This document shows positions 1 through 64,000 of a DNA stretch of 64,000 bases, piece after piece (within the stretch, counting starts at the first letter, position 1; each line of letters starts with the position of its first letter). The stretch is from Candidatus Latescibacterota bacterium. GTDB taxonomy: Bacteria; Latescibacterota; UBA2968; UBA8231. The position numbers and the translations under genes are program-made. Where the stretch lies: positions 3,808,001-3,872,000 of the forward strand of contig OZ241867.1 in assembly GCA_965203175.1 (NCBI GenBank), written 5' to 3'. The notes beneath the pieces are model-generated. The model did no database searches and was not told where the DNA came from. It was given only the letters and a program-made list of their open reading frames with translations.

Positions 1-371
1 TAGTGCCCGGCGAACAGATTGCGGCTGTCGAACGCGAGCTGCGACGCGCTGTGGAGCGGGCCGCTGAGCCGCCCTGCCGAGTAGCAGCGCCGTTGCAGAT
101 TGAACCTTGCGTAGTCGATGCCGAGCACGCGCTGCCCCAGGCATTTGCACAGGCTGTGCAAGCCGTGCGCCGCCGCTCTGCTAGTTACCGGCTCAGCTCT
201 GGCTTTACGGACTTGCACTACTTTGCGGTTGACGGCGGCCTGCCCGGCATTGGTTATGGCGTAAAGGGTGAGCGCGCGCACGGAGTGGATGAGCGCGTGC
301 GGGTGCGCGACTTGGCGTTGACAGCGCGCACGTACGCCGAGTTTATGCTGCGCGGTTTGGAGGTCCATTGA
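1..371 (+). CDS. M20/ArgE-DapE family metallopeptidase/deacylase, C-terminal part (5' truncated by window edge)
   Basis: C-terminal M20 signature SGFTDLHYF...GYGVKGERAHGVDERV (G-x-G...AH-x-x-DE); frame open to the window start. Confidence 0.75.
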   Translation, partial: VPGEQIAAVERELRRAVERAAEPPCRVAAPLQIEPCVVDAEHALPQAFAQAVQAVRRRSASYRLSSGFTDLHYFAVDGGLPGIGYGVKGERAHGVDERVRVRDLALTARTYAEFMLRGLEVH

Positions 372-1108
372 GCGAAAATTTGCGATGCTTCCTGTGGACG
401 GCGTACGACCGCTTGGGCGGGCTGGTGGGCTACAACTTGCTGTGGAGCGCGTTGAGTCTGCCCTGGATCGCAGGGGCGTACGCGCTTTTGCAAGTAGGGT
501 TTGGGCTGGGTGGCGTGGGTCTGGTGGGAGCTGCCGTCTTAGCCGGTACCCTGCTGTTGAGCGCACCGGCCACGGCCATGCTCTTTGCCGCTGGGGCCGC
601 TTGGGCGCGGGGCAGGGACTTTGGCCTGCGGGAGTTCTGGGCGGCTGGTCGCGCGCTTTTTTGGCGCGCCCTCGCGTTGGGATTGCTGATGGTTGCCGCT
701 GTCGCGCTGGTGCTGGCCAACGTGGTTTTTTATCAGCGGATCGGCGGCTGGCTGGGGGTGTTTTTGGGTGGGCTGATGGTCTGGTTCCTGCTGCTGGTGG
801 GCATGGTTGCGGTGTATGTCTTTCCGGTGCTGGTCACCCAAGAGGGATCGGTGTGGTCCACGCTGCGCTACAGTTTTCTCCTGTCGGTTGATAATGTAAA
901 ACTCTCGCTGGTTTTTCTGTTGACCGCAGGCTTGGCTTTGGGCCTTGGCGTCGCTTCTGGATTGGGGTTGTTCTGCGGCGGCTTGGCGGCTTGGTCTTTG
1001 TGGATCAGCGTCGGCTTTCGCGCGCTCTTGCCCAAGTACACGGGCCAGCCTCTGCCCCGCGAAGGTCCGCGCCGGCTGCGCGAACTGATCCGCCCCTGGG
1101 AGGCTTGA
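368..1108 (+). CDS. DUF624/YesL-like multi-pass membrane protein
   Basis: 246 aa, about 6 hydrophobic segments, N-terminal NLLWSALSLPW and SAPATAML pattern; TTG start overlaps the upstream stop. Confidence 0.6.
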   Translation: MSENLRCFLWTAYDRLGGLVGYNLLWSALSLPWIAGAYALLQVGFGLGGVGLVGAAVLAGTLLLSAPATAMLFAAGAAWARGRDFGLREFWAAGRALFWRALALGLLMVAAVALVLANVVFYQRIGGWLGVFLGGLMVWFLLLVGMVAVYVFPVLVTQEGSVWSTLRYSFLLSVDNVKLSLVFLLTAGLALGLGVASGLGLFCGGLAAWSLWISVGFRALLPKYTGQPLPREGPRRLRELIRPWEA

Positions 1109-1111
1109 GCA

Positions 1112-2674
1112 TTGGACTTGCCCAAACTGGTAACGGGACGAGAAATGGCTGCGGTTGATCAGCGCACGATCGCAGAGGCGGGTATTTCTAGCGCCGAACT
1201 TATAGAGCAGGCAGGTACAGAGGTGGTTGCGGCCATTGCAGCGCGCTGGGATGGCTTGGCTGGTTTGCAGGCTGTGGTCTTGTGCGGCAAAGGCAACAAT
1301 GGCGGCGACGGGTTTGCTGTAGCTCGGCTCTTGCGCGCTGGCGGTGGGTCGGCGCGCGTCTTCCTCGCGGCAGACCGCGCGGACGTGCAAGGAGCTGCGG
1401 CCGAGCACTTGCGTCGTTGCGAACAGGAGGGTGGGGCCGTCGAAGTGCTCGGTGAGGACTTGGCCCCGCTCGACGCTGCGATTCAGAAAGCCGACTTGGT
1501 GATTGACGCGCTTTTGGGGACTGGATTGCGCGGGGCACCCCGTCCCACTATGGCGCGCGTCATCGAGCGCATTGTCCATTGCGAAAGGCCGATAGTGGCC
1601 GTGGATATTCCCTCGGGGGTCGAGGCCGACACTGGGCAGGTCCACGGCGCGGCTGCTCAAGCGGTGCTGACAGTGACCTTTGGATTGGTCAAAGTCGGGC
1701 AGCTATTCTATCCCGGCCGGTCGCATTGCGGTGCGCTGCACTTGGCCAATATCGGTTTCCCTGAGTCTATGCTACGCGATGCGGTTGCCCAGGCTCTGTT
1801 GCTTTCCGCCGAGGGGCTGGGGCCGCTCGTGCCTCGGCGGCGCGGTGACGAGCACAAGGGAAGCTGTGGGACGGTGGCCGTGGTCGCAGGTTCGGTGGGC
1901 ATGACCGGCGCGGCCGCGCTGACGGCGGATGCCGCGCTCAGGAGCGGGGCGGGCCGCGTCCATCTAGGGGTACCCGCAAGTCTCAACGACATTCTCGAGG
2001 TCAAGCTCTCGGAGGTGATGACCCGGCCGTTGCCCGAAGTGCGCAAGCGGCGCTGTTTGTCGCTACGGGCTTTGGGTGCGGTGCTCACTATGTTGACGCG
2101 GGCCGATGTCTTGGCCTTGGGGCCGGGGTTGGGGCGCTATCGGGAGACTGAGGAGTTGGTGAGGCGGTTGGTGTTGCAAACTGAGTTGCCTCTCGTTTTG
2201 GATGCGGACGGGCTTAGTGCGTTTGCCGGACAGGCCGATGTGCTAAGGGGCCGCTCGGCACCGCTGGTTCTCACGCCCCATGTGGGCGAGTTCGCCCGCT
2301 TAAGCGGGTTGGACAAGCGGCAGATTACCGATGCGCCCATGGCCGTGGCCCGCGACTTTGCCGGCGAATTCGGCGCGACGCTCGTGTTGAAGGGAGCGCC
2401 GACTGTCGTGGCTTTGTCCGATGGGCGCGTGGCGGTCAACTCCACGGGCAATCCGGGCATGGCCACGGCCGGGTCGGGCGACGTGTTGACCGGGATCATT
2501 GCCGGGCTGATGGCCCAAGGGCTAGGTGCGGAGGCCGCGACCTGTCTCGGGGTCTATGTCCACGGCCGGGCTGGCGATCGGGCGGTTGAGAGGCTGGGAG
2601 AATGGGGGATGCGGGCGGGCGATATAGCCGACGAAATCGCCTTGGCCATAGTAGATGCGGCGCAGTCTGCTTGA
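1112..2674 (+). CDS. nnr: Bifunctional NAD(P)H-hydrate epimerase/dehydratase (YjeF)
   Basis: YjeF_N motifs LCGKGNNGGDG, DALLGTG, AVDIPSG; carbohydrate-kinase-like motifs HKGSCG, GPGLG, LDADGL, LTPHVGEF, LKGAPT, GMATAGSGDVLTG. Confidence 0.95.
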   Translation: MDLPKLVTGREMAAVDQRTIAEAGISSAELIEQAGTEVVAAIAARWDGLAGLQAVVLCGKGNNGGDGFAVARLLRAGGGSARVFLAADRADVQGAAAEHLRRCEQEGGAVEVLGEDLAPLDAAIQKADLVIDALLGTGLRGAPRPTMARVIERIVHCERPIVAVDIPSGVEADTGQVHGAAAQAVLTVTFGLVKVGQLFYPGRSHCGALHLANIGFPESMLRDAVAQALLLSAEGLGPLVPRRRGDEHKGSCGTVAVVAGSVGMTGAAALTADAALRSGAGRVHLGVPASLNDILEVKLSEVMTRPLPEVRKRRCLSLRALGAVLTMLTRADVLALGPGLGRYRETEELVRRLVLQTELPLVLDADGLSAFAGQADVLRGRSAPLVLTPHVGEFARLSGLDKRQITDAPMAVARDFAGEFGATLVLKGAPTVVALSDGRVAVNSTGNPGMATAGSGDVLTGIIAGLMAQGLGAEAATCLGVYVHGRAGDRAVERLGEWGMRAGDIADEIALAIVDAAQSA

Positions 2675-2699
2675 CATGTTTGAAGCGATGCTTTAATCT
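2671..2699 (+). promoter_or_regulatory. Putative sigma70 promoter TTGACA-N17-TAATCT upstream of the 2783 ORF
   Basis: TTGACA at 2671-2676 (overlapping the nnr stop) and TAATCT at 2694-2699, 17-nt spacer. Confidence 0.55.
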
Positions 2700-2782
2700 G
2701 GAAATGGAAGTGGAAACGGAGTGCCGGTGCGGGGTGCTTCTTGGTTTTTCATTTAATTAACAGGATTTACAGGGCTTGCGTT

Positions 2783-3277
2783 ATGGCCGATGTCAAAGAC
2801 GCCATTGAAGAAATGATCGAAGAGTCCTACTTGCTGGGGCTTTCGGAAGAGGAAATTCTCGCTGATTTTAGCCGCTTTATCGATACCTGTTATACCGTTA
2901 TTCAGGACAACGTAAAAAGCCGCGAAGCGCTCAGTCGCTTGGCCGAAAATTTGGCGCGCGAGAAGACCAGTACTCGCATCGCCGACCACTCCACTGATAT
3001 AGGAAAAGTCGCGGCCAAGGACGCCCAGCGGGCCTGCGCTGAAAAAGCGGCGCGCCGCAAGCGCATGGTCTTAAAAGCCATTGCCGACTACGACCCCCAC
3101 CTCGTCCGCCTCATCAACGAGCAGCGCTTTCAGGTAGATCTCCAGGAAGAAGTGGCGCGCCCCAAGTTCAAGGTCCATCGGGACCACGATTGGGAGCGCT
3201 ATGGCCAGTTCTTGCTCAAGGTCGGCTGCATCACTGTGGTCGCGCTCATCCTATTCCTCATTTACCTAAGGCTTTAG
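2783..3277 (+). CDS. Hypothetical helical protein with a C-terminal membrane anchor
   Basis: ATG at 2783 preferred over TTG at 2741; charged helical body, hydrophobic C-terminus VGCITVVALILFLIYLRL. Confidence 0.6.
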   Translation: MADVKDAIEEMIEESYLLGLSEEEILADFSRFIDTCYTVIQDNVKSREALSRLAENLAREKTSTRIADHSTDIGKVAAKDAQRACAEKAARRKRMVLKAIADYDPHLVRLINEQRFQVDLQEEVARPKFKVHRDHDWERYGQFLLKVGCITVVALILFLIYLRL

Positions 3278-3487
3278 GACAGTACGAGTTGATCAAAACG
3301 TGCAGTCTAGGCCTCTTCATCGAGTCGTTCGCACAAGGTCCGCGGAAAGGTTGGTTTGGATGGAGATCAGGCCGGTGCGCACTCCCTGGAGTGGGACGCG
3401 TACTCGGGCCACTCGCAGTCCCATGTAGTAACCACTCGCCCTGTTGTGCCGCCATTCGTCCGCGTCTTTCACATTCGCTAGAACTTC

Positions 3488-6400
3488 ATGCCCAAACGCA
3501 CAGATATTGAAAAAATAATGCTCATCGGCTCTGGCCCCATCGTCATTGGCCAAGCCTGCGAGTTTGATTACTCGGGAACGCAAGCCTGTAAGGCACTGGC
3601 CGAAGAAGGCTACGACATCGTCTTGGTCAACAGCAATCCGGCCACGATTATGACCGATCCAGAGGTGGCCCATCGGACTTATATCGAGCCGATTACGCCG
3701 GAGATTTGCGCGCGGATCATCGCCGAGGAAAAGCCGCAGGCCCTCCTGCCGACGCTTGGCGGCCAAACCGCACTCAATACAGCGGTGGCCTTAGCCGAAA
3801 GCGGAGCCCTCGCCGAGCACAATGTCGAGATGATTGGCGCTCCACTCAATGCCATCAAGATGGCCGAAGACCGCGAACTCTTCAAAGCCGCCATGGATCG
3901 GGCTGGGTTGGACATGCCTCGTGGAGCCTTCGTCCACAGCTTTGAAGAGGCGCAAAAGCACCGTGCCGACTTGGGCTTCCCGACGATCATCCGCCCCGCT
4001 TTTACGCTAGGAGGCTCTGGCGGCGGCGTAGCGTACAACGCCGAGGAATTCGAGCGGATCGTGCGCCACGGGCTCGACCTGAGTCCAATCGACGAGGTGT
4101 TGATCGAGGAATCGGTGCTCGGGTGGAAGGAATTCGAGCTGGAGGTCATGCGCGATCACCGCGACAACGTGGTCATCATCTGCTCGATTGAAAACTTCGA
4201 CCCCATGGGGATCCACACCGGCGACAGCATCACGGTCGCGCCAGCGCAGACTTTGTCCGACAAGGAATATCAACACATGCGCGACGCGGCCATCCGCATC
4301 ATGCGCGAGATCGGCGTAGATACCGGCGGGTCCAATATCCAGTTCGCGGTCAATCCCACCGACGGCCGCATGGTAGTAATCGAGATGAACCCCCGGGTCT
4401 CGCGCTCTTCGGCGCTGGCGTCCAAAGCAACGGGCTTTCCCATTGCCAAGATCGCCGCCAAACTGGCCGTGGGCTACAGTCTGGACGAAATTCGCAACGA
4501 CATCACCCGCGAGACCCCGGCGTCTTTTGAGCCGACCATCGACTACGTAGTGACCAAAATTCCGCGCTTTACCTTTGAGAAATTTCCCAGCACGCCGGAC
4601 GCACTCGACACCCAGATGCGCTCGGTGGGAGAGACTATGGCCATTGGCCGCACCTTTAAGGAGTCGCTGCAAAAGGGCCTGCGCTCGCTGGAGGTTGGCC
4701 GCGCGGGTTTTGGGGCCGACGGCAAGGACCTCAGCGCGGCCGAGGTGGCCGACGAGGAACTGCGCGAGAAATTGATGCGTCCCAACTCCCAGCGCATGTT
4801 CTACCTCAAGCTGGCCATCGCCAAAGGCTATACTCACGACGAACTCTATGGCCTCACGGGTATTGATCCGTGGTTTCTCGATCAGCTCTACCAACTTTTT
4901 GAACTCGAACAGCAGCTAGCGCGCGAAGACGTACTCGCCGATGTCGCCTTGTTGCGCCGCGCCAAGGAGTGGGGATTTAGCGATCGCCAGCTAGCGCATC
5001 TCAATGGCTGCGACGAGGCGGGTGTCCGTCGGTGTCGCCTCGAGTTGGACATTCGCCCGGTGTACAAAACAGTCGATACTTGCGCCGCTGAGTTCGAAGC
5101 CCACACGCCGTACCACTACTCGACGTACGACCGCGAGGACGAAGTGCAGCGCTCGACGCGCAAGAAGATCGCCATCCTCGGCGGAGGGCCGAACCGCATC
5201 GGCCAGGGAATTGAGTTCGATTACTGCTGCGTCCACGCGTGTTTTGCGCTGCGCGAAATCGGCTATGAGACCATCATGGTCAACTCCAATCCCGAGACGG
5301 TCAGCACGGATTACGACACGGCCGACAAGCTCTACTTCGAGCCGCTGACGATCGAAGACGTGCTGCACATCGTCGAGCGCGAAGCCCCAGACGGCGTCAT
5401 CGTGCAGTTCGGAGGGCAGACTCCGCTGAACTTGGCGGCCGAACTAGCGCGCGAGGGCGTGCCCATCATCGGCACCTCGCCTAGCAGTATTGACTTGGCC
5501 GAAGATCGCGAGCGCTTCGGCCAGTTGTTGAGCGAGTTGGGCATCCGCCAGCCGGAGAATGGCATGGCTTCCAGTTGTGACGAGGCGTGCGCGATTGCCG
5601 AGCAGATTGGCTTCCCAGTCTTGGTGCGGCCCTCTTATGTGCTTGGCGGGCGGGCCATGGTCGTCGCCTACGATGTCCAGGGTCTCGAAACCTACATCAA
5701 CGAAGCCATTGAGGTCGCGCCCGAGCGGCCCGTGCTCATCGACCGCTACTTGCAAGGCGCGGAGGAATTCGACGTGGATGCCGTGGCCGACGGGACGGAC
5801 GTGGTAGTCGGCGGAATCATGCAGCACATCGAGCACGCTGGCGTGCATTCGGGCGACAGCGCCTGCGCCTTGCCGCCCTACGACACGCCGGCCAGGCATA
5901 TTGAGGCCATGCGCGAGTACACCCACGCATTGGCGCGCTCGCTCGGCGTGGTTGGCTTGATGAACGTGCAATACGCCGTCTATCAAGGCGAGGTCTATGC
6001 GATTGAAGTAAACCCCCGGGCTTCGCGCACCGTGCCTTTTGTCAGCAAGGCCATTGGCCGCCCGCTGGCCAAGATCGCCGCGCTAGCTATGGTGGGGATG
6101 AGCTTGCGCGAGCAGGGCTTTACCGAGGAGGTCGCGCCCGCGCACATATCCGTCAAGGAGGCCGTGTTGCCCTTTATAAAATTCCCTGGGGCCGATAGCC
6201 TGCTGGGGCCGGAGATGAAGTCCACGGGCGAGGTCATGGGAATTGGCCACGACTTTGGCACGGCTTTCCTCAAGGCGCAGATGGGGGCGGGTTCGCTGCT
6301 GCCTTCGCGCGGCCGGGTCTTTATCAGCGTGGCCGATTGCGATAAAGAGGAGGTCTTGCCGGTGGCGCGCCGGCTGCGCGCGGCCGGGTTCGAGTTAGTG

Positions 6401-6706
6401 GCCACACAGGGCACGCGCGACTTCCTCGGCAAGCACGACATCGCTGCGGAGCGGGTGCACAAAATTCACGAGGGCAGCCCGCACGTCGAAGACGCGATTC
6501 GCAGCCGCCAGATTGATCTGATTATCAACACCCCTCTCGACGAACCTTCTTACCACGACGACTTCGCGGTGCGTCGAGCCGCAGTCGTAACCGGCGTGCC
6601 CTATACCACTACAATGGCCGGGGCTCGGGCTGCAGCTGCGGGTATTGAGGCGCTGCAACGCGCCGAACTGGGCGTGCAATCCCTGCAGGATTACCATCGG
6701 AGCTAG
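3488..6706 (+). CDS. carB: Carbamoyl-phosphate synthase large subunit
   Basis: [34 protein letters not shown], two ATP-grasp halves, [29 protein letters not shown]-terminal MGS domain; 1072 aa. Confidence 0.99.
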
Positions 6707-6716
6707 GAGACAGCTC

Positions 6717-9353
6717 GTGCGAACCGCGCCCACCGGCCGCTTGGCCTCGGTGCTGTTGCTGGCTTGTTGTCTGGCGATTTCGGCCTGCGTCTATTTCAAT
6801 ACGTTTTACAACGCCAAAAAATCCTTCCGCGAGGCCGAGAAAGAACGGCGCAAACACGAAGAGACCTACGCCGACTGGGCCTTTGACCGGGCTGGCCCCG
6901 AATTGCAGCAGCAGCGCTCGCAGCAGGCCGACCAACTCTACGACAAAGCAGTGCGCAAGGCGTCCAAGGTGCTCGACAAATACAAGGAGAGCGACTTGGT
7001 TGACGACGCCATGTTCCTGATCGGCCAAGCGTATTACTGGCGCGGCGAATACCTCAATGCCCAAGAGTCGTTCCGCGACTTGGAGACCTTTTTCCCTGCT
7101 AGTCCGTACTTTGATCAATCCCGCTACTGGCGCGCCCGCTGTCTAGAGGAGCAGCGGATTGACGACCAAGCGCAGTCGCTCTACCGAGTACTTTTTGACG
7201 AGGCCGAAGAAAAGATCGCCGTCCAAGCGGGCCTGCACTTGGCCGAGATGGCGCACGACCGCGAGGACTACGTCGCGGCCATGCGGGAATATCGGGCGAC
7301 GCTGGAGGCCTTTCCCAAAAGCGCGGTGCGCGCCCAGTTGTGGTTGCGCTTGGGCGAGGCGCTGATGGCCTTAGAGGATCCGGCTCGCCTAAACGAGGCG
7401 CTAGCGGCCTTCGACGAGGCGCTGCAGGCCAACCCAAGTGACGATGAAAAATACCGCGCCCAGCTTAACAGCGGCCGCGCGCGCTACGCCATGGGCGCGG
7501 AGGACGAAGCCCTAGACATATACGTCAGCCTACTCGACGAGGGTCGCTTCCGCCGCTTTGAGGGACGCACCCGGCTCCTAATTGGCGAGTGGTATCAGGG
7601 CCGCCGCTTGCTCAATGAGGCCTTGGCCGAGTACGAGCAGGTCCGCAACGACTTTCCCCAAACGCCCTCTGCGGCCATGGCCTTGTATCGCATCGGCTTG
7701 CTGCGCCTACAAGAATACGGGGATACCGAGCTGGCGCGCGAGTACCTTGAGGAGAGCAGCCGCGAGAGCCCAGGAGCACAGGGCGTGCTTTTGGCACAGG
7801 AGATGCTAGGGCACATGCACCGGCTGGAGCAGATCCAGCGCCAGATCCACCGCGCTGATTCGCTCTACGCCGACTCGCTGGGCGCGGTGCAGGGGCCGCT
7901 GTTGTGGCAGGCAGAGGAAGCTCCGGCCGATACGGTAGTGGTGGCGCAGAGTTTGGATGTGCTGGACGACCTGTTCAGCGCGTGCGAACTCTATCGCCAC
8001 GAGATCGGCCAAGCCGATTCGGCTCGCGCATATTACGAGGAGGTTCTCCGCCGCTTTCCCGACAGCGACCAATTGCCTCGCGCCGTGTACAGTCTCGCTT
8101 GGATCGAGCTGCAATTGCGCGGCGACGCAGAGGGCGCTAGGCCCTATTTGCTGCGGTTGATCGAAGAATTTCCAACCTCGGCTCACGCCAACGAGGCTCG
8201 TCACCTGCTGGGGCAAAAGGCCGAGGCCACAGCCGAAGAGCTAGGGGCGCGCGAGTTTGCGCGGATCGAGACATTGCGCCTAGCGCAACCCGAAGCCACG
8301 GAAGCGTACATCCCCCTGTTGGACAGTTTGAGCCACGCCTTCGTCGGAACTCAGAGTGGGGCCCAAGCGGCGTTTTTAGCGGCCAACACCTACGAGAATG
8401 TCGTCGGCGATACGACTGCAGCCGAGCAGCGCTATCAATTGTTGCGCGAAGAGTTCGCCGAGACGCGATTTGGCAAGCTGGCCCAGCAGCGGTGGGAAGC
8501 GCGCGAGGAAAGGCTCATCGACAAGTTAGAGCGCAGCCTGAAGGCGGTCGGCGGCCAGCTCGGTGCGGGGGAGCATATCAAACTGCTCGCCTTGGAACCA
8601 GACACGCTCGACTCCGTGTCCTTGGCGCGCAAATACATCGGCTTTGCCGAGCGCGCGCAGCGGCACGGCGACGTTGCGCTAGCCCGCGATTTTTACGAGC
8701 GCAGCATCGACCAGCAGGTCGCTAACCCGCGCGCCCTGTATCAACTCGGCAACATCAACTGGGAGGAGGGCTATTTCAACGATGCTGTCGAGTTCTACCG
8801 TCAGGCTCTGTCTTTTGACAAGAGGAACCTCAACCTTTACTACCGGCTCTGGCGCGCCTTTACCGAGCAGGGCGTAGAGGATTCGGCCAATTACTACCTG
8901 CGGGAGGTTGCACGGCGCGATCGGAACAGCGCGCAAATTCGCTTCCTAGTGGAGAAGTACCCGGATTTTCAGGGAGGCCAAGACCGCGAGGATTTGGACC
9001 TAGAAGCGATGATCGAGCTCGACTTATCAATTCCTCCTGACGAACTGGGGTGGAAGGAGGGGGATCTAGCGCTGAGCGATTGGCCGTTGGTGCGGCAGGT
9101 GGTGCGGCCAGTCTATCCGGCGGCGGCTGAGGATTCGGCCGAGGTGTTGCTCGACGTGCTGATTGACCGCGAGGGACGGCCCGAGCAAGTGGAGGTCTTT
9201 CGCGGAGATCCCCCTTTTGTCGATAACGCAGTAACTGCGGCGTATGGCTATAGATTCTATCCCGCAGTGCGCCGCAACGGCGAGGAGATCAAGTCTTGGG
9301 TCGAGTTGGCCGTGCCGTTTGGCCTGCCGCAAGAAGAAGGGGAAGAGCCGTGA
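6717..9353 (+). CDS. TPR-repeat lipoprotein with C-terminal TonB_C-like domain
   Basis: GTG at 6717 behind AGGAG; lipobox LAISA-C followed by VYFNTFYNAKK; many TPR helices; C-terminal RPVYP...VLIDREG...RFYPAVRRNG...WVELAVPF. Confidence 0.8.
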   Translation: MRTAPTGRLASVLLLACCLAISACVYFNTFYNAKKSFREAEKERRKHEETYADWAFDRAGPELQQQRSQQADQLYDKAVRKASKVLDKYKESDLVDDAMFLIGQAYYWRGEYLNAQESFRDLETFFPASPYFDQSRYWRARCLEEQRIDDQAQSLYRVLFDEAEEKIAVQAGLHLAEMAHDREDYVAAMREYRATLEAFPKSAVRAQLWLRLGEALMALEDPARLNEALAAFDEALQANPSDDEKYRAQLNSGRARYAMGAEDEALDIYVSLLDEGRFRRFEGRTRLLIGEWYQGRRLLNEALAEYEQVRNDFPQTPSAAMALYRIGLLRLQEYGDTELAREYLEESSRESPGAQGVLLAQEMLGHMHRLEQIQRQIHRADSLYADSLGAVQGPLLWQAEEAPADTVVVAQSLDVLDDLFSACELYRHEIGQADSARAYYEEVLRRFPDSDQLPRAVYSLAWIELQLRGDAEGARPYLLRLIEEFPTSAHANEARHLLGQKAEATAEELGAREFARIETLRLAQPEATEAYIPLLDSLSHAFVGTQSGAQAAFLAANTYENVVGDTTAAEQRYQLLREEFAETRFGKLAQQRWEAREERLIDKLERSLKAVGGQLGAGEHIKLLALEPDTLDSVSLARKYIGFAERAQRHGDVALARDFYERSIDQQVANPRALYQLGNINWEEGYFNDAVEFYRQALSFDKRNLNLYYRLWRAFTEQGVEDSANYYLREVARRDRNSAQIRFLVEKYPDFQGGQDREDLDLEAMIELDLSIPPDELGWKEGDLALSDWPLVRQVVRPVYPAAAEDSAEVLLDVLIDREGRPEQVEVFRGDPPFVDNAVTAAYGYRFYPAVRRNGEEIKSWVELAVPFGLPQEEGEEP

Positions 9354-10168
9354 TTGACGAGCAAGCGCGCCTGTTGAGAAACCGCGAAGTCGCCGCGGAC
9401 TTCTACTTGGCGCGCCTTAACGCGCCCTACATTGCAGCGCGGATCGAGCCAGGTCAGTTCGTCAACATCCAGGTTGGCACAGGGGTCGATCCTTTGTTGC
9501 GCATCCCGCTGAGCGTGAGCGGCGTCGGTCAAAATCGCCATAGGGGTATTATCGAGGTATTGTACGAGGTGGTCGGGCCTAAGACCCGGGCGCTGAGCCA
9601 GTTTGAGCCGGATATCATTCTGCCGACCCTCGGTCCGCTGGGCAAGAGGTTCGTGCTGCCGCCCAAGGACACGCACGTCGTACTAGTCGGAGGTGGCATT
9701 GGTGTGCCGCCGTTGCTGTACTGGGGATTGGAGCTGAGGCAGCGTGAGTACCAAACTGCGCTGTTGGTCGGGGCGCGAACCGCGGACAAACACCTGCCCA
9801 GCGAGTTGCTTACACCGGCTGCGAACGCAGTGCGCCTTGCTACCGACGACGGCAGCCTCGGGCACTCGGGCTTGGTCACCGATCTGTTGCAGCGTGAGCT
9901 AACTGAAAAAGGGCAGTGCGCGGTCTATTGCTGCGGCCCGCACGGGATGATGCAGGCCGTGGCCGCCATGTGCATAGAGGCCCAAGTTCCGTGCCAGGTT
10001 TCTCTCGAAGAGTACATGGCTTGCGGCATTGGCATCTGCGTGGGCTGCGCCGTCGAGTTGGCGACGGCAAAAGGCGACACGGACTACGGCCGCTACGCCC
10101 GCGTCTGCGTGGATGGGCCGGCGTTCGACGCGCGGCAGATAAAATGGGGCAACGCATGGCCGACCTGA
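9350..10168 (+). CDS. pyrK: Dihydroorotate dehydrogenase B electron transfer subunit
   Basis: PGQFV, LRIPLS, GPLG, VGGGIGVPPL, CCGPHGM, [2Fe-2S] motif MACGIGICVGC...VCVDGP; GTG start overlaps the upstream TGA. Confidence 0.93.
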   Translation: MIDEQARLLRNREVAADFYLARLNAPYIAARIEPGQFVNIQVGTGVDPLLRIPLSVSGVGQNRHRGIIEVLYEVVGPKTRALSQFEPDIILPTLGPLGKRFVLPPKDTHVVLVGGGIGVPPLLYWGLELRQREYQTALLVGARTADKHLPSELLTPAANAVRLATDDGSLGHSGLVTDLLQRELTEKGQCAVYCCGPHGMMQAVAAMCIEAQVPCQVSLEEYMACGIGICVGCAVELATAKGDTDYGRYARVCVDGPAFDARQIKWGNAWPT

Positions 10169-11070
10169 GCATAGACTTTGCCGGCGTGCAACTGCGCAAC
10201 CCAGTGCTGCTGGCTTCGGGCACCTGCAACTACGGTCAGGAGCTTTTGCCGCTGACTGATTTTGCGCGCTTGGGTGGGCTGGTCACCAAGACTATTACTC
10301 CGCAGCCGCGAGGCGGCAACCCCCCTCAGCGCATCGTCGAGACACCGGCCGGAATGCTCAATTCTATTGGCTTGCAAAACCCTGGGCTGGAGGCTTTTGT
10401 CGAGAAGCAATGGCCCTTGTTGGCCAGTTTGGACGCGCAGGTGGTGGTAAATATCGCCGGATTCGCGGTCGAGGAATTCGGGCAGATGGCGGCGAGCCTC
10501 GAAGCGTTGGCAGGCATTGCTGCGCTCGAAGTCAATATATCCTGTCCTAATGTCGAGGCCGGAGGCGACAATTTCGCCACTCGGCCTCAGACCGCGGCCG
10601 CAGCCATTGCCGCGGTCCGCAGCCGCACTCAGCGGCCGGTCATCGCCAAGCTGACGCCCAATGTCACAGATATTGCCGAAATCGCCCGCGCCGTAGTGGA
10701 TGCGGGTGCGGATGCAGTCTCGCTGATCAATACGCTCGTTGGCATGGCCATTGACGTGGAGCGGCGGCGGCCCGTCTTGGGCGGTATTACCGGTGGCTTG
10801 TCCGGTCCGGCGATCAAGCCCGTGGCTCTCGCCATGGTGTGGAAGGTAGCCCAAGCTGTTGCCGTACCCGTCATGGGCATCGGCGGTATCACCACTGCGA
10901 GCGACGTCCTAGAATTTATGGTTGCCGGTGCTTCTGCCGTCCAAGTCGGCACGGCCAGTTTCGCCAATCCCAACGCCGGCGTCGAAATCGTCGAGGGTCT
11001 CCACGCCTATTGCGACGAACGCGGCATTGACCGGATCGCCTCGCTGGTGGGCAGCTTGCGTGTTAGCTGA
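10156..11070 (+). CDS. pyrD: Dihydroorotate dehydrogenase (NAD+), class 1B catalytic subunit
   Basis: NPVLLASGT, GMLNSIGLQNPG, EVNISCPN, AKLTPNVT, INT, GGLSGPAIKP, GIGGI; ATG at 10156. Confidence 0.97.
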   Translation: MADLSIDFAGVQLRNPVLLASGTCNYGQELLPLTDFARLGGLVTKTITPQPRGGNPPQRIVETPAGMLNSIGLQNPGLEAFVEKQWPLLASLDAQVVVNIAGFAVEEFGQMAASLEALAGIAALEVNISCPNVEAGGDNFATRPQTAAAAIAAVRSRTQRPVIAKLTPNVTDIAEIARAVVDAGADAVSLINTLVGMAIDVERRRPVLGGITGGLSGPAIKPVALAMVWKVAQAVAVPVMGIGGITTASDVLEFMVAGASAVQVGTASFANPNAGVEIVEGLHAYCDERGIDRIASLVGSLRVS

Positions 11071-11213
11071 GGGAGAGGTCGGCTGATTGCATAGAGTACG
11101 TCTATGTACTTGAACTCGCAGCCGATTTGGCGTCCGCCAACCAGTCCACTTCGAATATTCTGAACCCACATACATCCTTGTTTTTTTGAAGTGTCGCTTT
11201 AAATTTTCAAGGT

Positions 11214-12404
11214 ATGATTCCACGCCGGACCCATAGAATCGTTGCCAACGCCTTGAGCCGCCAAGCAGCGGTCGCCCTAATCGGGCCGCGTCAGGTTGGC
11301 AAGACGACGCTCGCTTACGAGATCGCCGAGCGTACAGACGCGCTATACCTAGACCTTGAATCGAGTGTCGATCGGGCGAAACTCGCCGATGCGAGGTTTT
11401 TTCTCGCCGAGTACGAAGATCGTTTAGTCGTTCTCGATGAGATCCATCGTGCGCCCGGGCTATTTCCCGAGCTCCGTGGCATGATCGACCAAGGCCGGAG
11501 ACGCGGCAAGCGGACGGGGCGGTTCCTAATTCTCGGATCGGCGTCCGTAGATCTGCTTAGACAGTCGGGGGAGAGTTTGGCTGGACGGATCGAGTACGTG
11601 CCGCTCAACCCATTCGACGTGCTGGATGTGTCGCCGGAGGTCGCGTCCACGACCGAACTGTGGGTGCGCGGTGGATTTCCAGACAGTCTTCTGGCAGCGA
11701 GCGGCGATGACAGCCTAATTTTTCGCCGCAACCTGATTCGCACCTACTTGGAACGAGACGTATCCGAATTTACCGGACGGCGCATACCAGCCGAGACGCT
11801 GGAGCGGCTGTGGACCATGCTCGCGCATGGCCAAGGTGCGCTGCTTAATGCATCGAAGCTAGCCGCTAGCTTGATGGTCAGTAGCCCAACGGTGGCCGGC
11901 TACATTGATTTGCTGGTTGATCTGTTGTTGGTGCGCCGCCTGCGGCCGTTCCACTCCAGCACTGGAAAGCGCCTCGTTAAGTCTCCCAAAATTTACATCC
12001 GAGATAGTGGTCTGGTTCACGCCCTACTCGGCCTTGATAGCCACAATGCACTCATTGGCCATCCGGTCGCCGGTGCTAGTTGGGAAGGGTTTGTCATCGA
12101 GAACCTGTTAGCGGCGGCCCCACCCGGAACCGCCGCGCACTTCTACCGCACCCAAGCCGGGGCCGAGATTGACTTGGTATTGGAGTTGCCGGGAGAGAGC
12201 GCACCTTGGGCCATCGAAGTCAAACTGGGGTTGACGCCTAGCATTGGTCGCGGGTTCTACAACGCCTGCGAGGACGTCGCGCCGCAACGAACCTTCATTG
12301 TTTACTCAGGGGATGACCGCTACCCGCTATCAACGGACGTCGAAGCGATTGGTCTGCGGGCTATGACTAAGTTACTCTGTGAGCAAGTGCGCGGCAGTGA
12401 TTGA
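11214..12404 (+). CDS. AAA+ ATPase (AAA_14) with DUF4143 C-terminal domain
   Basis: Walker A GPRQVGKTT, Walker B VLDEIH, ESLAGR, RGGFP, KRLVKSPKIYIRDSG, WEGFV, YRT..GAEIDLV, IEVK. Confidence 0.9.
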   Translation: MIPRRTHRIVANALSRQAAVALIGPRQVGKTTLAYEIAERTDALYLDLESSVDRAKLADARFFLAEYEDRLVVLDEIHRAPGLFPELRGMIDQGRRRGKRTGRFLILGSASVDLLRQSGESLAGRIEYVPLNPFDVLDVSPEVASTTELWVRGGFPDSLLAASGDDSLIFRRNLIRTYLERDVSEFTGRRIPAETLERLWTMLAHGQGALLNASKLAASLMVSSPTVAGYIDLLVDLLLVRRLRPFHSSTGKRLVKSPKIYIRDSGLVHALLGLDSHNALIGHPVAGASWEGFVIENLLAAAPPGTAAHFYRTQAGAEIDLVLELPGESAPWAIEVKLGLTPSIGRGFYNACEDVAPQRTFIVYSGDDRYPLSTDVEAIGLRAMTKLLCEQVRGSD

Positions 12405-12428
12405 ATCCTATACCACGACTAGCGAAAA

Positions 12429-12983
12429 TTATCCGCGTCTAAATTGTCCCGCCAAGTTGAGAGAGAATCCCGCCAACGTCGGCGAAGCCAAGGTTTGCCC
12501 CTCCCCGTAAGTGCCGATAGTCTCAAAGCGGTGTTCGCCTAATAATAGCACCATCGCGGTTTTTGCATTGGGATCCACAAGCCAGTATTCCTTCACGCCG
12601 TGACGGGCATACAGATCGAGCTTGAGCGTTCTATCGCGCTCGGCCGTGGATGGCGACAGGACTTCGACGATTAGGTCGGGTGCGCCTTGAATGTTCTCGC
12701 GGGTGACGATGTGCGCTCGCTCAGAGGAGACGAACAGCAGGTCTGGTTGCACTACATCCGTGTCTGAAAGCACCACATCGGTGGGGGAAATGTACACCTC
12801 CCCCAAGTTGTGCTCATCTGAGAATAACCTCATTGCAAGATGGAGATTACCCAAGACGTACTGATGAGCCGTAAGCGGTGCTGGCTCCATAACCAACAAC
12901 TCTCCGTCCAACAGTTCGTAGCGTTCGTCGTCGGGCGTTTTCAGATAGCTCTCGTATGTAAGTTTGGTTTCTGTGCTCGCCAT
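12429..12983 (-). CDS. Uma2 family (PD-(D/E)XK-like) putative endonuclease
   Basis: RYELLDGEL, VQPDLLFV, GAPDLIVEVLSPST, DRTLKLDLYARHGVKEYWLVDP; ATG at 12983 behind GGAGGA. Confidence 0.92.
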   Translation of the reverse strand: MASTETKLTYESYLKTPDDERYELLDGELLVMEPAPLTAHQYVLGNLHLAMRLFSDEHNLGEVYISPTDVVLSDTDVVQPDLLFVSSERAHIVTRENIQGAPDLIVEVLSPSTAERDRTLKLDLYARHGVKEYWLVDPNAKTAMVLLLGEHRFETIGTYGEGQTLASPTLAGFSLNLAGQFRRG

Positions 12984-13058
12984 AGTTGCATTCCTCCACT
13001 GACGGTCTGATTTATCTATACTGTGAATGTCGTGCAATGGCAACCCTTCCGTGGCCTG

Positions 13059-13679
13059 CTACTGCATCGGCACAAAGCGCACGGGTAGGAGTTTGCGCTG
13101 GCTGAGGCTGGTTGCGCTGCGCTCTACTAAAACCAAGTGCTGGCGTTGGGTGCCTAGCGGGAGAATGAAACGGCCGTTCGGCGCTAGTTGTTCAGTTAGA
13201 GCGGGTGGGATGGTCGCGGGTGCGGCCGAGCATACGATGGCGTCAAAAGGGGCGGCCTCGGGCCAGCCCATGCGGCCGTCGCCGACGCGGAGGGCGACAT
13301 GTTCATAGCCTGTATCGGCGAGCACACGACGGGCCTGTGCGGCGAGCTGGGAAAAGAATTCAATGCTATAGACTTGCCCGGCCAGTTCGGCGAGTAGGGC
13401 GGTTTGGTATCCAGAGCCGGTGCCGATCTCCAAGACTCGGTCTTCGTCCCGTAGGCCGAGAGCCGAGAGCATGTAGGCCACTACGTACGGCTGTGAGATG
13501 GTCTGGTCCGCGCCGATGGCTAGCGGGTGATCGGCATACGCGTGGGAGCGCAGGGCCTCTGGGACGTAGCAATGCCTTGGGACGCGGTCAAACGCCGCGA
13601 GTACGCGCGGGTCGCGAATGCCGCGCTGGCTGAGTTGCTCGCGCACCATAGCGCGGCGTTGGTCGGCGTAGGAAGTCAT
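13059..13679 (-). CDS. pcm: Protein-L-isoaspartate(D-aspartate) O-methyltransferase
   Basis: VPRH, QTISQPYVV, VLEIGTGSGYQTA, GDGRMGWPEAAPFDAI, VRFVPM. Confidence 0.96.
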   Translation of the reverse strand: MTSYADQRRAMVREQLSQRGIRDPRVLAAFDRVPRHCYVPEALRSHAYADHPLAIGADQTISQPYVVAYMLSALGLRDEDRVLEIGTGSGYQTALLAELAGQVYSIEFFSQLAAQARRVLADTGYEHVALRVGDGRMGWPEAAPFDAIVCSAAPATIPPALTEQLAPNGRFILPLGTQRQHLVLVERSATSLSQRKLLPVRFVPMQ

Positions 13680-14572
13680 TGTGCGCTCTGGAGAAGGGCT
13701 ATGGCAGCGTCTATTGCGGTCTCAGTGGGGATTGCAGCGATGTCGGCGGCCGGTGCTTGCAGGACTTGGCTGTGCTTGCTGCGCGGTGCCCACAGCCGGG
13801 GGGCGGTGGGGCCAAACAGCGTCAGGGTTGGGGTGCCGACGGCTGCGGCTATGTGCCCGGGGCCGGAGTCGTTGCCGATGAAGAGCGCGGCTTTGGCGAG
13901 CAGGCCGGCGAGGGAACGCAGGTCTGGGGGATGGAGCGTGGGCAGGCCGCCGACTGCGAACTGGCGTTCGCGTTCAACTGGGCCGCACAGGAGCGCGATA
14001 TGCCAGCCTCTTTTTTGCAGCGCACTGGCGAGGGCGTGGAAATTTGCCGGGGGCCAGCACTTGGCTGGCGAGCCGCTGCCTAGGTGGATGACGACTTCGG
14101 GCGCGGAGGGAAGCGCATCCACATAGCCGTAGTCGCCGGGTCGCAGTTCGATGTGCGGGGTGCGGTCGCAGACGGGCAGGTCCCATTGCCGCAAGGGACT
14201 TAGCAAGTGATCGACGATGTGCCCACGGAAATTAGCTGGGGGTCGCGGGTCCCACAGCAGCACGGGGCCGGCGACGGCTCGGCGCAGTTGCGGGCCGAAG
14301 TGTTGTTGGGCATCGACCGCGTAGGCTAGCACGCGCTGCGTAGCGGCGAAGAGCTGGCGCGTGGCCGGGGGAAGGGGCCCATCGCGGTGCAGGGGAATCA
14401 AGCGCGGGTCTTCGCCGTCGAGGATGGAGGCCGCGGGGCCGAGCGCTAGGGTCGCCGGGCGGCCGATGAGGCGCAAGCCGGCGGGAAAGGCCCGGCGCAC
14501 AGCATCGATGGCAGGCAGGGTGAGGACGAAATCTCCGATGGCTCCGCCGCGAAATAGGGTTATCGCGCTCAA
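13676..14572 (-). CDS. Glycosyltransferase family 9 (heptosyltransferase-like)
   Basis: GAIGDFVLTLPA, HLGSGSPAKCWP, FIGNDSGPGHIAAAVGTPTLTLFGPT. Confidence 0.9.
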   Translation of the reverse strand: MSAITLFRGGAIGDFVLTLPAIDAVRRAFPAGLRLIGRPATLALGPAASILDGEDPRLIPLHRDGPLPPATRQLFAATQRVLAYAVDAQQHFGPQLRRAVAGPVLLWDPRPPANFRGHIVDHLLSPLRQWDLPVCDRTPHIELRPGDYGYVDALPSAPEVVIHLGSGSPAKCWPPANFHALASALQKRGWHIALLCGPVERERQFAVGGLPTLHPPDLRSLAGLLAKAALFIGNDSGPGHIAAAVGTPTLTLFGPTAPRLWAPRSKHSQVLQAPAADIAAIPTETAIDAAIALLQSAQ

Positions 14573-14598
14573 TTTTGCCGCTCCACTGCGGGAGTCTC

Positions 14599-14663
14599 TT
14601 GCTCACTATGACATTTTTGCGTAATTTTTACACTTCTGTTTGCTAGACAACTATTTGAAGGAG
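14599..14663 (+). promoter_or_regulatory. Putative promoter (TTGCTC-N17-TAATTT) and RBS AAGGAG for rplC
   Basis: TTGCTC 14599-14604, TAATTT 14622-14627, AAGGAG 14658-14663 in an AT-rich divergent intergenic region. Confidence 0.45.
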
Positions 14664-14671
14664 TTGGCCTT

Positions 14672-15289
14672 ATGGGGGCCTTGATTGGCAAGAAATTGGG
14701 AATGACGCAGGTGTACAACGACCGCGAGGATCTCACGCCGGTGACGATCGTCGCGGCGGGGCCCTGCCCGGTGGTACAAGTGCGAACTGAAGAGGACAAT
14801 GGATATTCGGCTTTGCAACTCGCATTCGACGAAGTGCCAGAGCGCAAGCTGACCAAGCCGCAAAAGGGCCATCTGGACAAGGCCGGTGTGAGCGGACACC
14901 GCATCCTGCGCGAATTTCGCGGCGAAGAGGGCGAGTTCGAGGTCGGCCAAGTCTTGGACGTGAGCCAGTTTGAAGTTGGCCACCGAGTCAAAGTGACGGG
15001 CAAATCCAAGGGCAAGGGGTTTGCCGGGGTGGTCAAGCGGCACGGTTTCCGCGGCAAGAACGCCAGCCACGGCACGCCCGATACCATACGCCACGGCGGC
15101 TCCATCGGCCAGGGCACGACGCCGGGCAAGGTGTGGAAGGGTAAGAAAATGTCCGGCCAGATGGGCAACAAGCGAGTCTCCACCAAGGGGTTAACCGTCG
15201 AACGGATCGACGCGGATCGCAACTTGCTTTTCCTCAAGGGGGCGGTGCCGGGGGGAGTCAACGGCTACGTCCTGATACAGACCATTTAA
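14672..15289 (+). CDS. rplC: 50S ribosomal protein L3 (uL3), stand-alone
   Basis: LIGKKLGMTQ, GYSALQL, VTGKSKGKGFAGVVKRHGF, GSIGQGTTPGKVWKGKKMSGQMG, LKGAVPG. Confidence 0.97.
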   Translation: MGALIGKKLGMTQVYNDREDLTPVTIVAAGPCPVVQVRTEEDNGYSALQLAFDEVPERKLTKPQKGHLDKAGVSGHRILREFRGEEGEFEVGQVLDVSQFEVGHRVKVTGKSKGKGFAGVVKRHGFRGKNASHGTPDTIRHGGSIGQGTTPGKVWKGKKMSGQMGNKRVSTKGLTVERIDADRNLLFLKGAVPGGVNGYVLIQTI

Positions 15290-15313
15290 GCCCCCTGCTT
15301 TGAGAGTGCTTGC

Positions 15314-15348
15314 GAGGCGATGCCCGGTGTGGCATCGCCTCTTTTTTT
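15314..15348 (+). terminator. Rho-independent terminator after rplC
   Basis: Perfect 11-bp stem GAGGCGATGCC / GGCATCGCCTC, 6-nt loop, then T7. Confidence 0.9.
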
Positions 15349-15739
15349 ATCCAGGAGGCCACTGCATGGGGCGGCCGCCGAGCAAGTGGACGTGGAGGTG
15401 GGCCACCGTTTGCCCTCCGTCGTCGCCGGCGTTGATGACCAAGCGGTAGCCCGCTGCGGCTAGGCCCTGCTCTTCGGCGATCTGGCTGGCCTTGAGCAGC
15501 AAGTGGCCGAGCAGGGGGCCGTGATCGGGAGCGGCGTACTGCACGCCAGCGACGACTTCCTTGGGGATGACGAGGATGTGCGTCGGAGCTTGGGGTTGGA
15601 TGTCGCGAAAGGCCAGACAGTCGTCGTCCTCATAGACAATGTCGGCGGGAATTTCGCGGCGGATGATTTTGCTGAAAATAGTTTCACCGCCTGAAGGCGG
15701 CGGGAAAAGCGTTTCCTCGTTCATCGGCCTTTCTCTCAT
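15347..15739 (-). CDS. Histidine triad nucleotide-binding protein (HinT/PKCI family)
   Basis: TIFSKIIRREIPA, AFRDIQPQAPTHILVIPK, GQTVAHLHVHLLGGRPMQWPPG; start may be the ATG at 15724. Confidence 0.93.
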   Translation of the reverse strand: MRERPMNEETLFPPPSGGETIFSKIIRREIPADIVYEDDDCLAFRDIQPQAPTHILVIPKEVVAGVQYAAPDHGPLLGHLLLKASQIAEEQGLAAAGYRLVINAGDDGGQTVAHLHVHLLGGRPMQWPPG

Positions 15740-15816
15740 GGCTTAGGGATTGGGTTGCGGCGGATTATAGGCGCAGCGGCTGGAAACGTCAAGCGAACTG
15801 CTGCGATTGCGCTACT

Positions 15817-16533
15817 ATGGATTTGAGCATCGTCATACCCGCGTACAACGAAGAGAAGCGGATTCTCATCGCCTTGGAGCAGACGCTCGCGTTGCTACAG
15901 CAGCGTCCGTGGTCCTGTGAATTGCTGGTTGTAGATGACGGCAGCACCGACCGCACGGTCTCCTGTGTTGCGGAGTACGCCCACGCGCACCCGCAGGTTC
16001 GCTGCGTGCAAAATGATCGCAACCGAGGCAAAGGCTATTCCGTGCAGCACGGCGTGGCCGAGGCCCAAGGCCGGTACATCGGCTTTATGGACGGCGACTA
16101 CAAGACCGACATCGCCGCGCTCGATCAGGTGATGCCTCTATTGGAAGCAGGGTGGGACGGAGCGATCGGCGACCGGACGCTGAGCGCGACGGAATTCGTC
16201 GTCGCGCGCCGACGCTATCGGCAGTGGGGGACCGAGGCGTTTGGCTGGCTCTTGCGCGCGCTGATGGGCTTGGGCGAGTTCGGCGATACGCAGTGTGGGT
16301 TTAAGTTTTTTCAGGCCGAGGTAGTGCGCGATCTTTGCGCGCGGCAGCAGATCGCTGGGTTTATGTTCGACGTGGAGCTACTGCTGCTGGCGCGCCAATC
16401 GGGCTACCGCATCGCAAAGATTCCTGTAAAATGGCGTTTCGACCCAGACAGCCGCTTTAATCCGGTGACCGGGACGCTGGCCAATCTCAAGGATTTGGCG
16501 CGGATCCGTTGGGTGCATCGCCGTCGGCCTTGA
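15817..16533 (+). CDS. GT2 polyprenol-phosphate glycosyltransferase (Alg5/DPM1-like)
   Basis: SIVIPAYNEE, VVDDGSTD, NRGKG, FMDGD, DTQCGFKFF, FDVELL. Confidence 0.88.
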   Translation: MDLSIVIPAYNEEKRILIALEQTLALLQQRPWSCELLVVDDGSTDRTVSCVAEYAHAHPQVRCVQNDRNRGKGYSVQHGVAEAQGRYIGFMDGDYKTDIAALDQVMPLLEAGWDGAIGDRTLSATEFVVARRRYRQWGTEAFGWLLRALMGLGEFGDTQCGFKFFQAEVVRDLCARQQIAGFMFDVELLLLARQSGYRIAKIPVKWRFDPDSRFNPVTGTLANLKDLARIRWVHRRRP

Positions 16534-16537
16534 GCGG

Positions 16538-18832
16538 TCAAATGCTGTCGTCAATCTCGCGGATCAAAGCGGCTAAGCGCCCTAGGCATACGGTGAGAAA
16601 AATCTCTTGGGCAACGGGCGACTCTTGCCGCACCGGGCTGTTGATGAAGCGGCCGATGGCGATGAGGACTACGTACACCGAGAGTACATCATAGGCTTGG
16701 TCACTGGTGGCAGAGAGTCCGTCGCGCACGGTGCGCACGACCTGCCGCATGGCCTCGACTAGCGCCTCGGCCTTTTCCTCTTCATAAGCGACTACCACCT
16801 CCCGGCACAGGGCCTTTAACTGCGCGCGGTCTTCGGTGTCGATACAGTGAGCCGCGCCCAAGGTGTCCGTTGCTCGGCGCAGCAGGCGGGTGATGGCGGC
16901 GACGCGGTCAGTATCCTCGCGCGAGAGCAAGCGGTAGAACTGGTCGCCAGCGCCTAGTGCGCGGCAGACCCCGTTGAGTAGCTGTAAGCGCACGGCCGGG
17001 GAGGGGAAGTCGGGCAAGTGGCCTAGCGCAGGTCTGACGATGCGGCGGTCCTGACGATCGCCGAGGACGTCGACCAGCGTCGGGAACGTCAGAGGGTCGA
17101 AATCGCTGCCAAAGTGCCAGAATAGTAGCTCGTGGACTTCGTCCCCACGGAGGCTGGCTAGGCCGCGGATAGCGCTGATGCGCACCCGGGGATCGGCGTC
17201 GTCCAGTGCCTCGACCAGCGGATCGATGCTCGTGGAGGATCCGAGGCGGCCTAGGGCCTCGGCGGCTTCGCTGCGGATGTCCGAGGCCCCGTCGAGCAAC
17301 TCGCGCACCAAAGGTTCGGTGGCGCTTTCCGACCGGCTTTCGCCCAAGGCGCGGGCCGCGGCGCGGCGCACCCGGGGGCTGGCGTCGGCCAGCGCCTGGA
17401 CCAATTGCTCAATGGCGAGGGGGTTGCCCGAACGGCCTAGGGCCTCGGCCGCGCGCGCTCTGGTTCCCTCGGCCGTGGCTAGGCTGAAAATGGTGGCGTT
17501 GTACGCGTAGCTGAGAACATTACCGCGCAGCATCCGCGAGAGTAGGCTGCGCGAAGTTGCGCTCCGTGCGTCCTTGACAGTGCGGAGGATGAACAAAGGC
17601 ACTAGCCGGACCAAGGCGCTGAGGGCAAAGATGACTTGCAAATCGCCCATGGGCACGCCGAACACGGAAAAGCTCAAGCCCTCTAATTGGGCGACGAGCA
17701 GGCCGCCCAACAAGGGGCCGAGCGCACCCATTAAGTTGACCGTCACCGACCAAGTTGCTAGATACATCGTGCGTCTCTCGCCTTGAGGCAGCAGACCGTA
17801 GAGCAGGGGGTTGATGCCCACTCCGATCCCGGAGAATAGAATGCCGCTCAGGACCAAGGCCACAGGTACCAAGTGGTAAGCCCCTGGCTGATTAAAGGTC
17901 CAGATAAGAGGCAGGAACGCGGCCGGCGTCATCAGAATTTGCAGGACAGGTCTGGCACCGAAGCGGTCGATGAGGCCAGCCCAGAGCCGGTAGCCAGCAA
18001 TGCTGGTCAGCATGAACAGGGCGTTGAAAATCGAGACCTCGGTATAGGAGATCTGCAGGCGGTCGAGCATGAAGACGCTGTAGAGCGGTCCAGCTAGCCC
18101 AATGCCAAAAGTCCACAGGCCAAAAAAGAGAGCGGCGCGGCGGAAGTTGGCGTCGTAGAAGGGCTGCACGAGGTCGCGCAAGCGCGTGCTTTGTTCGTCG
18201 CTGGCGGTTGTCTGTTGGGGAAAGGGGGCGCGGAGGAGGTTTAAGTAGCCCAAGAATCCAAAGAGCGACCCGGCGGCAAAGACCCAGACAAAGCCGCCTC
18301 CGTCGGGGAAAAGGTCGAGGAACTGGCCGATCGCGAAACCGGCAATCATAGCTACTATGGTACTGACGATGGTCTGGCGGCTGGCAAAGCGCGCGCGGAT
18401 ATTCTCCGGCACGGCGTTGGCGATCCAAGTGCTGTAAAAGGGAGAAATCGCATAGCCGCCGAACATGCTGAGGCAGACCATGGCGACCAAGGCTGGAAGA
18501 CGGTACTGCTCTGGGACGAAGAGGGGGATGATCAGCGGTAGCCCGCGGAAGGCGATTTCCACGTAGCCACCAACGACGACAAAGCGCTTCTTGTTGCGGA
18601 CGCGGGCGCTCAACAGGGGAGCGAGCAATTGCGTCAAAGCGAGGAAGTACGCGGCAGAGGTGAAGAGGGCGATAAAGGCACCGTCGGCACCTAAGTACAG
18701 CGCAAAGCCGGTAAAGGCCGCCGTTCCCAACCCGCAGGCTTGCCCCCAAGCACCCCACAAGCCGCTGGCGACGACGAAGGACCGGAGGGCGCGATGCACT
18801 TGGCCGCGCGAGAGAGAAGGTGCATTTTGCAT
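16538..18832 (-). CDS. MFS-type transporter fused to C-terminal HEAT (PBS-lyase-like) repeats
   Basis: About 12 TM N-terminal region with GLIDRFG; repeats RARAAEALG, VRRAAARALG, IRSEAAEALG, VRISAIRGL. Confidence 0.85.
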   Translation of the reverse strand: MQNAPSLSRGQVHRALRSFVVASGLWGAWGQACGLGTAAFTGFALYLGADGAFIALFTSAAYFLALTQLLAPLLSARVRNKKRFVVVGGYVEIAFRGLPLIIPLFVPEQYRLPALVAMVCLSMFGGYAISPFYSTWIANAVPENIRARFASRQTIVSTIVAMIAGFAIGQFLDLFPDGGGFVWVFAAGSLFGFLGYLNLLRAPFPQQTTASDEQSTRLRDLVQPFYDANFRRAALFFGLWTFGIGLAGPLYSVFMLDRLQISYTEVSIFNALFMLTSIAGYRLWAGLIDRFGARPVLQILMTPAAFLPLIWTFNQPGAYHLVPVALVLSGILFSGIGVGINPLLYGLLPQGERRTMYLATWSVTVNLMGALGPLLGGLLVAQLEGLSFSVFGVPMGDLQVIFALSALVRLVPLFILRTVKDARSATSRSLLSRMLRGNVLSYAYNATIFSLATAEGTRARAAEALGRSGNPLAIEQLVQALADASPRVRRAAARALGESRSESATEPLVRELLDGASDIRSEAAEALGRLGSSTSIDPLVEALDDADPRVRISAIRGLASLRGDEVHELLFWHFGSDFDPLTFPTLVDVLGDRQDRRIVRPALGHLPDFPSPAVRLQLLNGVCRALGAGDQFYRLLSREDTDRVAAITRLLRRATDTLGAAHCIDTEDRAQLKALCREVVVAYEEEKAEALVEAMRQVVRTVRDGLSATSDQAYDVLSVYVVLIAIGRFINSPVRQESPVAQEIFLTVCLGRLAALIREIDDSI

Positions 18833-18933
18833 AGTGAAAAAATATCGTTGCGATGGCAGAAATGGGCAACGAATGTTGCCCGTAGTTCTCTGTTTGACTT
18901 TAAGTTAGCCCACGCGAACAAAGGAGGCGAATT

Positions 18934-19740
18934 ATGGCACTCAAGATGGGATACGCGACCCTGCGCTGGCGGCAGCCGGATTTGGCAAAGGCTCTGCCCG
19001 AGCTCAAAAAGGCCGGTTGGGACGGCTGGGAGGGACGGTTGCCTCTCGACTGGCTGGGGCCGCCGCAGCGGCTGAAGCAAGTGTGCGAAGACGCGGATAT
19101 GCCGCTGTGCGTATTTACGGCTAGTGGCTCGCCTGAAGACCGCGACTGGGAGCACACGGAGCGCAACAAGCGGCGGATGGATTTCGCCGCGGAGATGGGC
19201 GTGGATTGCTTCATGTTTATGAGCGGTCGCAAGCCAGAGGGACGGCCAGCGGAACGCGCTGATATCGAGCGGGCGGCCGAGGGGGCCGAGCAATGGGCCG
19301 AGTACGCCGCTCAGTACGGGCTGGAGCTAAGCTACCACATCCACACCAACTTGCTGGTGGATTCGGCCGAGGATTGGCGGCTGTACATGAGTTTGCTGGA
19401 CAAAACGCGGCTGTGCATTGATGTCTCGCACGCCGAGTTGTGGGACTATGATCCGGTGCAGTCGCTGACGGACTTTTGGGATCAGCTCAACTACGTCCAC
19501 CTACAGGATTATACGTCTTGCACGGTGCGCGAGCCGGGACGCTACAATCCCGAGTGGGTTTCAGTCGGCGAGGGCGAGTGCCTCGACTTTGCCGGGGTGC
19601 TCAACACGCTCGCCGAGCGGGGCTTTGATCGCTGGGTGACCAGTTGTCCAGGCGAGCCGGCCTACGAGGGCGAGGACCCAGTCAGCGAGGCGCGGCGGAG
19701 TGCGGGGATGCGCCAGTATTTGCGCGGGTTGGGGTACTAG
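18934..19740 (+). CDS. Sugar phosphate isomerase/epimerase (xylose-isomerase-like TIM barrel, IolE-like)
   Basis: GWDGWE, LSYHIH, LCIDVSH, YVHLQD, VGEG..DF; RBS AAGGAGG at 18921-18927. Confidence 0.8.
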   Translation: MALKMGYATLRWRQPDLAKALPELKKAGWDGWEGRLPLDWLGPPQRLKQVCEDADMPLCVFTASGSPEDRDWEHTERNKRRMDFAAEMGVDCFMFMSGRKPEGRPAERADIERAAEGAEQWAEYAAQYGLELSYHIHTNLLVDSAEDWRLYMSLLDKTRLCIDVSHAELWDYDPVQSLTDFWDQLNYVHLQDYTSCTVREPGRYNPEWVSVGEGECLDFAGVLNTLAERGFDRWVTSCPGEPAYEGEDPVSEARRSAGMRQYLRGLGY

Positions 19741-21986
19741 GGCACCTTGAACATGTGCCGCAGTTGGTCGGCCAGTTCTTTGGTTTTTTCCATCGTCTGT
19801 TGCTGCATGCGGTGTTGCCGCTTTAGGTGCTGGTAGCGCGCGTACTCGGCATCGGCGCGTTCGCGCTGACCCATTTTGAGCAGGAGATGGGATAGGGCCC
19901 GACGGGCCTGCAGATCGCGGGGATGGTGTTGCAAGATGCGCTCAAAGCGCTGGAGGGCTTGGCGGTACTGACCTTGGTTGGCCTCTAAGGTACCCATACT
20001 GCGCAAGGCGTGCACATTGTCGGGGTCGAGTGCCAGCGCCGCGAGTAAATGACCTTTGGCTGTTTCCTCATCCCCCCGCTTTAGCAGCAGATCGGCTAAA
20101 TGGCACAACCCGGCGAGATGATCGGGTTGCTGGACTATCAGTTGCTGATAGGCTTGTTCGGCGCGTTCGGGCTGGCCCTGGTTTTCGTATAGCTGGCCTA
20201 GCAGGTAGTGAGCCGACTGGGAGCCTAGTTCGAGTGCGCGGAGGTAAGCCGCTTCGGCTTGCGCCAGCCGACCGGCCGCGGCTTCGACTCGACCGAGGCG
20301 GAGGTAGAGGTGGGCTTGATCAGGTTGCCGCACTAAGAGTTTTTGGTACTCGACCGCTGATTCTTGAGCTTGGCCCCGTAGCCGGAGGAAATCGGCGAAC
20401 TGGAGGCGGACGTCGTCTTGGTCGGGATGGTGGTCGAGGAATTGCCGCCACGTGTGGGCGGCATCATCGTAGCGCTGGGTCGCCCCGTACATATGGGCGA
20501 GGCCCAGCAGGGCGTGGCGATGGGACGGGTCCAGTTCGACGGCGCGGCGGTAGTGCTGCAAGGCGTTGGTCTTCATGCCTTTGTTCTCATAGACAGCCGC
20601 CAGCGAGTAGTGGTGAAAAGCGGCCACGTGCGGACTGGTCGCCGCGGTCCCGGCGTTGGTGACCAACAGCAGTACGGCAAGGGCACCAGCCGACAGATAC
20701 AAGGCTCTATGGCGCAAATCAGCCAAGGTGCAAGCGCCATAGGCGGCCAGCAGCAAGAGGCAGGGCACGGCTGGCAAGCGATAGCGGCCCGTGACGAAAA
20801 ACAACACCACCGACAGCATGTAGACTCCCGCAAAGAGCAAGACGAGATAGGTTGCCGGGGTGCGGCGTTCCGGTTTGAGCAGGACATAGGCCGCCCCGAG
20901 CAGGGCGAGGGCCGAAACTAGACCAAAGGGGAATGCGAGGCCGTACTTCCACAGCAAAAGGCGCAACAGCGGCGAGTACTCAGCGGCGAAGTACGGATCG
21001 GTATTGCGGGGGATCTCAGCCCCGTGCCAAAACAGATAGCCCTTGTGCAAAAGCAGGGCCAAATAGTCCCCCGGCTCGGTGCGTATATATTCCCAAGCTT
21101 TGCCCAAAAGGTAGTTCGAGCCAGCTCCCGGCTGGGTGATGCCGGCCTCGCGTTGCGGCAAGTCAACTACCTCGCTCCACCCGGCTCCGGGCCGCGCCCC
21201 TACGGTGCGGTCGTAGTCTGGATTGTTGCCGAGGTAGAAGTTGACACCCGCGTTGAAGGAGATGAGCACCCACTCGCCACCGACGATGCGGTTGCGCAGA
21301 GTCACCGGGCCTACCAGCATCAGCAGACCGACGGCAAAGATCGCTAGGTGGAGGGCGCGGCGACGCATTGCCGCAGCAGGCCACCAGCGATACACCCACC
21401 AAGCCGCCACCGGCGCAAAGAGCAACACGTTCGGCACGGCCAAGGTGCCCAGTCCTAGGGCGAGTCCGGCGACAAGCGCGGGAAGGGCTCCGCCTTGGCG
21501 CTGGCCCCACAACAAGACCAACAGCAGGACCGCGTCGAAAAGCACGGCCCAAGTCGTGGGCAAAAGTTCGCCCTCAAAATAGAGGAAGGGGCCGTACAGC
21601 GCCGCTCCGAGGGCCGCTATCCAACCCACCGTCGGCGAGAAGACCTCGCGACCTAGCTTGAAGACGATCAGGCAAGTAGCCGTGCCAGCTAGGGCTTGGA
21701 GCAGACGCGGCAGGTAGTAGTTTTCGCCAAAAAAAGAAAAGAGAACGGCTAGGAAATAGGGGTAAAAAGGAGCCTGCCAGAACGGCATAGGACGCCCAGC
21801 CCAAGTGCCGGTCGCCAGTTCGCGGGCGTATTCGGTATAGCTTCTGGCATCGACAATGGGCGTGTCGAAAAAAGGGCTGTCGGCGGCTTGGAACAGGTAA
21901 ACTAAGCGCAAGCCTAGGGCCAAGACGGCTAGGGCGACCAGCTTGGGCCAGTGCAGCGCAAGCGCCTTACTTACCCAGGCCAGCAT
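19737..21986 (-). CDS. GT-C (PMT_2/GT39/GT83-like) membrane glycosyltransferase with C-terminal TPRs
   Basis: PIVDARSY, FWQAPFYPYFLA, N..GVNFYLGNNP, GRYRLP; about 8 TPR units at the C-terminus. Confidence 0.8.
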   Translation of the reverse strand: MLAWVSKALALHWPKLVALAVLALGLRLVYLFQAADSPFFDTPIVDARSYTEYARELATGTWAGRPMPFWQAPFYPYFLAVLFSFFGENYYLPRLLQALAGTATCLIVFKLGREVFSPTVGWIAALGAALYGPFLYFEGELLPTTWAVLFDAVLLLVLLWGQRQGGALPALVAGLALGLGTLAVPNVLLFAPVAAWWVYRWWPAAAMRRRALHLAIFAVGLLMLVGPVTLRNRIVGGEWVLISFNAGVNFYLGNNPDYDRTVGARPGAGWSEVVDLPQREAGITQPGAGSNYLLGKAWEYIRTEPGDYLALLLHKGYLFWHGAEIPRNTDPYFAAEYSPLLRLLLWKYGLAFPFGLVSALALLGAAYVLLKPERRTPATYLVLLFAGVYMLSVVLFFVTGRYRLPAVPCLLLLAAYGACTLADLRHRALYLSAGALAVLLLVTNAGTAATSPHVAAFHHYSLAAVYENKGMKTNALQHYRRAVELDPSHRHALLGLAHMYGATQRYDDAAHTWRQFLDHHPDQDDVRLQFADFLRLRGQAQESAVEYQKLLVRQPDQAHLYLRLGRVEAAAGRLAQAEAAYLRALELGSQSAHYLLGQLYENQGQPERAEQAYQQLIVQQPDHLAGLCHLADLLLKRGDEETAKGHLLAALALDPDNVHALRSMGTLEANQGQYRQALQRFERILQHHPRDLQARRALSHLLLKMGQRERADAEYARYQHLKRQHRMQQQTMEKTKELADQLRHMFKVP

Positions 21987-24627
21987 ATAGGGTGATAAAG
22001 CCCTGGGTCAGGATTTCCGATTCGCGTTCGATGCTCTTGAAATCGCGCCAATCTGCTTTGAGACCCACTTGAGCGGATACCTCGTAGCCCAAATAGGAAC
22101 TCACATTGGATAGCTGTAAGGCTCCGGCGACCCCGGTGAAATCATTGTTGTCGCGCTTCATATCGTTGGCGAAAGAATACTCAATTCCAGTTTGAATGCG
22201 GGTGTTGTTGAGGATGGGAAATCCCAAGAGGAATCCCACTATCTCGGTCAGCACCGTCTCCTCGTCGGCAGTAAACAGCCCCACGGTCTGGCGACGGTAT
22301 TCGCTTTTCCAACGCGGCTCGAGTTGGACGGTACCCAGATCGTAGCGGTAGCTGAATTTGTTGATGACGCCAAAGAAGGAGTCTGTCTCGCGCAGGGCTG
22401 CTTCGTCGCGCTGGTGAAAAAGCTCCAAGTTGAGATAATTATACGCCTCCAAGCCCCCTCGGTTGTAGTTGTGTCCGATCCAAGTGGTATTAATCCAAGT
22501 GTCTTGGGCTAAAAGAGGATCTACTACTTTTTGCAATTGGCCGTCGCGCTGCGTGTTTTCGGGGAACCACTGGAGTAGGTCGTCCGGGATATTGTCCTGA
22601 GCTAGCTTGAGCATCTGCATGAAGCGGAAGCGCCCTTGTTGGGGATTGTCCCGGTCTAGGCTGAACAGGGCGTAGGAAGTGTGGTTGCGCTTGTCGGCTG
22701 AGATCAATTCCTCGCGCAGGTGCCCGATGGTAAGGCGAATGTCTGGGGTCAGTCGGTATCCCGTATAGACGTTGAAGCCTCGGTGGTCTTTCTGATAGGG
22801 GTAGTCTGGGGATTCGTCGTTTTCAAAGCGGTCAACCCACAGGTTATTGTTCATGTCGATCCCGTAGAGGAAGTCGGGTCGGTCCACGCGGTGTCTGAGA
22901 AAGGCTTCGTCGTAGTCGGGAATGCCATTGGAGATGGTTAGGTTGTCGTTTTGGTTGAAGTCAGAGATGAAGTCGTAGTTCTCGTCCCAGCCGGGGAAGA
23001 CCCGGCGGTCGCCGGCTTGGGAATCGGCGCGGACTAAGTCGGGTGCGCGGTCTTGGTCGTCGTTGTCTTCTACTAGCTCCACCACGTGGAAGCGCTCGTT
23101 TTCGTAGTCTATATTGCCGGCCGAACCAGTGACAAAGGTGCGGGTGTTGTAGAGCGGGTCCATGCTGTACGCTTCACCAAAAAAGAACCAAGGATGGGCC
23201 ACCTTGGACAGGTTGATCATCCAAGCCGGCTCGACCTGCTCCCCAGCCACGCCCGCCGAAGTGGTGTGGCTGGTCCGCGTCACGCTGGGATATTTGCGGT
23301 AGGCTATACTCAGATCGTACTCGCCGTAGAAGTTGAAACCGGCCACATCCCGCAGCTCTAGGGTGGCTCCGATAATTTGGGTCGCCGTGGGCAGGCCGTA
23401 CTCGAATTTGAGGATGCGCAGGTTGGTGTTGTCCTGCACATTGCCCTCGGCCTGCGCTACCAATAGCAGCACGGGTTCGTCGCTGCGGTTGGTTTGGTTA
23501 TTGGACGTCATCCACACCTGATAGTCGTTGCCAATAGTCATTTCGAACTCGACTTTGGCGATTTCTTCTTTGGGACCCGAGGCCCGGTTGACGAAGGCGG
23601 GCGTGTCAAAGTCGTAGAGCAGGCGGATCTCTTCGGACCCATCGGCCGAGATGAAGCCTTCTTGGACGAATCCCCCTTGGATGGCTGGTTCAAAGCGGAT
23701 TTCTCGGCCGTGGTCAACAGTGCCGTCGTTGTAGGTAATGATGATGTCCGAACCCACTGGGAAGAAGGCGGCTCCACCGCTGCCGTCTGCGGGCGAGTCG
23801 TCGCGTAGAACAAGTTCGATAAAGGAAACGGTTTGGTTCTGGTCAACCGTCAAAGCCCCGGCAATGGGGTTGCCCTTAAAGCCGTCGCGCAGAGTATTGG
23901 ACTGGTGAGTGTTGACGAAGTGAACACCCATTTCGGTGAAGTCGCCGATCTGCGCGGTGGCCCGACCGCCCATTAGCGTGGTGAGGTTGGTGGTGAGGAC
24001 TTCGGTGTTGTCGGTCGAAGCCCCACCGGGCGAACTAAGGCGCGAGTAGATGACGGTGCCTTGGTACTTGTCGGTGGCTATGTCGAACTGGACTCCGTCC
24101 CAAAAGGGTTTGGAAAAGCTCATGGGGGTGAGCGTGGTGCGCAGGCGATTCGACACCGTCAGGGCGTAGTGATACTGACCCTTGCTGTCCGAGGCAATAG
24201 CCACGCCCGAAAACCAGTTGTTAAAGCGAGAGGCCTTGACCAGCGAACTGCCAAATTGCCGCGGCTGAGTCTGCGAGTTGCTAAATATGAGCCAGCCACG
24301 GGTGATGGCGTTGCCAAATAGGTCGTAGTAGTAGTCGCCCTCTAGCCGGATATCGACGTAGCGCTGGTACAGGTTGCGGGCGTAGTTGCTGTACTCCCAC
24401 TGGCGCCAGCGGTACTCGTTGTAGAGTTCCTGCGGCACGTACCACTTTTTAATGGCCGGATCCAGCGCGTCGAAGAGGACGCCTGGGCCATAAGGGGCGT
24501 AGCTGGTCTCGCCTTCCCCTCGGGGGACGCCCAGCCGCGTGCCATAGTCGGGTTGGCTGTAGGCCGGGCTTAGCACACAGCTCAAGACTACCAAGACAGA
24601 CGCGGTATTTAGCCTTATCACTTCCAT
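21967..24627 (-). CDS. Family A: secreted ~900-aa putative outer-membrane beta-barrel protein (paralog 1 of 3)
   Basis: Signal peptide; shares blocks with 52811 and 55681 (YVPQELY..Y.W..WEYSNYA, TTLTPM.F.K, YGLPTA.Q, FPGWDEN.DFISDFNQN, FFG.INK); C-terminal amphipathic strands ending FITLYAGLGK. Confidence 0.7.
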   Translation of the reverse strand: MEVIRLNTASVLVVLSCVLSPAYSQPDYGTRLGVPRGEGETSYAPYGPGVLFDALDPAIKKWYVPQELYNEYRWRQWEYSNYARNLYQRYVDIRLEGDYYYDLFGNAITRGWLIFSNSQTQPRQFGSSLVKASRFNNWFSGVAIASDSKGQYHYALTVSNRLRTTLTPMSFSKPFWDGVQFDIATDKYQGTVIYSRLSSPGGASTDNTEVLTTNLTTLMGGRATAQIGDFTEMGVHFVNTHQSNTLRDGFKGNPIAGALTVDQNQTVSFIELVLRDDSPADGSGGAAFFPVGSDIIITYNDGTVDHGREIRFEPAIQGGFVQEGFISADGSEEIRLLYDFDTPAFVNRASGPKEEIAKVEFEMTIGNDYQVWMTSNNQTNRSDEPVLLLVAQAEGNVQDNTNLRILKFEYGLPTATQIIGATLELRDVAGFNFYGEYDLSIAYRKYPSVTRTSHTTSAGVAGEQVEPAWMINLSKVAHPWFFFGEAYSMDPLYNTRTFVTGSAGNIDYENERFHVVELVEDNDDQDRAPDLVRADSQAGDRRVFPGWDENYDFISDFNQNDNLTISNGIPDYDEAFLRHRVDRPDFLYGIDMNNNLWVDRFENDESPDYPYQKDHRGFNVYTGYRLTPDIRLTIGHLREELISADKRNHTSYALFSLDRDNPQQGRFRFMQMLKLAQDNIPDDLLQWFPENTQRDGQLQKVVDPLLAQDTWINTTWIGHNYNRGGLEAYNYLNLELFHQRDEAALRETDSFFGVINKFSYRYDLGTVQLEPRWKSEYRRQTVGLFTADEETVLTEIVGFLLGFPILNNTRIQTGIEYSFANDMKRDNNDFTGVAGALQLSNVSSYLGYEVSAQVGLKADWRDFKSIERESEILTQGFITLYAGLGK

Positions 24628-24651
24628 AATCTTCCCTTTGACTGGTGTACA

Positions 24652-27600
24652 CTAATAGACTACGGCCACGATGCGGGCCAAGGCCGTGTCGGTGGCCCGG
24701 TCCGAATCGGCACCGAAATCAATCCGGCATATATAGAGGCCTGGCGGCACGGTGCGGTCAGCCGCATCGCGGCCGTTCCAGCGGATTTGCTGGGGGCCTC
24801 CTGACACTTGAGTGCTATTTTCCCATATCAGGCGTCCGTCCAGTGAGTAGAGGCGCAGACGCGCTTGGCGAGCTTGGGTCACTTGAAAGATGGAAAACGC
24901 GACGGTCAGTTCGTCGTTGATCCCGTCGCCATTGGGCGTAAAGGGGTTGGGAGCCAAGCTCAGGTCGCCGAGGACTTGCCCCCCCACGGGGATGCTCAGC
25001 GTCAGTTGGCGGCTGTCCGTTAGCGCAGTGGCGTCGCCTGGTTCTACTTGCTGCCACAAACTGCCGTCGGTGCCAGCGGCGGCGCGACGGACAAAAGGCT
25101 TAAAGGTGGTTCCGTTGCGAAAGATAGCAGCGGCAAAGCGCAAGTGGATCAGGGGGCCTTGGCCTAAGATGGCTCCGCGCTCGGCTCTGGGCAACGCGCG
25201 GTAGGTTGCGCGCGTCAGGGAATCGCCCAAGGCGTCAAAGGGCGATTGGGCCCCGCCGCCGCGCAGTTTGCGAAAATAGCGAATCGGCCCTTGTTCGGCT
25301 GAGGGCAAGTCATCGTACTCAGCGCGGCCAGAGACCGCTGCCAAGCCGCTGGCGGTCTGCCGCAAGAAGAGGATAGCTCCGCGCTCGGCCTCGTTGAGCA
25401 GGCCGTAGGCCACTTCTGTGATCAGGTCGCCGTCTTCGCCAACCATGACTTCGGCCCCTTGGGGGGTGATGCGGTGGTAGGTCTGAACTGCCTGCTCTGC
25501 CGGTAGGGTCTGGTGTAGTTGGGGCAGCAGGACCCAGATAGAGTCGGCGTGGTTGCGCCGCACTTGGGCGATGGCTCCAGCAGCGTCGGTCAAGTTGCCA
25601 TCGGCCGCTAGGGTAAATGTCTGCAAGGGGCTTCCGCGGCCTAGCTCTTCCTCGGTCCCTGTGCTCAGGCTCAACAGGTGCAGCGCGAGCCCGGGCGGAG
25701 CCTGCAACAGGATTTCGTCAAAGCCTGGGGTGCGGTCAGCCGCTGGTTCGTCTATGAATACCGGGCGCAGATACAGGTCGAACGTGTCTAGCTGGCCGAC
25801 CGCGGCCTGCGTGGGCCATACTTCGGCGGTGAGAGCGCGGGCTACGGGCGGGGCTAGCTCTACTTCGATCGAGCTAATTGAGGCGGCTTGCAGGCGATCT
25901 TGGCTGGTAAAGCGCACCTGCAACTGCATGTAATTGCGCAGCCCGGGGGAACGGACCCGGTCGCCCGGCTGTAGGTACTGCTGGCTCCAAGGACTCCAGC
26001 CGCTGCCGAGGGCAAAGGTGGTGTCGATGGGTCCCTTCCAACTGCTGATCAGCTTGTCCCATTCTTCTTTGGTCTTCTCGTTGCCGTTGACGTCGAAATG
26101 GCGAATTTGCTGCACCAGCAGATCGCCGGTGCGCGTCCGCACTTCCGCCGTCGTGCCGGAGGGGTGGGTACCGGGGGGCGGATCCCAGCGGATGGCCCCG
26201 AAGTTGCGCGGTCCCGGCAGGCGGATGATATCGGACACCAGTGAAGCTTGGCTGACAAACCCCTCAGTGTAGAGCAGGACTTCGGTCAGATCGTAGAAAA
26301 AGCCCGAAGTCCGCGCGATGCCCGGCAGGCGCAGGTTGAGGAAGCGGATATCTAGGGGTGGGTCAAAGCGGTCGGCGGCGCGCTTGAATCCCCCTTCCAT
26401 GCGGTCGGGTAGGCTGACCTGTCGCCACCGGAGCCGGCCATTGGGATCGCGGCTGCCGTCGGCCACCTCGGTGATGTAGCCGGGAATAAAGGGAACGGCC
26501 AAGCGCATGGCGTCGAGCCAGACGCGGGCACCAATATCGACGGTGAGAATGCCAGCGGTGGGATTGGTGCTAAACCACGCTGGCATGCGGAAGGTGGTGT
26601 TCCAGTCGCCGTCAAAGCCCCCAGCCGGGACTTCTGGTCCGGTAAAGCTAACGCTACCGCCCCCGTCAATTAGCTTAGGCGATAGGTTGTCGCCCCAGCC
26701 CCAGACTTCGACTTCGGCCAGCCGGGGCCGCTCGCGGAGATAGTACTCTTTGCGGCCCTGCTGTTCTTGGGGGAGGCTCTCGTAAATAGCCTGCTCCACT
26801 GGCTCCTCAAAGCCGACGTCGTCGCGGATGTAGTAGAGTATATCGCCTCGTTCGTCGGCCGGCAGGGCATCCCACGCCGCCTGGTCGATTTGGTGTGCCC
26901 GCCCCAGCTTGCTGTCGCCGATGAGAATGCGCACGGTTTGGGCCATGCGACCGGTCCACTCGGTGCGGTCGTCGTCGTCTTCGGAAAAGCCGGGCGTGTC
27001 CTCGGAAGAAAACGCCATGGTCCGCTGATTCGTATTGGGAGCTCGGGTTTGGCCGACCACCTTGAACTGGAGCACGCGGCTTTGGGCTTGAATGAGCTTC
27101 TGCTGGGGGGCTAGCATGACGCGGAACTGGCGGAAGGGATCGCCCAAGGTCTCATCGACAAAGTGCAGCACTACCTTCTCGACCACGACCGTGCGGCCCA
27201 AGTCGATCTCGATCCACCACTTGTCTGGCGTGGCCGCTAAGTCTGGTTCCCAAAAGGTGTCGCGGTCGCCATCGACAATGTAGGGGGCTAGGGCTTCGTT
27301 GGAGCCTACCCGGCTGACGCCGACGCGCTGGACGTAGTCGTACACCGGGAAGGCGATTTTGTCTTTAGCGCCAAATTCGCGCGTTGATTCTACCCCCGTG
27401 CGTTCGTCGCGCAGGCTTAGGGTCACGGTTTTGCCGTCGCCGCTGAGGGTGGTGTCGACGATGGTTAGGAGTCGGCCGTTGAGGGGGATCTGGCTGTGGT
27501 TGCCGGGGAAGCGTTTGAAGTCTCGGTTGAGGAATTTGATCAGTTGCTCGGCCTTGCTGACGGTAAAGCTGCCGTCTGCTTCCAGCGTCGGGGTGCGCTG

Positions 27601-27912
27601 GAGGTTCATAATCGCCCGATCCGCCTTGCGAATGCCCGGTTGGTCCACGGGTTTGGCAAATACCGCGCGATCTTCGGCGATGATGTTGTACACGTGGCGG
27701 AAGAAATGAGGCTTGACCGTCCCGTCTGGATGCACATCGACTACGTGCGAGGGCCCGGTCCAGTGTCGCCAATAGGAAGCCTTATCGACGATGATGCGAT
27801 CGCCCTGCAGACGGTGGCCTAAGGGCGCTTGGGCACTGACTTGCTGGAGGGCCAAACACCCAAAAGCTAAGGCCCAAATCCGGCTCCAACGGCTATATCG
27901 CTTGCGGTTCAT
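24652..27912 (-). CDS. Family B subtype B3: secreted discoidin-like + FlgD-Ig/CTD protein, 1086 aa
   Basis: Signal peptide; DGDRDTFW..WIEIDLG discoidin motif; WSPWS, SPGLRNYMQ, PNPFTPNGDGINDE, WNGRD...VPPGLY, ends AVVY. Confidence 0.75.
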   Translation of the reverse strand: MNRKRYSRWSRIWALAFGCLALQQVSAQAPLGHRLQGDRIIVDKASYWRHWTGPSHVVDVHPDGTVKPHFFRHVYNIIAEDRAVFAKPVDQPGIRKADRAIMNLQRTPTLEADGSFTVSKAEQLIKFLNRDFKRFPGNHSQIPLNGRLLTIVDTTLSGDGKTVTLSLRDERTGVESTREFGAKDKIAFPVYDYVQRVGVSRVGSNEALAPYIVDGDRDTFWEPDLAATPDKWWIEIDLGRTVVVEKVVLHFVDETLGDPFRQFRVMLAPQQKLIQAQSRVLQFKVVGQTRAPNTNQRTMAFSSEDTPGFSEDDDDRTEWTGRMAQTVRILIGDSKLGRAHQIDQAAWDALPADERGDILYYIRDDVGFEEPVEQAIYESLPQEQQGRKEYYLRERPRLAEVEVWGWGDNLSPKLIDGGGSVSFTGPEVPAGGFDGDWNTTFRMPAWFSTNPTAGILTVDIGARVWLDAMRLAVPFIPGYITEVADGSRDPNGRLRWRQVSLPDRMEGGFKRAADRFDPPLDIRFLNLRLPGIARTSGFFYDLTEVLLYTEGFVSQASLVSDIIRLPGPRNFGAIRWDPPPGTHPSGTTAEVRTRTGDLLVQQIRHFDVNGNEKTKEEWDKLISSWKGPIDTTFALGSGWSPWSQQYLQPGDRVRSPGLRNYMQLQVRFTSQDRLQAASISSIEVELAPPVARALTAEVWPTQAAVGQLDTFDLYLRPVFIDEPAADRTPGFDEILLQAPPGLALHLLSLSTGTEEELGRGSPLQTFTLAADGNLTDAAGAIAQVRRNHADSIWVLLPQLHQTLPAEQAVQTYHRITPQGAEVMVGEDGDLITEVAYGLLNEAERGAILFLRQTASGLAAVSGRAEYDDLPSAEQGPIRYFRKLRGGGAQSPFDALGDSLTRATYRALPRAERGAILGQGPLIHLRFAAAIFRNGTTFKPFVRRAAAGTDGSLWQQVEPGDATALTDSRQLTLSIPVGGQVLGDLSLAPNPFTPNGDGINDELTVAFSIFQVTQARQARLRLYSLDGRLIWENSTQVSGGPQQIRWNGRDAADRTVPPGLYICRIDFGADSDRATDTALARIVAVVY

Positions 27913-27938
27913 GGAGTTTCTCCAAGTTGTGCGACCGT

Positions 27939-29594
27939 TTAAAAGGCGGTGAGGAAATCGTCGGGCAGGGCCGCAGCTAATTGCTGTTGGTCCACTTGGA
28001 TCTGATCGGCGTATTGCTGGCGCAGGGTTTCTATATAGGCTTGAAACCGCTCCCGCTCCTCGGCCCGGCGCAGCATGTCGCTAACCTGCCGGCGGACTTG
28101 GGCAAAAGGCATCCGTTCCCCCGGCTGGCGGCGGACGATCTTGAATACGGAGAAGCCATCGTGGACTTGCACCGGTCCGACTAGTTCATCTGGCTGCGCG
28201 GCTAGGATATGAGATACCAAGTCCGAAGTTTTCTCCATGGGAAAGACGCCGCCCCGCGCTTGGGCCCCTCGGCGTTTGCTGCGCTCTTGGCCTAGGGCCG
28301 CGATGTCGGCCCCCGCTTCGATTTGCCGCCGCACGGCTAGCGCTTCTTCTTCGGTCTCCACCAGTACTTCGGCCACGTCGATCTGGTCCCGGCGACGGAA
28401 GCGCTCGGTCTGCTCGTCATAGTAGCGGCGCACGGCCTCTGGGGCGATGGTGATGGATGCCACTACTTTTTGCTGGCGCAGTTGGCTGATGACGACCTCT
28501 TCGCGCAGGCTCTGCCGCACCGCTTCGAGGGTCTCTCGGTCAATTAAATCCTCGTGGTGGACCGCGGCGGCAAAGATGTAAGGCTGGAGCAGAAAGCGCT
28601 CGGCGAGTTGGACCAAGGCGGTGCTGTCGGCTACGGCGTTGATGTTGCGGTTTTTGAGTTGGTCGAGCAGCTCGCCTAGGGGCACTTGGCCGCCCGTAAA
28701 CTTGAACAAAGGCGTTCGTTCTTCCTCTGGCGTCAGTTCCAAGGCTGCCAACGGCTGGCCTTTTTCCAGCAGGAGGTGCAACCCTGGTTCGTGGAGATTC
28801 CAGTCGTATTTGTCGGCCAATTGTTCGGCCCGGGCCGCTCGCGCTTCGCCGAGTCTTTCCTCTTGGAGTTGTTGGAGGATTTCGTCCCGGAAGTCGAAGT
28901 AGGATACGGGCCGTTCCTCAGTAAAGCGCACGACGCAAAAGCCTGCGGAGTGGGGCAGTACGGGCGATAAGACCCCCAAGGGCAAATCGTAGAACAGCGA
29001 ATCGGGGAGGCCCATGCGGCGGATGGATTCCACTCGGAGCCAGCCGAGTTCGCCCCCGTTGACTGCGTCGGGTGTAATGGAGTAGCGGGCGGCCACTTCG
29101 CCAAACGGAGTGCCAGCGGCCAACTCGGCCACGGCTTGTTCTAGTTCCGGCCGCGCCTTGGCCATAATACCCCACGTCATTCGCTCTAACGTGCTGTGGA
29201 GTCCTTGGCGCTCGAAGCGCTGTTTGATCTCGGTCTCTTCAACAAGGGGCGGTTGCACGGGTTTGCGCTTGAGATAGAGGGCGACCAAATGCCGACGGAT
29301 TCTGCGCTCTAGTTGGCGCTGGGTTGTGGCCGCGGTGTCCAAACCGAGGGCTTGGGCTTCCAGCCACATGAGGTGGTAGTCGATGAGGGGTTGGAGGTAC
29401 TCGCGCCGCGCTGCCGAACCTTCTTGGCGGCTCCGCTGGCTTTCGTTTAGCCCTAGGACGTAGGATCGGAGATCCTCGGCGGTGATAGCGCGTGTACCGA
29501 TCTGAACCACGGCGGGGAATTCCTGCTCACCACAGCCCCACAAAAAGGCCCCGATCAGGGCGCAAGCTATTGTCGCGATGCGTACTCTGTTCAT
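27939..29594 (-). CDS. Lipoprotein peptidyl-prolyl isomerase, SurA/PrsA-like, two PpiC-type domains
   Basis: Lipobox LWGC; FGEVAARYS..A.NGGELGW; second rotamase ADIAALGQERS..RGG..GPV..GFSVFK. Confidence 0.8.
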   Translation of the reverse strand: MNRVRIATIACALIGAFLWGCGEQEFPAVVQIGTRAITAEDLRSYVLGLNESQRSRQEGSAARREYLQPLIDYHLMWLEAQALGLDTAATTQRQLERRIRRHLVALYLKRKPVQPPLVEETEIKQRFERQGLHSTLERMTWGIMAKARPELEQAVAELAAGTPFGEVAARYSITPDAVNGGELGWLRVESIRRMGLPDSLFYDLPLGVLSPVLPHSAGFCVVRFTEERPVSYFDFRDEILQQLQEERLGEARAARAEQLADKYDWNLHEPGLHLLLEKGQPLAALELTPEEERTPLFKFTGGQVPLGELLDQLKNRNINAVADSTALVQLAERFLLQPYIFAAAVHHEDLIDRETLEAVRQSLREEVVISQLRQQKVVASITIAPEAVRRYYDEQTERFRRRDQIDVAEVLVETEEEALAVRRQIEAGADIAALGQERSKRRGAQARGGVFPMEKTSDLVSHILAAQPDELVGPVQVHDGFSVFKIVRRQPGERMPFAQVRRQVSDMLRRAEERERFQAYIETLRQQYADQIQVDQQQLAAALPDDFLTAF

Positions 29595-29595
29595 G

Positions 29596-31650
29596 TCAAT
29601 AGGCTACGTATAGAGGGTGTGCCTGCAGGTCGTCGCCTAGGTCCCCGGCTACGGTTATGCCCAACAAGTACACGCCTGGGGGGACGAGTTGGCCACCAGC
29701 GGCTCGCCCGTCCCAAGTGAGGGCGTAACGACCGTTGCTGAGCGCCGTCTGCTGTAGGGTGTGTACCAGCCGACCCGACAAGTCGTATAGGCGCACCGCG
29801 ACGGCACCGGCCTTGGTCAGCGCCAAGATGTTATAGGCGATAGCGACTTGGTCGTTGATCCCATCGCCATTGGGCGTAAAGGGGTTGGGCGTCAGCTCGA
29901 GGGCATCAATCAGCCGTTCGCTGCGGATTACCGAAGGACTGAGCACCGTGGTGCCCGAGTGGGTGGGCTGGTCTTCGTCCCCCAAGGCGGCGCTATTGCC
30001 CGAAGTGGCGTTTTGAAACGAACCGGGTTCGCTCGACAGCGAGGCCTGCCCGCGAAATTCGGTGCTGAAGGCCAGCACGGACGCGCGAAACCTGATTTTC
30101 AGCAGGCTATCATCGGCTTGGATAGGCGGAAAGCGCACGCTGAAATGGTCCTCTGCAATGGCGTTGATGGCAAGCCCCGAACCGCCAGCCGTATCGCCTT
30201 GCGCAAAGGCGTGGGAGGCGACTAGCTGACCTTGGGCATCGAGAATTTCTACCTGTTCCACCTGTTCCACTCGAATGGGGGTAGTTATCGCAAAAGTATC
30301 GAATCCCAGTAGGTCCGGCGAATCCATGCGCATCCGCACGGCATAGGTAAAGGACGTAGAGGTTGAAGCCTCTACTTGGCGAGGGAAAATCTCGGCGACG
30401 AATTCGTCGGCCAGCGGTGGAGTCAGGTACGAAAGGGAGATGTGCTCAAGGCGGCGCGCCGATTGGATATCATTGCTCTGAGCGCTGACGCGGAACTGAA
30501 GGTAGTGCCGCGGCGAAGGGGAGATGATCGGGGTGCCTTGGGGGGACGTGCCCTCGTCGAGCGGATAGGGAGGGCTCCAAGGACTCCAGTTTTCCAGATC
30601 GTCCTTGATCGAGCCTTTGGACCACATGACGCCATTATCATCTACTAAGGGGAGTTGTTCGTACTCGTCTAGGCGCATGGGCTCGGTGGGATCGGCAATG
30701 GAAAAGGGGATCTCGGGGTCGGTGCGCTTGTCCGTGCGCTGGCGGTGAAAAACAAAAGGCGTGTCGTCATTGCCGCTGCGCGTGGAAATCAGCAGACTGG
30801 ACTGGGCTGAGTCTCCCACGGCTTTTTCCACCCAGCGAATGCGACCCCAAGCCGCAAGGCCTGGGGCGAAAATATCCGAGAAGTACGAAGCCGCCGGCAA
30901 AAAGCCAGTGCCGTAGATTTCGATCTCGTCTATTTCAAAGGGGATGGGCGTGGCCGAGCGCAGGCGGAAGGAGCGGATATAGCGGGGCGGATCGAATTCG
31001 ATGTCAACGACGGGCTTGGTGTTTTGGGCTTCCTCCACTATGGGCGAGCCCCATACGGGAAAACCATCGGCCGTGAGGTTGAGTCCGTCGTTGACAAACA
31101 GCTCAAACGCGCGCAAAAAGTCGTTCTGAAAGGCGGCCGTGGGCGCGGGGTGGACCGTATTGCGCGGGTAGAAGCGAAAGCGATTGACGCCGAAGCGGGC
31201 CCCTAAATCGCCGATGATGAGGGTGCCGCGCACGTCGCCACTTTTGCGCTCAAAGGCTTGAGTCTCACCGCCGGCTAGGTCGCTGAGAATTTCAGCGAGG
31301 GCCTCGGTGAGATCCTCGCGGGTGAAGTCCGCGGTGAAGCGCAGCACCGTGGGGGCGGCTATGGTGCCGCCGCGTTCGAGGGTGCCCGAAGCGATGTTTT
31401 CGCCCTCTTGCAGTTCCCGGGGCGCTAAGACTCGCTGGGAAAAGTCGATGAGTTCGCCTGGGGAGTTACCTATCAGCACTACGTTGGGATTGACCAAGCT
31501 GCGGTACTCTGGGTCCAACGTGCCGATAGCAGCACCGGTGCCATCCCAGTCGATAGGGGCGTCCAAGCCGACGCTGAGCGTATCCAAGGCCTCGACCGGG
31601 GCCGTGAGGACGAGGGCTGTTAGGCTGTGAGCAAGTAGGCTTCTCAACAT
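29596..31650 (-). CDS. Family B subtype B1: secreted discoidin-like + FlgD-Ig/CTD protein
   Basis: ATG at 31650 behind AGGAG/GGAG; signal peptide; DLGARFGVNRFRFYPRN, WSPWSPPY, SPSPRHYLQF, PNPFTPNGDGIND, ends YVAY. Confidence 0.75.
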   Translation of the reverse strand: MLRSLLAHSLTALVLTAPVEALDTLSVGLDAPIDWDGTGAAIGTLDPEYRSLVNPNVVLIGNSPGELIDFSQRVLAPRELQEGENIASGTLERGGTIAAPTVLRFTADFTREDLTEALAEILSDLAGGETQAFERKSGDVRGTLIIGDLGARFGVNRFRFYPRNTVHPAPTAAFQNDFLRAFELFVNDGLNLTADGFPVWGSPIVEEAQNTKPVVDIEFDPPRYIRSFRLRSATPIPFEIDEIEIYGTGFLPAASYFSDIFAPGLAAWGRIRWVEKAVGDSAQSSLLISTRSGNDDTPFVFHRQRTDKRTDPEIPFSIADPTEPMRLDEYEQLPLVDDNGVMWSKGSIKDDLENWSPWSPPYPLDEGTSPQGTPIISPSPRHYLQFRVSAQSNDIQSARRLEHISLSYLTPPLADEFVAEIFPRQVEASTSTSFTYAVRMRMDSPDLLGFDTFAITTPIRVEQVEQVEILDAQGQLVASHAFAQGDTAGGSGLAINAIAEDHFSVRFPPIQADDSLLKIRFRASVLAFSTEFRGQASLSSEPGSFQNATSGNSAALGDEDQPTHSGTTVLSPSVIRSERLIDALELTPNPFTPNGDGINDQVAIAYNILALTKAGAVAVRLYDLSGRLVHTLQQTALSNGRYALTWDGRAAGGQLVPPGVYLLGITVAGDLGDDLQAHPLYVAY

Positions 31651-31660
31651 GCTCCGGCTC

Positions 31661-33823
31661 CTAGTAGGCGACCGAAATGGTGCCGACTTGTTCTTCTGCA
31701 CCTTCATCGGTGTCTAGTCGAATGCGGTAGATATAGACCCCTGGGGACACTAGACGGCCGTCGGACCGGCGGCCATCCCAAGAATACTCTACTATTCCGG
31801 TTTTGGTCTGCGTGGTAGCCAAGGTCTGTACTTCGTGGCCCGAGAGGTCGTACAGGGACACTTGTAGGGGCCGGCGCACGACCACTTCGCGCACATCAAA
31901 AGACAGTTGCGCAATGTCGTTGACTTGGTCGTTGTTGGGGGTAAAAGGGTTGGGATGCACTCGCACATCCGTCAACAGCCGACCACCCACGCGGGTGCGC
32001 ACGGCTAACACGTCGCCACCGTAGCGGAAGGTGGCGTTGCCCGGCTGTACTTGTTGCTTAATGCGGTCGGGATCATCGCTGTTGTATACCCAGCCGGCAA
32101 ATTCAGTGCCGAAGCGCAGGACCGGCACTTGGAAGGCGACCTCCACCTGCTTGAAGCGATCAGTCTCCGGATCTGACAGCTTGCGGTCTAGCGACACGAT
32201 GAAGCGGTCGGTCAGCACTTGGGGAGGGAAGGCCGTTAGATCGACCTCTACGCCGCCGATTTTGACGTGATAGACGGTGTCAACTTGGGTATGGGTGCCG
32301 ATTTCGAGTCGGTCAAATCCCGTGTCGCCGGTCTGGAAATCCGGACGCACCACGTACGTGAAGCGCTGGGAGCGGGCGTCATCGACTTCGATCGGCCAGA
32401 TTTCGCCTAGTAGGGCGGAAGCCGACAGGGAGTGGGCTAGCTGAAACTGTAGTTCGTCGAGGCGAGGGGCCTCGGTTTCGGTGGCAAACAAGGTGATCTG
32501 CAACTGCATATAGCGCCGTGGGGAGGGCGACTGGAGAACCGTGCCGTCGGCCCAAGCAGCCGTCTCCTGAGCGTGGTCGCGCAAGCCGTCCTCAAAGTCG
32601 TAGGGAGGCGACCAAAAACTCCAGTGGTCGCGGTCGTATAGCGGGGGCTCGCGCTCGCGGACGGGCAGGCTGAAGTGTTCGTCAAAGCTAATTTCCTCGG
32701 CTTCGCCGGTAATGGCGTTGGGCTCCCAGTAGATGTGGGGATTGTGGTCGGTGCCCGTGCGGGTGCGGATTTCGACTTGGGTGCCGGGGGGACGCTGGCC
32801 ACTCCAGCGAATTTTGCCCCAGTTGATGGGTTGGCCAAAGTCGAGGATGTCGGTTATATAACGCGCTTTGCGCACAAAGCCTTGTCCGTAGATCTCTACT
32901 TCGGCGATTTCCCAGTCGCGCACCGGGTCCAAGGCGCGGATGGCGACCCAGCGGATGTGTTGCAGGGGGAAGCGAAAGTCGACCACCACATCGAGGTTTT
33001 CGCGCACGCTGCGCAGAATGCTATAGGCCGAATCGTTGCTCACCCGATAGCCACCGAGGCCGGCCGAGGAGAGGACTTTGTGCCAGCGCAATCCTTTGGG
33101 GACCGCGAAGGCATCGTCGGCGATGGGAGCGCTGTTGTCGGCGATGCCTATTTCGTACCACTCGAGAAAGTTGGCGGCAAAGCTCTCTTCGCCAAATGTG
33201 TCGGGATCGGGTTTGGGCTCGGCCATGGCGGCGATGATATGGGCGTCTTCGGTCTTGCTGAGCCGGGGATAGAAGCGGATGCGATTGATGGGCATTTCAG
33301 CGCCGAAATTGGTAATGGTATTGTTGCGGAAGCCACGCCCCACCCCCGGAGGTGCCCCTATGCGCTGGACGAAGATGCGGAACATGGCCGTGGTGCGGTC
33401 GCCGTCGTAGGCCCGCAGAGTACTGGGCAGAGTCATACCCATGAAGGCCGAATTCTCGCCTTGGGTGACGCGGATATTGCCGCCCAGATCGTGAAAGGGC
33501 ACTTGGCTCTGGCCGTTTTGGTCCCAACTGACGATGTGGGTCAGGTTCAAGTTGGGGTCAACCCAAGACGGAGTCATGGCTCCATCGGCGTAGTTGATCA
33601 GAGTATCGGCCCCAATCCACTGGGGGGACGTGCCCACTGACTCGGTTTGTATGACTTGGCCGTCGGTGCCGTACACGGTGTAGAAGCCGCCTTCTTCGCT
33701 CTCTAGCGCGAGGGGGATGGTCCAGGGGTTGCCGTCCTCTCCGCCCAGCGCGAATTCGGCCCGATCGCCCAGCACTGGAGTCGCCAGCGCAATGAGCAGC
33801 CATAACATCCCGTGTTTTCTCAT
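31661..33823 (-). CDS. Family B subtype B2: secreted discoidin-like + FlgD-Ig/CTD protein
   Basis: Signal peptide; INRIRFYPR, WEIAEVEIYGQG, ILDFGQP..WG, WSFWSPPY, SPSPRRYMQ, PNPFTPNNDQVND, ends SVAY. Confidence 0.75.
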   Translation of the reverse strand: MRKHGMLWLLIALATPVLGDRAEFALGGEDGNPWTIPLALESEEGGFYTVYGTDGQVIQTESVGTSPQWIGADTLINYADGAMTPSWVDPNLNLTHIVSWDQNGQSQVPFHDLGGNIRVTQGENSAFMGMTLPSTLRAYDGDRTTAMFRIFVQRIGAPPGVGRGFRNNTITNFGAEMPINRIRFYPRLSKTEDAHIIAAMAEPKPDPDTFGEESFAANFLEWYEIGIADNSAPIADDAFAVPKGLRWHKVLSSAGLGGYRVSNDSAYSILRSVRENLDVVVDFRFPLQHIRWVAIRALDPVRDWEIAEVEIYGQGFVRKARYITDILDFGQPINWGKIRWSGQRPPGTQVEIRTRTGTDHNPHIYWEPNAITGEAEEISFDEHFSLPVREREPPLYDRDHWSFWSPPYDFEDGLRDHAQETAAWADGTVLQSPSPRRYMQLQITLFATETEAPRLDELQFQLAHSLSASALLGEIWPIEVDDARSQRFTYVVRPDFQTGDTGFDRLEIGTHTQVDTVYHVKIGGVEVDLTAFPPQVLTDRFIVSLDRKLSDPETDRFKQVEVAFQVPVLRFGTEFAGWVYNSDDPDRIKQQVQPGNATFRYGGDVLAVRTRVGGRLLTDVRVHPNPFTPNNDQVNDIAQLSFDVREVVVRRPLQVSLYDLSGHEVQTLATTQTKTGIVEYSWDGRRSDGRLVSPGVYIYRIRLDTDEGAEEQVGTISVAY

Positions 33824-33861
33824 GCAGTTTCCCTATGGATGTATGCCTTTGGCGAAGAAAC

Positions 33862-33897
33862 AAAAAAAGCCCGTGTTCCAGCGTGGAACACGGGCTT
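33862..33897 (-). terminator. Rho-independent terminator downstream of the WGRIK-protein gene
   Basis: Inverted repeat AGCCCGTGTTCCA / TGGAACACGGGCT around a 3-nt loop, followed on the minus strand by a T run (A7 at 33862-33868 on plus). Confidence 0.88.
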
Positions 33898-33947
33898 CTG
33901 AGAGTTGCCCTTTAGCTGGATTGAAGCGATTCCAGCGGAGATACGAC

Positions 33948-34874
33948 CTACTTAAAGCGGGCCTTAATGCGGCCCCAGCTGTCGTCTTCGACCGCAGTAG
34001 AAGCGACAAAGGCCGGATCCGGTTCGGCTAGGAACCAATCGTTGACGGACGAGCAGCAATTATCAAAGGTGCTCCAGTAGCCGCAGCAACCGGGGGTGCG
34101 ATAGTTGTTGAAATCGCCGTCGTTGTCGATCTGGACGATGGAAATGTGGATGATCTGACCTTCTTCCAGATCCCATACTTCCAGATCGTCGGGCTGGTAT
34201 CCGCCCTCTTGGCCCTTGGGGTACGAGCCTACGGGCGTGAGACCCATTTCGTAGTAATAGGTGCTCTCGCCGAATTCGTCGCCATCCCAAGTGTAGTTAA
34301 ATTCGAGCCAATCAGTGCCGGGCCATAGCCACTCAGTGCCGGTCAACTCGCCCGGCCGCAACCAGAACCAGTCGCCGAGGGTTGGGTGGACGGGCACCGA
34401 GAAGTTGTAGCGGGTATTGATGCCGATGTTTTCGTCGTTGATGTCGACGTAGCCGCCGTCATCGGCATAGGCGTCGTGGTTATAGGTAAACGACACCTCC
34501 CACGAATCGTCCTCGCTCCAGTGGCTGGTGCGGTCCATGTTGTGCTCGTCGTCAAAGGTCTGGGTGGCCATATAGATCTTGTTGTCCGTCTCGTTCCAGC
34601 CGACCCGGTGCAACATGCTGAAGTCGGTGACGTCCCAGTCGGCGTTGCTCCAGCCTTCGGGCACTAGACCACGGGCGTCGTTGAAGACCGAGTTGTCGAT
34701 GCCATAGGAGGCGGGCACTCCGTCCCAGTCGCCGTGATTGCCGTCAATGGTGGGGGTAGCCCCGTCGGGAAACTGGACGACAAACCAAACCGTGCCGGCA
34801 TCCCAGTGCGCTTGGCCCGTATTGGGCAGGGCCGCCAAGGCGAGAACTGCAAAGAGAATAGCAATGCGCTTCAT
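33948..34874 (-). CDS. Secreted CBM9/DOMON-like protein with C-terminal TAVE..SWGRIK motif (308 aa)
   Basis: ATG at 34874 behind AAGGAGG (the ORF-track start at 35084 overlaps the neighbour); signal peptide MKRIAILFAVLALAALPNTGQA; PTIDG..GDW motif; ends STAVEDDSWGRIKARFK. Confidence 0.8.
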   Translation of the reverse strand: MKRIAILFAVLALAALPNTGQAHWDAGTVWFVVQFPDGATPTIDGNHGDWDGVPASYGIDNSVFNDARGLVPEGWSNADWDVTDFSMLHRVGWNETDNKIYMATQTFDDEHNMDRTSHWSEDDSWEVSFTYNHDAYADDGGYVDINDENIGINTRYNFSVPVHPTLGDWFWLRPGELTGTEWLWPGTDWLEFNYTWDGDEFGESTYYYEMGLTPVGSYPKGQEGGYQPDDLEVWDLEEGQIIHISIVQIDNDGDFNNYRTPGCCGYWSTFDNCCSSVNDWFLAEPDPAFVASTAVEDDSWGRIKARFK

Positions 34875-34941
34875 GAACCAACCTCCTTTGGATGAGTTCG
34901 ATGAAATAGACAGAAGAAGTGTCTCGTTCCTGCGAATTTTA

Positions 34942-34970
34942 ATAATACAGTGAATGCGCTCCAAGCTCAA
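34942..34970 (-). promoter_or_regulatory. Putative sigma70 promoter TTGAGC-N17-TATTAT for the WGRIK-protein gene
   Basis: Minus strand TTGAGC (34970-34965) and TATTAT (34947-34942), 17-nt spacer. Confidence 0.5.
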
Positions 34971-34992
34971 GCAAAAAGTGAGCAGGGTTCCG

Positions 34993-36933
34993 TTAGTAGT
35001 AGAGGGGGATGCGGTTGCCCACCATGCCGGTAAATGCGTCGATGACGAGCCAGACACCGCCGATAACGATGTGGCCCAAGGCAAGGCCCAAGAAAAACGG
35101 CAGGGTCTGGCGGTACAAACTCACGCCCCCGTATTTGAGCACCAAGCTCTTAAAGAGCCAAGCCAGAAAAAGAGTGAACCAAATCCCGTCCATTACCCGG
35201 CCGTGGCTCACCAAGAACCCGAGGGGATGGAAAGGCCACCACAGAAACTGATGCCGGGCCACAAGTAGCAGTCCCATAATCAGCCCTCCTCCGCCCATCC
35301 ACAAGTACCCGCTCAGGCTGGGACCGGTGGGATTAGTGATCTTTTCGAGGGCAAAGCGGGAGGGCTCTTCGGAGTAGTGTTGGGAAATGAGCAGGTTCAT
35401 CGAGCCGTAGCGGTAGGCGAGGTAAATGGTGAACCACGCCGACAGGACTAAGGCGATGACCATGGCCAATCCCACGGCCCATGTCAGGCGGCGCTGGCCG
35501 CTTTTCAGTTCGCTGCCGAGGCGCAGGCCGTGGGCCAAAGGAGCCATCATAAAGACCAACAGGTCGCCGCACCACACCATGGTGTAGCCGGTGGCGATCA
35601 TGCCCTTTACGCCCAAAGCTGGCACACCTACGCTGGACACGGCAAAGCCCGCCGGGATCATATTGGCCTTGAAGATCGGCAGCCCGGTTTCGGAAATGAC
35701 CCGGGCTAGGCCGATGAAGATGACCAAGCCAGCAAAGAGGAAAACCGGGACAATCCAAGGGGGGATGCCGGTCTGCCACAGCCAGAGCCACATGCCGGCA
35801 ATGCCACAAGCTGCGCCGCAGACAGCGGCCCGATAGGACATGATCTCGTCGCCGTCTTCTACCGGGGCGTCCCGGTGCCAAGCCTTTTGCAGGACCCGTT
35901 TGAAATGGGGCCGGCCTATCCATAGCCCCGAGAGGACCAAGACGATGAGGGCCCCCATCATCTGGTGCCCCATGCCCGGTTCGGTCCACCAGCCCAATTC
36001 GGCTTGGGTATCTTGCAAACCGTAGTAAAACAGCAGCCCCTCTTGCATCTGGTGCAGCAGATAAAAAAACCACAAGCTGAAGCCGATCTGAGTATTGATG
36101 AAATAACCAAAACCCAGCATGAGAAAATTGAGCCCAAAGGTCAGGAAAATACTCTGGCGAAATACATCGACGGAGGACCTGAGGACGACTTGGGGGAACC
36201 AAGGAAAGTAGTTGTGCAGAGCAAAAAAACTCATGAAGACCACTGGGATGGCAAAGCCGATCCACATGGCCCAACTGCGGAAGAAGGGCTTTAACAGCCG
36301 GCCTTGTGGATCGTCGGCCATCATGGCCAGCGGCACCTGCATAAGCGGGTAGATCAGGCGCTCGTGCTCGACCCACTGGCGGCGCAAAATGACGCTGAGG
36401 CAGGTCACGGCTAGATATAGGGAGCAGTAGAGCAGCAGCCAAGCGCCCAAAGGAGGAAGCCAATGTGCCCAAGGGATACCACTGCCGCGACTGGCTCCCT
36501 CGTAAAATTCTTTAACTGCTTCGGGGTTGGCTACTAAGATCCAGCTAGGTAGCCACGGATGAATTTGGCCGACCCAATCATTTTCCGGGGTAGCATAGTA
36601 GAAGGTGCCCGTAATCATGGGCATGAGCAGGCCGTTGACGCCTTTGGTGGGAATGGCAGCAGCCACCATCATCATGGTGAAGATAGTAATTAGCTCGCCC
36701 CGCTGGAGGGCCCAGCCGCGCCGACACCAGCCCAAGACTAGGTGAAGGGTCAGTAGCAGCACAAAAAACAGGAAAAACGCGATCGGGGTGGCCGAAGTCA
36801 GGGCCAGCGAAGTGCCTTGGATTAGCTGGCGTCCGTAGGGTGCGCCAATGGCAATGACGGCGCACAAGACGCAGCCGATGAAGATGCCGCGCCCGGTCAC
36901 GTGGGCAGAAAGAGGAGGTTGCGGACGCGACAT
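34993..36933 (-). CDS. DUF6785/DUF6784-like polytopic membrane protein (putative transporter), paralog 1 of 4
   Basis: YYATPEN.W, FYEG, LRRQWVEHERLIYPL, ARVISETG, YRYG, WWPFHPLGF, K..VLKYGG, PFFLGL. Confidence 0.75.
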   Translation of the reverse strand: MSRPQPPLSAHVTGRGIFIGCVLCAVIAIGAPYGRQLIQGTSLALTSATPIAFFLFFVLLLTLHLVLGWCRRGWALQRGELITIFTMMMVAAAIPTKGVNGLLMPMITGTFYYATPENDWVGQIHPWLPSWILVANPEAVKEFYEGASRGSGIPWAHWLPPLGAWLLLYCSLYLAVTCLSVILRRQWVEHERLIYPLMQVPLAMMADDPQGRLLKPFFRSWAMWIGFAIPVVFMSFFALHNYFPWFPQVVLRSSVDVFRQSIFLTFGLNFLMLGFGYFINTQIGFSLWFFYLLHQMQEGLLFYYGLQDTQAELGWWTEPGMGHQMMGALIVLVLSGLWIGRPHFKRVLQKAWHRDAPVEDGDEIMSYRAAVCGAACGIAGMWLWLWQTGIPPWIVPVFLFAGLVIFIGLARVISETGLPIFKANMIPAGFAVSSVGVPALGVKGMIATGYTMVWCGDLLVFMMAPLAHGLRLGSELKSGQRRLTWAVGLAMVIALVLSAWFTIYLAYRYGSMNLLISQHYSEEPSRFALEKITNPTGPSLSGYLWMGGGGLIMGLLLVARHQFLWWPFHPLGFLVSHGRVMDGIWFTLFLAWLFKSLVLKYGGVSLYRQTLPFFLGLALGHIVIGGVWLVIDAFTGMVGNRIPLYY

Positions 36934-37022
36934 GGGCTAGTTGGGATAGTGTGGAGGATGTTGGGCAATTCGCTGCGGATAGGCTACGGAGTTCTTTGCT
37001 AGATGCCAAATGCCGGGCGCAG

Positions 37023-38561
37023 TTACGGCTGGTGGAACTCTGGTTTTAACTCGTAAAAGTTGAGGTACTGCCCAGGGGCGAATTGGACCGAGCGGGGCCG
37101 GTAGCGCTCAAAAATCAGTTCGGTGGCGAACAGGTCCTGTTCCCGCGCCCAGATGTGGGGATTGTCGTAGGGAATAAAGGGCCGCTTGCGGGGGTCGCGG
37201 GGCTGCTCGGTCACATCGACATTGCCCAGCAGGAGGTACGTAGGTCGGCGTTGGAGGATGTACTGACCGTCGTGCTTTTCGTGGCCGGCCCAGCCCCGGC
37301 CTAGGCCCGACAGGTCGCGTCGGGCGATGTGCCGGTCGGTCAGGCCGAGCATATCGCGCACCTCGAGTTTGGAGTAATACGCCACTGCGCCAATGGGCAC
37401 GACGGCAATGCTAGCCCCTGCTGGCGCACTGGCGGCAAACCACTGGCCCACCCGGGTCCAGCGGGGAATTTCCACCTGTTGTTGAAATTGATATGCGCTG
37501 TAGTGCGACTTGAGGCGCGGCGGCGACCAGTGCGTATAGGCCCAAGTGCAGCCCAGCACTACCGCCAAGGCCACCCCGCTTTTGCGGGCTGCTAAAAAGG
37601 GCTGCACCAAGTCGGAGACACAGGCTGCGGCCAAGGCCGCAAACAGGGGCAGTGGGGCCAGCGCAAAGCGATACATAGGGAGGCCGTCCCCGCCCAGCCA
37701 CGCGACGGCCAGCCAGAAGAGCAACCAGCCGACGGCTACCAAGCGCATCCCGACCGTGCGGCGCAACAGGGCGAAAAGCGCCAGCCCGACCAACAGCAGC
37801 AAGCCCTCGTGATCGGCGGCGTAGTCGCGCAGATAGTCCAGCCCGCGCTGTATTTGGGCCCAGCCTCCCCCGGTTTTGGCGTAGTATGTATTGGGCAGCC
37901 AGTCCCCGTAGTACCAGCGGCGGAACCCCAAGAAAAGGGCGTACGGGCCACCGCCAACGAGGAGCCACGGCAGCCACGAGTGCCCCTCGCCCCGCTTGGC
38001 CCGCAAGAGTTGGTGGCAGCCTAAAACGAGTAAAACCAGCAGACCCTCCGGCCGGGCTAGGGTGGCGGCGGCAGTCAAACTAGCTGAGGTCCAGTAGCTC
38101 CCGGCCAAGGCGGTGGCAAAAGCAGCGGCAATCAAGCCGACAAAGAGCGCAGTCTCCATGCCCGAGGCGGCCCAACAGGCAAAAGAGCCGTTAAAGGCCA
38201 GCAAGGCCGGAGCGATCAAGGCGGTCAGCGGCTCAGCCCCGCACTGGCGAGCTAGCCAATAAGTGGTCGGGAGCGTCAGAATCGAACAGAACAAGCCGAG
38301 GGCACGGGCGGCTTCTAGCAGGTCGAAACCGCAGGCACCAAACCCGGCCAAAAGCAGGGTCCACAGCGGGCTAGTAAAGCCCTCGACGCGTTCTCCTGGG
38401 TTGAAAACCAGCCCGTGTCCGACGAGCAGATTGGCTGCGTAGCGCAAGCTGATAAAGGCGTCGTCGGAGACAAAATTGTAGCGCAGAACGTGGATGACAT
38501 GTAGCGCAATCAGCGCGACCAAAGCCCCAGCAATGAGGCGGTTGATAGGGGGCTGGAACAC
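37023..38561 (-). CDS. GT-C-type membrane glycosyltransferase (arabinofuranosyltransferase-like)
   Basis: DDAFISLRYA.NL..GHGLVFNPGERVEGFTSPLW, SGMET, RPEG, YYGDWLPNTYYAK, GGD...RF, DMLGLTD..IA, GHEK. Confidence 0.75.
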   Translation of the reverse strand: MFQPPINRLIAGALVALIALHVIHVLRYNFVSDDAFISLRYAANLLVGHGLVFNPGERVEGFTSPLWTLLLAGFGACGFDLLEAARALGLFCSILTLPTTYWLARQCGAEPLTALIAPALLAFNGSFACWAASGMETALFVGLIAAAFATALAGSYWTSASLTAAATLARPEGLLVLLVLGCHQLLRAKRGEGHSWLPWLLVGGGPYALFLGFRRWYYGDWLPNTYYAKTGGGWAQIQRGLDYLRDYAADHEGLLLLVGLALFALLRRTVGMRLVAVGWLLFWLAVAWLGGDGLPMYRFALAPLPLFAALAAACVSDLVQPFLAARKSGVALAVVLGCTWAYTHWSPPRLKSHYSAYQFQQQVEIPRWTRVGQWFAASAPAGASIAVVPIGAVAYYSKLEVRDMLGLTDRHIARRDLSGLGRGWAGHEKHDGQYILQRRPTYLLLGNVDVTEQPRDPRKRPFIPYDNPHIWAREQDLFATELIFERYRPRSVQFAPGQYLNFYELKPEFHQP

Positions 38562-38564
38562 GGT

Positions 38565-38960
38565 TTACTCCCAATGGGCAAATGGGTTGGCGCAGGGGAG
38601 TTCGTAGGGGTCGTAGTAGGCGCGGTAGCCGACGGTCTTCGCCTCGTTGGCTCCATGCCAAAAGAAATCGCTCGACAGCAAAAACTGCTGGCCGAGCCAC
38701 GCCTCAGCCTGAGTATCGCCGGCACTGGCCCGGCGCAAAAGCGCGTGCTGGTTTCGCGCTAGCAGGTCTTGCGCGAAGCGGGCCAAGCCGTCCTCGTCTA
38801 TCCGTAGGTAGGGTAACAGGCGGCGTACGGTCGCAGCGGTTTGCTCAGTCCAAGGGTCGTCGGGACGGCGCGGGCGGTAAAGCCACCGTCCTAGGCCGAT
38901 GCCCAGCGACAGGGCGGCTACTGCTCCCAAGAAGGTGCGGCGCTTGTTCCAGATCGCCAT
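38565..38960 (-). CDS. Small Tat-signal protein, probable partner of the GMC oxidoreductase
   Basis: ATG at 38960; twin-arginine KRRTFL plus hydrophobic stretch; FLLSSDFF...YYDPY...CANPF; directly downstream of the GMC gene. Confidence 0.65.
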   Translation of the reverse strand: MAIWNKRRTFLGAVAALSLGIGLGRWLYRPRRPDDPWTEQTAATVRRLLPYLRIDEDGLARFAQDLLARNQHALLRRASAGDTQAEAWLGQQFLLSSDFFWHGANEAKTVGYRAYYDPYELPCANPFAHWE

Positions 38961-38965
38961 AGTTC

Positions 38966-40390
38966 CTACGCCAGCAGGTGATGGGCCGCCCACAGGGACA
39001 GAGCCGATAGGGTGAGGGTCGGGTTGGCTGGCGAACTAGTTGGGAAGGCTCCGCCGCCCAATACCAGTAAGTTGCGGACTTGGTGGTGGATCAGGCCGCG
39101 GTCAACAATACTGTGACGCGGGTCGGTGCCCATCGGCGTGGTGCCCAAGATGTGGTTCTCGGTGGGGGAAGGTCTCGGGTCGAAGTCAATTTTTTCTACT
39201 GGCAGGGGACGCAAAAGCTCGGGCAGGGCCTCTGAGAGTGCGTCAATGCCGCGCTGGGCGTACTCCGAGTGGTTCCGGTACACGGTTTCGGGTTGGGCGG
39301 AGTCGCCAGCAGCAATGCGGACGTGGTTGTGTGGCGCGGGTAAGTCCTCAAAGAGGAATTTGAGTACTAACCGCTGCCGCCACTTGCCCCGTTCCAAGCG
39401 CAAAGTGGGCACGTTCCACGATTCAATCAGACAGCCGGCCCGCTGCGACCGGTGTGGTCCGTCGTACAACATGTACCCGTGACCGGTGATGCTGGTGCTG
39501 CCTTGGAAGTTGGCGACTCCGTCGAGGTCGATGGTGGCGGTGACGGCGACTTGCTCGTGGAGAAATTTGCCCAAGAGCGGGTGAGACAAGCCCGAGCGCA
39601 GCAGAATGTGCGGATTGAACAAGGCATTGGCTCCCAAGACCACCAACTGGCCCTGCGCCTGGGCCTCGGTGCCGTCTTTTATGTAGCGGACGCCTCGGGC
39701 CGTGCGGCCGGTGGTTTCCACGCTCTGGACCGCGGCCTCCAGTAGCAATGTAACGCGGGGGTCGGCGTAGAGATGGCCCATTTCGTTGAGGACTGTAAAC
39801 TTGGCGTCTATGGGACATAAGTGGCACACCCCGCTGGCGCAGCAGGCGGGCCGCTGAGCCGTGGCCAAGCGAGCCCGGGCCGTGGGCTGGTGAAAAAAGA
39901 GCTCTGGATAGGCTTTTTTAAGTAGCTGGTCGGGTTGGGAAAAGCGGTGGGGGGGCTGGGGATAGGGCTGGCTTCGGGGTTGGGGGGACCCATCGTCCGG
40001 CCCGGAGACGGCCATGAGCGATTCGGCTTGGCAGTAGAATTCCTCCAATTCGTCGTAGCTGAGGGGCCAGTCAGTGCCTACTCCATAGGTGGATTGCAAC
40101 GCAAAGTCACTGGGCATCATGCGCGGCGTCACCGCCCACCAGCAGTTGGAGCCTCCGCCCAGAGCCGGCGTGTAGAACCACTGTTTGCGGCGGTGGCGAT
40201 TGACAAAAGTAGCCTGGGGAGACGTGCTGGCCGGCTGGCGGTGGCGCAGTTGCCAAGCATGGGTGTCGCGGCGGCCTCGCTCTAAGACCAAGATCCGGGC
40301 ATCGGCCCGGCACCGGGCCAGATAGACCGAGAGAAAGAACGAAGAGGCAAAGCCAGTGCCCACTACAATCAGGTCGTAGTCTTGGTCCAT
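38966..40390 (-). CDS. GMC family FAD oxidoreductase
   Basis: YDLIVVGTG, LVLERG, LGGGSNCW, WPLSYDEL, Cys cluster CCASGVCHLCP, HILGTTPMG, NPTLTL. Confidence 0.88.
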   Translation of the reverse strand: MDQDYDLIVVGTGFASSFFLSVYLARCRADARILVLERGRRDTHAWQLRHRQPASTSPQATFVNRHRRKQWFYTPALGGGSNCWWAVTPRMMPSDFALQSTYGVGTDWPLSYDELEEFYCQAESLMAVSGPDDGSPQPRSQPYPQPPHRFSQPDQLLKKAYPELFFHQPTARARLATAQRPACCASGVCHLCPIDAKFTVLNEMGHLYADPRVTLLLEAAVQSVETTGRTARGVRYIKDGTEAQAQGQLVVLGANALFNPHILLRSGLSHPLLGKFLHEQVAVTATIDLDGVANFQGSTSITGHGYMLYDGPHRSQRAGCLIESWNVPTLRLERGKWRQRLVLKFLFEDLPAPHNHVRIAAGDSAQPETVYRNHSEYAQRGIDALSEALPELLRPLPVEKIDFDPRPSPTENHILGTTPMGTDPRHSIVDRGLIHHQVRNLLVLGGGAFPTSSPANPTLTLSALSLWAAHHLLA

Positions 40391-40399
40391 GCGCTGGTC

Positions 40400-41788
40400 C
40401 TAGTGGAAACAGGGCTGCCGGCCGCTGTGGGCCACGGGGCGGAAATAGAGCAATTTGCGCAACGGCCACGGGATTGGTTGCCGTAACTGCGCGTCTGGTG
40501 GGGCGCTGGGACCGGCGTGCCGCTCATAGGTAAGCGAGGTATTGGGGTGCTGTTGAAGCAAGGCGCGCACCTCAAAGAAGGGCAACATTAGTTTGCGCCG
40601 CGCCAGACTGGCCAAGAAGCCGGCCGAAGAGTCCTTTATTTCTACTAGATCTCGCTGGAAACCAAATAGTTGGACTCCAGCTGGTACCAGCAAGTGGTTA
40701 CTCTGCCCCCCCTCGGTGCGCAGGTTGGAATACATGGCAAACGCCGTCTCAGTCTTGAGCCCCAAGTAGGGACTACATCCGTTGAGGCCGGTCAGCAGAG
40801 GCACCAACAGCACAGGCCAAGGCCGGAACGAGAATGCGGGCCGCACTGGAGGCGCTTTGGCCAAGAGGACGAAAAGGAGGATCAGGGCGGCGCTGTACAG
40901 CCCCCACAAGGGAAGCACCAACTCGGCCGGTGCGGCAATCAGATCGTTCAGTGCGGCCAAAAGCCCCAATCCCACAACTACCGCGCCGACAGCGAGGAAA
41001 CTCTTACCGGAAAAAGGCATGTCCCCCCACCGCGCCGACTCAAAAAGACGCCGGGTTGGCCAGCCCGCGTCGAGGCGCAGGGAAGCAAACAAAAACAGCA
41101 AGGCAAAAATCATGGAGGAGAAATTGTAAAATTCGCTTATGGGATTAAAGCCGACCGCCGCGTGGAAGAGGAGCCCGAGCAAGATACCGGCATTGCGGGT
41201 AGGGGCCCAGCACAGCAGGAGCGGAATGGCCGCTTCGACGGCTAGGGTGAGGTAGATGGGGACCGCTCCTGCCAAGGCGAAGGGGAGCGACTGGAGTTGG
41301 GCCGCATAGAAGTGTACCGCGCAGCTTGTCTGGGGATCGAGGAAGTCGGCGTTGAGTTTGTGAAAGACGGCGAAGAAGTAGAGGATGATCAGTTCGAGCC
41401 GGACGATGGGAGCAAAGGTCCGGTACAAGGTCCCCGGCTCCACGGCGAATGTGCGCCCGGCCCACGCTAAGCGGGCGTAGGCTTGGAGAAGCGTCAAGTT
41501 CACCAGCCCGGTGAAGAGCCAGTGATTGGAGATAAAGGGAGCCGTCGTCCAGCTTTCGCACATCTGCAGGACTGCCAGCAGTACGAGGCGGTGCGGTTCG
41601 GATGGTCGGTGGAGCAGATAGAGTGCGGCGGCAGCGAGTAGGGTACTGAGCAACGGAGCCGGCCACGGGTCTTTGGCAACGAGGTGAAAAAGCGTTGCCA
41701 AACCCCAGAGGACGCAGAAGGTCGAGTACGTCTTTTGCTCGCTGGTCGGCATAGCGGCATTAAGATAGAGAATCCGATCAGCGCTCAA
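40400..41788 (-). CDS. HTTM-like multi-pass membrane protein
   Basis: SNHW, LYFFAVFHKLN.DF, LLFH...F.NFS, PYLGLKT..AFAMYSNLRTEGG.SNH. Confidence 0.55.
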   Translation of the reverse strand: MSADRILYLNAAMPTSEQKTYSTFCVLWGLATLFHLVAKDPWPAPLLSTLLAAAALYLLHRPSEPHRLVLLAVLQMCESWTTAPFISNHWLFTGLVNLTLLQAYARLAWAGRTFAVEPGTLYRTFAPIVRLELIILYFFAVFHKLNADFLDPQTSCAVHFYAAQLQSLPFALAGAVPIYLTLAVEAAIPLLLCWAPTRNAGILLGLLFHAAVGFNPISEFYNFSSMIFALLFLFASLRLDAGWPTRRLFESARWGDMPFSGKSFLAVGAVVVGLGLLAALNDLIAAPAELVLPLWGLYSAALILLFVLLAKAPPVRPAFSFRPWPVLLVPLLTGLNGCSPYLGLKTETAFAMYSNLRTEGGQSNHLLVPAGVQLFGFQRDLVEIKDSSAGFLASLARRKLMLPFFEVRALLQQHPNTSLTYERHAGPSAPPDAQLRQPIPWPLRKLLYFRPVAHSGRQPCFH

Positions 41789-43761
41789 TAGAGGGGGATG
41801 CGATTGCCCACGGTACCGGTCACGCTGTCGATGAGCAGCCAGACCCCGCCGCTGCTAATGTGGCCTAGGGCCATGCCGAGAAAGAAGGGCTGCATTCTGT
41901 GGTACGCGGCGGCCCCGCCAAAACGCAGCAGACACTTTTTGCTCAGCCAAGCCAAGAATACCGCAAACCAGATCCGCTCCATCACATAGCCGAAGCCGAC
42001 GACAAAACCGAGAGGGTGCAGGGGCCACCACAGCAAGTAGCGCCGGGCCGCTAGCAAGCCCGCCATGATTGCACCTCCGCCGCCAGTCCACAGCCAGCCC
42101 GCTAGGCTTGGCTCAGTGGGGTCGAGGAGGTGCCGGACCGCCAAGCGCGAAGGCTCGGTGGCGTAGTGCGTCGAAAGATATAGGTTGATAGCGCCGTGGC
42201 GGTAGGCCAGGTGCAGGGTGTACCACATGGACAGCACCCAAGTGAGGAGCATGGCGGCGGCCAGAGCCCAAAAGAGGCGGCGCTGACCGCTTTTTAACTC
42301 GCTGACCAAGCGCAGGCTATTGGCCAAAGGAGCCATCATAAAGACCAGCAAGTCGCCACACCACACCATGGTATAGCCCAAAGCTACCGTCCCTTGGGGT
42401 CCCAGTGCCGAAGACCCCACGCCAGACAGGGTAAAACCTGCCGGGATCATGGTCGGTTTGACAATCGGCAGGCCGGTTTCGGCGATGACGCGGGCCAAGA
42501 CGACAAAAATGGTCAGACCGACCGCTAAGACGAGCAGGGCGATCCAAGCGGGGAGGCCGGTTTGCCACAGCCAGACCCACAAGCTCGCCACGCCGATTAC
42601 AGTGCCGACTACCGCGGCTCGGAAGGACATGATCTCGCCTTGGTCATCCACCGCGTCAGTTCCATCCCAAGCGCGCTGCAGGACGGCTTTGAGATGGTGC
42701 CGAGCGTTCCACAAGACCGCACCTAGCAAGACCGCGATGGCTCCGATCATAAAGTGCCCCCTGATCGGAACGCTCCAGTGGCCCAAATCGGCTTGGCTGT
42801 GAATGCCCATAACGCCGAAGACCGCGTCTTGGAAATAGGCGATTAGATAGAATAACCACAGGCTGAGGCCGATGCTGAGATTGATGAAATAAGCCAAGCC
42901 TAACATGAGAAAATTGATGTTTAACTGGAGACTGCGGCCGCCGTCGATAGGCTGTACCGACGTAGAGAATCCCGGAATCGCCACTTGAGGAAAATAGTGA
43001 TGCAAAGCCCCCAAACTGGTAAGCGAGAAGGGGATAGAAAAACCTATCCACATGACCCAGTTCCTGAAAAATGGTTTGAGCAGATGGTCTTCCGTCCCCT
43101 CGTCAATCATAGCCAGCGGCGCTTGGGCGAGAGGATAGGCCAAGCGCTCGTAATTGACCCACTGGCGGCGCAGAATCGCGCTGATGCAGAGGAGCGTCAG
43201 GTACAAAGCCACGTAGAAGGCAAACCACGCCGCCAACGGTGGTAGCCAGTGCGCCCACGGGATGGTTGCACCGCCTTCGTAGAAGTCGGTGACGGCTTGA
43301 ACATCGTCGACCAAGATCCACCGAGGCAGCAAAGGGTGGACTTGCGCGGCCCATTGGTTTTCGGGCGAGGCGTAGTACAAGAAGCCCGTGATGATGGGCA
43401 GCAGCATACTGACCACGCCTTTGGTCGGTATGGCCGCGGCCACGGTCATCATCGTAAAAATGGTAATCAGTTCGCCATGGGTAAAAGCCCACTCGCGGCG
43501 GCAGCGGCCCAAGACTAAGTGCAGGGTCAACAACAGGACAAAGAACAGAAAAAAGGCCACCGGAGTGGCGGAGGTCAGGGCGAGGGCTGTTCCTTTGATG
43601 ATCTGCCGGGCGTAGGGAGCGCCCACGGCGATGAGCGCACACAGCAAGGAACCCACTAGGATGCCCCGCCAGGTGACGGCTGCCCGGAGGCTGTGGTGCG
43701 ACTTGGGGCCACTGCGCCGCGCCAGATAGGTCAGATAGTCCGGTGGTACCTTTGATTGCAA
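41785..43761 (-). CDS. DUF6785/DUF6784-like polytopic membrane protein, paralog 2 of 4
   Basis: Same motif set as 34993, with long near-identical blocks (LALTSATP.AFFLFFVLLLTLHLVLG, GYTMVWCGDLLVFMMAPLA, SELKSGQRRL, GNRIPLY). Confidence 0.75.
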   Translation of the reverse strand: MQSKVPPDYLTYLARRSGPKSHHSLRAAVTWRGILVGSLLCALIAVGAPYARQIIKGTALALTSATPVAFFLFFVLLLTLHLVLGRCRREWAFTHGELITIFTMMTVAAAIPTKGVVSMLLPIITGFLYYASPENQWAAQVHPLLPRWILVDDVQAVTDFYEGGATIPWAHWLPPLAAWFAFYVALYLTLLCISAILRRQWVNYERLAYPLAQAPLAMIDEGTEDHLLKPFFRNWVMWIGFSIPFSLTSLGALHHYFPQVAIPGFSTSVQPIDGGRSLQLNINFLMLGLAYFINLSIGLSLWLFYLIAYFQDAVFGVMGIHSQADLGHWSVPIRGHFMIGAIAVLLGAVLWNARHHLKAVLQRAWDGTDAVDDQGEIMSFRAAVVGTVIGVASLWVWLWQTGLPAWIALLVLAVGLTIFVVLARVIAETGLPIVKPTMIPAGFTLSGVGSSALGPQGTVALGYTMVWCGDLLVFMMAPLANSLRLVSELKSGQRRLFWALAAAMLLTWVLSMWYTLHLAYRHGAINLYLSTHYATEPSRLAVRHLLDPTEPSLAGWLWTGGGGAIMAGLLAARRYLLWWPLHPLGFVVGFGYVMERIWFAVFLAWLSKKCLLRFGGAAAYHRMQPFFLGMALGHISSGGVWLLIDSVTGTVGNRIPLY

Positions 43762-43791
43762 GTGATCAACTCCGGCCCGATGGTCCGATCC

Positions 43792-45606
43792 TCAAGGCTC
43801 CGACCTAGGATCGGCTCCCACTGCTTGCAGGGCCGAGGCGAGATTGGAACGGGCTTGGCGATAGGTGGGTTTGAGTTGGAGGGCGCGGCGGTAGTGTTCG
43901 ATGGCCTCTGCGAACTGACCTCGGAGGGCTAGGAGCCGCCCCAAATTGTTGTGCGCCTCGGCAAAGTCGGGTTTGAGTTGGAGGGCACGGCGGTAGTGTT
44001 CGATGGCTTCCGCGTCCCGTCGTTGGATCGCCAAGGCCGCGCCCAGATTGCTGTGGGCCAGAGCGAGGTCGGGTGCCAGTCGGAGCGCTTGCCGGTAGCG
44101 TTCGATGGCTTCTGAGACCGCGTTTTGGCCGAGGAGGGCGTTGCCCAACTTGAGGTAGGTTTCGACGCGGTCTGGCTCGGTTTTTAAGGCGCGGCGGTAG
44201 TGGCGCAGTGCGGCGGCGGACTCGCCCCGGGCTTGGTGGGCGTCGGCGAGGTTGAGGTGAATTTGGGAGCTCCTGGGCTTTAGCAACAGAGCTTGCCGGT
44301 AATGGCCGATGGCTTGGTCGAGCTGGTCGCGCTCTTTGAGGATATTGGCGAGATTGTTGTGAGCGATCCAAGCGCCAGCGTTTTTTTGCAAGGTATCGCG
44401 CCACAAGGTTTCCAGATCGGCATAGACCTGCCCTTGCCGCCAAGTGAGCAGACCGCAGACGGCCAAGACCAACGCCAGTGCGACTGGTCCGGCCGCCGGC
44501 TGACCCAGGCGCGTCCACGCGCGGTGTCCACCGGCGGCGGCCAGCGCTAAAAGCCCCAGACTGGCCAAGTATTGGAAGTGGTCGGCGACAAAGGAGTAGA
44601 GCATGGGGTAGAAGTTGAAAAAGCCCAGTGCTGGCGTTAGGGTACCGGCAAAAAACAACACCCCGGTCAACGGCCCCCGCCCCAGGCGCTTCCGAAAGGC
44701 CCACAGCAGCGCCCCGACGCCCAAGGCTCCGACCGGATAGACATATTGCCAGAGCGCGGTCGCGTCGATTTCCCAGCGGGGATAGATAAACGCAAGGTTG
44801 AGCGGCACGAGGAGTTTCGCCGCGTAAAACCACAGCGCCCGCCCGGCGATCAGGCCGCGCTCCACCAGCGACAAGTCCCACTCTGGCCCCCAAGCGCCGA
44901 CGCTGTGCTTTTCCATCCACACCGTCACCCCGCTCATGGCCACCCCTAGAGCTAAAAAAGGCGAGAGAGCTACTGCCGTGCGCTGCATGGGCGTTTGGCC
45001 TTTCCACCACAGTACCAATAAAAGGGCGGCCGGTAGGGTGCAGGTGACGGTCTTGCTGAGCAGGGCCGCGGCAAAAAGGAACAAGGCGGCCCAGTACAAA
45101 CGAGGGCTGCGCGCTTCTTCGTAGCGCAGATAGGCCCATGCCGCACTCAGATAGAACGCGCCGGACAATGTATTCTTGCGTTCGGTAATCCACGCCACCG
45201 ACTCGACGTGTACTGGATGCAGGGCAAACAGGGCGGCAGCAGCCCACGCGCCGGGTACTTGTAGTCGGATTAGCAGTCGCCAGACCAAAACGGCACTTAG
45301 GGCGTGCAGTAGTACATTGACCACGTGGTAGCCGGTCGGGTTCAAGCCCCACAGACGGTATTCGAGCCAATAGGTCGTATGGACCAGCGGGTAGTATTGG
45401 CGCGTGGCCCCCGGCTGGAACCAGATCTGCCCAAGCCCTTCTAGCGAGCGCAGGGTGAGATTGTCCTGCACGTAGTCGTCGTCGTCCCAGATAAAACCGC
45501 CGTTCATCGCCGGTATATAGGCCCCGGCGGTCAGCCCCACCAGCAGGAGAGCCGACACGAGCCAAGTGCGGCGGTCTGGTTGGGAGGAAACTGCGGATGG
45601 GCACAT
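43792..45606 (-). CDS. TMTC-like (GT105-type) membrane glycosyltransferase with C-terminal TPRs
   Basis: FIWDDDDY, YYPL, GYHVVNVLLH, LFALHPVHVESVAWITERK, ALLSK, ADHFQYL, LWRDTL..N; about 5 TPRs. Confidence 0.85.
   Translation of the reverse strand: MCPSAVSSQPDRRTWLVSALLLVGLTAGAYIPAMNGGFIWDDDDYVQDNLTLRSLEGLGQIWFQPGATRQYYPLVHTTYWLEYRLWGLNPTGYHVVNVLLHALSAVLVWRLLIRLQVPGAWAAAALFALHPVHVESVAWITERKNTLSGAFYLSAAWAYLRYEEARSPRLYWAALFLFAAALLSKTVTCTLPAALLLVLWWKGQTPMQRTAVALSPFLALGVAMSGVTVWMEKHSVGAWGPEWDLSLVERGLIAGRALWFYAAKLLVPLNLAFIYPRWEIDATALWQYVYPVGALGVGALLWAFRKRLGRGPLTGVLFFAGTLTPALGFFNFYPMLYSFVADHFQYLASLGLLALAAAGGHRAWTRLGQPAAGPVALALVLAVCGLLTWRQGQVYADLETLWRDTLQKNAGAWIAHNNLANILKERDQLDQAIGHYRQALLLKPRSSQIHLNLADAHQARGESAAALRHYRRALKTEPDRVETYLKLGNALLGQNAVSEAIERYRQALRLAPDLALAHSNLGAALAIQRRDAEAIEHYRRALQLKPDFAEAHNNLGRLLALRGQFAEAIEHYRRALQLKPTYRQARSNLASALQAVGADPRSEP
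43867..44007. repeat. 39-bp direct repeat (1 mismatch) at 102-bp spacing inside the TPR region
   Basis: GGGTTTGAGTTGGAGGGC(G/A)CGGCGGTAGTGTTCGATGGC at 43867-43905 and 43969-44007; encodes AIEHYRRALQLKP twice. Confidence 0.9.
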
Positions 45607-45665
45607 GGGAGGCTTTGGCGTTGGGCGTATTGCGGCGGGGGGACCTTGTGCCTTACAATATAATC

Positions 45666-46817
45666 ATGCGCACCTGCTTGAAAATAGGCTCCAGCCTGCT
45701 GCTGGCCGCTCTCTTAGGGATACTGGCTTGTGGAGATCGCCGCACGGTTCCCACAGGAACTGAGGAGGCCGGCGCTGTCGTGCTGCTGACCGCTAAGGTG
45801 GATGCTGAAGTGGCCGCTAGGCTCGCTCAGGTCGAGGTGACGGTCACTGCGGCTGATATGCCAGCCATGCGCCAGCCATTGGCCCTGGATGGGGATCGGA
45901 TCGTCGGGACCGTCTCCGAGATTCCGGCGGGTGCCGCCAGACTATTTACGGTGACTGGCTATGATGCGACCGGAGCCTTGGTGGCCAGTGGTTCGGCCAA
46001 GCTGGACCTATCCCCAGGGCAGTCCGTTCCCCTCGGTCTTACCCTCGCTATTAAGGCGTCGCCTTCCCACTCGCAACCCCCAATTACCGTAGAGTTGGCC
46101 CCGGGCGTGCCGCTGGATATGGTGTGGATCGAGCCGGGTGTCTTCACCATGGGTTCGCCGCTGGACGAGCCGGGCCGCAACGACGACGAAGGTCCTCAGC
46201 TCGAGGTTCGCCTGACTCAGGGTTTTTACCTGAGTCAGTGCGAAATCACCCAGAGCCAGTGGACGGCTGTGACTGGGGAGCGGCCGTGGAGCCGCCACGC
46301 CGATGAGGTGGAAGAGGGACCCGACCGCCCGGCCGTGTACATCTCTTGGGAAGATGCGCAAGAATTTATAGCTAGCCTCAATGCCACAGCCGGTGGCCAG
46401 GTGTACCGGCTGCCTACCGAAGCCGAGTGGGAGTACGCGGGGCGGGCGGGCACGAAGACGCCGTGGTCTTTTGGCAAAGCTGAAAAAGAACTAGACCTCC
46501 ACGCTTGGTGGACGGACAATATTTCTCTTACCGGGCGGATGGCCGCGCAGCCAGTGGGGTTAAAAACGCCCAATCCTTGGGGGCTTTACGATATGCACGG
46601 CAATGTGTGGGAGTGGGTAGGCGACTGGTTGGGAGCCTACCCGGAGGGGCCGCTGACCGATCCCCAAGGGCCGACCGAAGGCACGGCGCGGGTATTTCGC
46701 GGCGGCAGCTTTAAAGACGCGGCTGCGCTTTCCCGCTCGGCGCAGCGCTGCTGGAACGCGCCCGATCAGCGTTTTAGCCATATTGGGGTTCGGCTAGTGC
46801 TGGACTCGGACTTATGA
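45666..46817 (+). CDS. Lipoprotein with N-terminal Ig-like region and FGE-sulfatase (SUMF1) fold domain
   Basis: ATG at 45666; lipobox ILAC; FTMGS, EITQSQW, ISWEDA, YRLPTEAEWEYAGRAG, PNPWGLYDMHGNVWEW, RGGS, IGVRLV. Confidence 0.88.
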   Translation: MRTCLKIGSSLLLAALLGILACGDRRTVPTGTEEAGAVVLLTAKVDAEVAARLAQVEVTVTAADMPAMRQPLALDGDRIVGTVSEIPAGAARLFTVTGYDATGALVASGSAKLDLSPGQSVPLGLTLAIKASPSHSQPPITVELAPGVPLDMVWIEPGVFTMGSPLDEPGRNDDEGPQLEVRLTQGFYLSQCEITQSQWTAVTGERPWSRHADEVEEGPDRPAVYISWEDAQEFIASLNATAGGQVYRLPTEAEWEYAGRAGTKTPWSFGKAEKELDLHAWWTDNISLTGRMAAQPVGLKTPNPWGLYDMHGNVWEWVGDWLGAYPEGPLTDPQGPTEGTARVFRGGSFKDAAALSRSAQRCWNAPDQRFSHIGVRLVLDSDL

Positions 46818-47203
46818 GCGAAGTCACGCTGGGCCAGCTCACCGCCGAGATTCGCCGCTTCGTGGAAGAGCGCGACTGGGCGCAATTCCACACCCCCAAG
46901 GACTTGGCCATTGGTCTTTCGACTGAAGCGGCCGAAGTCTTGGAGCACTTCCGCTTCCGCTCCGACCAAGAGATCGCCACTCGCTTAGAAGACGAAACCT
47001 TCCGCCGGACTATCGGCCACGAATTGGCCGACGCGCTGTACTTTGTCCTGCTTATGTGCGACCGCTTCGGCTTGGACGCCGCGCAAATGCTGGAGGAGAA
47101 ATTGGCCATTTCGGCTCAGCGCTATCCAGTGGAAAAGGCCCGAGGCAAAAACCTCAAATACACCGCCTACCAAGTTCCCTCAGCAAGCGACCATACCCCA
47201 TAG
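46814..47203 (+). CDS. MazG-like nucleotide pyrophosphohydrolase (DCTPP1/RS21-C6 type)
   Basis: FVEERDWAQFHTPKDLAIGLSTEAAEVLEHF, ELAD, RYPVEKARG..KY. Confidence 0.9.
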   Translation: MSEVTLGQLTAEIRRFVEERDWAQFHTPKDLAIGLSTEAAEVLEHFRFRSDQEIATRLEDETFRRTIGHELADALYFVLLMCDRFGLDAAQMLEEKLAISAQRYPVEKARGKNLKYTAYQVPSASDHTP

Positions 47204-47352
47204 AGAAGACGGTGAATCTGTCTTTAGTGGGTAGGCGTAAAGCAGTACGCGTTGCCGAAGGAGACGCGCAATCGGGAGTGGTTTTCGTAGGACCGCGGAT
47301 TGTAGGAGCGAACTAAGTACACGACAGTAAGCTAAGCTGTAGCATAGCCCCG

Positions 47353-47396
47353 AGTTAGGTTTATTTGTAGTCGCCTAAGGTCAAATAAACCTAACT
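47353..47396. repeat. Perfect 15-bp AT-rich inverted repeat with 14-nt spacer
   Basis: AGTTAGGTTTATTTG (47353-47367) / CAAATAAACCTAACT (47382-47396). Confidence 0.9.
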
Positions 47397-47430
47397 GCTT
47401 TCCTCTCTGGAGTCGGATCGCAACTTGACT

Positions 47431-49455
47431 ATGAAAAAAGGGATCCCTCCAATATTCCAGGACCACTTAGAGGCACGGCGCGGCTTAGCTCAGCCCGACG
47501 AGAAGACACCGGGTATCACCTTGCGGGCCGTGTCAATTGGTGCCTTTTTGTCGCTGTTCATCGGCGCGGCCGTACCTTATACCAATATGATCATCAAGGG
47601 CACGGTCATGGCCCACAATTTCAGCACACCGGCCGCCCTTTTTGTATTCTTCGTATTCGTCTTCCTAATAAATACATCCCTGGCCCTGCTAGGCCCTAGA
47701 TTTGCCCTGAGCCGTTCCGAGTTGGCGGTGGTTTACATCATGGCGATGCTAGCCACCTCCGTGCCCACAATCGGCTTTACCGAAAATCTGCTGCCTATCA
47801 TCGCGGGACTCTACTACTACGCCACCCCTGAAAATAAGTGGCAGGAATTGATCCATCCGCACGTGCCTAAGTGGATCGTCCCGCAAGATACAGAGGCCAT
47901 CACTTATTTCTACGAGGGCTTGCCCCAGGGCATGACTCTGCCTTGGGACGCTTGGGTTGAGCCGCTCTTCTACTGGTGTCTGTTCATCTTGTCATTCTAC
48001 TGGGTGTCTATATGCATGATGACCATTCTGCGCAAACAGTGGGTCGAGTACGAAAAGCTGCCCTATCCCCTAGTCCAAGTCCCGCTGGAGATGATCCAGG
48101 ATGACGAGCGAGAGGCGCGTGGCCCTAACAAGAAGCGCTCGCTTGTTAAACCTTACTTTAGGAACCGGGTCATGTGGGTAGGGTTCGCAGTGCCTTTCCT
48201 CATAGGTACAGCGAACGCGCTCAGCGGCTATTTCCCTTTTCTGCCACACATCGACACCCACTCCGAGATGCGTCTGTTCAGAGGCAGCACCTCCTTGCGT
48301 CTCGACCTGAACTTGGGCCTAATCGGTTTCGCCTATCTGCTCAGCCGCGATGTGGCGCTGGGATTCTGGTTCTTTTTTCTGCTATCAACAGTGCAGCGGG
48401 GAGTCTTCAATGTTTTGGGGATACAAAGTACGGAGACCTTGAGCCGGTTTGCCAATTCGGTTGGTCCCTATCTGGCTCATCAAGCCATGGGTGCCATGAT
48501 CGTGCTGGTTCTATCCAGCGCGTGGATGGCGCGTCGGCATCTGCAAGCCGTCTATCGCAAGGTATTCCATCACGATCCGTCCATCGACGATAGCGACGAA
48601 ATTATCCCCTATCGCACTGCGGTCTGGGGTCTGCTCGTGGGTTTGGGGGTGATGGGGACTTGGTTGTGGCAGTCCGGGTTGCCTTTGTGGGTTGTCCCGG
48701 TCTTTCTGTTTGGAATGACGGCGATCTTTATCGCCATCACCAGAGCGGTAGCGGAAGGCGGAATTTCCGTGATTCGCACGCCCTTGACCCCCGCCGATTT
48801 TGTGATTTCTGGAGTGGGCACTAGTGCGCTGGGTGTCTCCGGTCTAACAGGGCTGGCATTCACCTATGTATGGAGCGCCAATATACGCATCTTCTTTATG
48901 CCCTGTTTTGCCAATGCGCTGAAACTAGCCGAGGAGATTAGCGGCAGCAAAAGGGGTCTGCTATGGGCAGTTTTCCTAGCCCTAGTCGTCACTCTGATCA
49001 GTTCGGTGTGGTCTGTGATGACCCTGTCCTATAAGTACGGCGGGATCAACCTTCACCAGTTCTGGTTCGTGGGAGTACCGCGCAATGCATTCAATTTTAT
49101 CGCTCCTAAATTCGTCGATCCGGTCCCGGCTAGCATATCTGGTTGGGGCTTCACGGGTTTGGGTGCAGCACTCATGGGTTTGTTGACTTATATCCGCTAC
49201 CGGTTTGTGTGGTGGCCGATCCATCCATTGGGTTTTGCCACAGGTACGTTCAACATTATGAACTGGGTGTGGTTTAGTATCTTCACCGCTTGGGTGTTGA
49301 AGAGTATCATACTCAAGTTCGGCGGATCCGCGGGGTATTTGAAGACACGGCCGTTTTTTCTTGGTTTAATTTTGGGCCAAGTTGCAGTAGCCGGTTTGTG
49401 GCTGGTCATCGACGGCTGTACTGGAAAGACCGGGAATGTGTTAGGGTATTTTTGA
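47431..49455 (+). CDS. DUF6785/DUF6784-like polytopic membrane protein, paralog 3 of 4
   Basis: YYATPENKW, FYEGL, LRKQWVEYEKLPYPL, RAVAEGG, YKYG, WWPIHPLGF, PFFLGL; ATG at 47431 or TTG at 47425. Confidence 0.75.
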   Translation: MKKGIPPIFQDHLEARRGLAQPDEKTPGITLRAVSIGAFLSLFIGAAVPYTNMIIKGTVMAHNFSTPAALFVFFVFVFLINTSLALLGPRFALSRSELAVVYIMAMLATSVPTIGFTENLLPIIAGLYYYATPENKWQELIHPHVPKWIVPQDTEAITYFYEGLPQGMTLPWDAWVEPLFYWCLFILSFYWVSICMMTILRKQWVEYEKLPYPLVQVPLEMIQDDEREARGPNKKRSLVKPYFRNRVMWVGFAVPFLIGTANALSGYFPFLPHIDTHSEMRLFRGSTSLRLDLNLGLIGFAYLLSRDVALGFWFFFLLSTVQRGVFNVLGIQSTETLSRFANSVGPYLAHQAMGAMIVLVLSSAWMARRHLQAVYRKVFHHDPSIDDSDEIIPYRTAVWGLLVGLGVMGTWLWQSGLPLWVVPVFLFGMTAIFIAITRAVAEGGISVIRTPLTPADFVISGVGTSALGVSGLTGLAFTYVWSANIRIFFMPCFANALKLAEEISGSKRGLLWAVFLALVVTLISSVWSVMTLSYKYGGINLHQFWFVGVPRNAFNFIAPKFVDPVPASISGWGFTGLGAALMGLLTYIRYRFVWWPIHPLGFATGTFNIMNWVWFSIFTAWVLKSIILKFGGSAGYLKTRPFFLGLILGQVAVAGLWLVIDGCTGKTGNVLGYF

Positions 49456-49505
49456 CAGGATGCTCTGCATGCTAGGGAAGGCGCGAGACTAACGGAAATA
49501 GCAAG

Positions 49506-51461
49506 GTGCGTAACATCCGTTCATTAGATGGTTCCAAGCCTCCTCGAATCACCTTGCGTGCTCTGATTCTGGGGGGGCTGACCATTGTCGCTGTATTCTA
49601 CTATCTCATCCTCGAGGTTGGACAAGCATCGGGGTCGGGGAGCTATGTCCGCTCGCAGTTCCCCATGGTGGCCTTTATGCCCTTCGTGCTGTGGCTTTTT
49701 CTCAACGCTGCCTGCGGACACTTATGGCCTCGGCTGGCCCTAAACCGGGGGGAACTGCTGACCATTTTCACCATGCTCTGGGTGGTGGGTGCCCTGCCGC
49801 AGTGGGGCTGGAGCGACTACTGGATTGCCATTATCGGAGCGCCCTTCTACATGGCCACACCCGAAAATCAGTGGTCGGACCTGCTCTTTCCCTATTTGCC
49901 TTGGCGCGTTTTTCCAGACTCCTCTCCTCAGGTTCTGGATACCTTCTGGATGGGGCTGCCGCAGGGGGCGGCGGTGCCGTGGGATGGTTGGATTGGGGCG
50001 ATTATCCAGTGGCTGGGAGCCTCGCTGGGCATGGTGGTATTCGGCTTTTGCTTGGTGGTGCTATTCCAGCGCCAGTGGATGGAAGCCGAAAAACTCACTT
50101 TCCCGCTGGCGCAAATGCCCCTCGATCTAACGCAGGGTTTTGACGGGCCGCGACGGGTGCCCGACCTGTTCCGCTCGGGTCTATTCTGGATCGGCTGCGG
50201 GGTTGTCTTGCTGCCCTTACTCTACAATATCGGCGCGTATTTCACGCCGGGCTTGCCGCTGTTTGAACTCTATACCAAGCGCTTCCATCTCGAATTGCCC
50301 CGACCCTTCCCGGGCCTGACCATTCGGGTTCTGCCCTTGGTTATGGCTTTGACCTATCTATGCCCGCTGGATATCCTCGGCAGCCTAGTTGTCTTCGCCC
50401 TGCTGGCTACTGTCAAGATAGGGCTGATGGATCGGGTGGGCTTAGTCGTAGGTGCAGAGGGTCAACCTTTGACACCGCAGGCGATCCTCTCGCTGGAAAG
50501 CTTGGGAGCCATCATTTTTGTGGCCTGCTGGTCCGTGTATTTGGCTCGCCGGCACTTGCGAGAGGTGTGGCGACAGGTGCGCACTGGGGAGGGGGACCGG
50601 CGCCAAGTCGGGATCTACCGCTTGGCCTTGGCCGGTCTGATTCTGTCGGCCTTCTACGTCATCGCTTGGGCCTGCAGCTTGGGGGCTAGTTTGCCTGTGG
50701 CCACCGGTGCCTTTGTCCTGATGGTGGCGACCTTTTTCGTCACCATCAAGCTCATTGCAGCCACGGGCTTTCCCTACCTCATGCCTAGTTGGCCCAATGC
50801 CAAGGGGAGTTCTTTCATCGTCGATTTGGTGGGCTCGGCTCGCCTGTCGCCACAGGATCTGGTCGCCTTCAAGATGTTCACCGGCCATGCCTTTTTTGGC
50901 AATATTCGCCTGCCGGCTTGGCCAGCCATCCCACACCATCTGCGCATTTTCTCGCTGCGGGATCAGCCCTGGCTGGTGACCGCTACGGTGATAGTCGCCT
51001 TTGCAACGGGTTTTCTAACCGCAGTATGGGCCAGCCTCGAGATGGCCTACGACAAAGGGGGGGCTGTTTTTCTCATGGGTGCGACCGGCCTCTTGGACGA
51101 GACAGTACATCTGCTGCAAAATCCCAAAGTTGGGGATCCGGGGAAGTGGGGAGTCTGGGGCTGGGGCTTGTTCCAAGCGGGGGGCATAGCGCTGTTACGG
51201 GCTCGCTTTCACTGGTTCTCGCTTCATCCCATTGGGCTGGCCTTTCAGCACACCTCGGGCACGTCCATCTACTGGTTTAGCCTGTTTTTGGTCTGGATAG
51301 TTAAACTGCTACTGCTGCGCTACGGCGGAGTCAAAGCGTACCGCAAGGGCAAGCCTTTTTTTTACGGCCTAGGCGTGGGCTATGTAATCGGCGTCGTGTT
51401 CTCGGGAGTAGTGGATGTAATCTGGTTTCCCACGCAAGGCCACAATGTGCATGACTGGTGA
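49506..51461 (+). CDS. DUF6785/DUF6784-like polytopic membrane protein, paralog 4 of 4 (most divergent)
   Basis: YMATPENQW, QRQWMEAEKLTFPL, LHPIGL, K..LLRYGG, PFFYGL. Confidence 0.72.
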   Translation: MRNIRSLDGSKPPRITLRALILGGLTIVAVFYYLILEVGQASGSGSYVRSQFPMVAFMPFVLWLFLNAACGHLWPRLALNRGELLTIFTMLWVVGALPQWGWSDYWIAIIGAPFYMATPENQWSDLLFPYLPWRVFPDSSPQVLDTFWMGLPQGAAVPWDGWIGAIIQWLGASLGMVVFGFCLVVLFQRQWMEAEKLTFPLAQMPLDLTQGFDGPRRVPDLFRSGLFWIGCGVVLLPLLYNIGAYFTPGLPLFELYTKRFHLELPRPFPGLTIRVLPLVMALTYLCPLDILGSLVVFALLATVKIGLMDRVGLVVGAEGQPLTPQAILSLESLGAIIFVACWSVYLARRHLREVWRQVRTGEGDRRQVGIYRLALAGLILSAFYVIAWACSLGASLPVATGAFVLMVATFFVTIKLIAATGFPYLMPSWPNAKGSSFIVDLVGSARLSPQDLVAFKMFTGHAFFGNIRLPAWPAIPHHLRIFSLRDQPWLVTATVIVAFATGFLTAVWASLEMAYDKGGAVFLMGATGLLDETVHLLQNPKVGDPGKWGVWGWGLFQAGGIALLRARFHWFSLHPIGLAFQHTSGTSIYWFSLFLVWIVKLLLLRYGGVKAYRKGKPFFYGLGVGYVIGVVFSGVVDVIWFPTQGHNVHDW

Positions 51462-51469
51462 TACTCAGC

Positions 51470-52759
51470 TCAGGCATTGACCCCATAGACCATCGCTGGA
51501 TTGTCGCAAAAGGCCGCTTGGGCCACGTCGAGGGCAGTCGACTCGGATAGCAAGCCCTCTTCAAGCAGGGACCCTAGCGCATAGGCGAAATTCCGGCGGG
51601 CCATCTGCAAGTGTCCGTAGACCGTCTCGACCTGCTGCAAGTCATCCCCAAAGGCGATAATTTTGTTGTAGGGCACCATCTGGAGCCATTCTCTCAGGTC
51701 TAGCCGAGACCCGAAAGGGGAGATGATGTGGATCCAAGACATGTTCAGATAGACATTGGCGAAGGTCTTGCCCAACACAGCGCCCTCGCGCAGATAGGGG
51801 AAACCAGCGTGGGAGAAGTCAAAGCGGACTTGGGGGAAGGCCTGCAGCAGGGGGATGAGCGGCACTGGGCTACACCCCTCCATGCCCCCATTGTTGCCCG
51901 CTCGCATGCCTAGGTGAAACTGGACAGTCAGATCGGCTTCCGCGGCGGCCTGACAGCACTGGAAGACCAGATAGTCCTCTAGCAATGCGCCTTCTTCCGA
52001 ATCCAGTCCAGCGTAGTCGTCCTGCAACAGACGGTCAAAAATAACGGCGGCTTGGCCGGCGTCCCGCTCTTTGAAGTCCATGCGACGGTGGTAGGATTGC
52101 GACATCTTGACCCCGGCCACCCGGGCCTCCTTCCAGTCTCGGCACACCTGGCGAATTACTTCGACGTGCTGGCGCAGATCGCCGATGGACACATCGTAGT
52201 CGCGCTCGATCGCGTGGATTTGCTCGGCCGTGCGAAGCATGCTGAAGCGGTTGAGGCGGGGCAGGGGCAGGAATAAGGTTCGGTCCACCTCTATCAGATC
52301 TTCCATATTGACCACTGACATTGCGATATTGGCCTGTTGCTGTAGCACCGTTTTGTAGAAGCCCGGTTTGCTATGCGCTTGGATGGCCTCAGAGAGCGGT
52401 CCGACCGTGGCGGCTGTCAGGTCGTCGAAGCCGAGCAGATCGCGGAAGCCGGTCAAGATGCACTGGGAGTACCCGGTCAGGCGGATCCGGTTCCAGTACG
52501 GCTCGAATAGATCCCACCGCTGGTCTAGCGGGCGTCGAGCGTCGAAAAGGGCTTCTTTATTCTCGGGAGAGAGGCCGGCCACCACCAAGTCGGCGGTTGG
52601 GTAGGCGTGGTTGAAAAAGTCGAGGGCGTCCATCTGCTGCGCTAGGCGCTCGGCTTCCGGGCCCATGTGGGAGTGGGAGTTGATGCACGGTATTTTCTCA
52701 ATTTCTGCAAAGAGAGACTCCACCAGTCCCAGAGCTGGCACAGAGACGGTACTTCGCAT
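51470..52759 (-). CDS. Amidohydrolase superfamily protein (amidohydro_2/uronate-isomerase-like)
   Basis: Metal ligands SHSH, QFHLG, FSHAGFPY, NVYLN, NKIIAFGDD. Confidence 0.8.
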   Translation of the reverse strand: MRSTVSVPALGLVESLFAEIEKIPCINSHSHMGPEAERLAQQMDALDFFNHAYPTADLVVAGLSPENKEALFDARRPLDQRWDLFEPYWNRIRLTGYSQCILTGFRDLLGFDDLTAATVGPLSEAIQAHSKPGFYKTVLQQQANIAMSVVNMEDLIEVDRTLFLPLPRLNRFSMLRTAEQIHAIERDYDVSIGDLRQHVEVIRQVCRDWKEARVAGVKMSQSYHRRMDFKERDAGQAAVIFDRLLQDDYAGLDSEEGALLEDYLVFQCCQAAAEADLTVQFHLGMRAGNNGGMEGCSPVPLIPLLQAFPQVRFDFSHAGFPYLREGAVLGKTFANVYLNMSWIHIISPFGSRLDLREWLQMVPYNKIIAFGDDLQQVETVYGHLQMARRNFAYALGSLLEEGLLSESTALDVAQAAFCDNPAMVYGVNA

Positions 52760-52810
52760 GATGGGTGCTTCCTTCTTTGTGGAATCGGGAGTAGAATTTG
52801 CCGCCCGGCA

Positions 52811-55591
52811 TCAATCTTTCAGGCTGGCGTACATTGTCATAAACACGGTACTATCCATTTGTGACCGGTCATCTTTTTCAACGCGCTCGCGGCTGATTCT
52901 ACGGATGCTGTAGCCGAGTTGGGCCGTGAGCACATAGCCTAGATACTGTCCCCTGTTCGAAAGCTGCATAGCTATGACTGTGCTGTTGAAATCCTCGGTG
53001 AATTCACCCGCTGCTAAATCGTCTTCATCAACCACCGAATCTCTGAAGAAGAGTTGTTCTATACCCGTCTCTATGGTCGTTCGCCGCAGAACGGGGAATT
53101 CGAAGGTCAGGAAGAGCAAACCAGTCCATTGATCCCGCACAGGGCGCACACCTCCCATAGAATAGGGAGTATTGTCCTTGAGTAATTCGCTCTTGATCTT
53201 CGGCCGCACCGTCAGAGTTTTGTACTGGTACAGATAGTCGGCCTTATTGATGATCCCGAGGAAACGCGTATTGTCCTTAAAACCTAGGTCGTTGCCTTTC
53301 TCCCGCTGCCTGACGGTCTCGTACTTGAATTTATTGGAAAAATTGACTCCGATATTCGTCCGGCGATCAAGGCCTAGCCAAAAAGTATTGATCCAGGTGT
53401 CTTGGGCGAAGAGGGGGTCGTCTATTGCTTGATGCGCTCCGGGCAGGCCTGGAGCTTGTACCCATTGAAAGAGATCGTCCTGAATGTCGTCTGCCGCCTT
53501 TTTGATCATGTCGAAGATACCCACCCGTCCAATCCGGGCGTACTCCTTTTCAAAGCTGACTAGGGCGTACGTGGTCAGGTTTTGGCGGTCGTCCGAAAGG
53601 AGCTGTTCGCGGGCCTGTCCGGCGGTGAGTTGCAGGTGCGGAGTTACCTGATTGCGCAGGTACAAGTTGTAGCCCTTGCGATCCCTCTTGTAGGGATAAT
53701 CGGGCAGGTTGTCGTTTTCGAACTGGTCGACCCAGCCGTTGTTGTTGAGATCGATACCAAAGAGATATTCAGGGCGGTCTGAACCATAGCGCAGGAAGGG
53801 TTCCTCGTAGTCCGGGAAGCGGTTCTCACTGAAGATGTTGCTATTTTGGTTGAAATCGGAGATGAAATCGTTGTTTTGGTCCCAGCCGGGGAACACGGCT
53901 TCGTCGGCGAAACCTTCGGCGGATCTTCCAGTTCTAGCGGCGCGGAATTCCTCACCCGTCCTAGGATCTTGGTAGCGCCGCTTCTGGTCGGGTTTCTTGT
54001 CTTGATCGTCGTTGTCGTCGACGAAGTCGTAGATGCTCCTAGTCCCGTCTTCGTAATCTACTCGGCCGCTACCGTCCGATATGAAGGGACTGGTATTGTA
54101 GGCCGCGTCCATGTAGAAGCCCTCGATAAAGAGGGACCAAGAGAAGATCGATTTGGACAGATTCATCATCCAGGCTTTGGCGTTTTCGGCGCCGACGAGT
54201 CCCGAGTACGCCTTGTGTGTCTTCACCCGGCGATTGGGATATTTTCTGTACTGGTGGTTTACGTCGAACTCGGTGTAAAAGTCAAATCCCAGGAAATCCT
54301 GGGCCTCGATCGTGAAGCCCAATAGCTGGTTAGCCGTGGGCAAGCCGTAGTTGAAGACCACTTCGCGCTTATTCGATCCGTCCTGAATATTGCCTTCGGC
54401 TTGGGCCATCAGCAGGAAGACCGGCTGTCCTTCAAAGTTGGTCTGCTGATCGGAAGTGATCTCGATCCGATAGTCGTTGACTAAGACCAGTCTGAAGCGG
54501 AGATCCCGGATGTTGTTGATGGCATCTTTGTCGTCGAGAATCACGGCTAGGTCGTTCAAATCGTAACGCAACGTGATCTGTTCCGTACCGTTGGCCGTGC
54601 GCACGCCTTCTATAATGGTGCCCCCCTGCCTATGGGGTGTGAAGCCGATCTCATTGCCGACTAGCACTGTGTCTCTGTCGCCGATAGTCGTCGCTATTTC
54701 TACGTTATCCGCTAGTAGGACACTCCCCCCGACATCATCGGCCGGTGAGTCGTCGCTCAGCCGGATGACAATAGTAGTGATCTGGTTTTGTAACTGCAGC
54801 GAGGTTAATTCCCCTTTGAAGGGATTGCCCTCAAAGCTCTGCACGGTCCCCCGGCCGTTGTGGGAATTGACGAAGACCCCTCCCAAGGTAATGGCATCAC
54901 CTAGCCGGACCCTGGTCCGGCCCCCTATCAGGTTGGTGTAGTTGTTGAAAGAGGCCGGATTGGGATCGGTGATGAAGCCCGGTGCGCTGATGCGGGAAAA
55001 GATACCAGTCAGCTCGACAGCATCCGACATGAGATCGACTTGGGCGCCGTTGTACACGGATTTGCGAAAGGTCATTGGCGTTAGAGTCGTGACCAGTTCG
55101 TCGCCAACGGAAATGGAAAAAGAATATTGACCTTTTTGGTCGGAGGCTACAATCAATGAGTTAAAGAAACCGGCATATGCTCCTCTTTTCAGCAGACGGC
55201 TGCCCTCGGAGATCCTCGGGTGATCCTCGGTCCAGTCGTAAACCAACCATCCTCTGGTCAGGAAATTTCCGTACACGTCGTAGAAATAATCGCCCCAGAG
55301 GCTTTGTGCCACATATCTCTGATAGGGATTGCCAGCGTAGTTAGTGTACTGCCAGGTCTGCCACTGGTACTCCTGATACAGCTCTTGGGGCAGATACCGT
55401 TTCCGCACCGATGGCTCCACGTTGCCCAGCAAGGTCTTGGGGCCTTCAGAGCGATACACCACTGTGCCGTCATTGGCTCGGTACCCTAAGCGAGCCCCAT
55501 AGTTTTGCGCAGCCCATCCAGTAGCGGACGATAGAGCTAGTGCGCAGAGCATCCCCACAACAACATACCACGAGCCGTACCTTCTTAGCAT
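52811..55591 (-). CDS. Family A putative outer-membrane beta-barrel protein (paralog 2 of 3)
   Basis: Signal peptide; YLPQELYQEYQWQTWQYTNYA, TTLTPMTFRK, LSDDSP.D, YGLPTANQ, FPGWDQNNDFISDFNQN, GIDLNNNGW; ends FMTMYASLKD. Confidence 0.7.
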   Translation of the reverse strand: MLRRYGSWYVVVGMLCALALSSATGWAAQNYGARLGYRANDGTVVYRSEGPKTLLGNVEPSVRKRYLPQELYQEYQWQTWQYTNYAGNPYQRYVAQSLWGDYFYDVYGNFLTRGWLVYDWTEDHPRISEGSRLLKRGAYAGFFNSLIVASDQKGQYSFSISVGDELVTTLTPMTFRKSVYNGAQVDLMSDAVELTGIFSRISAPGFITDPNPASFNNYTNLIGGRTRVRLGDAITLGGVFVNSHNGRGTVQSFEGNPFKGELTSLQLQNQITTIVIRLSDDSPADDVGGSVLLADNVEIATTIGDRDTVLVGNEIGFTPHRQGGTIIEGVRTANGTEQITLRYDLNDLAVILDDKDAINNIRDLRFRLVLVNDYRIEITSDQQTNFEGQPVFLLMAQAEGNIQDGSNKREVVFNYGLPTANQLLGFTIEAQDFLGFDFYTEFDVNHQYRKYPNRRVKTHKAYSGLVGAENAKAWMMNLSKSIFSWSLFIEGFYMDAAYNTSPFISDGSGRVDYEDGTRSIYDFVDDNDDQDKKPDQKRRYQDPRTGEEFRAARTGRSAEGFADEAVFPGWDQNNDFISDFNQNSNIFSENRFPDYEEPFLRYGSDRPEYLFGIDLNNNGWVDQFENDNLPDYPYKRDRKGYNLYLRNQVTPHLQLTAGQAREQLLSDDRQNLTTYALVSFEKEYARIGRVGIFDMIKKAADDIQDDLFQWVQAPGLPGAHQAIDDPLFAQDTWINTFWLGLDRRTNIGVNFSNKFKYETVRQREKGNDLGFKDNTRFLGIINKADYLYQYKTLTVRPKIKSELLKDNTPYSMGGVRPVRDQWTGLLFLTFEFPVLRRTTIETGIEQLFFRDSVVDEDDLAAGEFTEDFNSTVIAMQLSNRGQYLGYVLTAQLGYSIRRISRERVEKDDRSQMDSTVFMTMYASLKD

Positions 55592-55680
55592 GGATCCCTC
55601 CTATTGGACTGTGCGCAAAAGGACGGAGTACCCAAAGCAAGATTCTCCCTTGCTCCACAGGTGTAATCAGCGCCTGCCAT

Positions 55681-58479
55681 TTACTGTTCCACCCCGGCGT
55701 AGATGGTTATGAAGGTAGTGGTGCCAGTTGCGGTGGTGGACTTTTTGTCGACCTCCAGATCCATCATCTCGATGGCCTCTAAGGATGTCCTAGATAGTCG
55801 GAATCCTGTCTGTAACAATAATACGTAGCCTAGGTAATCCGTCGTGGTTGACCACTGAACGGCTAGGTTAGTCTCGTTTAGATCCCCCGTTGGTCCCAGT
55901 ACGCTGTCCTGGACCAAGGCATCTTCGTCTGCCTTCAATTCCCTTAGCTGTCTGAACTCCGTGCCCATTTCAATCATCGAATGCCTCAGCACTGGGAATT
56001 TGAGAATCACCGACAAGAATCCATCCCATTCCTCGATATCTGCCTCGCGGCGCAAGAATGGTGTGCGCTTCAAGTACTGGCTTTTGAAGCGCGGCTGGAT
56101 GCTCAGACCTTCAAGTCGGTAGGTATAATCAACTTTGTTGATAAGCCCGAAAAAGGACGACCTATCGTGGAGCGGGCTTCTGTCCAAAGCCCTGAGATCA
56201 TCGCTGCGCTGAACGTACAGATCGTATTTGATCTTATTGCGGATGTTCAACTGCGAAATCCGCGTATAGTCGAATCCGATAAACAGGGAATTCACCCAGG
56301 TATCCTGGGCGGGCAGAATATCGGCAACCTTAGCGGGCAGACCCGCCAAGAGAAATCCCTGTGGCGCACGGCGGTCATCGGGGATGGTATCTTTGGCTCG
56401 TTTTAGCATATTGAACGCCCGCAAACGCCCTAGGCCGGCCCAATTCTCATCCACGGTCACTAGCCCGTAGGTGGTCGTATTCTCTCGCTCGGAGGAGAGC
56501 AGTTCCTCGCGGGTCTGTCCCACGCTCACCCGGACACTTGGGATGACATGAGCTCCGGAATAGGCATTGTAGCCTCTGTGGTCCCTCTTGTAGGGGAAAT
56601 CTGGCTCGTCGTCGTTCTCGAAACGGTCAATCCAGTCGTTGTTGTTCAAGTCAATGCCAAAGAGAAATTCCGGCCGGTCGACCTCGTACCTGAGAAAGGG
56701 CTCGTCGTAATCGGGGATGCGATTGCTGATTGTCCGATTGTCGTTCTGGTTGAAATCGCTCACGAAATCGTTGTTTTCGTCCCAGCCGGGGAAGATGGCA
56801 AAATCGGGACCTGGCTGACCGCCTCGCTGCCAATCGGGCAGCCGATCCTGATCGTCGTTATCTTCGACGAACTCGTAGAAAAACTGGGAAGGCTGATCGT
56901 AGTTGATATCGCCATTTTGGTTGAGTAGGAAGGAACTAGTGGAGTAGTCGTGGTCCATGGAAAAGGCCTCGCCGAAGAAGAACCAAGGATAATCCTGAAA
57001 GGAGAGGTTCATCATCCAAGCATCCGCTCGGGTCGAAGCATCCTCAAAGGAACGATCTTCGGTAAACAGGGCTAGGTTGGGATACTGCCTGAATTTCTGG
57101 TTGATGTCGTACTCGCCGTAGAAGTTGAAACCTAGGACGTCCTGCGCCTCAACGGTAAAGCCATAAATCTGCGTGGCAGTGGGTAGGCCGTAGTCGAAAA
57201 CCAACCTTCTCCGGTTGGAGCCATCCTTGGTATTGTCGGGTGCACGTGCGATCTCGATCAGGACCGGATTCCTCTCGTCGAGGATCGCTCTGGTCAGAGG
57301 TGCTTCCGGTGGGGTTTCCTGCCCGGTCTGGCGGTCGGACCACACCTCGACTTTGTAGTCGTTGGCCAGGACCAAATCAAAGGTCACTTTTACGATCTCA
57401 GTCGGGTCGGGACCGACATAGGCCGGATCGTTAAAATCGTAGTTGATGATGATCCGCTGAATGCCGTTGGCCGCCAAGAAACCCTCTTCCCGAAAACCGC
57501 CTTCTATGACTGGCCAGCGCGTTGGATCGTTGGTTAGGTCGGCGAGGCTGAGCGTTTCGCGGATTCCGTTCTGGAAATCTTCGCGCACCACGATTAAATC
57601 GTGGGAAAAAAGCGCGGTTCCTCCCTCTCCGTCTTCGGGCGAATCATCGCTGAGCACGAGGGCGATGGCGTTAATAGGCACTCTGGCCTGCCCGTCGCCG
57701 AGTGTGCCCTTGGTGGGATTGCTGTCGAAGGAACCCAGCGTGGTACGGGTGTTGTGGGCATTGACCCAAGTCGCGCCGACGGTGACGAAATCGCCCACCT
57801 GGGCTAGGGCCCGGCCGCCGAGCATATTGGTGGCATTGGTCCGGGTATCGGCGCTGGAGACGGACGACCTGACCGGACTACTGATCCTTGAAAGGAGGAG
57901 CGTGCCAGCGTATTTATCGGCTGCGAGATCTAGCTGAATACCGTTGAATGCAGGCTTGGAAAAGGTCATGGGGGTAAGGGTGGTGCGTATCTGATCCCCC
58001 GTGGTTATGGAGTAGAGAGTACCGCCTTTTGAATCCGTGGCGATCAATACTTGATTGAACCAACCCTGATACCGCGAATCCTGGTAGATGGAACTGCCCA
58101 GAGGGGTCAAGGCTTCCTGACGCCAGTCGTAGATGAGCCAGCCCCGGTTGACGAAATTGCCGAACGTGTCGTAGAAATATTCGCCTTCCCGAGTCGTGTT
58201 TACGTAGCGCTCATAGCGATCTCGGGCATAGTTGGAGTATTCCCAAGTCCGGAAGCGGTAATCGTGGTAGAGTTCTTGGGGGACATACCATCGTTTCACT
58301 GTGGGGTCAAGGGCGTCGAAAAATACCCCTGGTCCCAAGGGTTCAAAGGTGACCTTGCCCCCCCTCTGCTGCCCGAGGCGGTTGTTGTAGTCTTGGGAAA
58401 AAGCCGTCGTGTTCAAAGCCGCGACTATCCACAGTGCTATCCATACTCTGGACCATTCTCTGTAACCTGCATCTACCAT
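55681..58479 (-). CDS. Family A putative outer-membrane beta-barrel protein (paralog 3 of 3)
   Basis: Signal peptide; GPGVFFDALDPTVKRWYVPQELY, RTTLTPMTFSKP, FPGWDENNDFVSDFNQNDN, GIDLNNNDWIDRFEND; ends FITIYAGVEQ. Confidence 0.7.
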   Translation of the reverse strand: MVDAGYREWSRVWIALWIVAALNTTAFSQDYNNRLGQQRGGKVTFEPLGPGVFFDALDPTVKRWYVPQELYHDYRFRTWEYSNYARDRYERYVNTTREGEYFYDTFGNFVNRGWLIYDWRQEALTPLGSSIYQDSRYQGWFNQVLIATDSKGGTLYSITTGDQIRTTLTPMTFSKPAFNGIQLDLAADKYAGTLLLSRISSPVRSSVSSADTRTNATNMLGGRALAQVGDFVTVGATWVNAHNTRTTLGSFDSNPTKGTLGDGQARVPINAIALVLSDDSPEDGEGGTALFSHDLIVVREDFQNGIRETLSLADLTNDPTRWPVIEGGFREEGFLAANGIQRIIINYDFNDPAYVGPDPTEIVKVTFDLVLANDYKVEVWSDRQTGQETPPEAPLTRAILDERNPVLIEIARAPDNTKDGSNRRRLVFDYGLPTATQIYGFTVEAQDVLGFNFYGEYDINQKFRQYPNLALFTEDRSFEDASTRADAWMMNLSFQDYPWFFFGEAFSMDHDYSTSSFLLNQNGDINYDQPSQFFYEFVEDNDDQDRLPDWQRGGQPGPDFAIFPGWDENNDFVSDFNQNDNRTISNRIPDYDEPFLRYEVDRPEFLFGIDLNNNDWIDRFENDDEPDFPYKRDHRGYNAYSGAHVIPSVRVSVGQTREELLSSERENTTTYGLVTVDENWAGLGRLRAFNMLKRAKDTIPDDRRAPQGFLLAGLPAKVADILPAQDTWVNSLFIGFDYTRISQLNIRNKIKYDLYVQRSDDLRALDRSPLHDRSSFFGLINKVDYTYRLEGLSIQPRFKSQYLKRTPFLRREADIEEWDGFLSVILKFPVLRHSMIEMGTEFRQLRELKADEDALVQDSVLGPTGDLNETNLAVQWSTTTDYLGYVLLLQTGFRLSRTSLEAIEMMDLEVDKKSTTATGTTTFITIYAGVEQ

Positions 58480-58537
58480 CAGGTGTCCCTCCCATTAGCA
58501 AGCGCTTCTCAGAAGCAATCCATACCCCGGCCAGCCT

Positions 58538-60760
58538 TCAATAGGCCACGCCTATGAGGCCGCTCGCCCCGGCCTTGCCGCCGTCGGTGTCCAAATCAAT
58601 GTTGAAAATGTAGAGGCCAGGCGGTACGGTGTTTCCCCGGCCATCTGTGCCGTCCCACGTTCTAGTAAAGCGACCACTCTGGTCGATCCCGCGATAGACT
58701 TCCCGCACCATGCTGCCGGACAAGTCGTATATCCGCAGACCCACATTGGCCCCACTGATGAGATCGGTTATATCAAAGTGTATCTGCGCACTATCGTTGA
58801 TCTGATCCCCATTGGGCGTAAAGACTGTTGGTACGGCGTTGACGTTGATCAGCAAGTCACCCTTTTTCGCCACTTGGACCACTAGATTTCCCGGGTCGCG
58901 GATGAGTGAGGCATTGGAACTTTCTTGGGTCAGGGCAAAGACATTGCCTCCCACCACCCGTTGCGGCACTTCGCCGGGGGTTTCAGACAACGCCAAGGAG
59001 GAAAAGGCGGTTCCAGTCCGCAGTACCACGCATTGGAAGACCACATCCAAGGCAGTCATCTGTCCCGCTTCTATGCGGCTGTTTTCCACTGTGGGGAAGC
59101 TGATCTGGAAGCGATTTTCCTCTACCAAATCAATGCGGAAATCTCCGCGTTCTACCGGGAGGTCGCTCAGGTCTGAGTCCGAGAAATTCTGTTCGAGGCG
59201 GGATCCATCCGGCAGCGACATCCCAATCCGATCTACTGCGTCCACCTTTACGGGTGTGCTGATTTCGACGGAACTGAAGCCTTGATCGATTTCGGGCCGT
59301 ATATCGGGAACAAGCACTAGGGAAAACTCTGTTTTTTGACCCAGGTCCGCCTGACGCGGGGTGATTTCTCCCACGATCTCTGAGGCCAGTACCGGGCTAG
59401 AAAAATCGAAAGACAGCGAACCGATGCCCTTGGCTGAAAAGAGATCTTCACTCAAATAGTCCACCTTGAACTGAAAGTAGCGTCTTGGACCGGGAGACAC
59501 GATTGGCACCCCGCCCATCCCAGCGGATACATTATCAGCGCTAGTTATACCCGCGCTCGCATAGGGCGGAGACCAAGCGCTCCAGTTTTCCAAGTCGTCC
59601 CGCACCGAACCTCTATTGCCCGACCTCAGTTTTTTGTATTCGGCTTGGGTCAGCGATATCTCATTCTTCCTATCGAGAGGGAGGTCTTTGTATAGCAGCC
59701 GGGCCCGCTTTATGTCGAGATCGGGCGAGTCGAGTTGGCTAACGATTTCCCTCGCTTGACTGCCTTCGTCGAATTCCTCGGCCGTCTTCCAAGGCACTTC
59801 AGCTCCGTCGAGATCGCTGCGGAGGCGATTGAACACGACTGGAGAATCGTCAAAGCCGCTCCTAGTACTGATGGGCACTTGGGAGCGGATGGGGTCGCCC
59901 TGGCTTTCCTCCTCCCAGCGCAAATTTCCCCAAAGGGCTAAATTTTCTCCCAGATCGAATACATCTGAATGATACTCTGCCGTGGGCACGAAGCCTTCGC
60001 CGAAAACTTGGAACTCGCCTATTTCAAAGCCCACTGTGGTCTGGGACTTTAGCTGGAGGTAGCGCACATACTGGGGCTCTATCTGCACATCCACTACTGG
60101 CTGATCGTTCTGCAGTACGAGCAGAATGCTGGTAAATACCGGCAAGCCAGCGGCTAGTGTCTCTCGTGTGCCGTCGTTAAGAAAAAGCTCATAGGCCCTC
60201 ATGTAATCGTCCTGAAAGGGAAAATCAGGAGCGAGAAAGTCTGGATCGGCGTTCCTGGGGAAGAAGCGGATGCGACTCACACCAAATCGCGCTCCTAGGT
60301 CGAACTGGAGGACCACGCCCAGCGCCCGGACATTCTGACCAGGGGAACTTTTCCTTTCAAAGGCCGAGCTGGCATTATTGTCTATCATTTTCAACAGATC
60401 TTTGCTCAGATCTGCGAGAACAGTGGGCGCGGTTACGGACCCGCCTCGGTCCAGCAGTTGCAAGGCGATGTTGTCAGTTTGGTCGGCCTTTTCGGGAAAA
60501 ATCCATCCCTCCCGCGCAGAAAAGTCGATAATCCCTCCAGGTACGTTTTCGTTGGTCACCTCTTGGGGGCCTAAGATGATTATCGGATCTATACCACCTC
60601 CACCGTCCTGCCAAGGTCGGCCTTCCGCTCCACCGAGAATGATTAACTCCTTGGTTTCCCCAATACCCACAGACCCGTAGGCGGAGAGCAAAATCCCTAT
60701 AATCAGATATGAGCGTAAATTCGAGCTAAAATCCACTTGCATCGGAGTCCTAACCTCCAA
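58538..60760 (-). CDS. Family B subtype B1 paralog
   Basis: RGGSVTAPTV, AFERKS, DLGARFGVSRIRFFPRN, FQDDYMRAYELFLNDG, WSAWSPPY, FTPNGDQIND, ends GVAY; start may be the ATG at 60742. Confidence 0.75.
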   Translation of the reverse strand: MEVRTPMQVDFSSNLRSYLIIGILLSAYGSVGIGETKELIILGGAEGRPWQDGGGGIDPIIILGPQEVTNENVPGGIIDFSAREGWIFPEKADQTDNIALQLLDRGGSVTAPTVLADLSKDLLKMIDNNASSAFERKSSPGQNVRALGVVLQFDLGARFGVSRIRFFPRNADPDFLAPDFPFQDDYMRAYELFLNDGTRETLAAGLPVFTSILLVLQNDQPVVDVQIEPQYVRYLQLKSQTTVGFEIGEFQVFGEGFVPTAEYHSDVFDLGENLALWGNLRWEEESQGDPIRSQVPISTRSGFDDSPVVFNRLRSDLDGAEVPWKTAEEFDEGSQAREIVSQLDSPDLDIKRARLLYKDLPLDRKNEISLTQAEYKKLRSGNRGSVRDDLENWSAWSPPYASAGITSADNVSAGMGGVPIVSPGPRRYFQFKVDYLSEDLFSAKGIGSLSFDFSSPVLASEIVGEITPRQADLGQKTEFSLVLVPDIRPEIDQGFSSVEISTPVKVDAVDRIGMSLPDGSRLEQNFSDSDLSDLPVERGDFRIDLVEENRFQISFPTVENSRIEAGQMTALDVVFQCVVLRTGTAFSSLALSETPGEVPQRVVGGNVFALTQESSNASLIRDPGNLVVQVAKKGDLLINVNAVPTVFTPNGDQINDSAQIHFDITDLISGANVGLRIYDLSGSMVREVYRGIDQSGRFTRTWDGTDGRGNTVPPGLYIFNIDLDTDGGKAGASGLIGVAY

Positions 60761-60774
60761 TTGGATTCATATCC

Positions 60775-62679
60775 CTAGTAGGCGACATGTAATGGTTTTA
60801 CGGCCTCGACCGTTTGATGGTCGGCCTCGACAGAGACGCGGTATAGATACAGCCCCGGCGGCACCAGCCGCCCCGACTCGTCCAGACCATCCCACGTCCG
60901 CTCATAGACACCAACCCCATCCAAGCCCTCATACACCTGACGCACCAGCCGCCCCGACAAATCCCACACCGCCACTACCACCCAGGACGGACTCGTCAAC
61001 TCCACCAAGCTATACCCCAAGCCCACTACATCGTTGTGCGCATCCCCGTTGGGCGTCAAAACCGTTGGTCCGGCCTCTATCTGCAGCACGTTTTGATGTT
61101 GCGCGCGGGTGGCTACCCACACCCGATTGTCCTCATAGGCCGGGGTAGCATCGCCTTCCTGCACGCTCTGGGGCACCTCCAACGGTAGGGCACTGTCCCA
61201 CACTCGCATTGAAAAAGCCGAGCCATAGCGCAATACCTCCGCCTCGAAGAGCACCTCGACCAAAGCACCCGAATCCTGAGCTGTCAGCCGAGGGATACTC
61301 ACGACCACTCGGTGTGGCTCGGCCGCTTCCACGGCATAATCTACCGGCTCATCGCCGATGCGCACTTGGCTTACGGGACCTAGCCGCGCCACGGTGGCCA
61401 CCTCCAATCGGTCAAAGCCGCCACTATCCACCCCAATGGTGGGTCGCATCACATAGGTAAACTGCTGCGGCTGTCCCACCTTTACTTCGACCGGCCAGAC
61501 CTCGCCGACCAACTGCGTGGCCACCGGTGGGGAAGCGCGTACTTCGAGAAAGTCCACCTGCCCACCATCGTCGTCTTGGGGCAGAAAATCGACCCTAAGT
61601 TGGAGGTAGCGTCTTGGACTCAGCGACACCACGGGGGTGCCACTGCTGTCGGTAAAGGCATAGGGGGACGACCAGAACGTCCAGTTGGCTCGATCGTAGC
61701 CGATACCAGCTTTTTCACCGATAGCTAGCTTGGCGTAGTCGGTTCGGCTGACGGATATTTTTTCGTCGCCTCGTCCGGTGAAGCGCCAGAACAGGTTGGG
61801 GTCTTCGTCTTGTCCAGATCGGGATTGGATGAGGACGCGGGCTTTGGGGTCTTGTCGTCCGGCCCAGCGCAGGTTGCCCCAGGCCATCGGCTGACCAAAA
61901 TCGAGAATATTGGAGATATAAGTCGATTGTTCGACAAAGCCTTTGGCGTAGACTTCTATCTCGTTGACTTCCCAGTCCTCGTTGTGCTCGCCGATAGTGA
62001 CTTGAACAAAACTCGCTCTATCGTGCGGTGGGATGGGGATATCGAGGATCTGCTCTCGATTGTCGCGCACCTCGACGATCCAAGGCGAATAGGGGCGGGG
62101 GTGCTGGTAAACAGCTTGGCTTGGCTGCTCTTCGTTGAGGTGGATGCGAACGTTCTGTGCTATTCTGCTCGGATCGGTCAACCCGGATATAATCCGAATC
62201 CGGTCGATGAGATGAAGAACCCCCAGATTGAGATTTGCCGTGCCCGGAGTGCCGAAATCGTCGGTGCAGCTAAGGAAGTAATTCCTTTCCTCGAATTCGG
62301 AGCACAGATATCGTTCTGCTAACCAGAAAGTGGTGGTGTCCCCATCCCATACCTGCCCGTTCGTTTGCTTTCTGATATGGCTTCCCCCTTTTTCTTCAAT
62401 TCCGGGGGCTATATTGAAGGTAGGATCTCGTTTTAGAGCCCGAATGGCGGCGGCGTCTATATCCAGTTCGATGGTCTCTCCGCCTAGGGAAGGATCGAGA
62501 TCGGTCCAACTCAACTGGATAAATTCCACCTCTTCACTGTCTACTTCTGGAGGTGGATCCAGCGTTTCGCCACCAAAGCGGTAGATGACCAGCCCAGAGG
62601 CCTCGTCTGCCAAAAAACCGACCCAAAAACAGAAAGGCCAGATCAGGGTACAAAAGAATGGAGCCGTCCTCATTGACAT
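60775..62679 (-). CDS. Family B subtype B2 paralog
   Basis: WDGDTTT, DWEVNEIEVYAKGFV, ILDFGQPMAWG, WTFWSSPY, SPRRYLQ, LTPNGDAHND, ends HVAY. Confidence 0.75.
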   Translation of the reverse strand: MSMRTAPFFCTLIWPFCFWVGFLADEASGLVIYRFGGETLDPPPEVDSEEVEFIQLSWTDLDPSLGGETIELDIDAAAIRALKRDPTFNIAPGIEEKGGSHIRKQTNGQVWDGDTTTFWLAERYLCSEFEERNYFLSCTDDFGTPGTANLNLGVLHLIDRIRIISGLTDPSRIAQNVRIHLNEEQPSQAVYQHPRPYSPWIVEVRDNREQILDIPIPPHDRASFVQVTIGEHNEDWEVNEIEVYAKGFVEQSTYISNILDFGQPMAWGNLRWAGRQDPKARVLIQSRSGQDEDPNLFWRFTGRGDEKISVSRTDYAKLAIGEKAGIGYDRANWTFWSSPYAFTDSSGTPVVSLSPRRYLQLRVDFLPQDDDGGQVDFLEVRASPPVATQLVGEVWPVEVKVGQPQQFTYVMRPTIGVDSGGFDRLEVATVARLGPVSQVRIGDEPVDYAVEAAEPHRVVVSIPRLTAQDSGALVEVLFEAEVLRYGSAFSMRVWDSALPLEVPQSVQEGDATPAYEDNRVWVATRAQHQNVLQIEAGPTVLTPNGDAHNDVVGLGYSLVELTSPSWVVVAVWDLSGRLVRQVYEGLDGVGVYERTWDGLDESGRLVPPGLYLYRVSVEADHQTVEAVKPLHVAY

Positions 62680-62717
62680 GTACCTCGCAAATCCTGGACG
62701 CCGGTCTTACGCATCCC

Positions 62718-64000
62718 TCAGTACGCTACATGGACCACCCGCTGCACAAAAGTGTTATCGGCCGAGCCAGAATCCACATCCACCTTTACCCTAGCCAAGT
62801 ATATCCCCGGAGGAACCGGCTCGCCCAAATGATCCTTGCCATCCCAGCGAAAAGTATAATTCCCGCGAGGATCTGGCCGGCGTTCTTCTATCCGATTGGC
62901 CTCAACCCCACTCAGATCGTAAACGGTCAGAGTCACTGGTCTCTCAGCACCCACCCGCGCTACGCCAAAGCTGACTACTAGCTCATCATTGACGCCGTCC
63001 CCATTGGGCGTGAATACCCGCGACCCCAGTCTGAAATCCCTAATAATTTCGTCCCCGCTGAGTGCTAGGACGGTGACGGTCTGGCTGCTGACCAGTTCCG
63101 TAGGATCGCCCTCGTCAACTCGCTGCCAGAATCCAGGTACGGCGGAATTCTGTACCAGGGCTCTAAAGGAGGCACTGTTGCCGAATATGGTAGCGCGAAA
63201 CCGGACCTGAACTAGTTCCGTTCCGCGGTCAATTTTCTCGTCCAAGCGCAACATGAGGGAGTCGGCAGGCGTATCGATCAGAGTCAGATCAGCTGGTGCG
63301 TAGTTGGTGGTTTGTCCGTTGGCGAAATCATCCTTACTTCCCGTCCGGACTTCAAGCAACTCCATCTCAGTACCCGCCGTGGCCTCTAAGCTGATCTCGT
63401 CGAAACCTTGGCCTGTCGCAGTGAAATCAGGCCGGATGAAGTAAGAGAATTCCTCAGGGGTGCCCACGGTCTCAATCCGGGTGGGCCATACTTCTCCCAC
63501 CAGCCGATCAGCAACGGGATCTGAGGTGTTGATGGCAATGGAGCGGAGGGTGGCACCCGCGTCCGCCCTGTCCGAGAGCAATATGAGCCGAAGTTCCATA
63601 TACTGTCTAGGACTGGGGGATTTGATCGCTTCCCCGGACTGAGTGTTCGGCACGCTCCACGTGCTCCAATCGTCACCCGGTTTGAATGTGCTGGTGATAT
63701 CGCCCTTTTTGGACTTAGGCAGCTTGTTGTAGCGCTTCTCGGTGACTACTTTGCCATTGGAATCGTGGTAGATTTTCTCTTCTATCAGCTCATTGCCTGT
63801 CCGGGTCTGCAGTTGGACCTGGGTCCCGGCCGGTGTATCCGCCTCCCACTCTACGGAAATCAGGTTCTTAGGTTCGTTAAATTGGATTAGATCCGAGGTC
63901 AGCGATACTTCCGCCACAAAGCCCTCGCCATAGAGCATCACTTCCGTAAAAGCTATGTAGCTGAGCGAACTCAATGGATTCTGGAACGGCGAGCGGATAA
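62718..64000 (-). CDS. Family B subtype B3 paralog, 5' truncated by window edge
   Basis: Frame stays open to 64000; TEVMLYGEGFV, QTRTG, WSTWS, SPSPRQYM, FTPNGDGVNDE, ends HVAY. Confidence 0.75.
   Translation of the reverse strand, partial: IRSPFQNPLSSLSYIAFTEVMLYGEGFVAEVSLTSDLIQFNEPKNLISVEWEADTPAGTQVQLQTRTGNELIEEKIYHDSNGKVVTEKRYNKLPKSKKGDITSTFKPGDDWSTWSVPNTQSGEAIKSPSPRQYMELRLILLSDRADAGATLRSIAINTSDPVADRLVGEVWPTRIETVGTPEEFSYFIRPDFTATGQGFDEISLEATAGTEMELLEVRTGSKDDFANGQTTNYAPADLTLIDTPADSLMLRLDEKIDRGTELVQVRFRATIFGNSASFRALVQNSAVPGFWQRVDEGDPTELVSSQTVTVLALSGDEIIRDFRLGSRVFTPNGDGVNDELVVSFGVARVGAERPVTLTVYDLSGVEANRIEERRPDPRGNYTFRWDGKDHLGEPVPPGIYLARVKVDVDSGSADNTFVQRVVHVAY

What the first reader, a model, noticed from the sequence alone, without database searches (positions are those of the whole stretch)
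24652..64000. Family B comes as a fixed trio of subtypes, one of each per cassette
The six B proteins pair across cassettes, not within them. B1 (29596, 58538) share RGG..APTV, AFERKS, DLGARFGV.R.RF.PRN and FQ.D..RA.ELF.NDG. B2 (31661, 60775) share DGD.TT, DWE..E.E.Y..GFV, ILDFGQP..WG..RW.G, YDR..W.FWS.PY and GE.WP.EV...Q.FTYV.RP. B3 (24652, 62718) share TEV.LY.EGFV....L.SD.I and RTG..L......D.NG...T.....KL....KG.I..TF..G..WS.WS. The B2-B1 adjacency is kept in both cassettes. Inference: the subtypes are non-redundant, as expected for a heterotrimer or an ordered assembly rather than a random paralog expansion.
Basis: partly seen in the sequence, partly recalled or inferred. Interest (0 to 1): 0.8.

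Follow-up and report, generated by a model that had tools for sequence, protein, structure and literature searches.

The report
Three-subtype surface-protein cassettes, massively repeated
The six proteins really do fall into three old subtypes with one of each per gene cluster, and the same rule holds for about two dozen such clusters across this genome and in related uncultured bacteria, which points to a new, multi-part outer-surface machine of unknown substrate.

Summary
The six B proteins pair across cassettes. An AU test rejects grouping by cassette (p about 1e-6 and 1e-5).

In the 6.58 Mb genome, family B has 169 full-length members, 5.9% of the DNA.
- All 24 B1 genes lie in 24 different loci.
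- 23 of those loci also hold B2 and B3, and 17 are exactly 1:1:1. None of 10000 label shuffles reached these counts.
- In other species, 10 of 11 B1 loci hold the trio.
- The B1, B2 and B3 trees are congruent (Mantel r 0.85-0.94), so cassettes duplicated as whole units.

All 24 B-trio loci also carry one or two unnamed ~900-aa predicted beta-barrels. Most carry a CBM9-like protein (21 of 24) and a SurA-like PPIase (23 of 24).

B proteins are secreted chains of beta-sandwich domains with CBM32-like heads and T9SS-type C-terminal domains. SprA and PorU are present in the genome.

The same genome also holds a second trio that arose independently, plus duo and solo forms.

A physical heterotrimer is not shown; the one complex prediction gave no verdict. 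My best reading is a PUL-like, three-part surface capture unit built around its own barrel. No description was found in the papers searched.

The parts
31661..33823 (-). B2a (720 aa), subtype B2 of cassette 1 (genome locus Loc31)
   Evidence: Falls in clade B2. CHU_C and FlgD_ig C-terminal domain. Hydrophobic N-terminal signal sequence.
29596..31707 (-). B1a (703 aa as the longest ORF; probable start at Met20, window 31650), subtype B1 of cassette 1
   Evidence: Falls in clade B1. AF2 model with pLDDT 88.8 is a chain of beta-sandwich domains plus a C-terminal domain. The N-terminal domain resembles CBM32 (2xqx, TM 0.73 on the target).
27939..29594 (-). SurA/PpiD-like PPIase (family f5) lying between B1a and B3a; its N-terminus looks like a lipoprotein signal (...LWGC)
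   Evidence: Rotamase_2, Rotamase and Rotamase_3 hits. NCBIfam hits to peptidylprolyl isomerase/SurA models, all below cut-off. f5 is present in 23 of 24 B-trio loci.
24652..27912 (-). B3a (1086 aa), subtype B3 of cassette 1, with an extra N-terminal F5/8-type-C domain
   Evidence: Falls in clade B3. F5_F8_type_C at residues 208-266, 32.1 bits against a cut-off of 28.2, and CHU_C. B3-specific conserved positions at residues 200-500.
21967..24627 (-).
   Evidence: No Pfam or NCBIfam hit. AF2 model with pLDDT 65 has about 24 long strands, an inserted beta-sandwich at 269-392 and an Asp-rich stretch at 521-611. Foldseek top hits are BtuB, FimD/PapC and other outer-membrane barrels at low TM. f2 is present in 24 of 24 B-trio loci.
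33948..35084 (-). Family f4: secreted protein of about 308 aa (probable start at MKRIAILF, window 34874), CBM9-like, ending in the tag TAVEDDSWGRIKARFK
   Evidence: No Pfam hit. Atlas neighbours carry CBM9_1 (scores 0.93-0.98; a lead only). f4 is present in 21 of 24 B-trio and 7 of 7 C-trio loci. C-terminal tag.
34993..36933 (-). DUF6785+DUF6784 polytopic membrane protein (family f6) at the head of cassette 1
   Evidence: Pfam E=1e-119. 10 hydrophobic segments. f6 is present in 13 of 24 B-trio loci.
19737..21986 (-). Membrane protein with a PMT_2-like (GT39/83-type) region and TPR repeats (family f11), at the tail of cassette 1
   Evidence: PMT_2 25.6 bits, just under its cut-off of 26.1; TPR hits are strong. 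9 hydrophobic segments. f11 is present in 11 of 24 B-trio loci.
62718..64000 (-). B3b, C-terminal 426 aa of an 863-aa gene that runs past the window end; subtype B3 of cassette 2 (Loc32)
60775..62679 (-). B2b (634 aa), subtype B2 of cassette 2
58538..60760 (-). B1b (740 aa), subtype B1 of cassette 2
55681..58479 (-). f2 barrel-like protein (932 aa), first of two in cassette 2
   Evidence: Clustered into family f2 by blastp. No Pfam hit. 46% identical to the cassette-1 f2.
52811..55591 (-). f2 barrel-like protein (926 aa), second copy in cassette 2
   Evidence: Family f2. No Pfam hit. 15 of 24 B-trio loci hold two f2 genes.

Best explanation
B1, B2 and B3 are three anciently diverged paralogues that cannot stand in for one another. 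They are inherited together as the core of a larger conserved cassette. The cassette holds a CBM9-like secreted protein (f4), the three B proteins, one or two unnamed ~900-aa beta-barrel proteins (f2) and a SurA-like PPIase (f5). Often it also holds a DUF6785 polytopic membrane protein and a PMT_2/TPR membrane protein.

Each B protein has a signal peptide, a CBM32/discoidin-like head, two further beta-sandwich domains and a T9SS-type C-terminal domain.

Proposed mechanism: the three are exported by Sec and then by the type IX system. They are displayed together at the cell surface next to the cassette's own barrel, whose folding the dedicated PPIase assists. Together they act as a three-part capture unit for one substrate, most likely a glycan. 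Different cassettes serve different substrates, much as PULs do in Bacteroidota.

Cassettes multiply by duplication of the whole unit, and selection then keeps one B1 plus at least one B2 and one B3.

Shown here: the subtypes, their co-inheritance, the cassette content, the folds, the presence of T9SS genes, and presence in RNA libraries.

Inferred, not shown: surface display, physical association of the three proteins, glycan binding, and uptake through f2.
For: Subtypes and the trio rule:
- blastp. Trees. AU rejection of cassette-wise clades.
- 169 full-length members out of 237 profile hits.
- 24 B1 genes lie in 24 loci. 23 of these have all three subtypes and 17 are exactly 1:1:1, with 0 of 10000 shuffles as high.
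- 10 of 11 B1 loci in other species hold the trio, one of them labelled Handelsmanbacteria.

Duplication of whole cassettes:
- Mantel r is 0.87, 0.85 and 0.94 between the subtype trees, and 0.90 between B1 and f2. In each test 0 of 5000 permutations was as high.

Retention at deep divergence:
- Mean within-subtype identity is 36-39%.

The number three arose twice:
- A second trio (C1/C2/C3) exists. Trees that join B1 with C1, or B1 with C2, are rejected (p=0.0018 and 0.0008).

Cassette content:
- f2 in 24 of 24 B-trio and 7 of 7 C-trio loci.
- f4 in 21 of 24 and 7 of 7.
- f5 in 23 of 24 and 7 of 7.
- f2 in 0 of 6 solo loci and 1 of 8 duo loci.

Export route:
- C-terminal-domain models hit all six proteins.
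- SprA scores 618 bits and PorU 632 bits, both over their cut-offs. A PorV-like gene lies next to porU.

Folds:
- B1a model pLDDT 88.8, with a CBM32-like head.
- f2 model is barrel-like.
- f4 has a CBM9 lead.

Neighbouring genes fit sugar and sugar-acid catabolism: sulfatases, FGE-type sulfatase-modifying enzymes, enolase-superfamily enzymes, GFO/IDH/MocA oxidoreductases, aldo-keto reductase, DHDPS family and ABC permeases.

The extra B2 copies beside cassette 2 vary most in the first ~200 residues, which fits a specificity-determining head.

Contigs from four RNA libraries of three studies, 92-96% alike, cover almost all of cassette 1 and bridge f2-B3, B3-PPIase, PPIase-B1-B2 and f4-B2.
Against: - No result shows that B1, B2 and B3 touch each other or touch f2.
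- Duplication of whole cassettes by itself produces 'one of each'. The pattern is therefore partly history; only its long retention argues for need.
- Stoichiometry is not strict. Six of 24 loci carry 2-4 copies of B2 and/or B3.
- Loc19 has an unplaced family member where B2 would be expected.
- Gene order among the three is not conserved.
- f2 has no Plug, TonB_dep_Rec or any other Pfam match. Its model is only moderately confident (pLDDT 65), so a transport role is a guess.
- No glycoside hydrolase family was seen among the neighbour families I scanned. I scanned representatives of f2-f31, excluding f21 and f25 (f25 was scanned and had no hit).
- GldM was not found with TIGR03517, but that model rang in no control genome either.
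- Material in an RNA library can include DNA, so transcription is not strictly shown.
Confidence: 0.5

Rival explanations
1. History without interdependence. An ancestral cluster happened to hold three paralogues, and copying the whole cluster spread '1:1:1' through the genome. The three proteins work independently, for example as separate binding proteins or adhesins for different epitopes, and form no complex.
For: Subtype trees are congruent and cassettes were copied as units. Copy numbers of B2 and B3 are loose. Duo and solo family members exist without f2, f4 or f5, so a B protein can evidently stand alone. Gene order among the three varies.
Against: All three subtypes are kept in 23 of 24 loci, although paralogous cassettes have diverged to a mean of 36-39% identity within each subtype. 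They are also kept in 10 of 11 loci of other species. B1 is never duplicated within a locus. A three-subtype arrangement arose a second time, independently. Each subtype has its own conserved positions.
Confidence: 0.25
2. An ordered fibre or stalk assembled through the cassette's own barrel, by analogy with chaperone-usher pili. f2 would be the outer-membrane pore, f5 the periplasmic chaperone, and B1, B2 and B3 the tip, adaptor and shaft subunits added in a fixed order.
For: Foldseek places the FimD and PapC usher pores among the top hits of the f2 model (rank 2, E=3e-5). The f2 model has a beta-sandwich inserted between barrel strands. Every cassette has its own periplasmic folding factor. 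B proteins are chains of Ig-like domains.
Against: No Usher or PapD-like Pfam match was found in any cassette protein scanned. The TM-scores to usher pores are low (0.14-0.23). All B proteins end in T9SS-type C-terminal domains, and the genome has SprA and PorU, which gives them another way out of the cell. B proteins are 630-1090 aa and multi-domain, unlike pilins.
Confidence: 0.1
3. A variable surface coat or adhesin repertoire for life inside a host (runs labelled sponge hold this DNA). Many alternative cassettes would give alternative surfaces or attachment specificities rather than nutrient uptake.
For: DNA runs labelled sponge metagenome or marine metagenome, from four studies, hold 50-88% of the sampled words of the stretch (X6, X8, X9, X10). 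The heads are discoidin/CBM32-like, a fold also used in adhesion. Foldseek also lists S-layer and biofilm-matrix proteins. The N-terminal heads vary among recent copies.
Against: Cassettes sit among catabolic genes, sulfatases and transporters. Many paralogues have one-to-one counterparts in other species' loci, unlike fast-turnover variation systems. No invertible or recombination elements were looked for or seen.
Confidence: 0.12

Closest known systems
Bacteroidota polysaccharide utilisation loci (SusC/SusD with SusE/SusF-type surface glycan-binding proteins; 'utilisomes')
   Same: Many paralogous loci per genome. Each locus combines an outer-membrane barrel gene with several adjacent, paralogous, non-redundant surface proteins built from Ig-like and CBM-like domains. 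The loci sit near catabolic enzymes and inner-membrane transporters. (The comparison with PULs rests on my knowledge of that literature, not on a call.)
   Different: No SusC-type Plug or TonB_dep_Rec match, and no SusD/RagB protein among the cassette proteins scanned. The surface proteins carry T9SS-type C-terminal domains rather than lipoprotein signals. Each cassette has its own PPIase. The DUF6785, f2, f4 and B-core families have no named function.
Type IX secretion cargo with C-terminal sorting domains (type A TIGR04183; type B TIGR04131/CHU_C), e.g. Flavobacterium SprB/RemA with adjacent PorP/SprF-like partners
   Same: C-terminal domain hits in all six B proteins. SprA, PorU and a PorV-like gene are in the genome. 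An outer-membrane protein gene lies next to the cargo genes.
   Different: The type B model is below its cut-off in all six, and the type A model is above its cut-off in only two. The neighbouring barrel f2 is ~900 aa and matches no Pfam family, PorP/SprF included. A fixed set of three cargo subtypes per locus is not, to my knowledge, described for T9SS cargo.
Chaperone-usher pilus operons
   Same: An operon with a periplasmic folding factor, a large outer-membrane barrel and several paralogous Ig-like subunits in a fixed set.
   Different: No sequence-family match. The folding factor is a parvulin-type PPIase, not a PapD-like chaperone. The subunits are large, multi-domain and carry T9SS-type ends.

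Membership tests
T9SS cargo (C-terminal sorting domain) | C-terminal domain of about 80-100 aa that matches a curated CTD model above its cut-off | tested here: met
   CHU_C reaches its cut-off of 27 in 5 of 6 proteins (B2b scores 23.3). FlgD_ig reaches 27 in 5 of 6 (no hit in B3a). TIGR04183 (type A) is above its cut-off of 23 in B1a and B2a only. TIGR04131 (type B) is below its cut-off of 35 in all six. The type, A or B, is therefore unresolved.
T9SS cargo (C-terminal sorting domain) | N-terminal Sec signal peptide | tested here: met
   Read directly from the translations: a charged start followed by a hydrophobic stretch in B1a (from Met20), B2a, B3a, B1b and B2b. No signal-peptide predictor was run. 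The N-terminus of B3b lies outside the window.
T9SS cargo (C-terminal sorting domain) | T9SS translocon and attachment genes in the same genome | tested here: met
   SprA TIGR04189 scores 618 bits (cut-off 200). PorU NF033707 scores 632 bits (cut-off 420). A PorV-like gene scores 147 bits, below its cut-off of 250, and lies next to porU. GldM TIGR03517 gave no match, but that model rang in no control genome, so the motor is inconclusive.
T9SS cargo (C-terminal sorting domain) | Secretion and CTD processing that depend on T9SS | not testable with these tools
   Needs experiment.
SusC/SusD-type PUL | SusC-like TonB-dependent transporter (Plug plus TonB_dep_Rec) | tested here: not met
   Six f2 proteins were scanned against all of Pfam-A with 0 families found. 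NCBIfam gave 0 families for the cassette-1 f2. Foldseek similarity to TonB-dependent barrels is weak (TM 0.17-0.26).
SusC/SusD-type PUL | SusD/RagB-like protein encoded beside the barrel | tested here: not met
   No SusD-like Pfam hit in any cassette protein of the window or in the representatives of neighbour families scanned.
SusC/SusD-type PUL | Adjacent surface proteins with carbohydrate-binding modules | tested here: inconclusive
   F5_F8_type_C in B3a is above its cut-off. The head of the B1a model resembles CBM32 (2xqx, TM 0.73 on the target). f4 has a CBM9_1 lead from the Atlas. Binding was not tested.
Chaperone-usher pathway | Usher (PF00577) and PapD-like chaperone families | tested here: not met
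   No such hits. The cassette's periplasmic factor is a parvulin-type PPIase.
PorP/SprF-type partner of type B cargo | Adjacent outer-membrane protein that matches the PorP/SprF family | tested here: not met
   f2 has no Pfam-A match at E<=0.01-0.05. It is also about three times the size I recall for PorP/SprF.

The most novel reading that the evidence does not exclude
A previously unrecognised class of outer-membrane acquisition machine in Latescibacterota-like bacteria. A hetero-oligomer of three T9SS-delivered paralogues (B1:B2:B3) would dock on a novel, plug-less barrel of about 24 strands. The barrel would be matured by a cassette-specific SurA-like chaperone and coupled to a DUF6785 inner-membrane transporter. 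The machine is copied about 31 times per genome (24 B-type and 7 C-type cassettes). The three-subunit state evolved twice from a two-subunit ancestor, which would imply a structural reason for the number three.
Probability: 0.3. Interest if true: 0.85.

Novelty: new variant of a known kind. Interest (0 to 1): 0.72.

Why it matters
About 6% of this genome encodes family B and a further 2.6% encodes its partner barrels. Neither the B core, nor f2, nor f4, nor DUF6785 has a known function. The organisms are uncultured, and homologues are labelled Latescibacterota or Gemmatimonadota in public records. Several runs that hold this DNA are labelled sponge or marine metagenomes.

If the cassettes are substrate-capture machines, they would be this group's counterpart of PULs. 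They would give a handle for predicting what these bacteria consume. They would also be a natural experiment in how obligate multi-subunit surface complexes arise from paralogues, since it happened twice here.

Even on the least exciting reading, the result defines several new protein families and a clear genomic signature that annotation pipelines currently call 'hypothetical' or 'FlgD Ig-like domain containing'.

Tried and rejected
Complex prediction. B1a residues 41-565 plus B2a residues 22-470, each with its own alignment, scored 0.00 against a mark of 0.32. The verdict was 'no answer', so this is no evidence either way. The 1000-residue cap ruled out a full B1:B2:B3 test or a comparison with homotrimers. 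B3 was not in the job.

Structure search. Foldseek against PDB gave no whole-chain match for B1a, only single-domain matches. For f2 it gave only low-TM barrel hits. The VIA-align libraries were not on the machine, so the barrel type of f2 could not be settled.

Family and literature searches.
- Pfam and NCBIfam gave nothing for f2, f4 or f10. f10 had one weak DUF7952 hit at E=0.022.
- Five full-text searches were run: 'DUF6785'; Latescibacterota + polysaccharide utilization + outer membrane; Latescibacter + type IX secretion; Latescibacter + paralog + gene clusters + polysaccharide; Latescibacter/sulfatase/FlgD.
- They returned no paper that describes such cassettes.
- I read only matching passages of PMC4454575, which speaks of non-specific porins and TonB import. 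Six terms searched in PMC7081726 gave no match.
- Supplements were not seen and might list such genes.

Ideas considered and dropped.
- The six proteins are recent tandem duplicates. Rejected by 25-31% within-cassette identity (34-35% in the C-terminal segments aligned with B3a) and by the AU tests.
- The pairing comes from the shared C-terminal domain only. Rejected because the B1 and B2 pairs align over nearly their full length.
- The whole family is ordinary Bacteroidota T9SS cargo. Rejected because 63 of the 80 related loci kept matched only the last ~170 residues. The 17 full-length matches all lie in records labelled Latescibacterota/Latescibacteria, Handelsmanbacteria or Gemmatimonadetes/Gemmatimonas.

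Rows left out.
- The clade counts rest on 169 ORFs that cover more than 40% of the profile. 68 further hits were set aside, nearly all matching the C-terminal domain only.
- Two family members (Loc19.3, Loc24.1) fall in no named clade.
- The 30-row IQ-TREE set took one member per subtype from 10 of the 61 loci, chosen by me.
- Groups tested were named after the tree had been seen, which weakens those p-values.

Depth in the RNA libraries. The f4 contigs have 10-40 times the word depth of their neighbours in all four runs. The tool warns that contig depth cannot rank genes, so I do not use this as evidence of expression level.

Full report
**What is in the window**

Each ends in a C-terminal domain of about 100 aa that matches CHU_C and/or FlgD_ig. 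NCBIfam adds weaker T9SS sorting-domain and PorU-tail hits. B3a also has an F5/8-type-C domain at residues 208-266.

Read in the direction of transcription, the two cassettes are:
- Cassette 1: DUF6785 membrane protein, f4, B2a, B1a, PPIase, B3a, f2, PMT_2/TPR protein.
- Cassette 2: B3b, B2b, B1b, f2, f2. Upstream, beyond the window end, come f4, a PMT_2/TPR protein and a PPIase.

**Check of the pairing**

In all-against-all blastp each protein's best partner lies in the other cassette:
- B1a-B1b: 353 bits, 35.7% identity over about 700 aa.
- B2a-B2b: 267 bits.
- B3a-B3b: 149+109 bits.
- Within-cassette pairs run at 25-31% identity (34-35% in the C-terminal segments aligned with B3a).

The quoted motifs are in the translations, with one spacing slip. 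An IQ-TREE tree of 30 family members gives B1 97* and B2 96*, and B3 with its sister C3 100*. AU tests reject trees that hold the three proteins of either cassette together (p=1.2e-6 and 1.2e-5).

**The family genome-wide**

The window lies in a single 6.58 Mb contig. A profile built from the six proteins was run against all ORFs of 150 aa or more. It found 237 hits. Of these, 169 cover more than 40% of the profile and the other 68 match almost only the C-terminal domain. The 169 genes make up 5.86% of the genome.

A FastTree tree on 567 columns resolves these clades:
- B1 (24 members), B2 (37) and B3 (35).
- A second set: C1 (8), C2a (4), C2b (6), C2c (12) and C3 (18).
- A 'solo' clade S3 (13).
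- Small clades D, E and F, plus two unplaced members.

Genes less than 10 kb apart were linked into 61 loci. Window cassette 1 is Loc31 and cassette 2 is Loc32.

**The trio rule**

- The 24 B1 genes lie in 24 different loci.
- 23 of these loci also hold at least one B2 and at least one B3. Loc19 has an unplaced member where B2 would be expected.
- 17 loci are exactly 1:1:1.
- Six loci carry extra B2 and/or B3 copies: Loc01, 16, 23, 26, 32 and 38. No locus carries a second B1.
- Shuffling subtype labels among the 96 B1-B3 genes gave a mean of 7.7 complete trios and a maximum of 17. None of 10000 shuffles reached 23, and none reached 17 exact trios.

Gene order is not fixed. B1 and B2 are neighbours in 8 of the 24 loci by my count. 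In others the order is B2-B3-B1, or the barrel gene lies between them.

**Other species**

One scan of species-representative genomes kept 80 loci. 63 of them matched only the C-terminal domain, mostly in Bacteroidota. The other 17 held full-length relatives. All 17 are in records labelled Latescibacterota/Latescibacteria, Handelsmanbacteria or Gemmatimonadetes/Gemmatimonas.

I placed their 45 family members on the tree. 11 loci hold a B1, and 10 of those hold B1+B2+B3 within 10 kb. L012, a shorter locus, shows B1+B2 only. The remaining six loci are B3 alone on short contigs (2), B2-B3 at a locus end, a C2c-C3 duo, a D-D pair and an unplaced-B3 pair. Many foreign proteins are one-to-one sisters of single paralogues here, so much of the expansion predates these species.

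**How the pattern arose**

Across the 17 exact loci, the B1, B2 and B3 distance matrices correlate at r=0.87, 0.85 and 0.94. None of 5000 permutations reached these values. B1 against the f2 barrel gives r=0.90. Cassettes were therefore copied as units.

That alone would give 'one of each'. The argument for need is retention: paralogous cassettes now share a mean of only 36-39% identity within a subtype, yet 23 of 24 keep all three.

A second trio, C1-C2a/b-C3, occupies seven loci. C1 and C2 are sisters, as are B1 and B2. Trees that join B1 with C1, or B1 with C2, are rejected (p=0.0018 and 0.0008). These groups were named after the tree had been seen. On this evidence the '1/2' lineage split in two independently, twice. 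Duos (C2c-C3, eight loci) and solos (S3) also exist.

**What travels with the trio**

I clustered the ORFs around all 61 loci and scanned representatives.

| Family | What it is | B-trio loci | C-trio loci | Solo loci | Duo loci |
|---|---|---|---|---|---|
| f2 | ~900 aa, no Pfam or NCBIfam hit | 24 of 24 (two copies in 15) | 7 of 7 | 0 of 6 | 1 of 8 |
| f4 | ~310 aa, secreted | 21 of 24 | 7 of 7 | 0 of 6 | 0 of 8 |
| f5 | SurA/PpiD-like PPIase | 23 of 24 | 7 of 7 | 0 of 6 | 1 of 8 |
| f6 | DUF6785/6784, 7-13 hydrophobic segments | 13 of 24 | 3 of 7 | 0 of 6 | 2 of 8 |
| f11 | PMT_2-like/TPR membrane protein | 11 of 24 | 0 of 7 | 0 of 6 | 0 of 8 |
| f10 | 265 aa, unknown | 0 of 24 | 7 of 7 | 0 of 6 | 0 of 8 |

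Genes further out include FG-GAP/ASPIC proteins, TPR proteins, sulfatases, FGE-type enzymes, enolase-superfamily enzymes, PhyH dioxygenases, GFO/IDH/MocA and aldo-keto reductases, a DHDPS-family enzyme and ABC permeases.

**Folds**

The B1a model, built with 56 sequences, has pLDDT 88.8 and pTM 0.78. Its parts are:
- a signal sequence;
- a jelly-roll head at about residues 41-270;
- two beta-sandwich domains at about 272-430 (containing a WSPWS-type motif) and about 435-560;
- a linker and the C-terminal domain at 600-703.

Foldseek finds only domain-level matches. The clearest is a CBM32 module (2xqx; TM 0.73 on the target). There is no whole-chain match.

B3 has additional subtype-specific conserved regions at residues 200-500. 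The first 300 residues of B2 are the least conserved part of any subtype.

The f2 model, built with 52 sequences, has pLDDT 65. It shows about 24 long strands, an inserted beta-sandwich at 269-392 and a low-confidence Asp-rich stretch at 521-611. Its best Foldseek hits are outer-membrane barrels (BtuB, FimD/PapC, other TonB-dependent receptors, SlpA, LptD) at TM 0.14-0.26.

The Atlas places f4 next to clusters that carry CBM9_1 (0.93-0.98). It places f2 among unnamed clusters only, and the nearest named one is DUF6029 at 0.88. These are leads, not tests.

The f2 profile finds 973 representative proteins at E<=0.001 among 1.84 billion. It matches in 36 of 61 sampled genomes of the phylum and is missing from 25, including all 16 of one family.

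**Export route**

The genome encodes SprA (618 bits) and PorU (632 bits), both over their curated cut-offs. A PorV-like gene (147 bits, below its cut-off) lies beside porU. GldM was not found, but that model rang in no control genome. With signal sequences at the N-termini, Sec followed by T9SS export to the cell surface is the simplest reading.

**Presence in RNA libraries**

- DNA runs labelled sponge or marine metagenome, from several studies, hold 50-92% of the sampled words of B1a-B2a.
- Six RNA runs hold 12-14%.
- Contigs of four RNA libraries from three studies were laid on cassette 1. At 92-96% likeness they cover 28-30 of the 30 bins.
- Single contigs bridge f2-B3, B3-PPIase, PPIase-B1-B2 and f4-B2.
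- These contigs come from a close relative, not this strain. Such libraries can hold DNA, so this is only a modest indication of transcription.

**Interpretation**

The second inference (a heterotrimer or ordered assembly) is plausible but unshown.

I rate a PUL-like, three-part surface capture unit around the cassette's own barrel as most likely, at about 0.5. The rivals are independent paralogues kept for separate roles (0.25), an usher-like ordered fibre (0.1) and a variable adhesin or coat repertoire (0.12).

**Comparison with known systems**

The cassettes work most like Bacteroidota PULs with SusE/F-type binding proteins. They are not members of that class: no SusC-type or SusD-type family is present. 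The B proteins meet the sequence criteria for T9SS cargo, but whether they are type A or type B is unresolved. Chaperone-usher and PorP/SprF memberships were tested and not met.

Five full-text searches, and passages of two genomic papers on these bacteria, turned up no description of such cassettes. Supplements were not visible.

Noticed in passing
window 33948-33995 (C-terminus of f4) and 88 other genes genome-wide: A C-terminal tag of the form (T/S)AVE..SWG.IK. The pattern [ST]W[GA].[IVL]K occurs in 89 of 4573 chosen ORFs. In all 89 it lies within the last 25 residues, and it occurs nowhere else in any protein. 34 carriers are f4 (CBM9-like) and 10 are PD40 beta-propeller proteins (f12). 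No hydrophobic helix follows, so it is unlike the exosortase-type tags I recall. It may be a sorting or anchoring signal.
   Followed up: partly
just outside the window, genome C1:3880677-3886511 (window-equivalent 72677-78511), minus strand: Three extra tandem B2 genes lie 7.4 kb upstream of cassette 2. They are 71-80% identical to B2b and to one another. Only 22-55% of columns are invariant in the first 200 residues, against 50-82% afterwards, as if the head domain were diversifying.
   Followed up: partly
window 34993-36933 (-), 41785-43761 (-), 47425-49455 (+), 49506-51461 (+): Four DUF6785+DUF6784 polytopic membrane-protein genes lie within 17 kb between the two cassettes. 34 such genes lie near B loci genome-wide. 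The function is unknown, and no paper in the library mentions DUF6785.
   Followed up: partly
window 37023-46817: The stretch between the cassettes holds membrane glycosyltransferase-like genes: 37023-38561 has a weak arabinofuranosyltransferase-like hit, 43792-45606 is PMT_2+TPR, and 40400-41788 has a weak HTTM hit. It also holds a GMC-type oxidoreductase (38966-40390) and an FGE-sulfatase-domain protein (45597-46817). These may modify the surface proteins or their substrate.
   Followed up: no
genome-wide, e.g. L003:4383-10627 (Loc03): A second trio type, C1-C2a/b-C3, occupies seven loci. It always comes with f2, f4, f5 and an extra 265-aa protein f10. Duos (C2c-C3, eight loci) and solos (S3) lack f2, f4 and f5. 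The tree and AU tests suggest that the three-subtype state arose twice.
   Followed up: partly
window 33513-35234: In all four RNA libraries laid, the contigs over f4 have a mean word depth of 115-850, against roughly 5-25 for most of the rest of cassette 1. The tool warns that contig depth cannot rank genes, so this is only a hint that f4 is the most abundant transcript.
   Followed up: no
genome C1:2530722-2543156 (Loc20): In this otherwise typical cassette the B1 gene is inverted relative to B2, B3 and f2, so co-transcription of the three is not obligatory.
   Followed up: no
genome-wide: 37 SurA/PpiD-like PPIase genes (f5) lie within 12 kb of B loci, about one per trio cassette. That is an unusually large number of periplasmic folding factors for one genome.
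   Followed up: no
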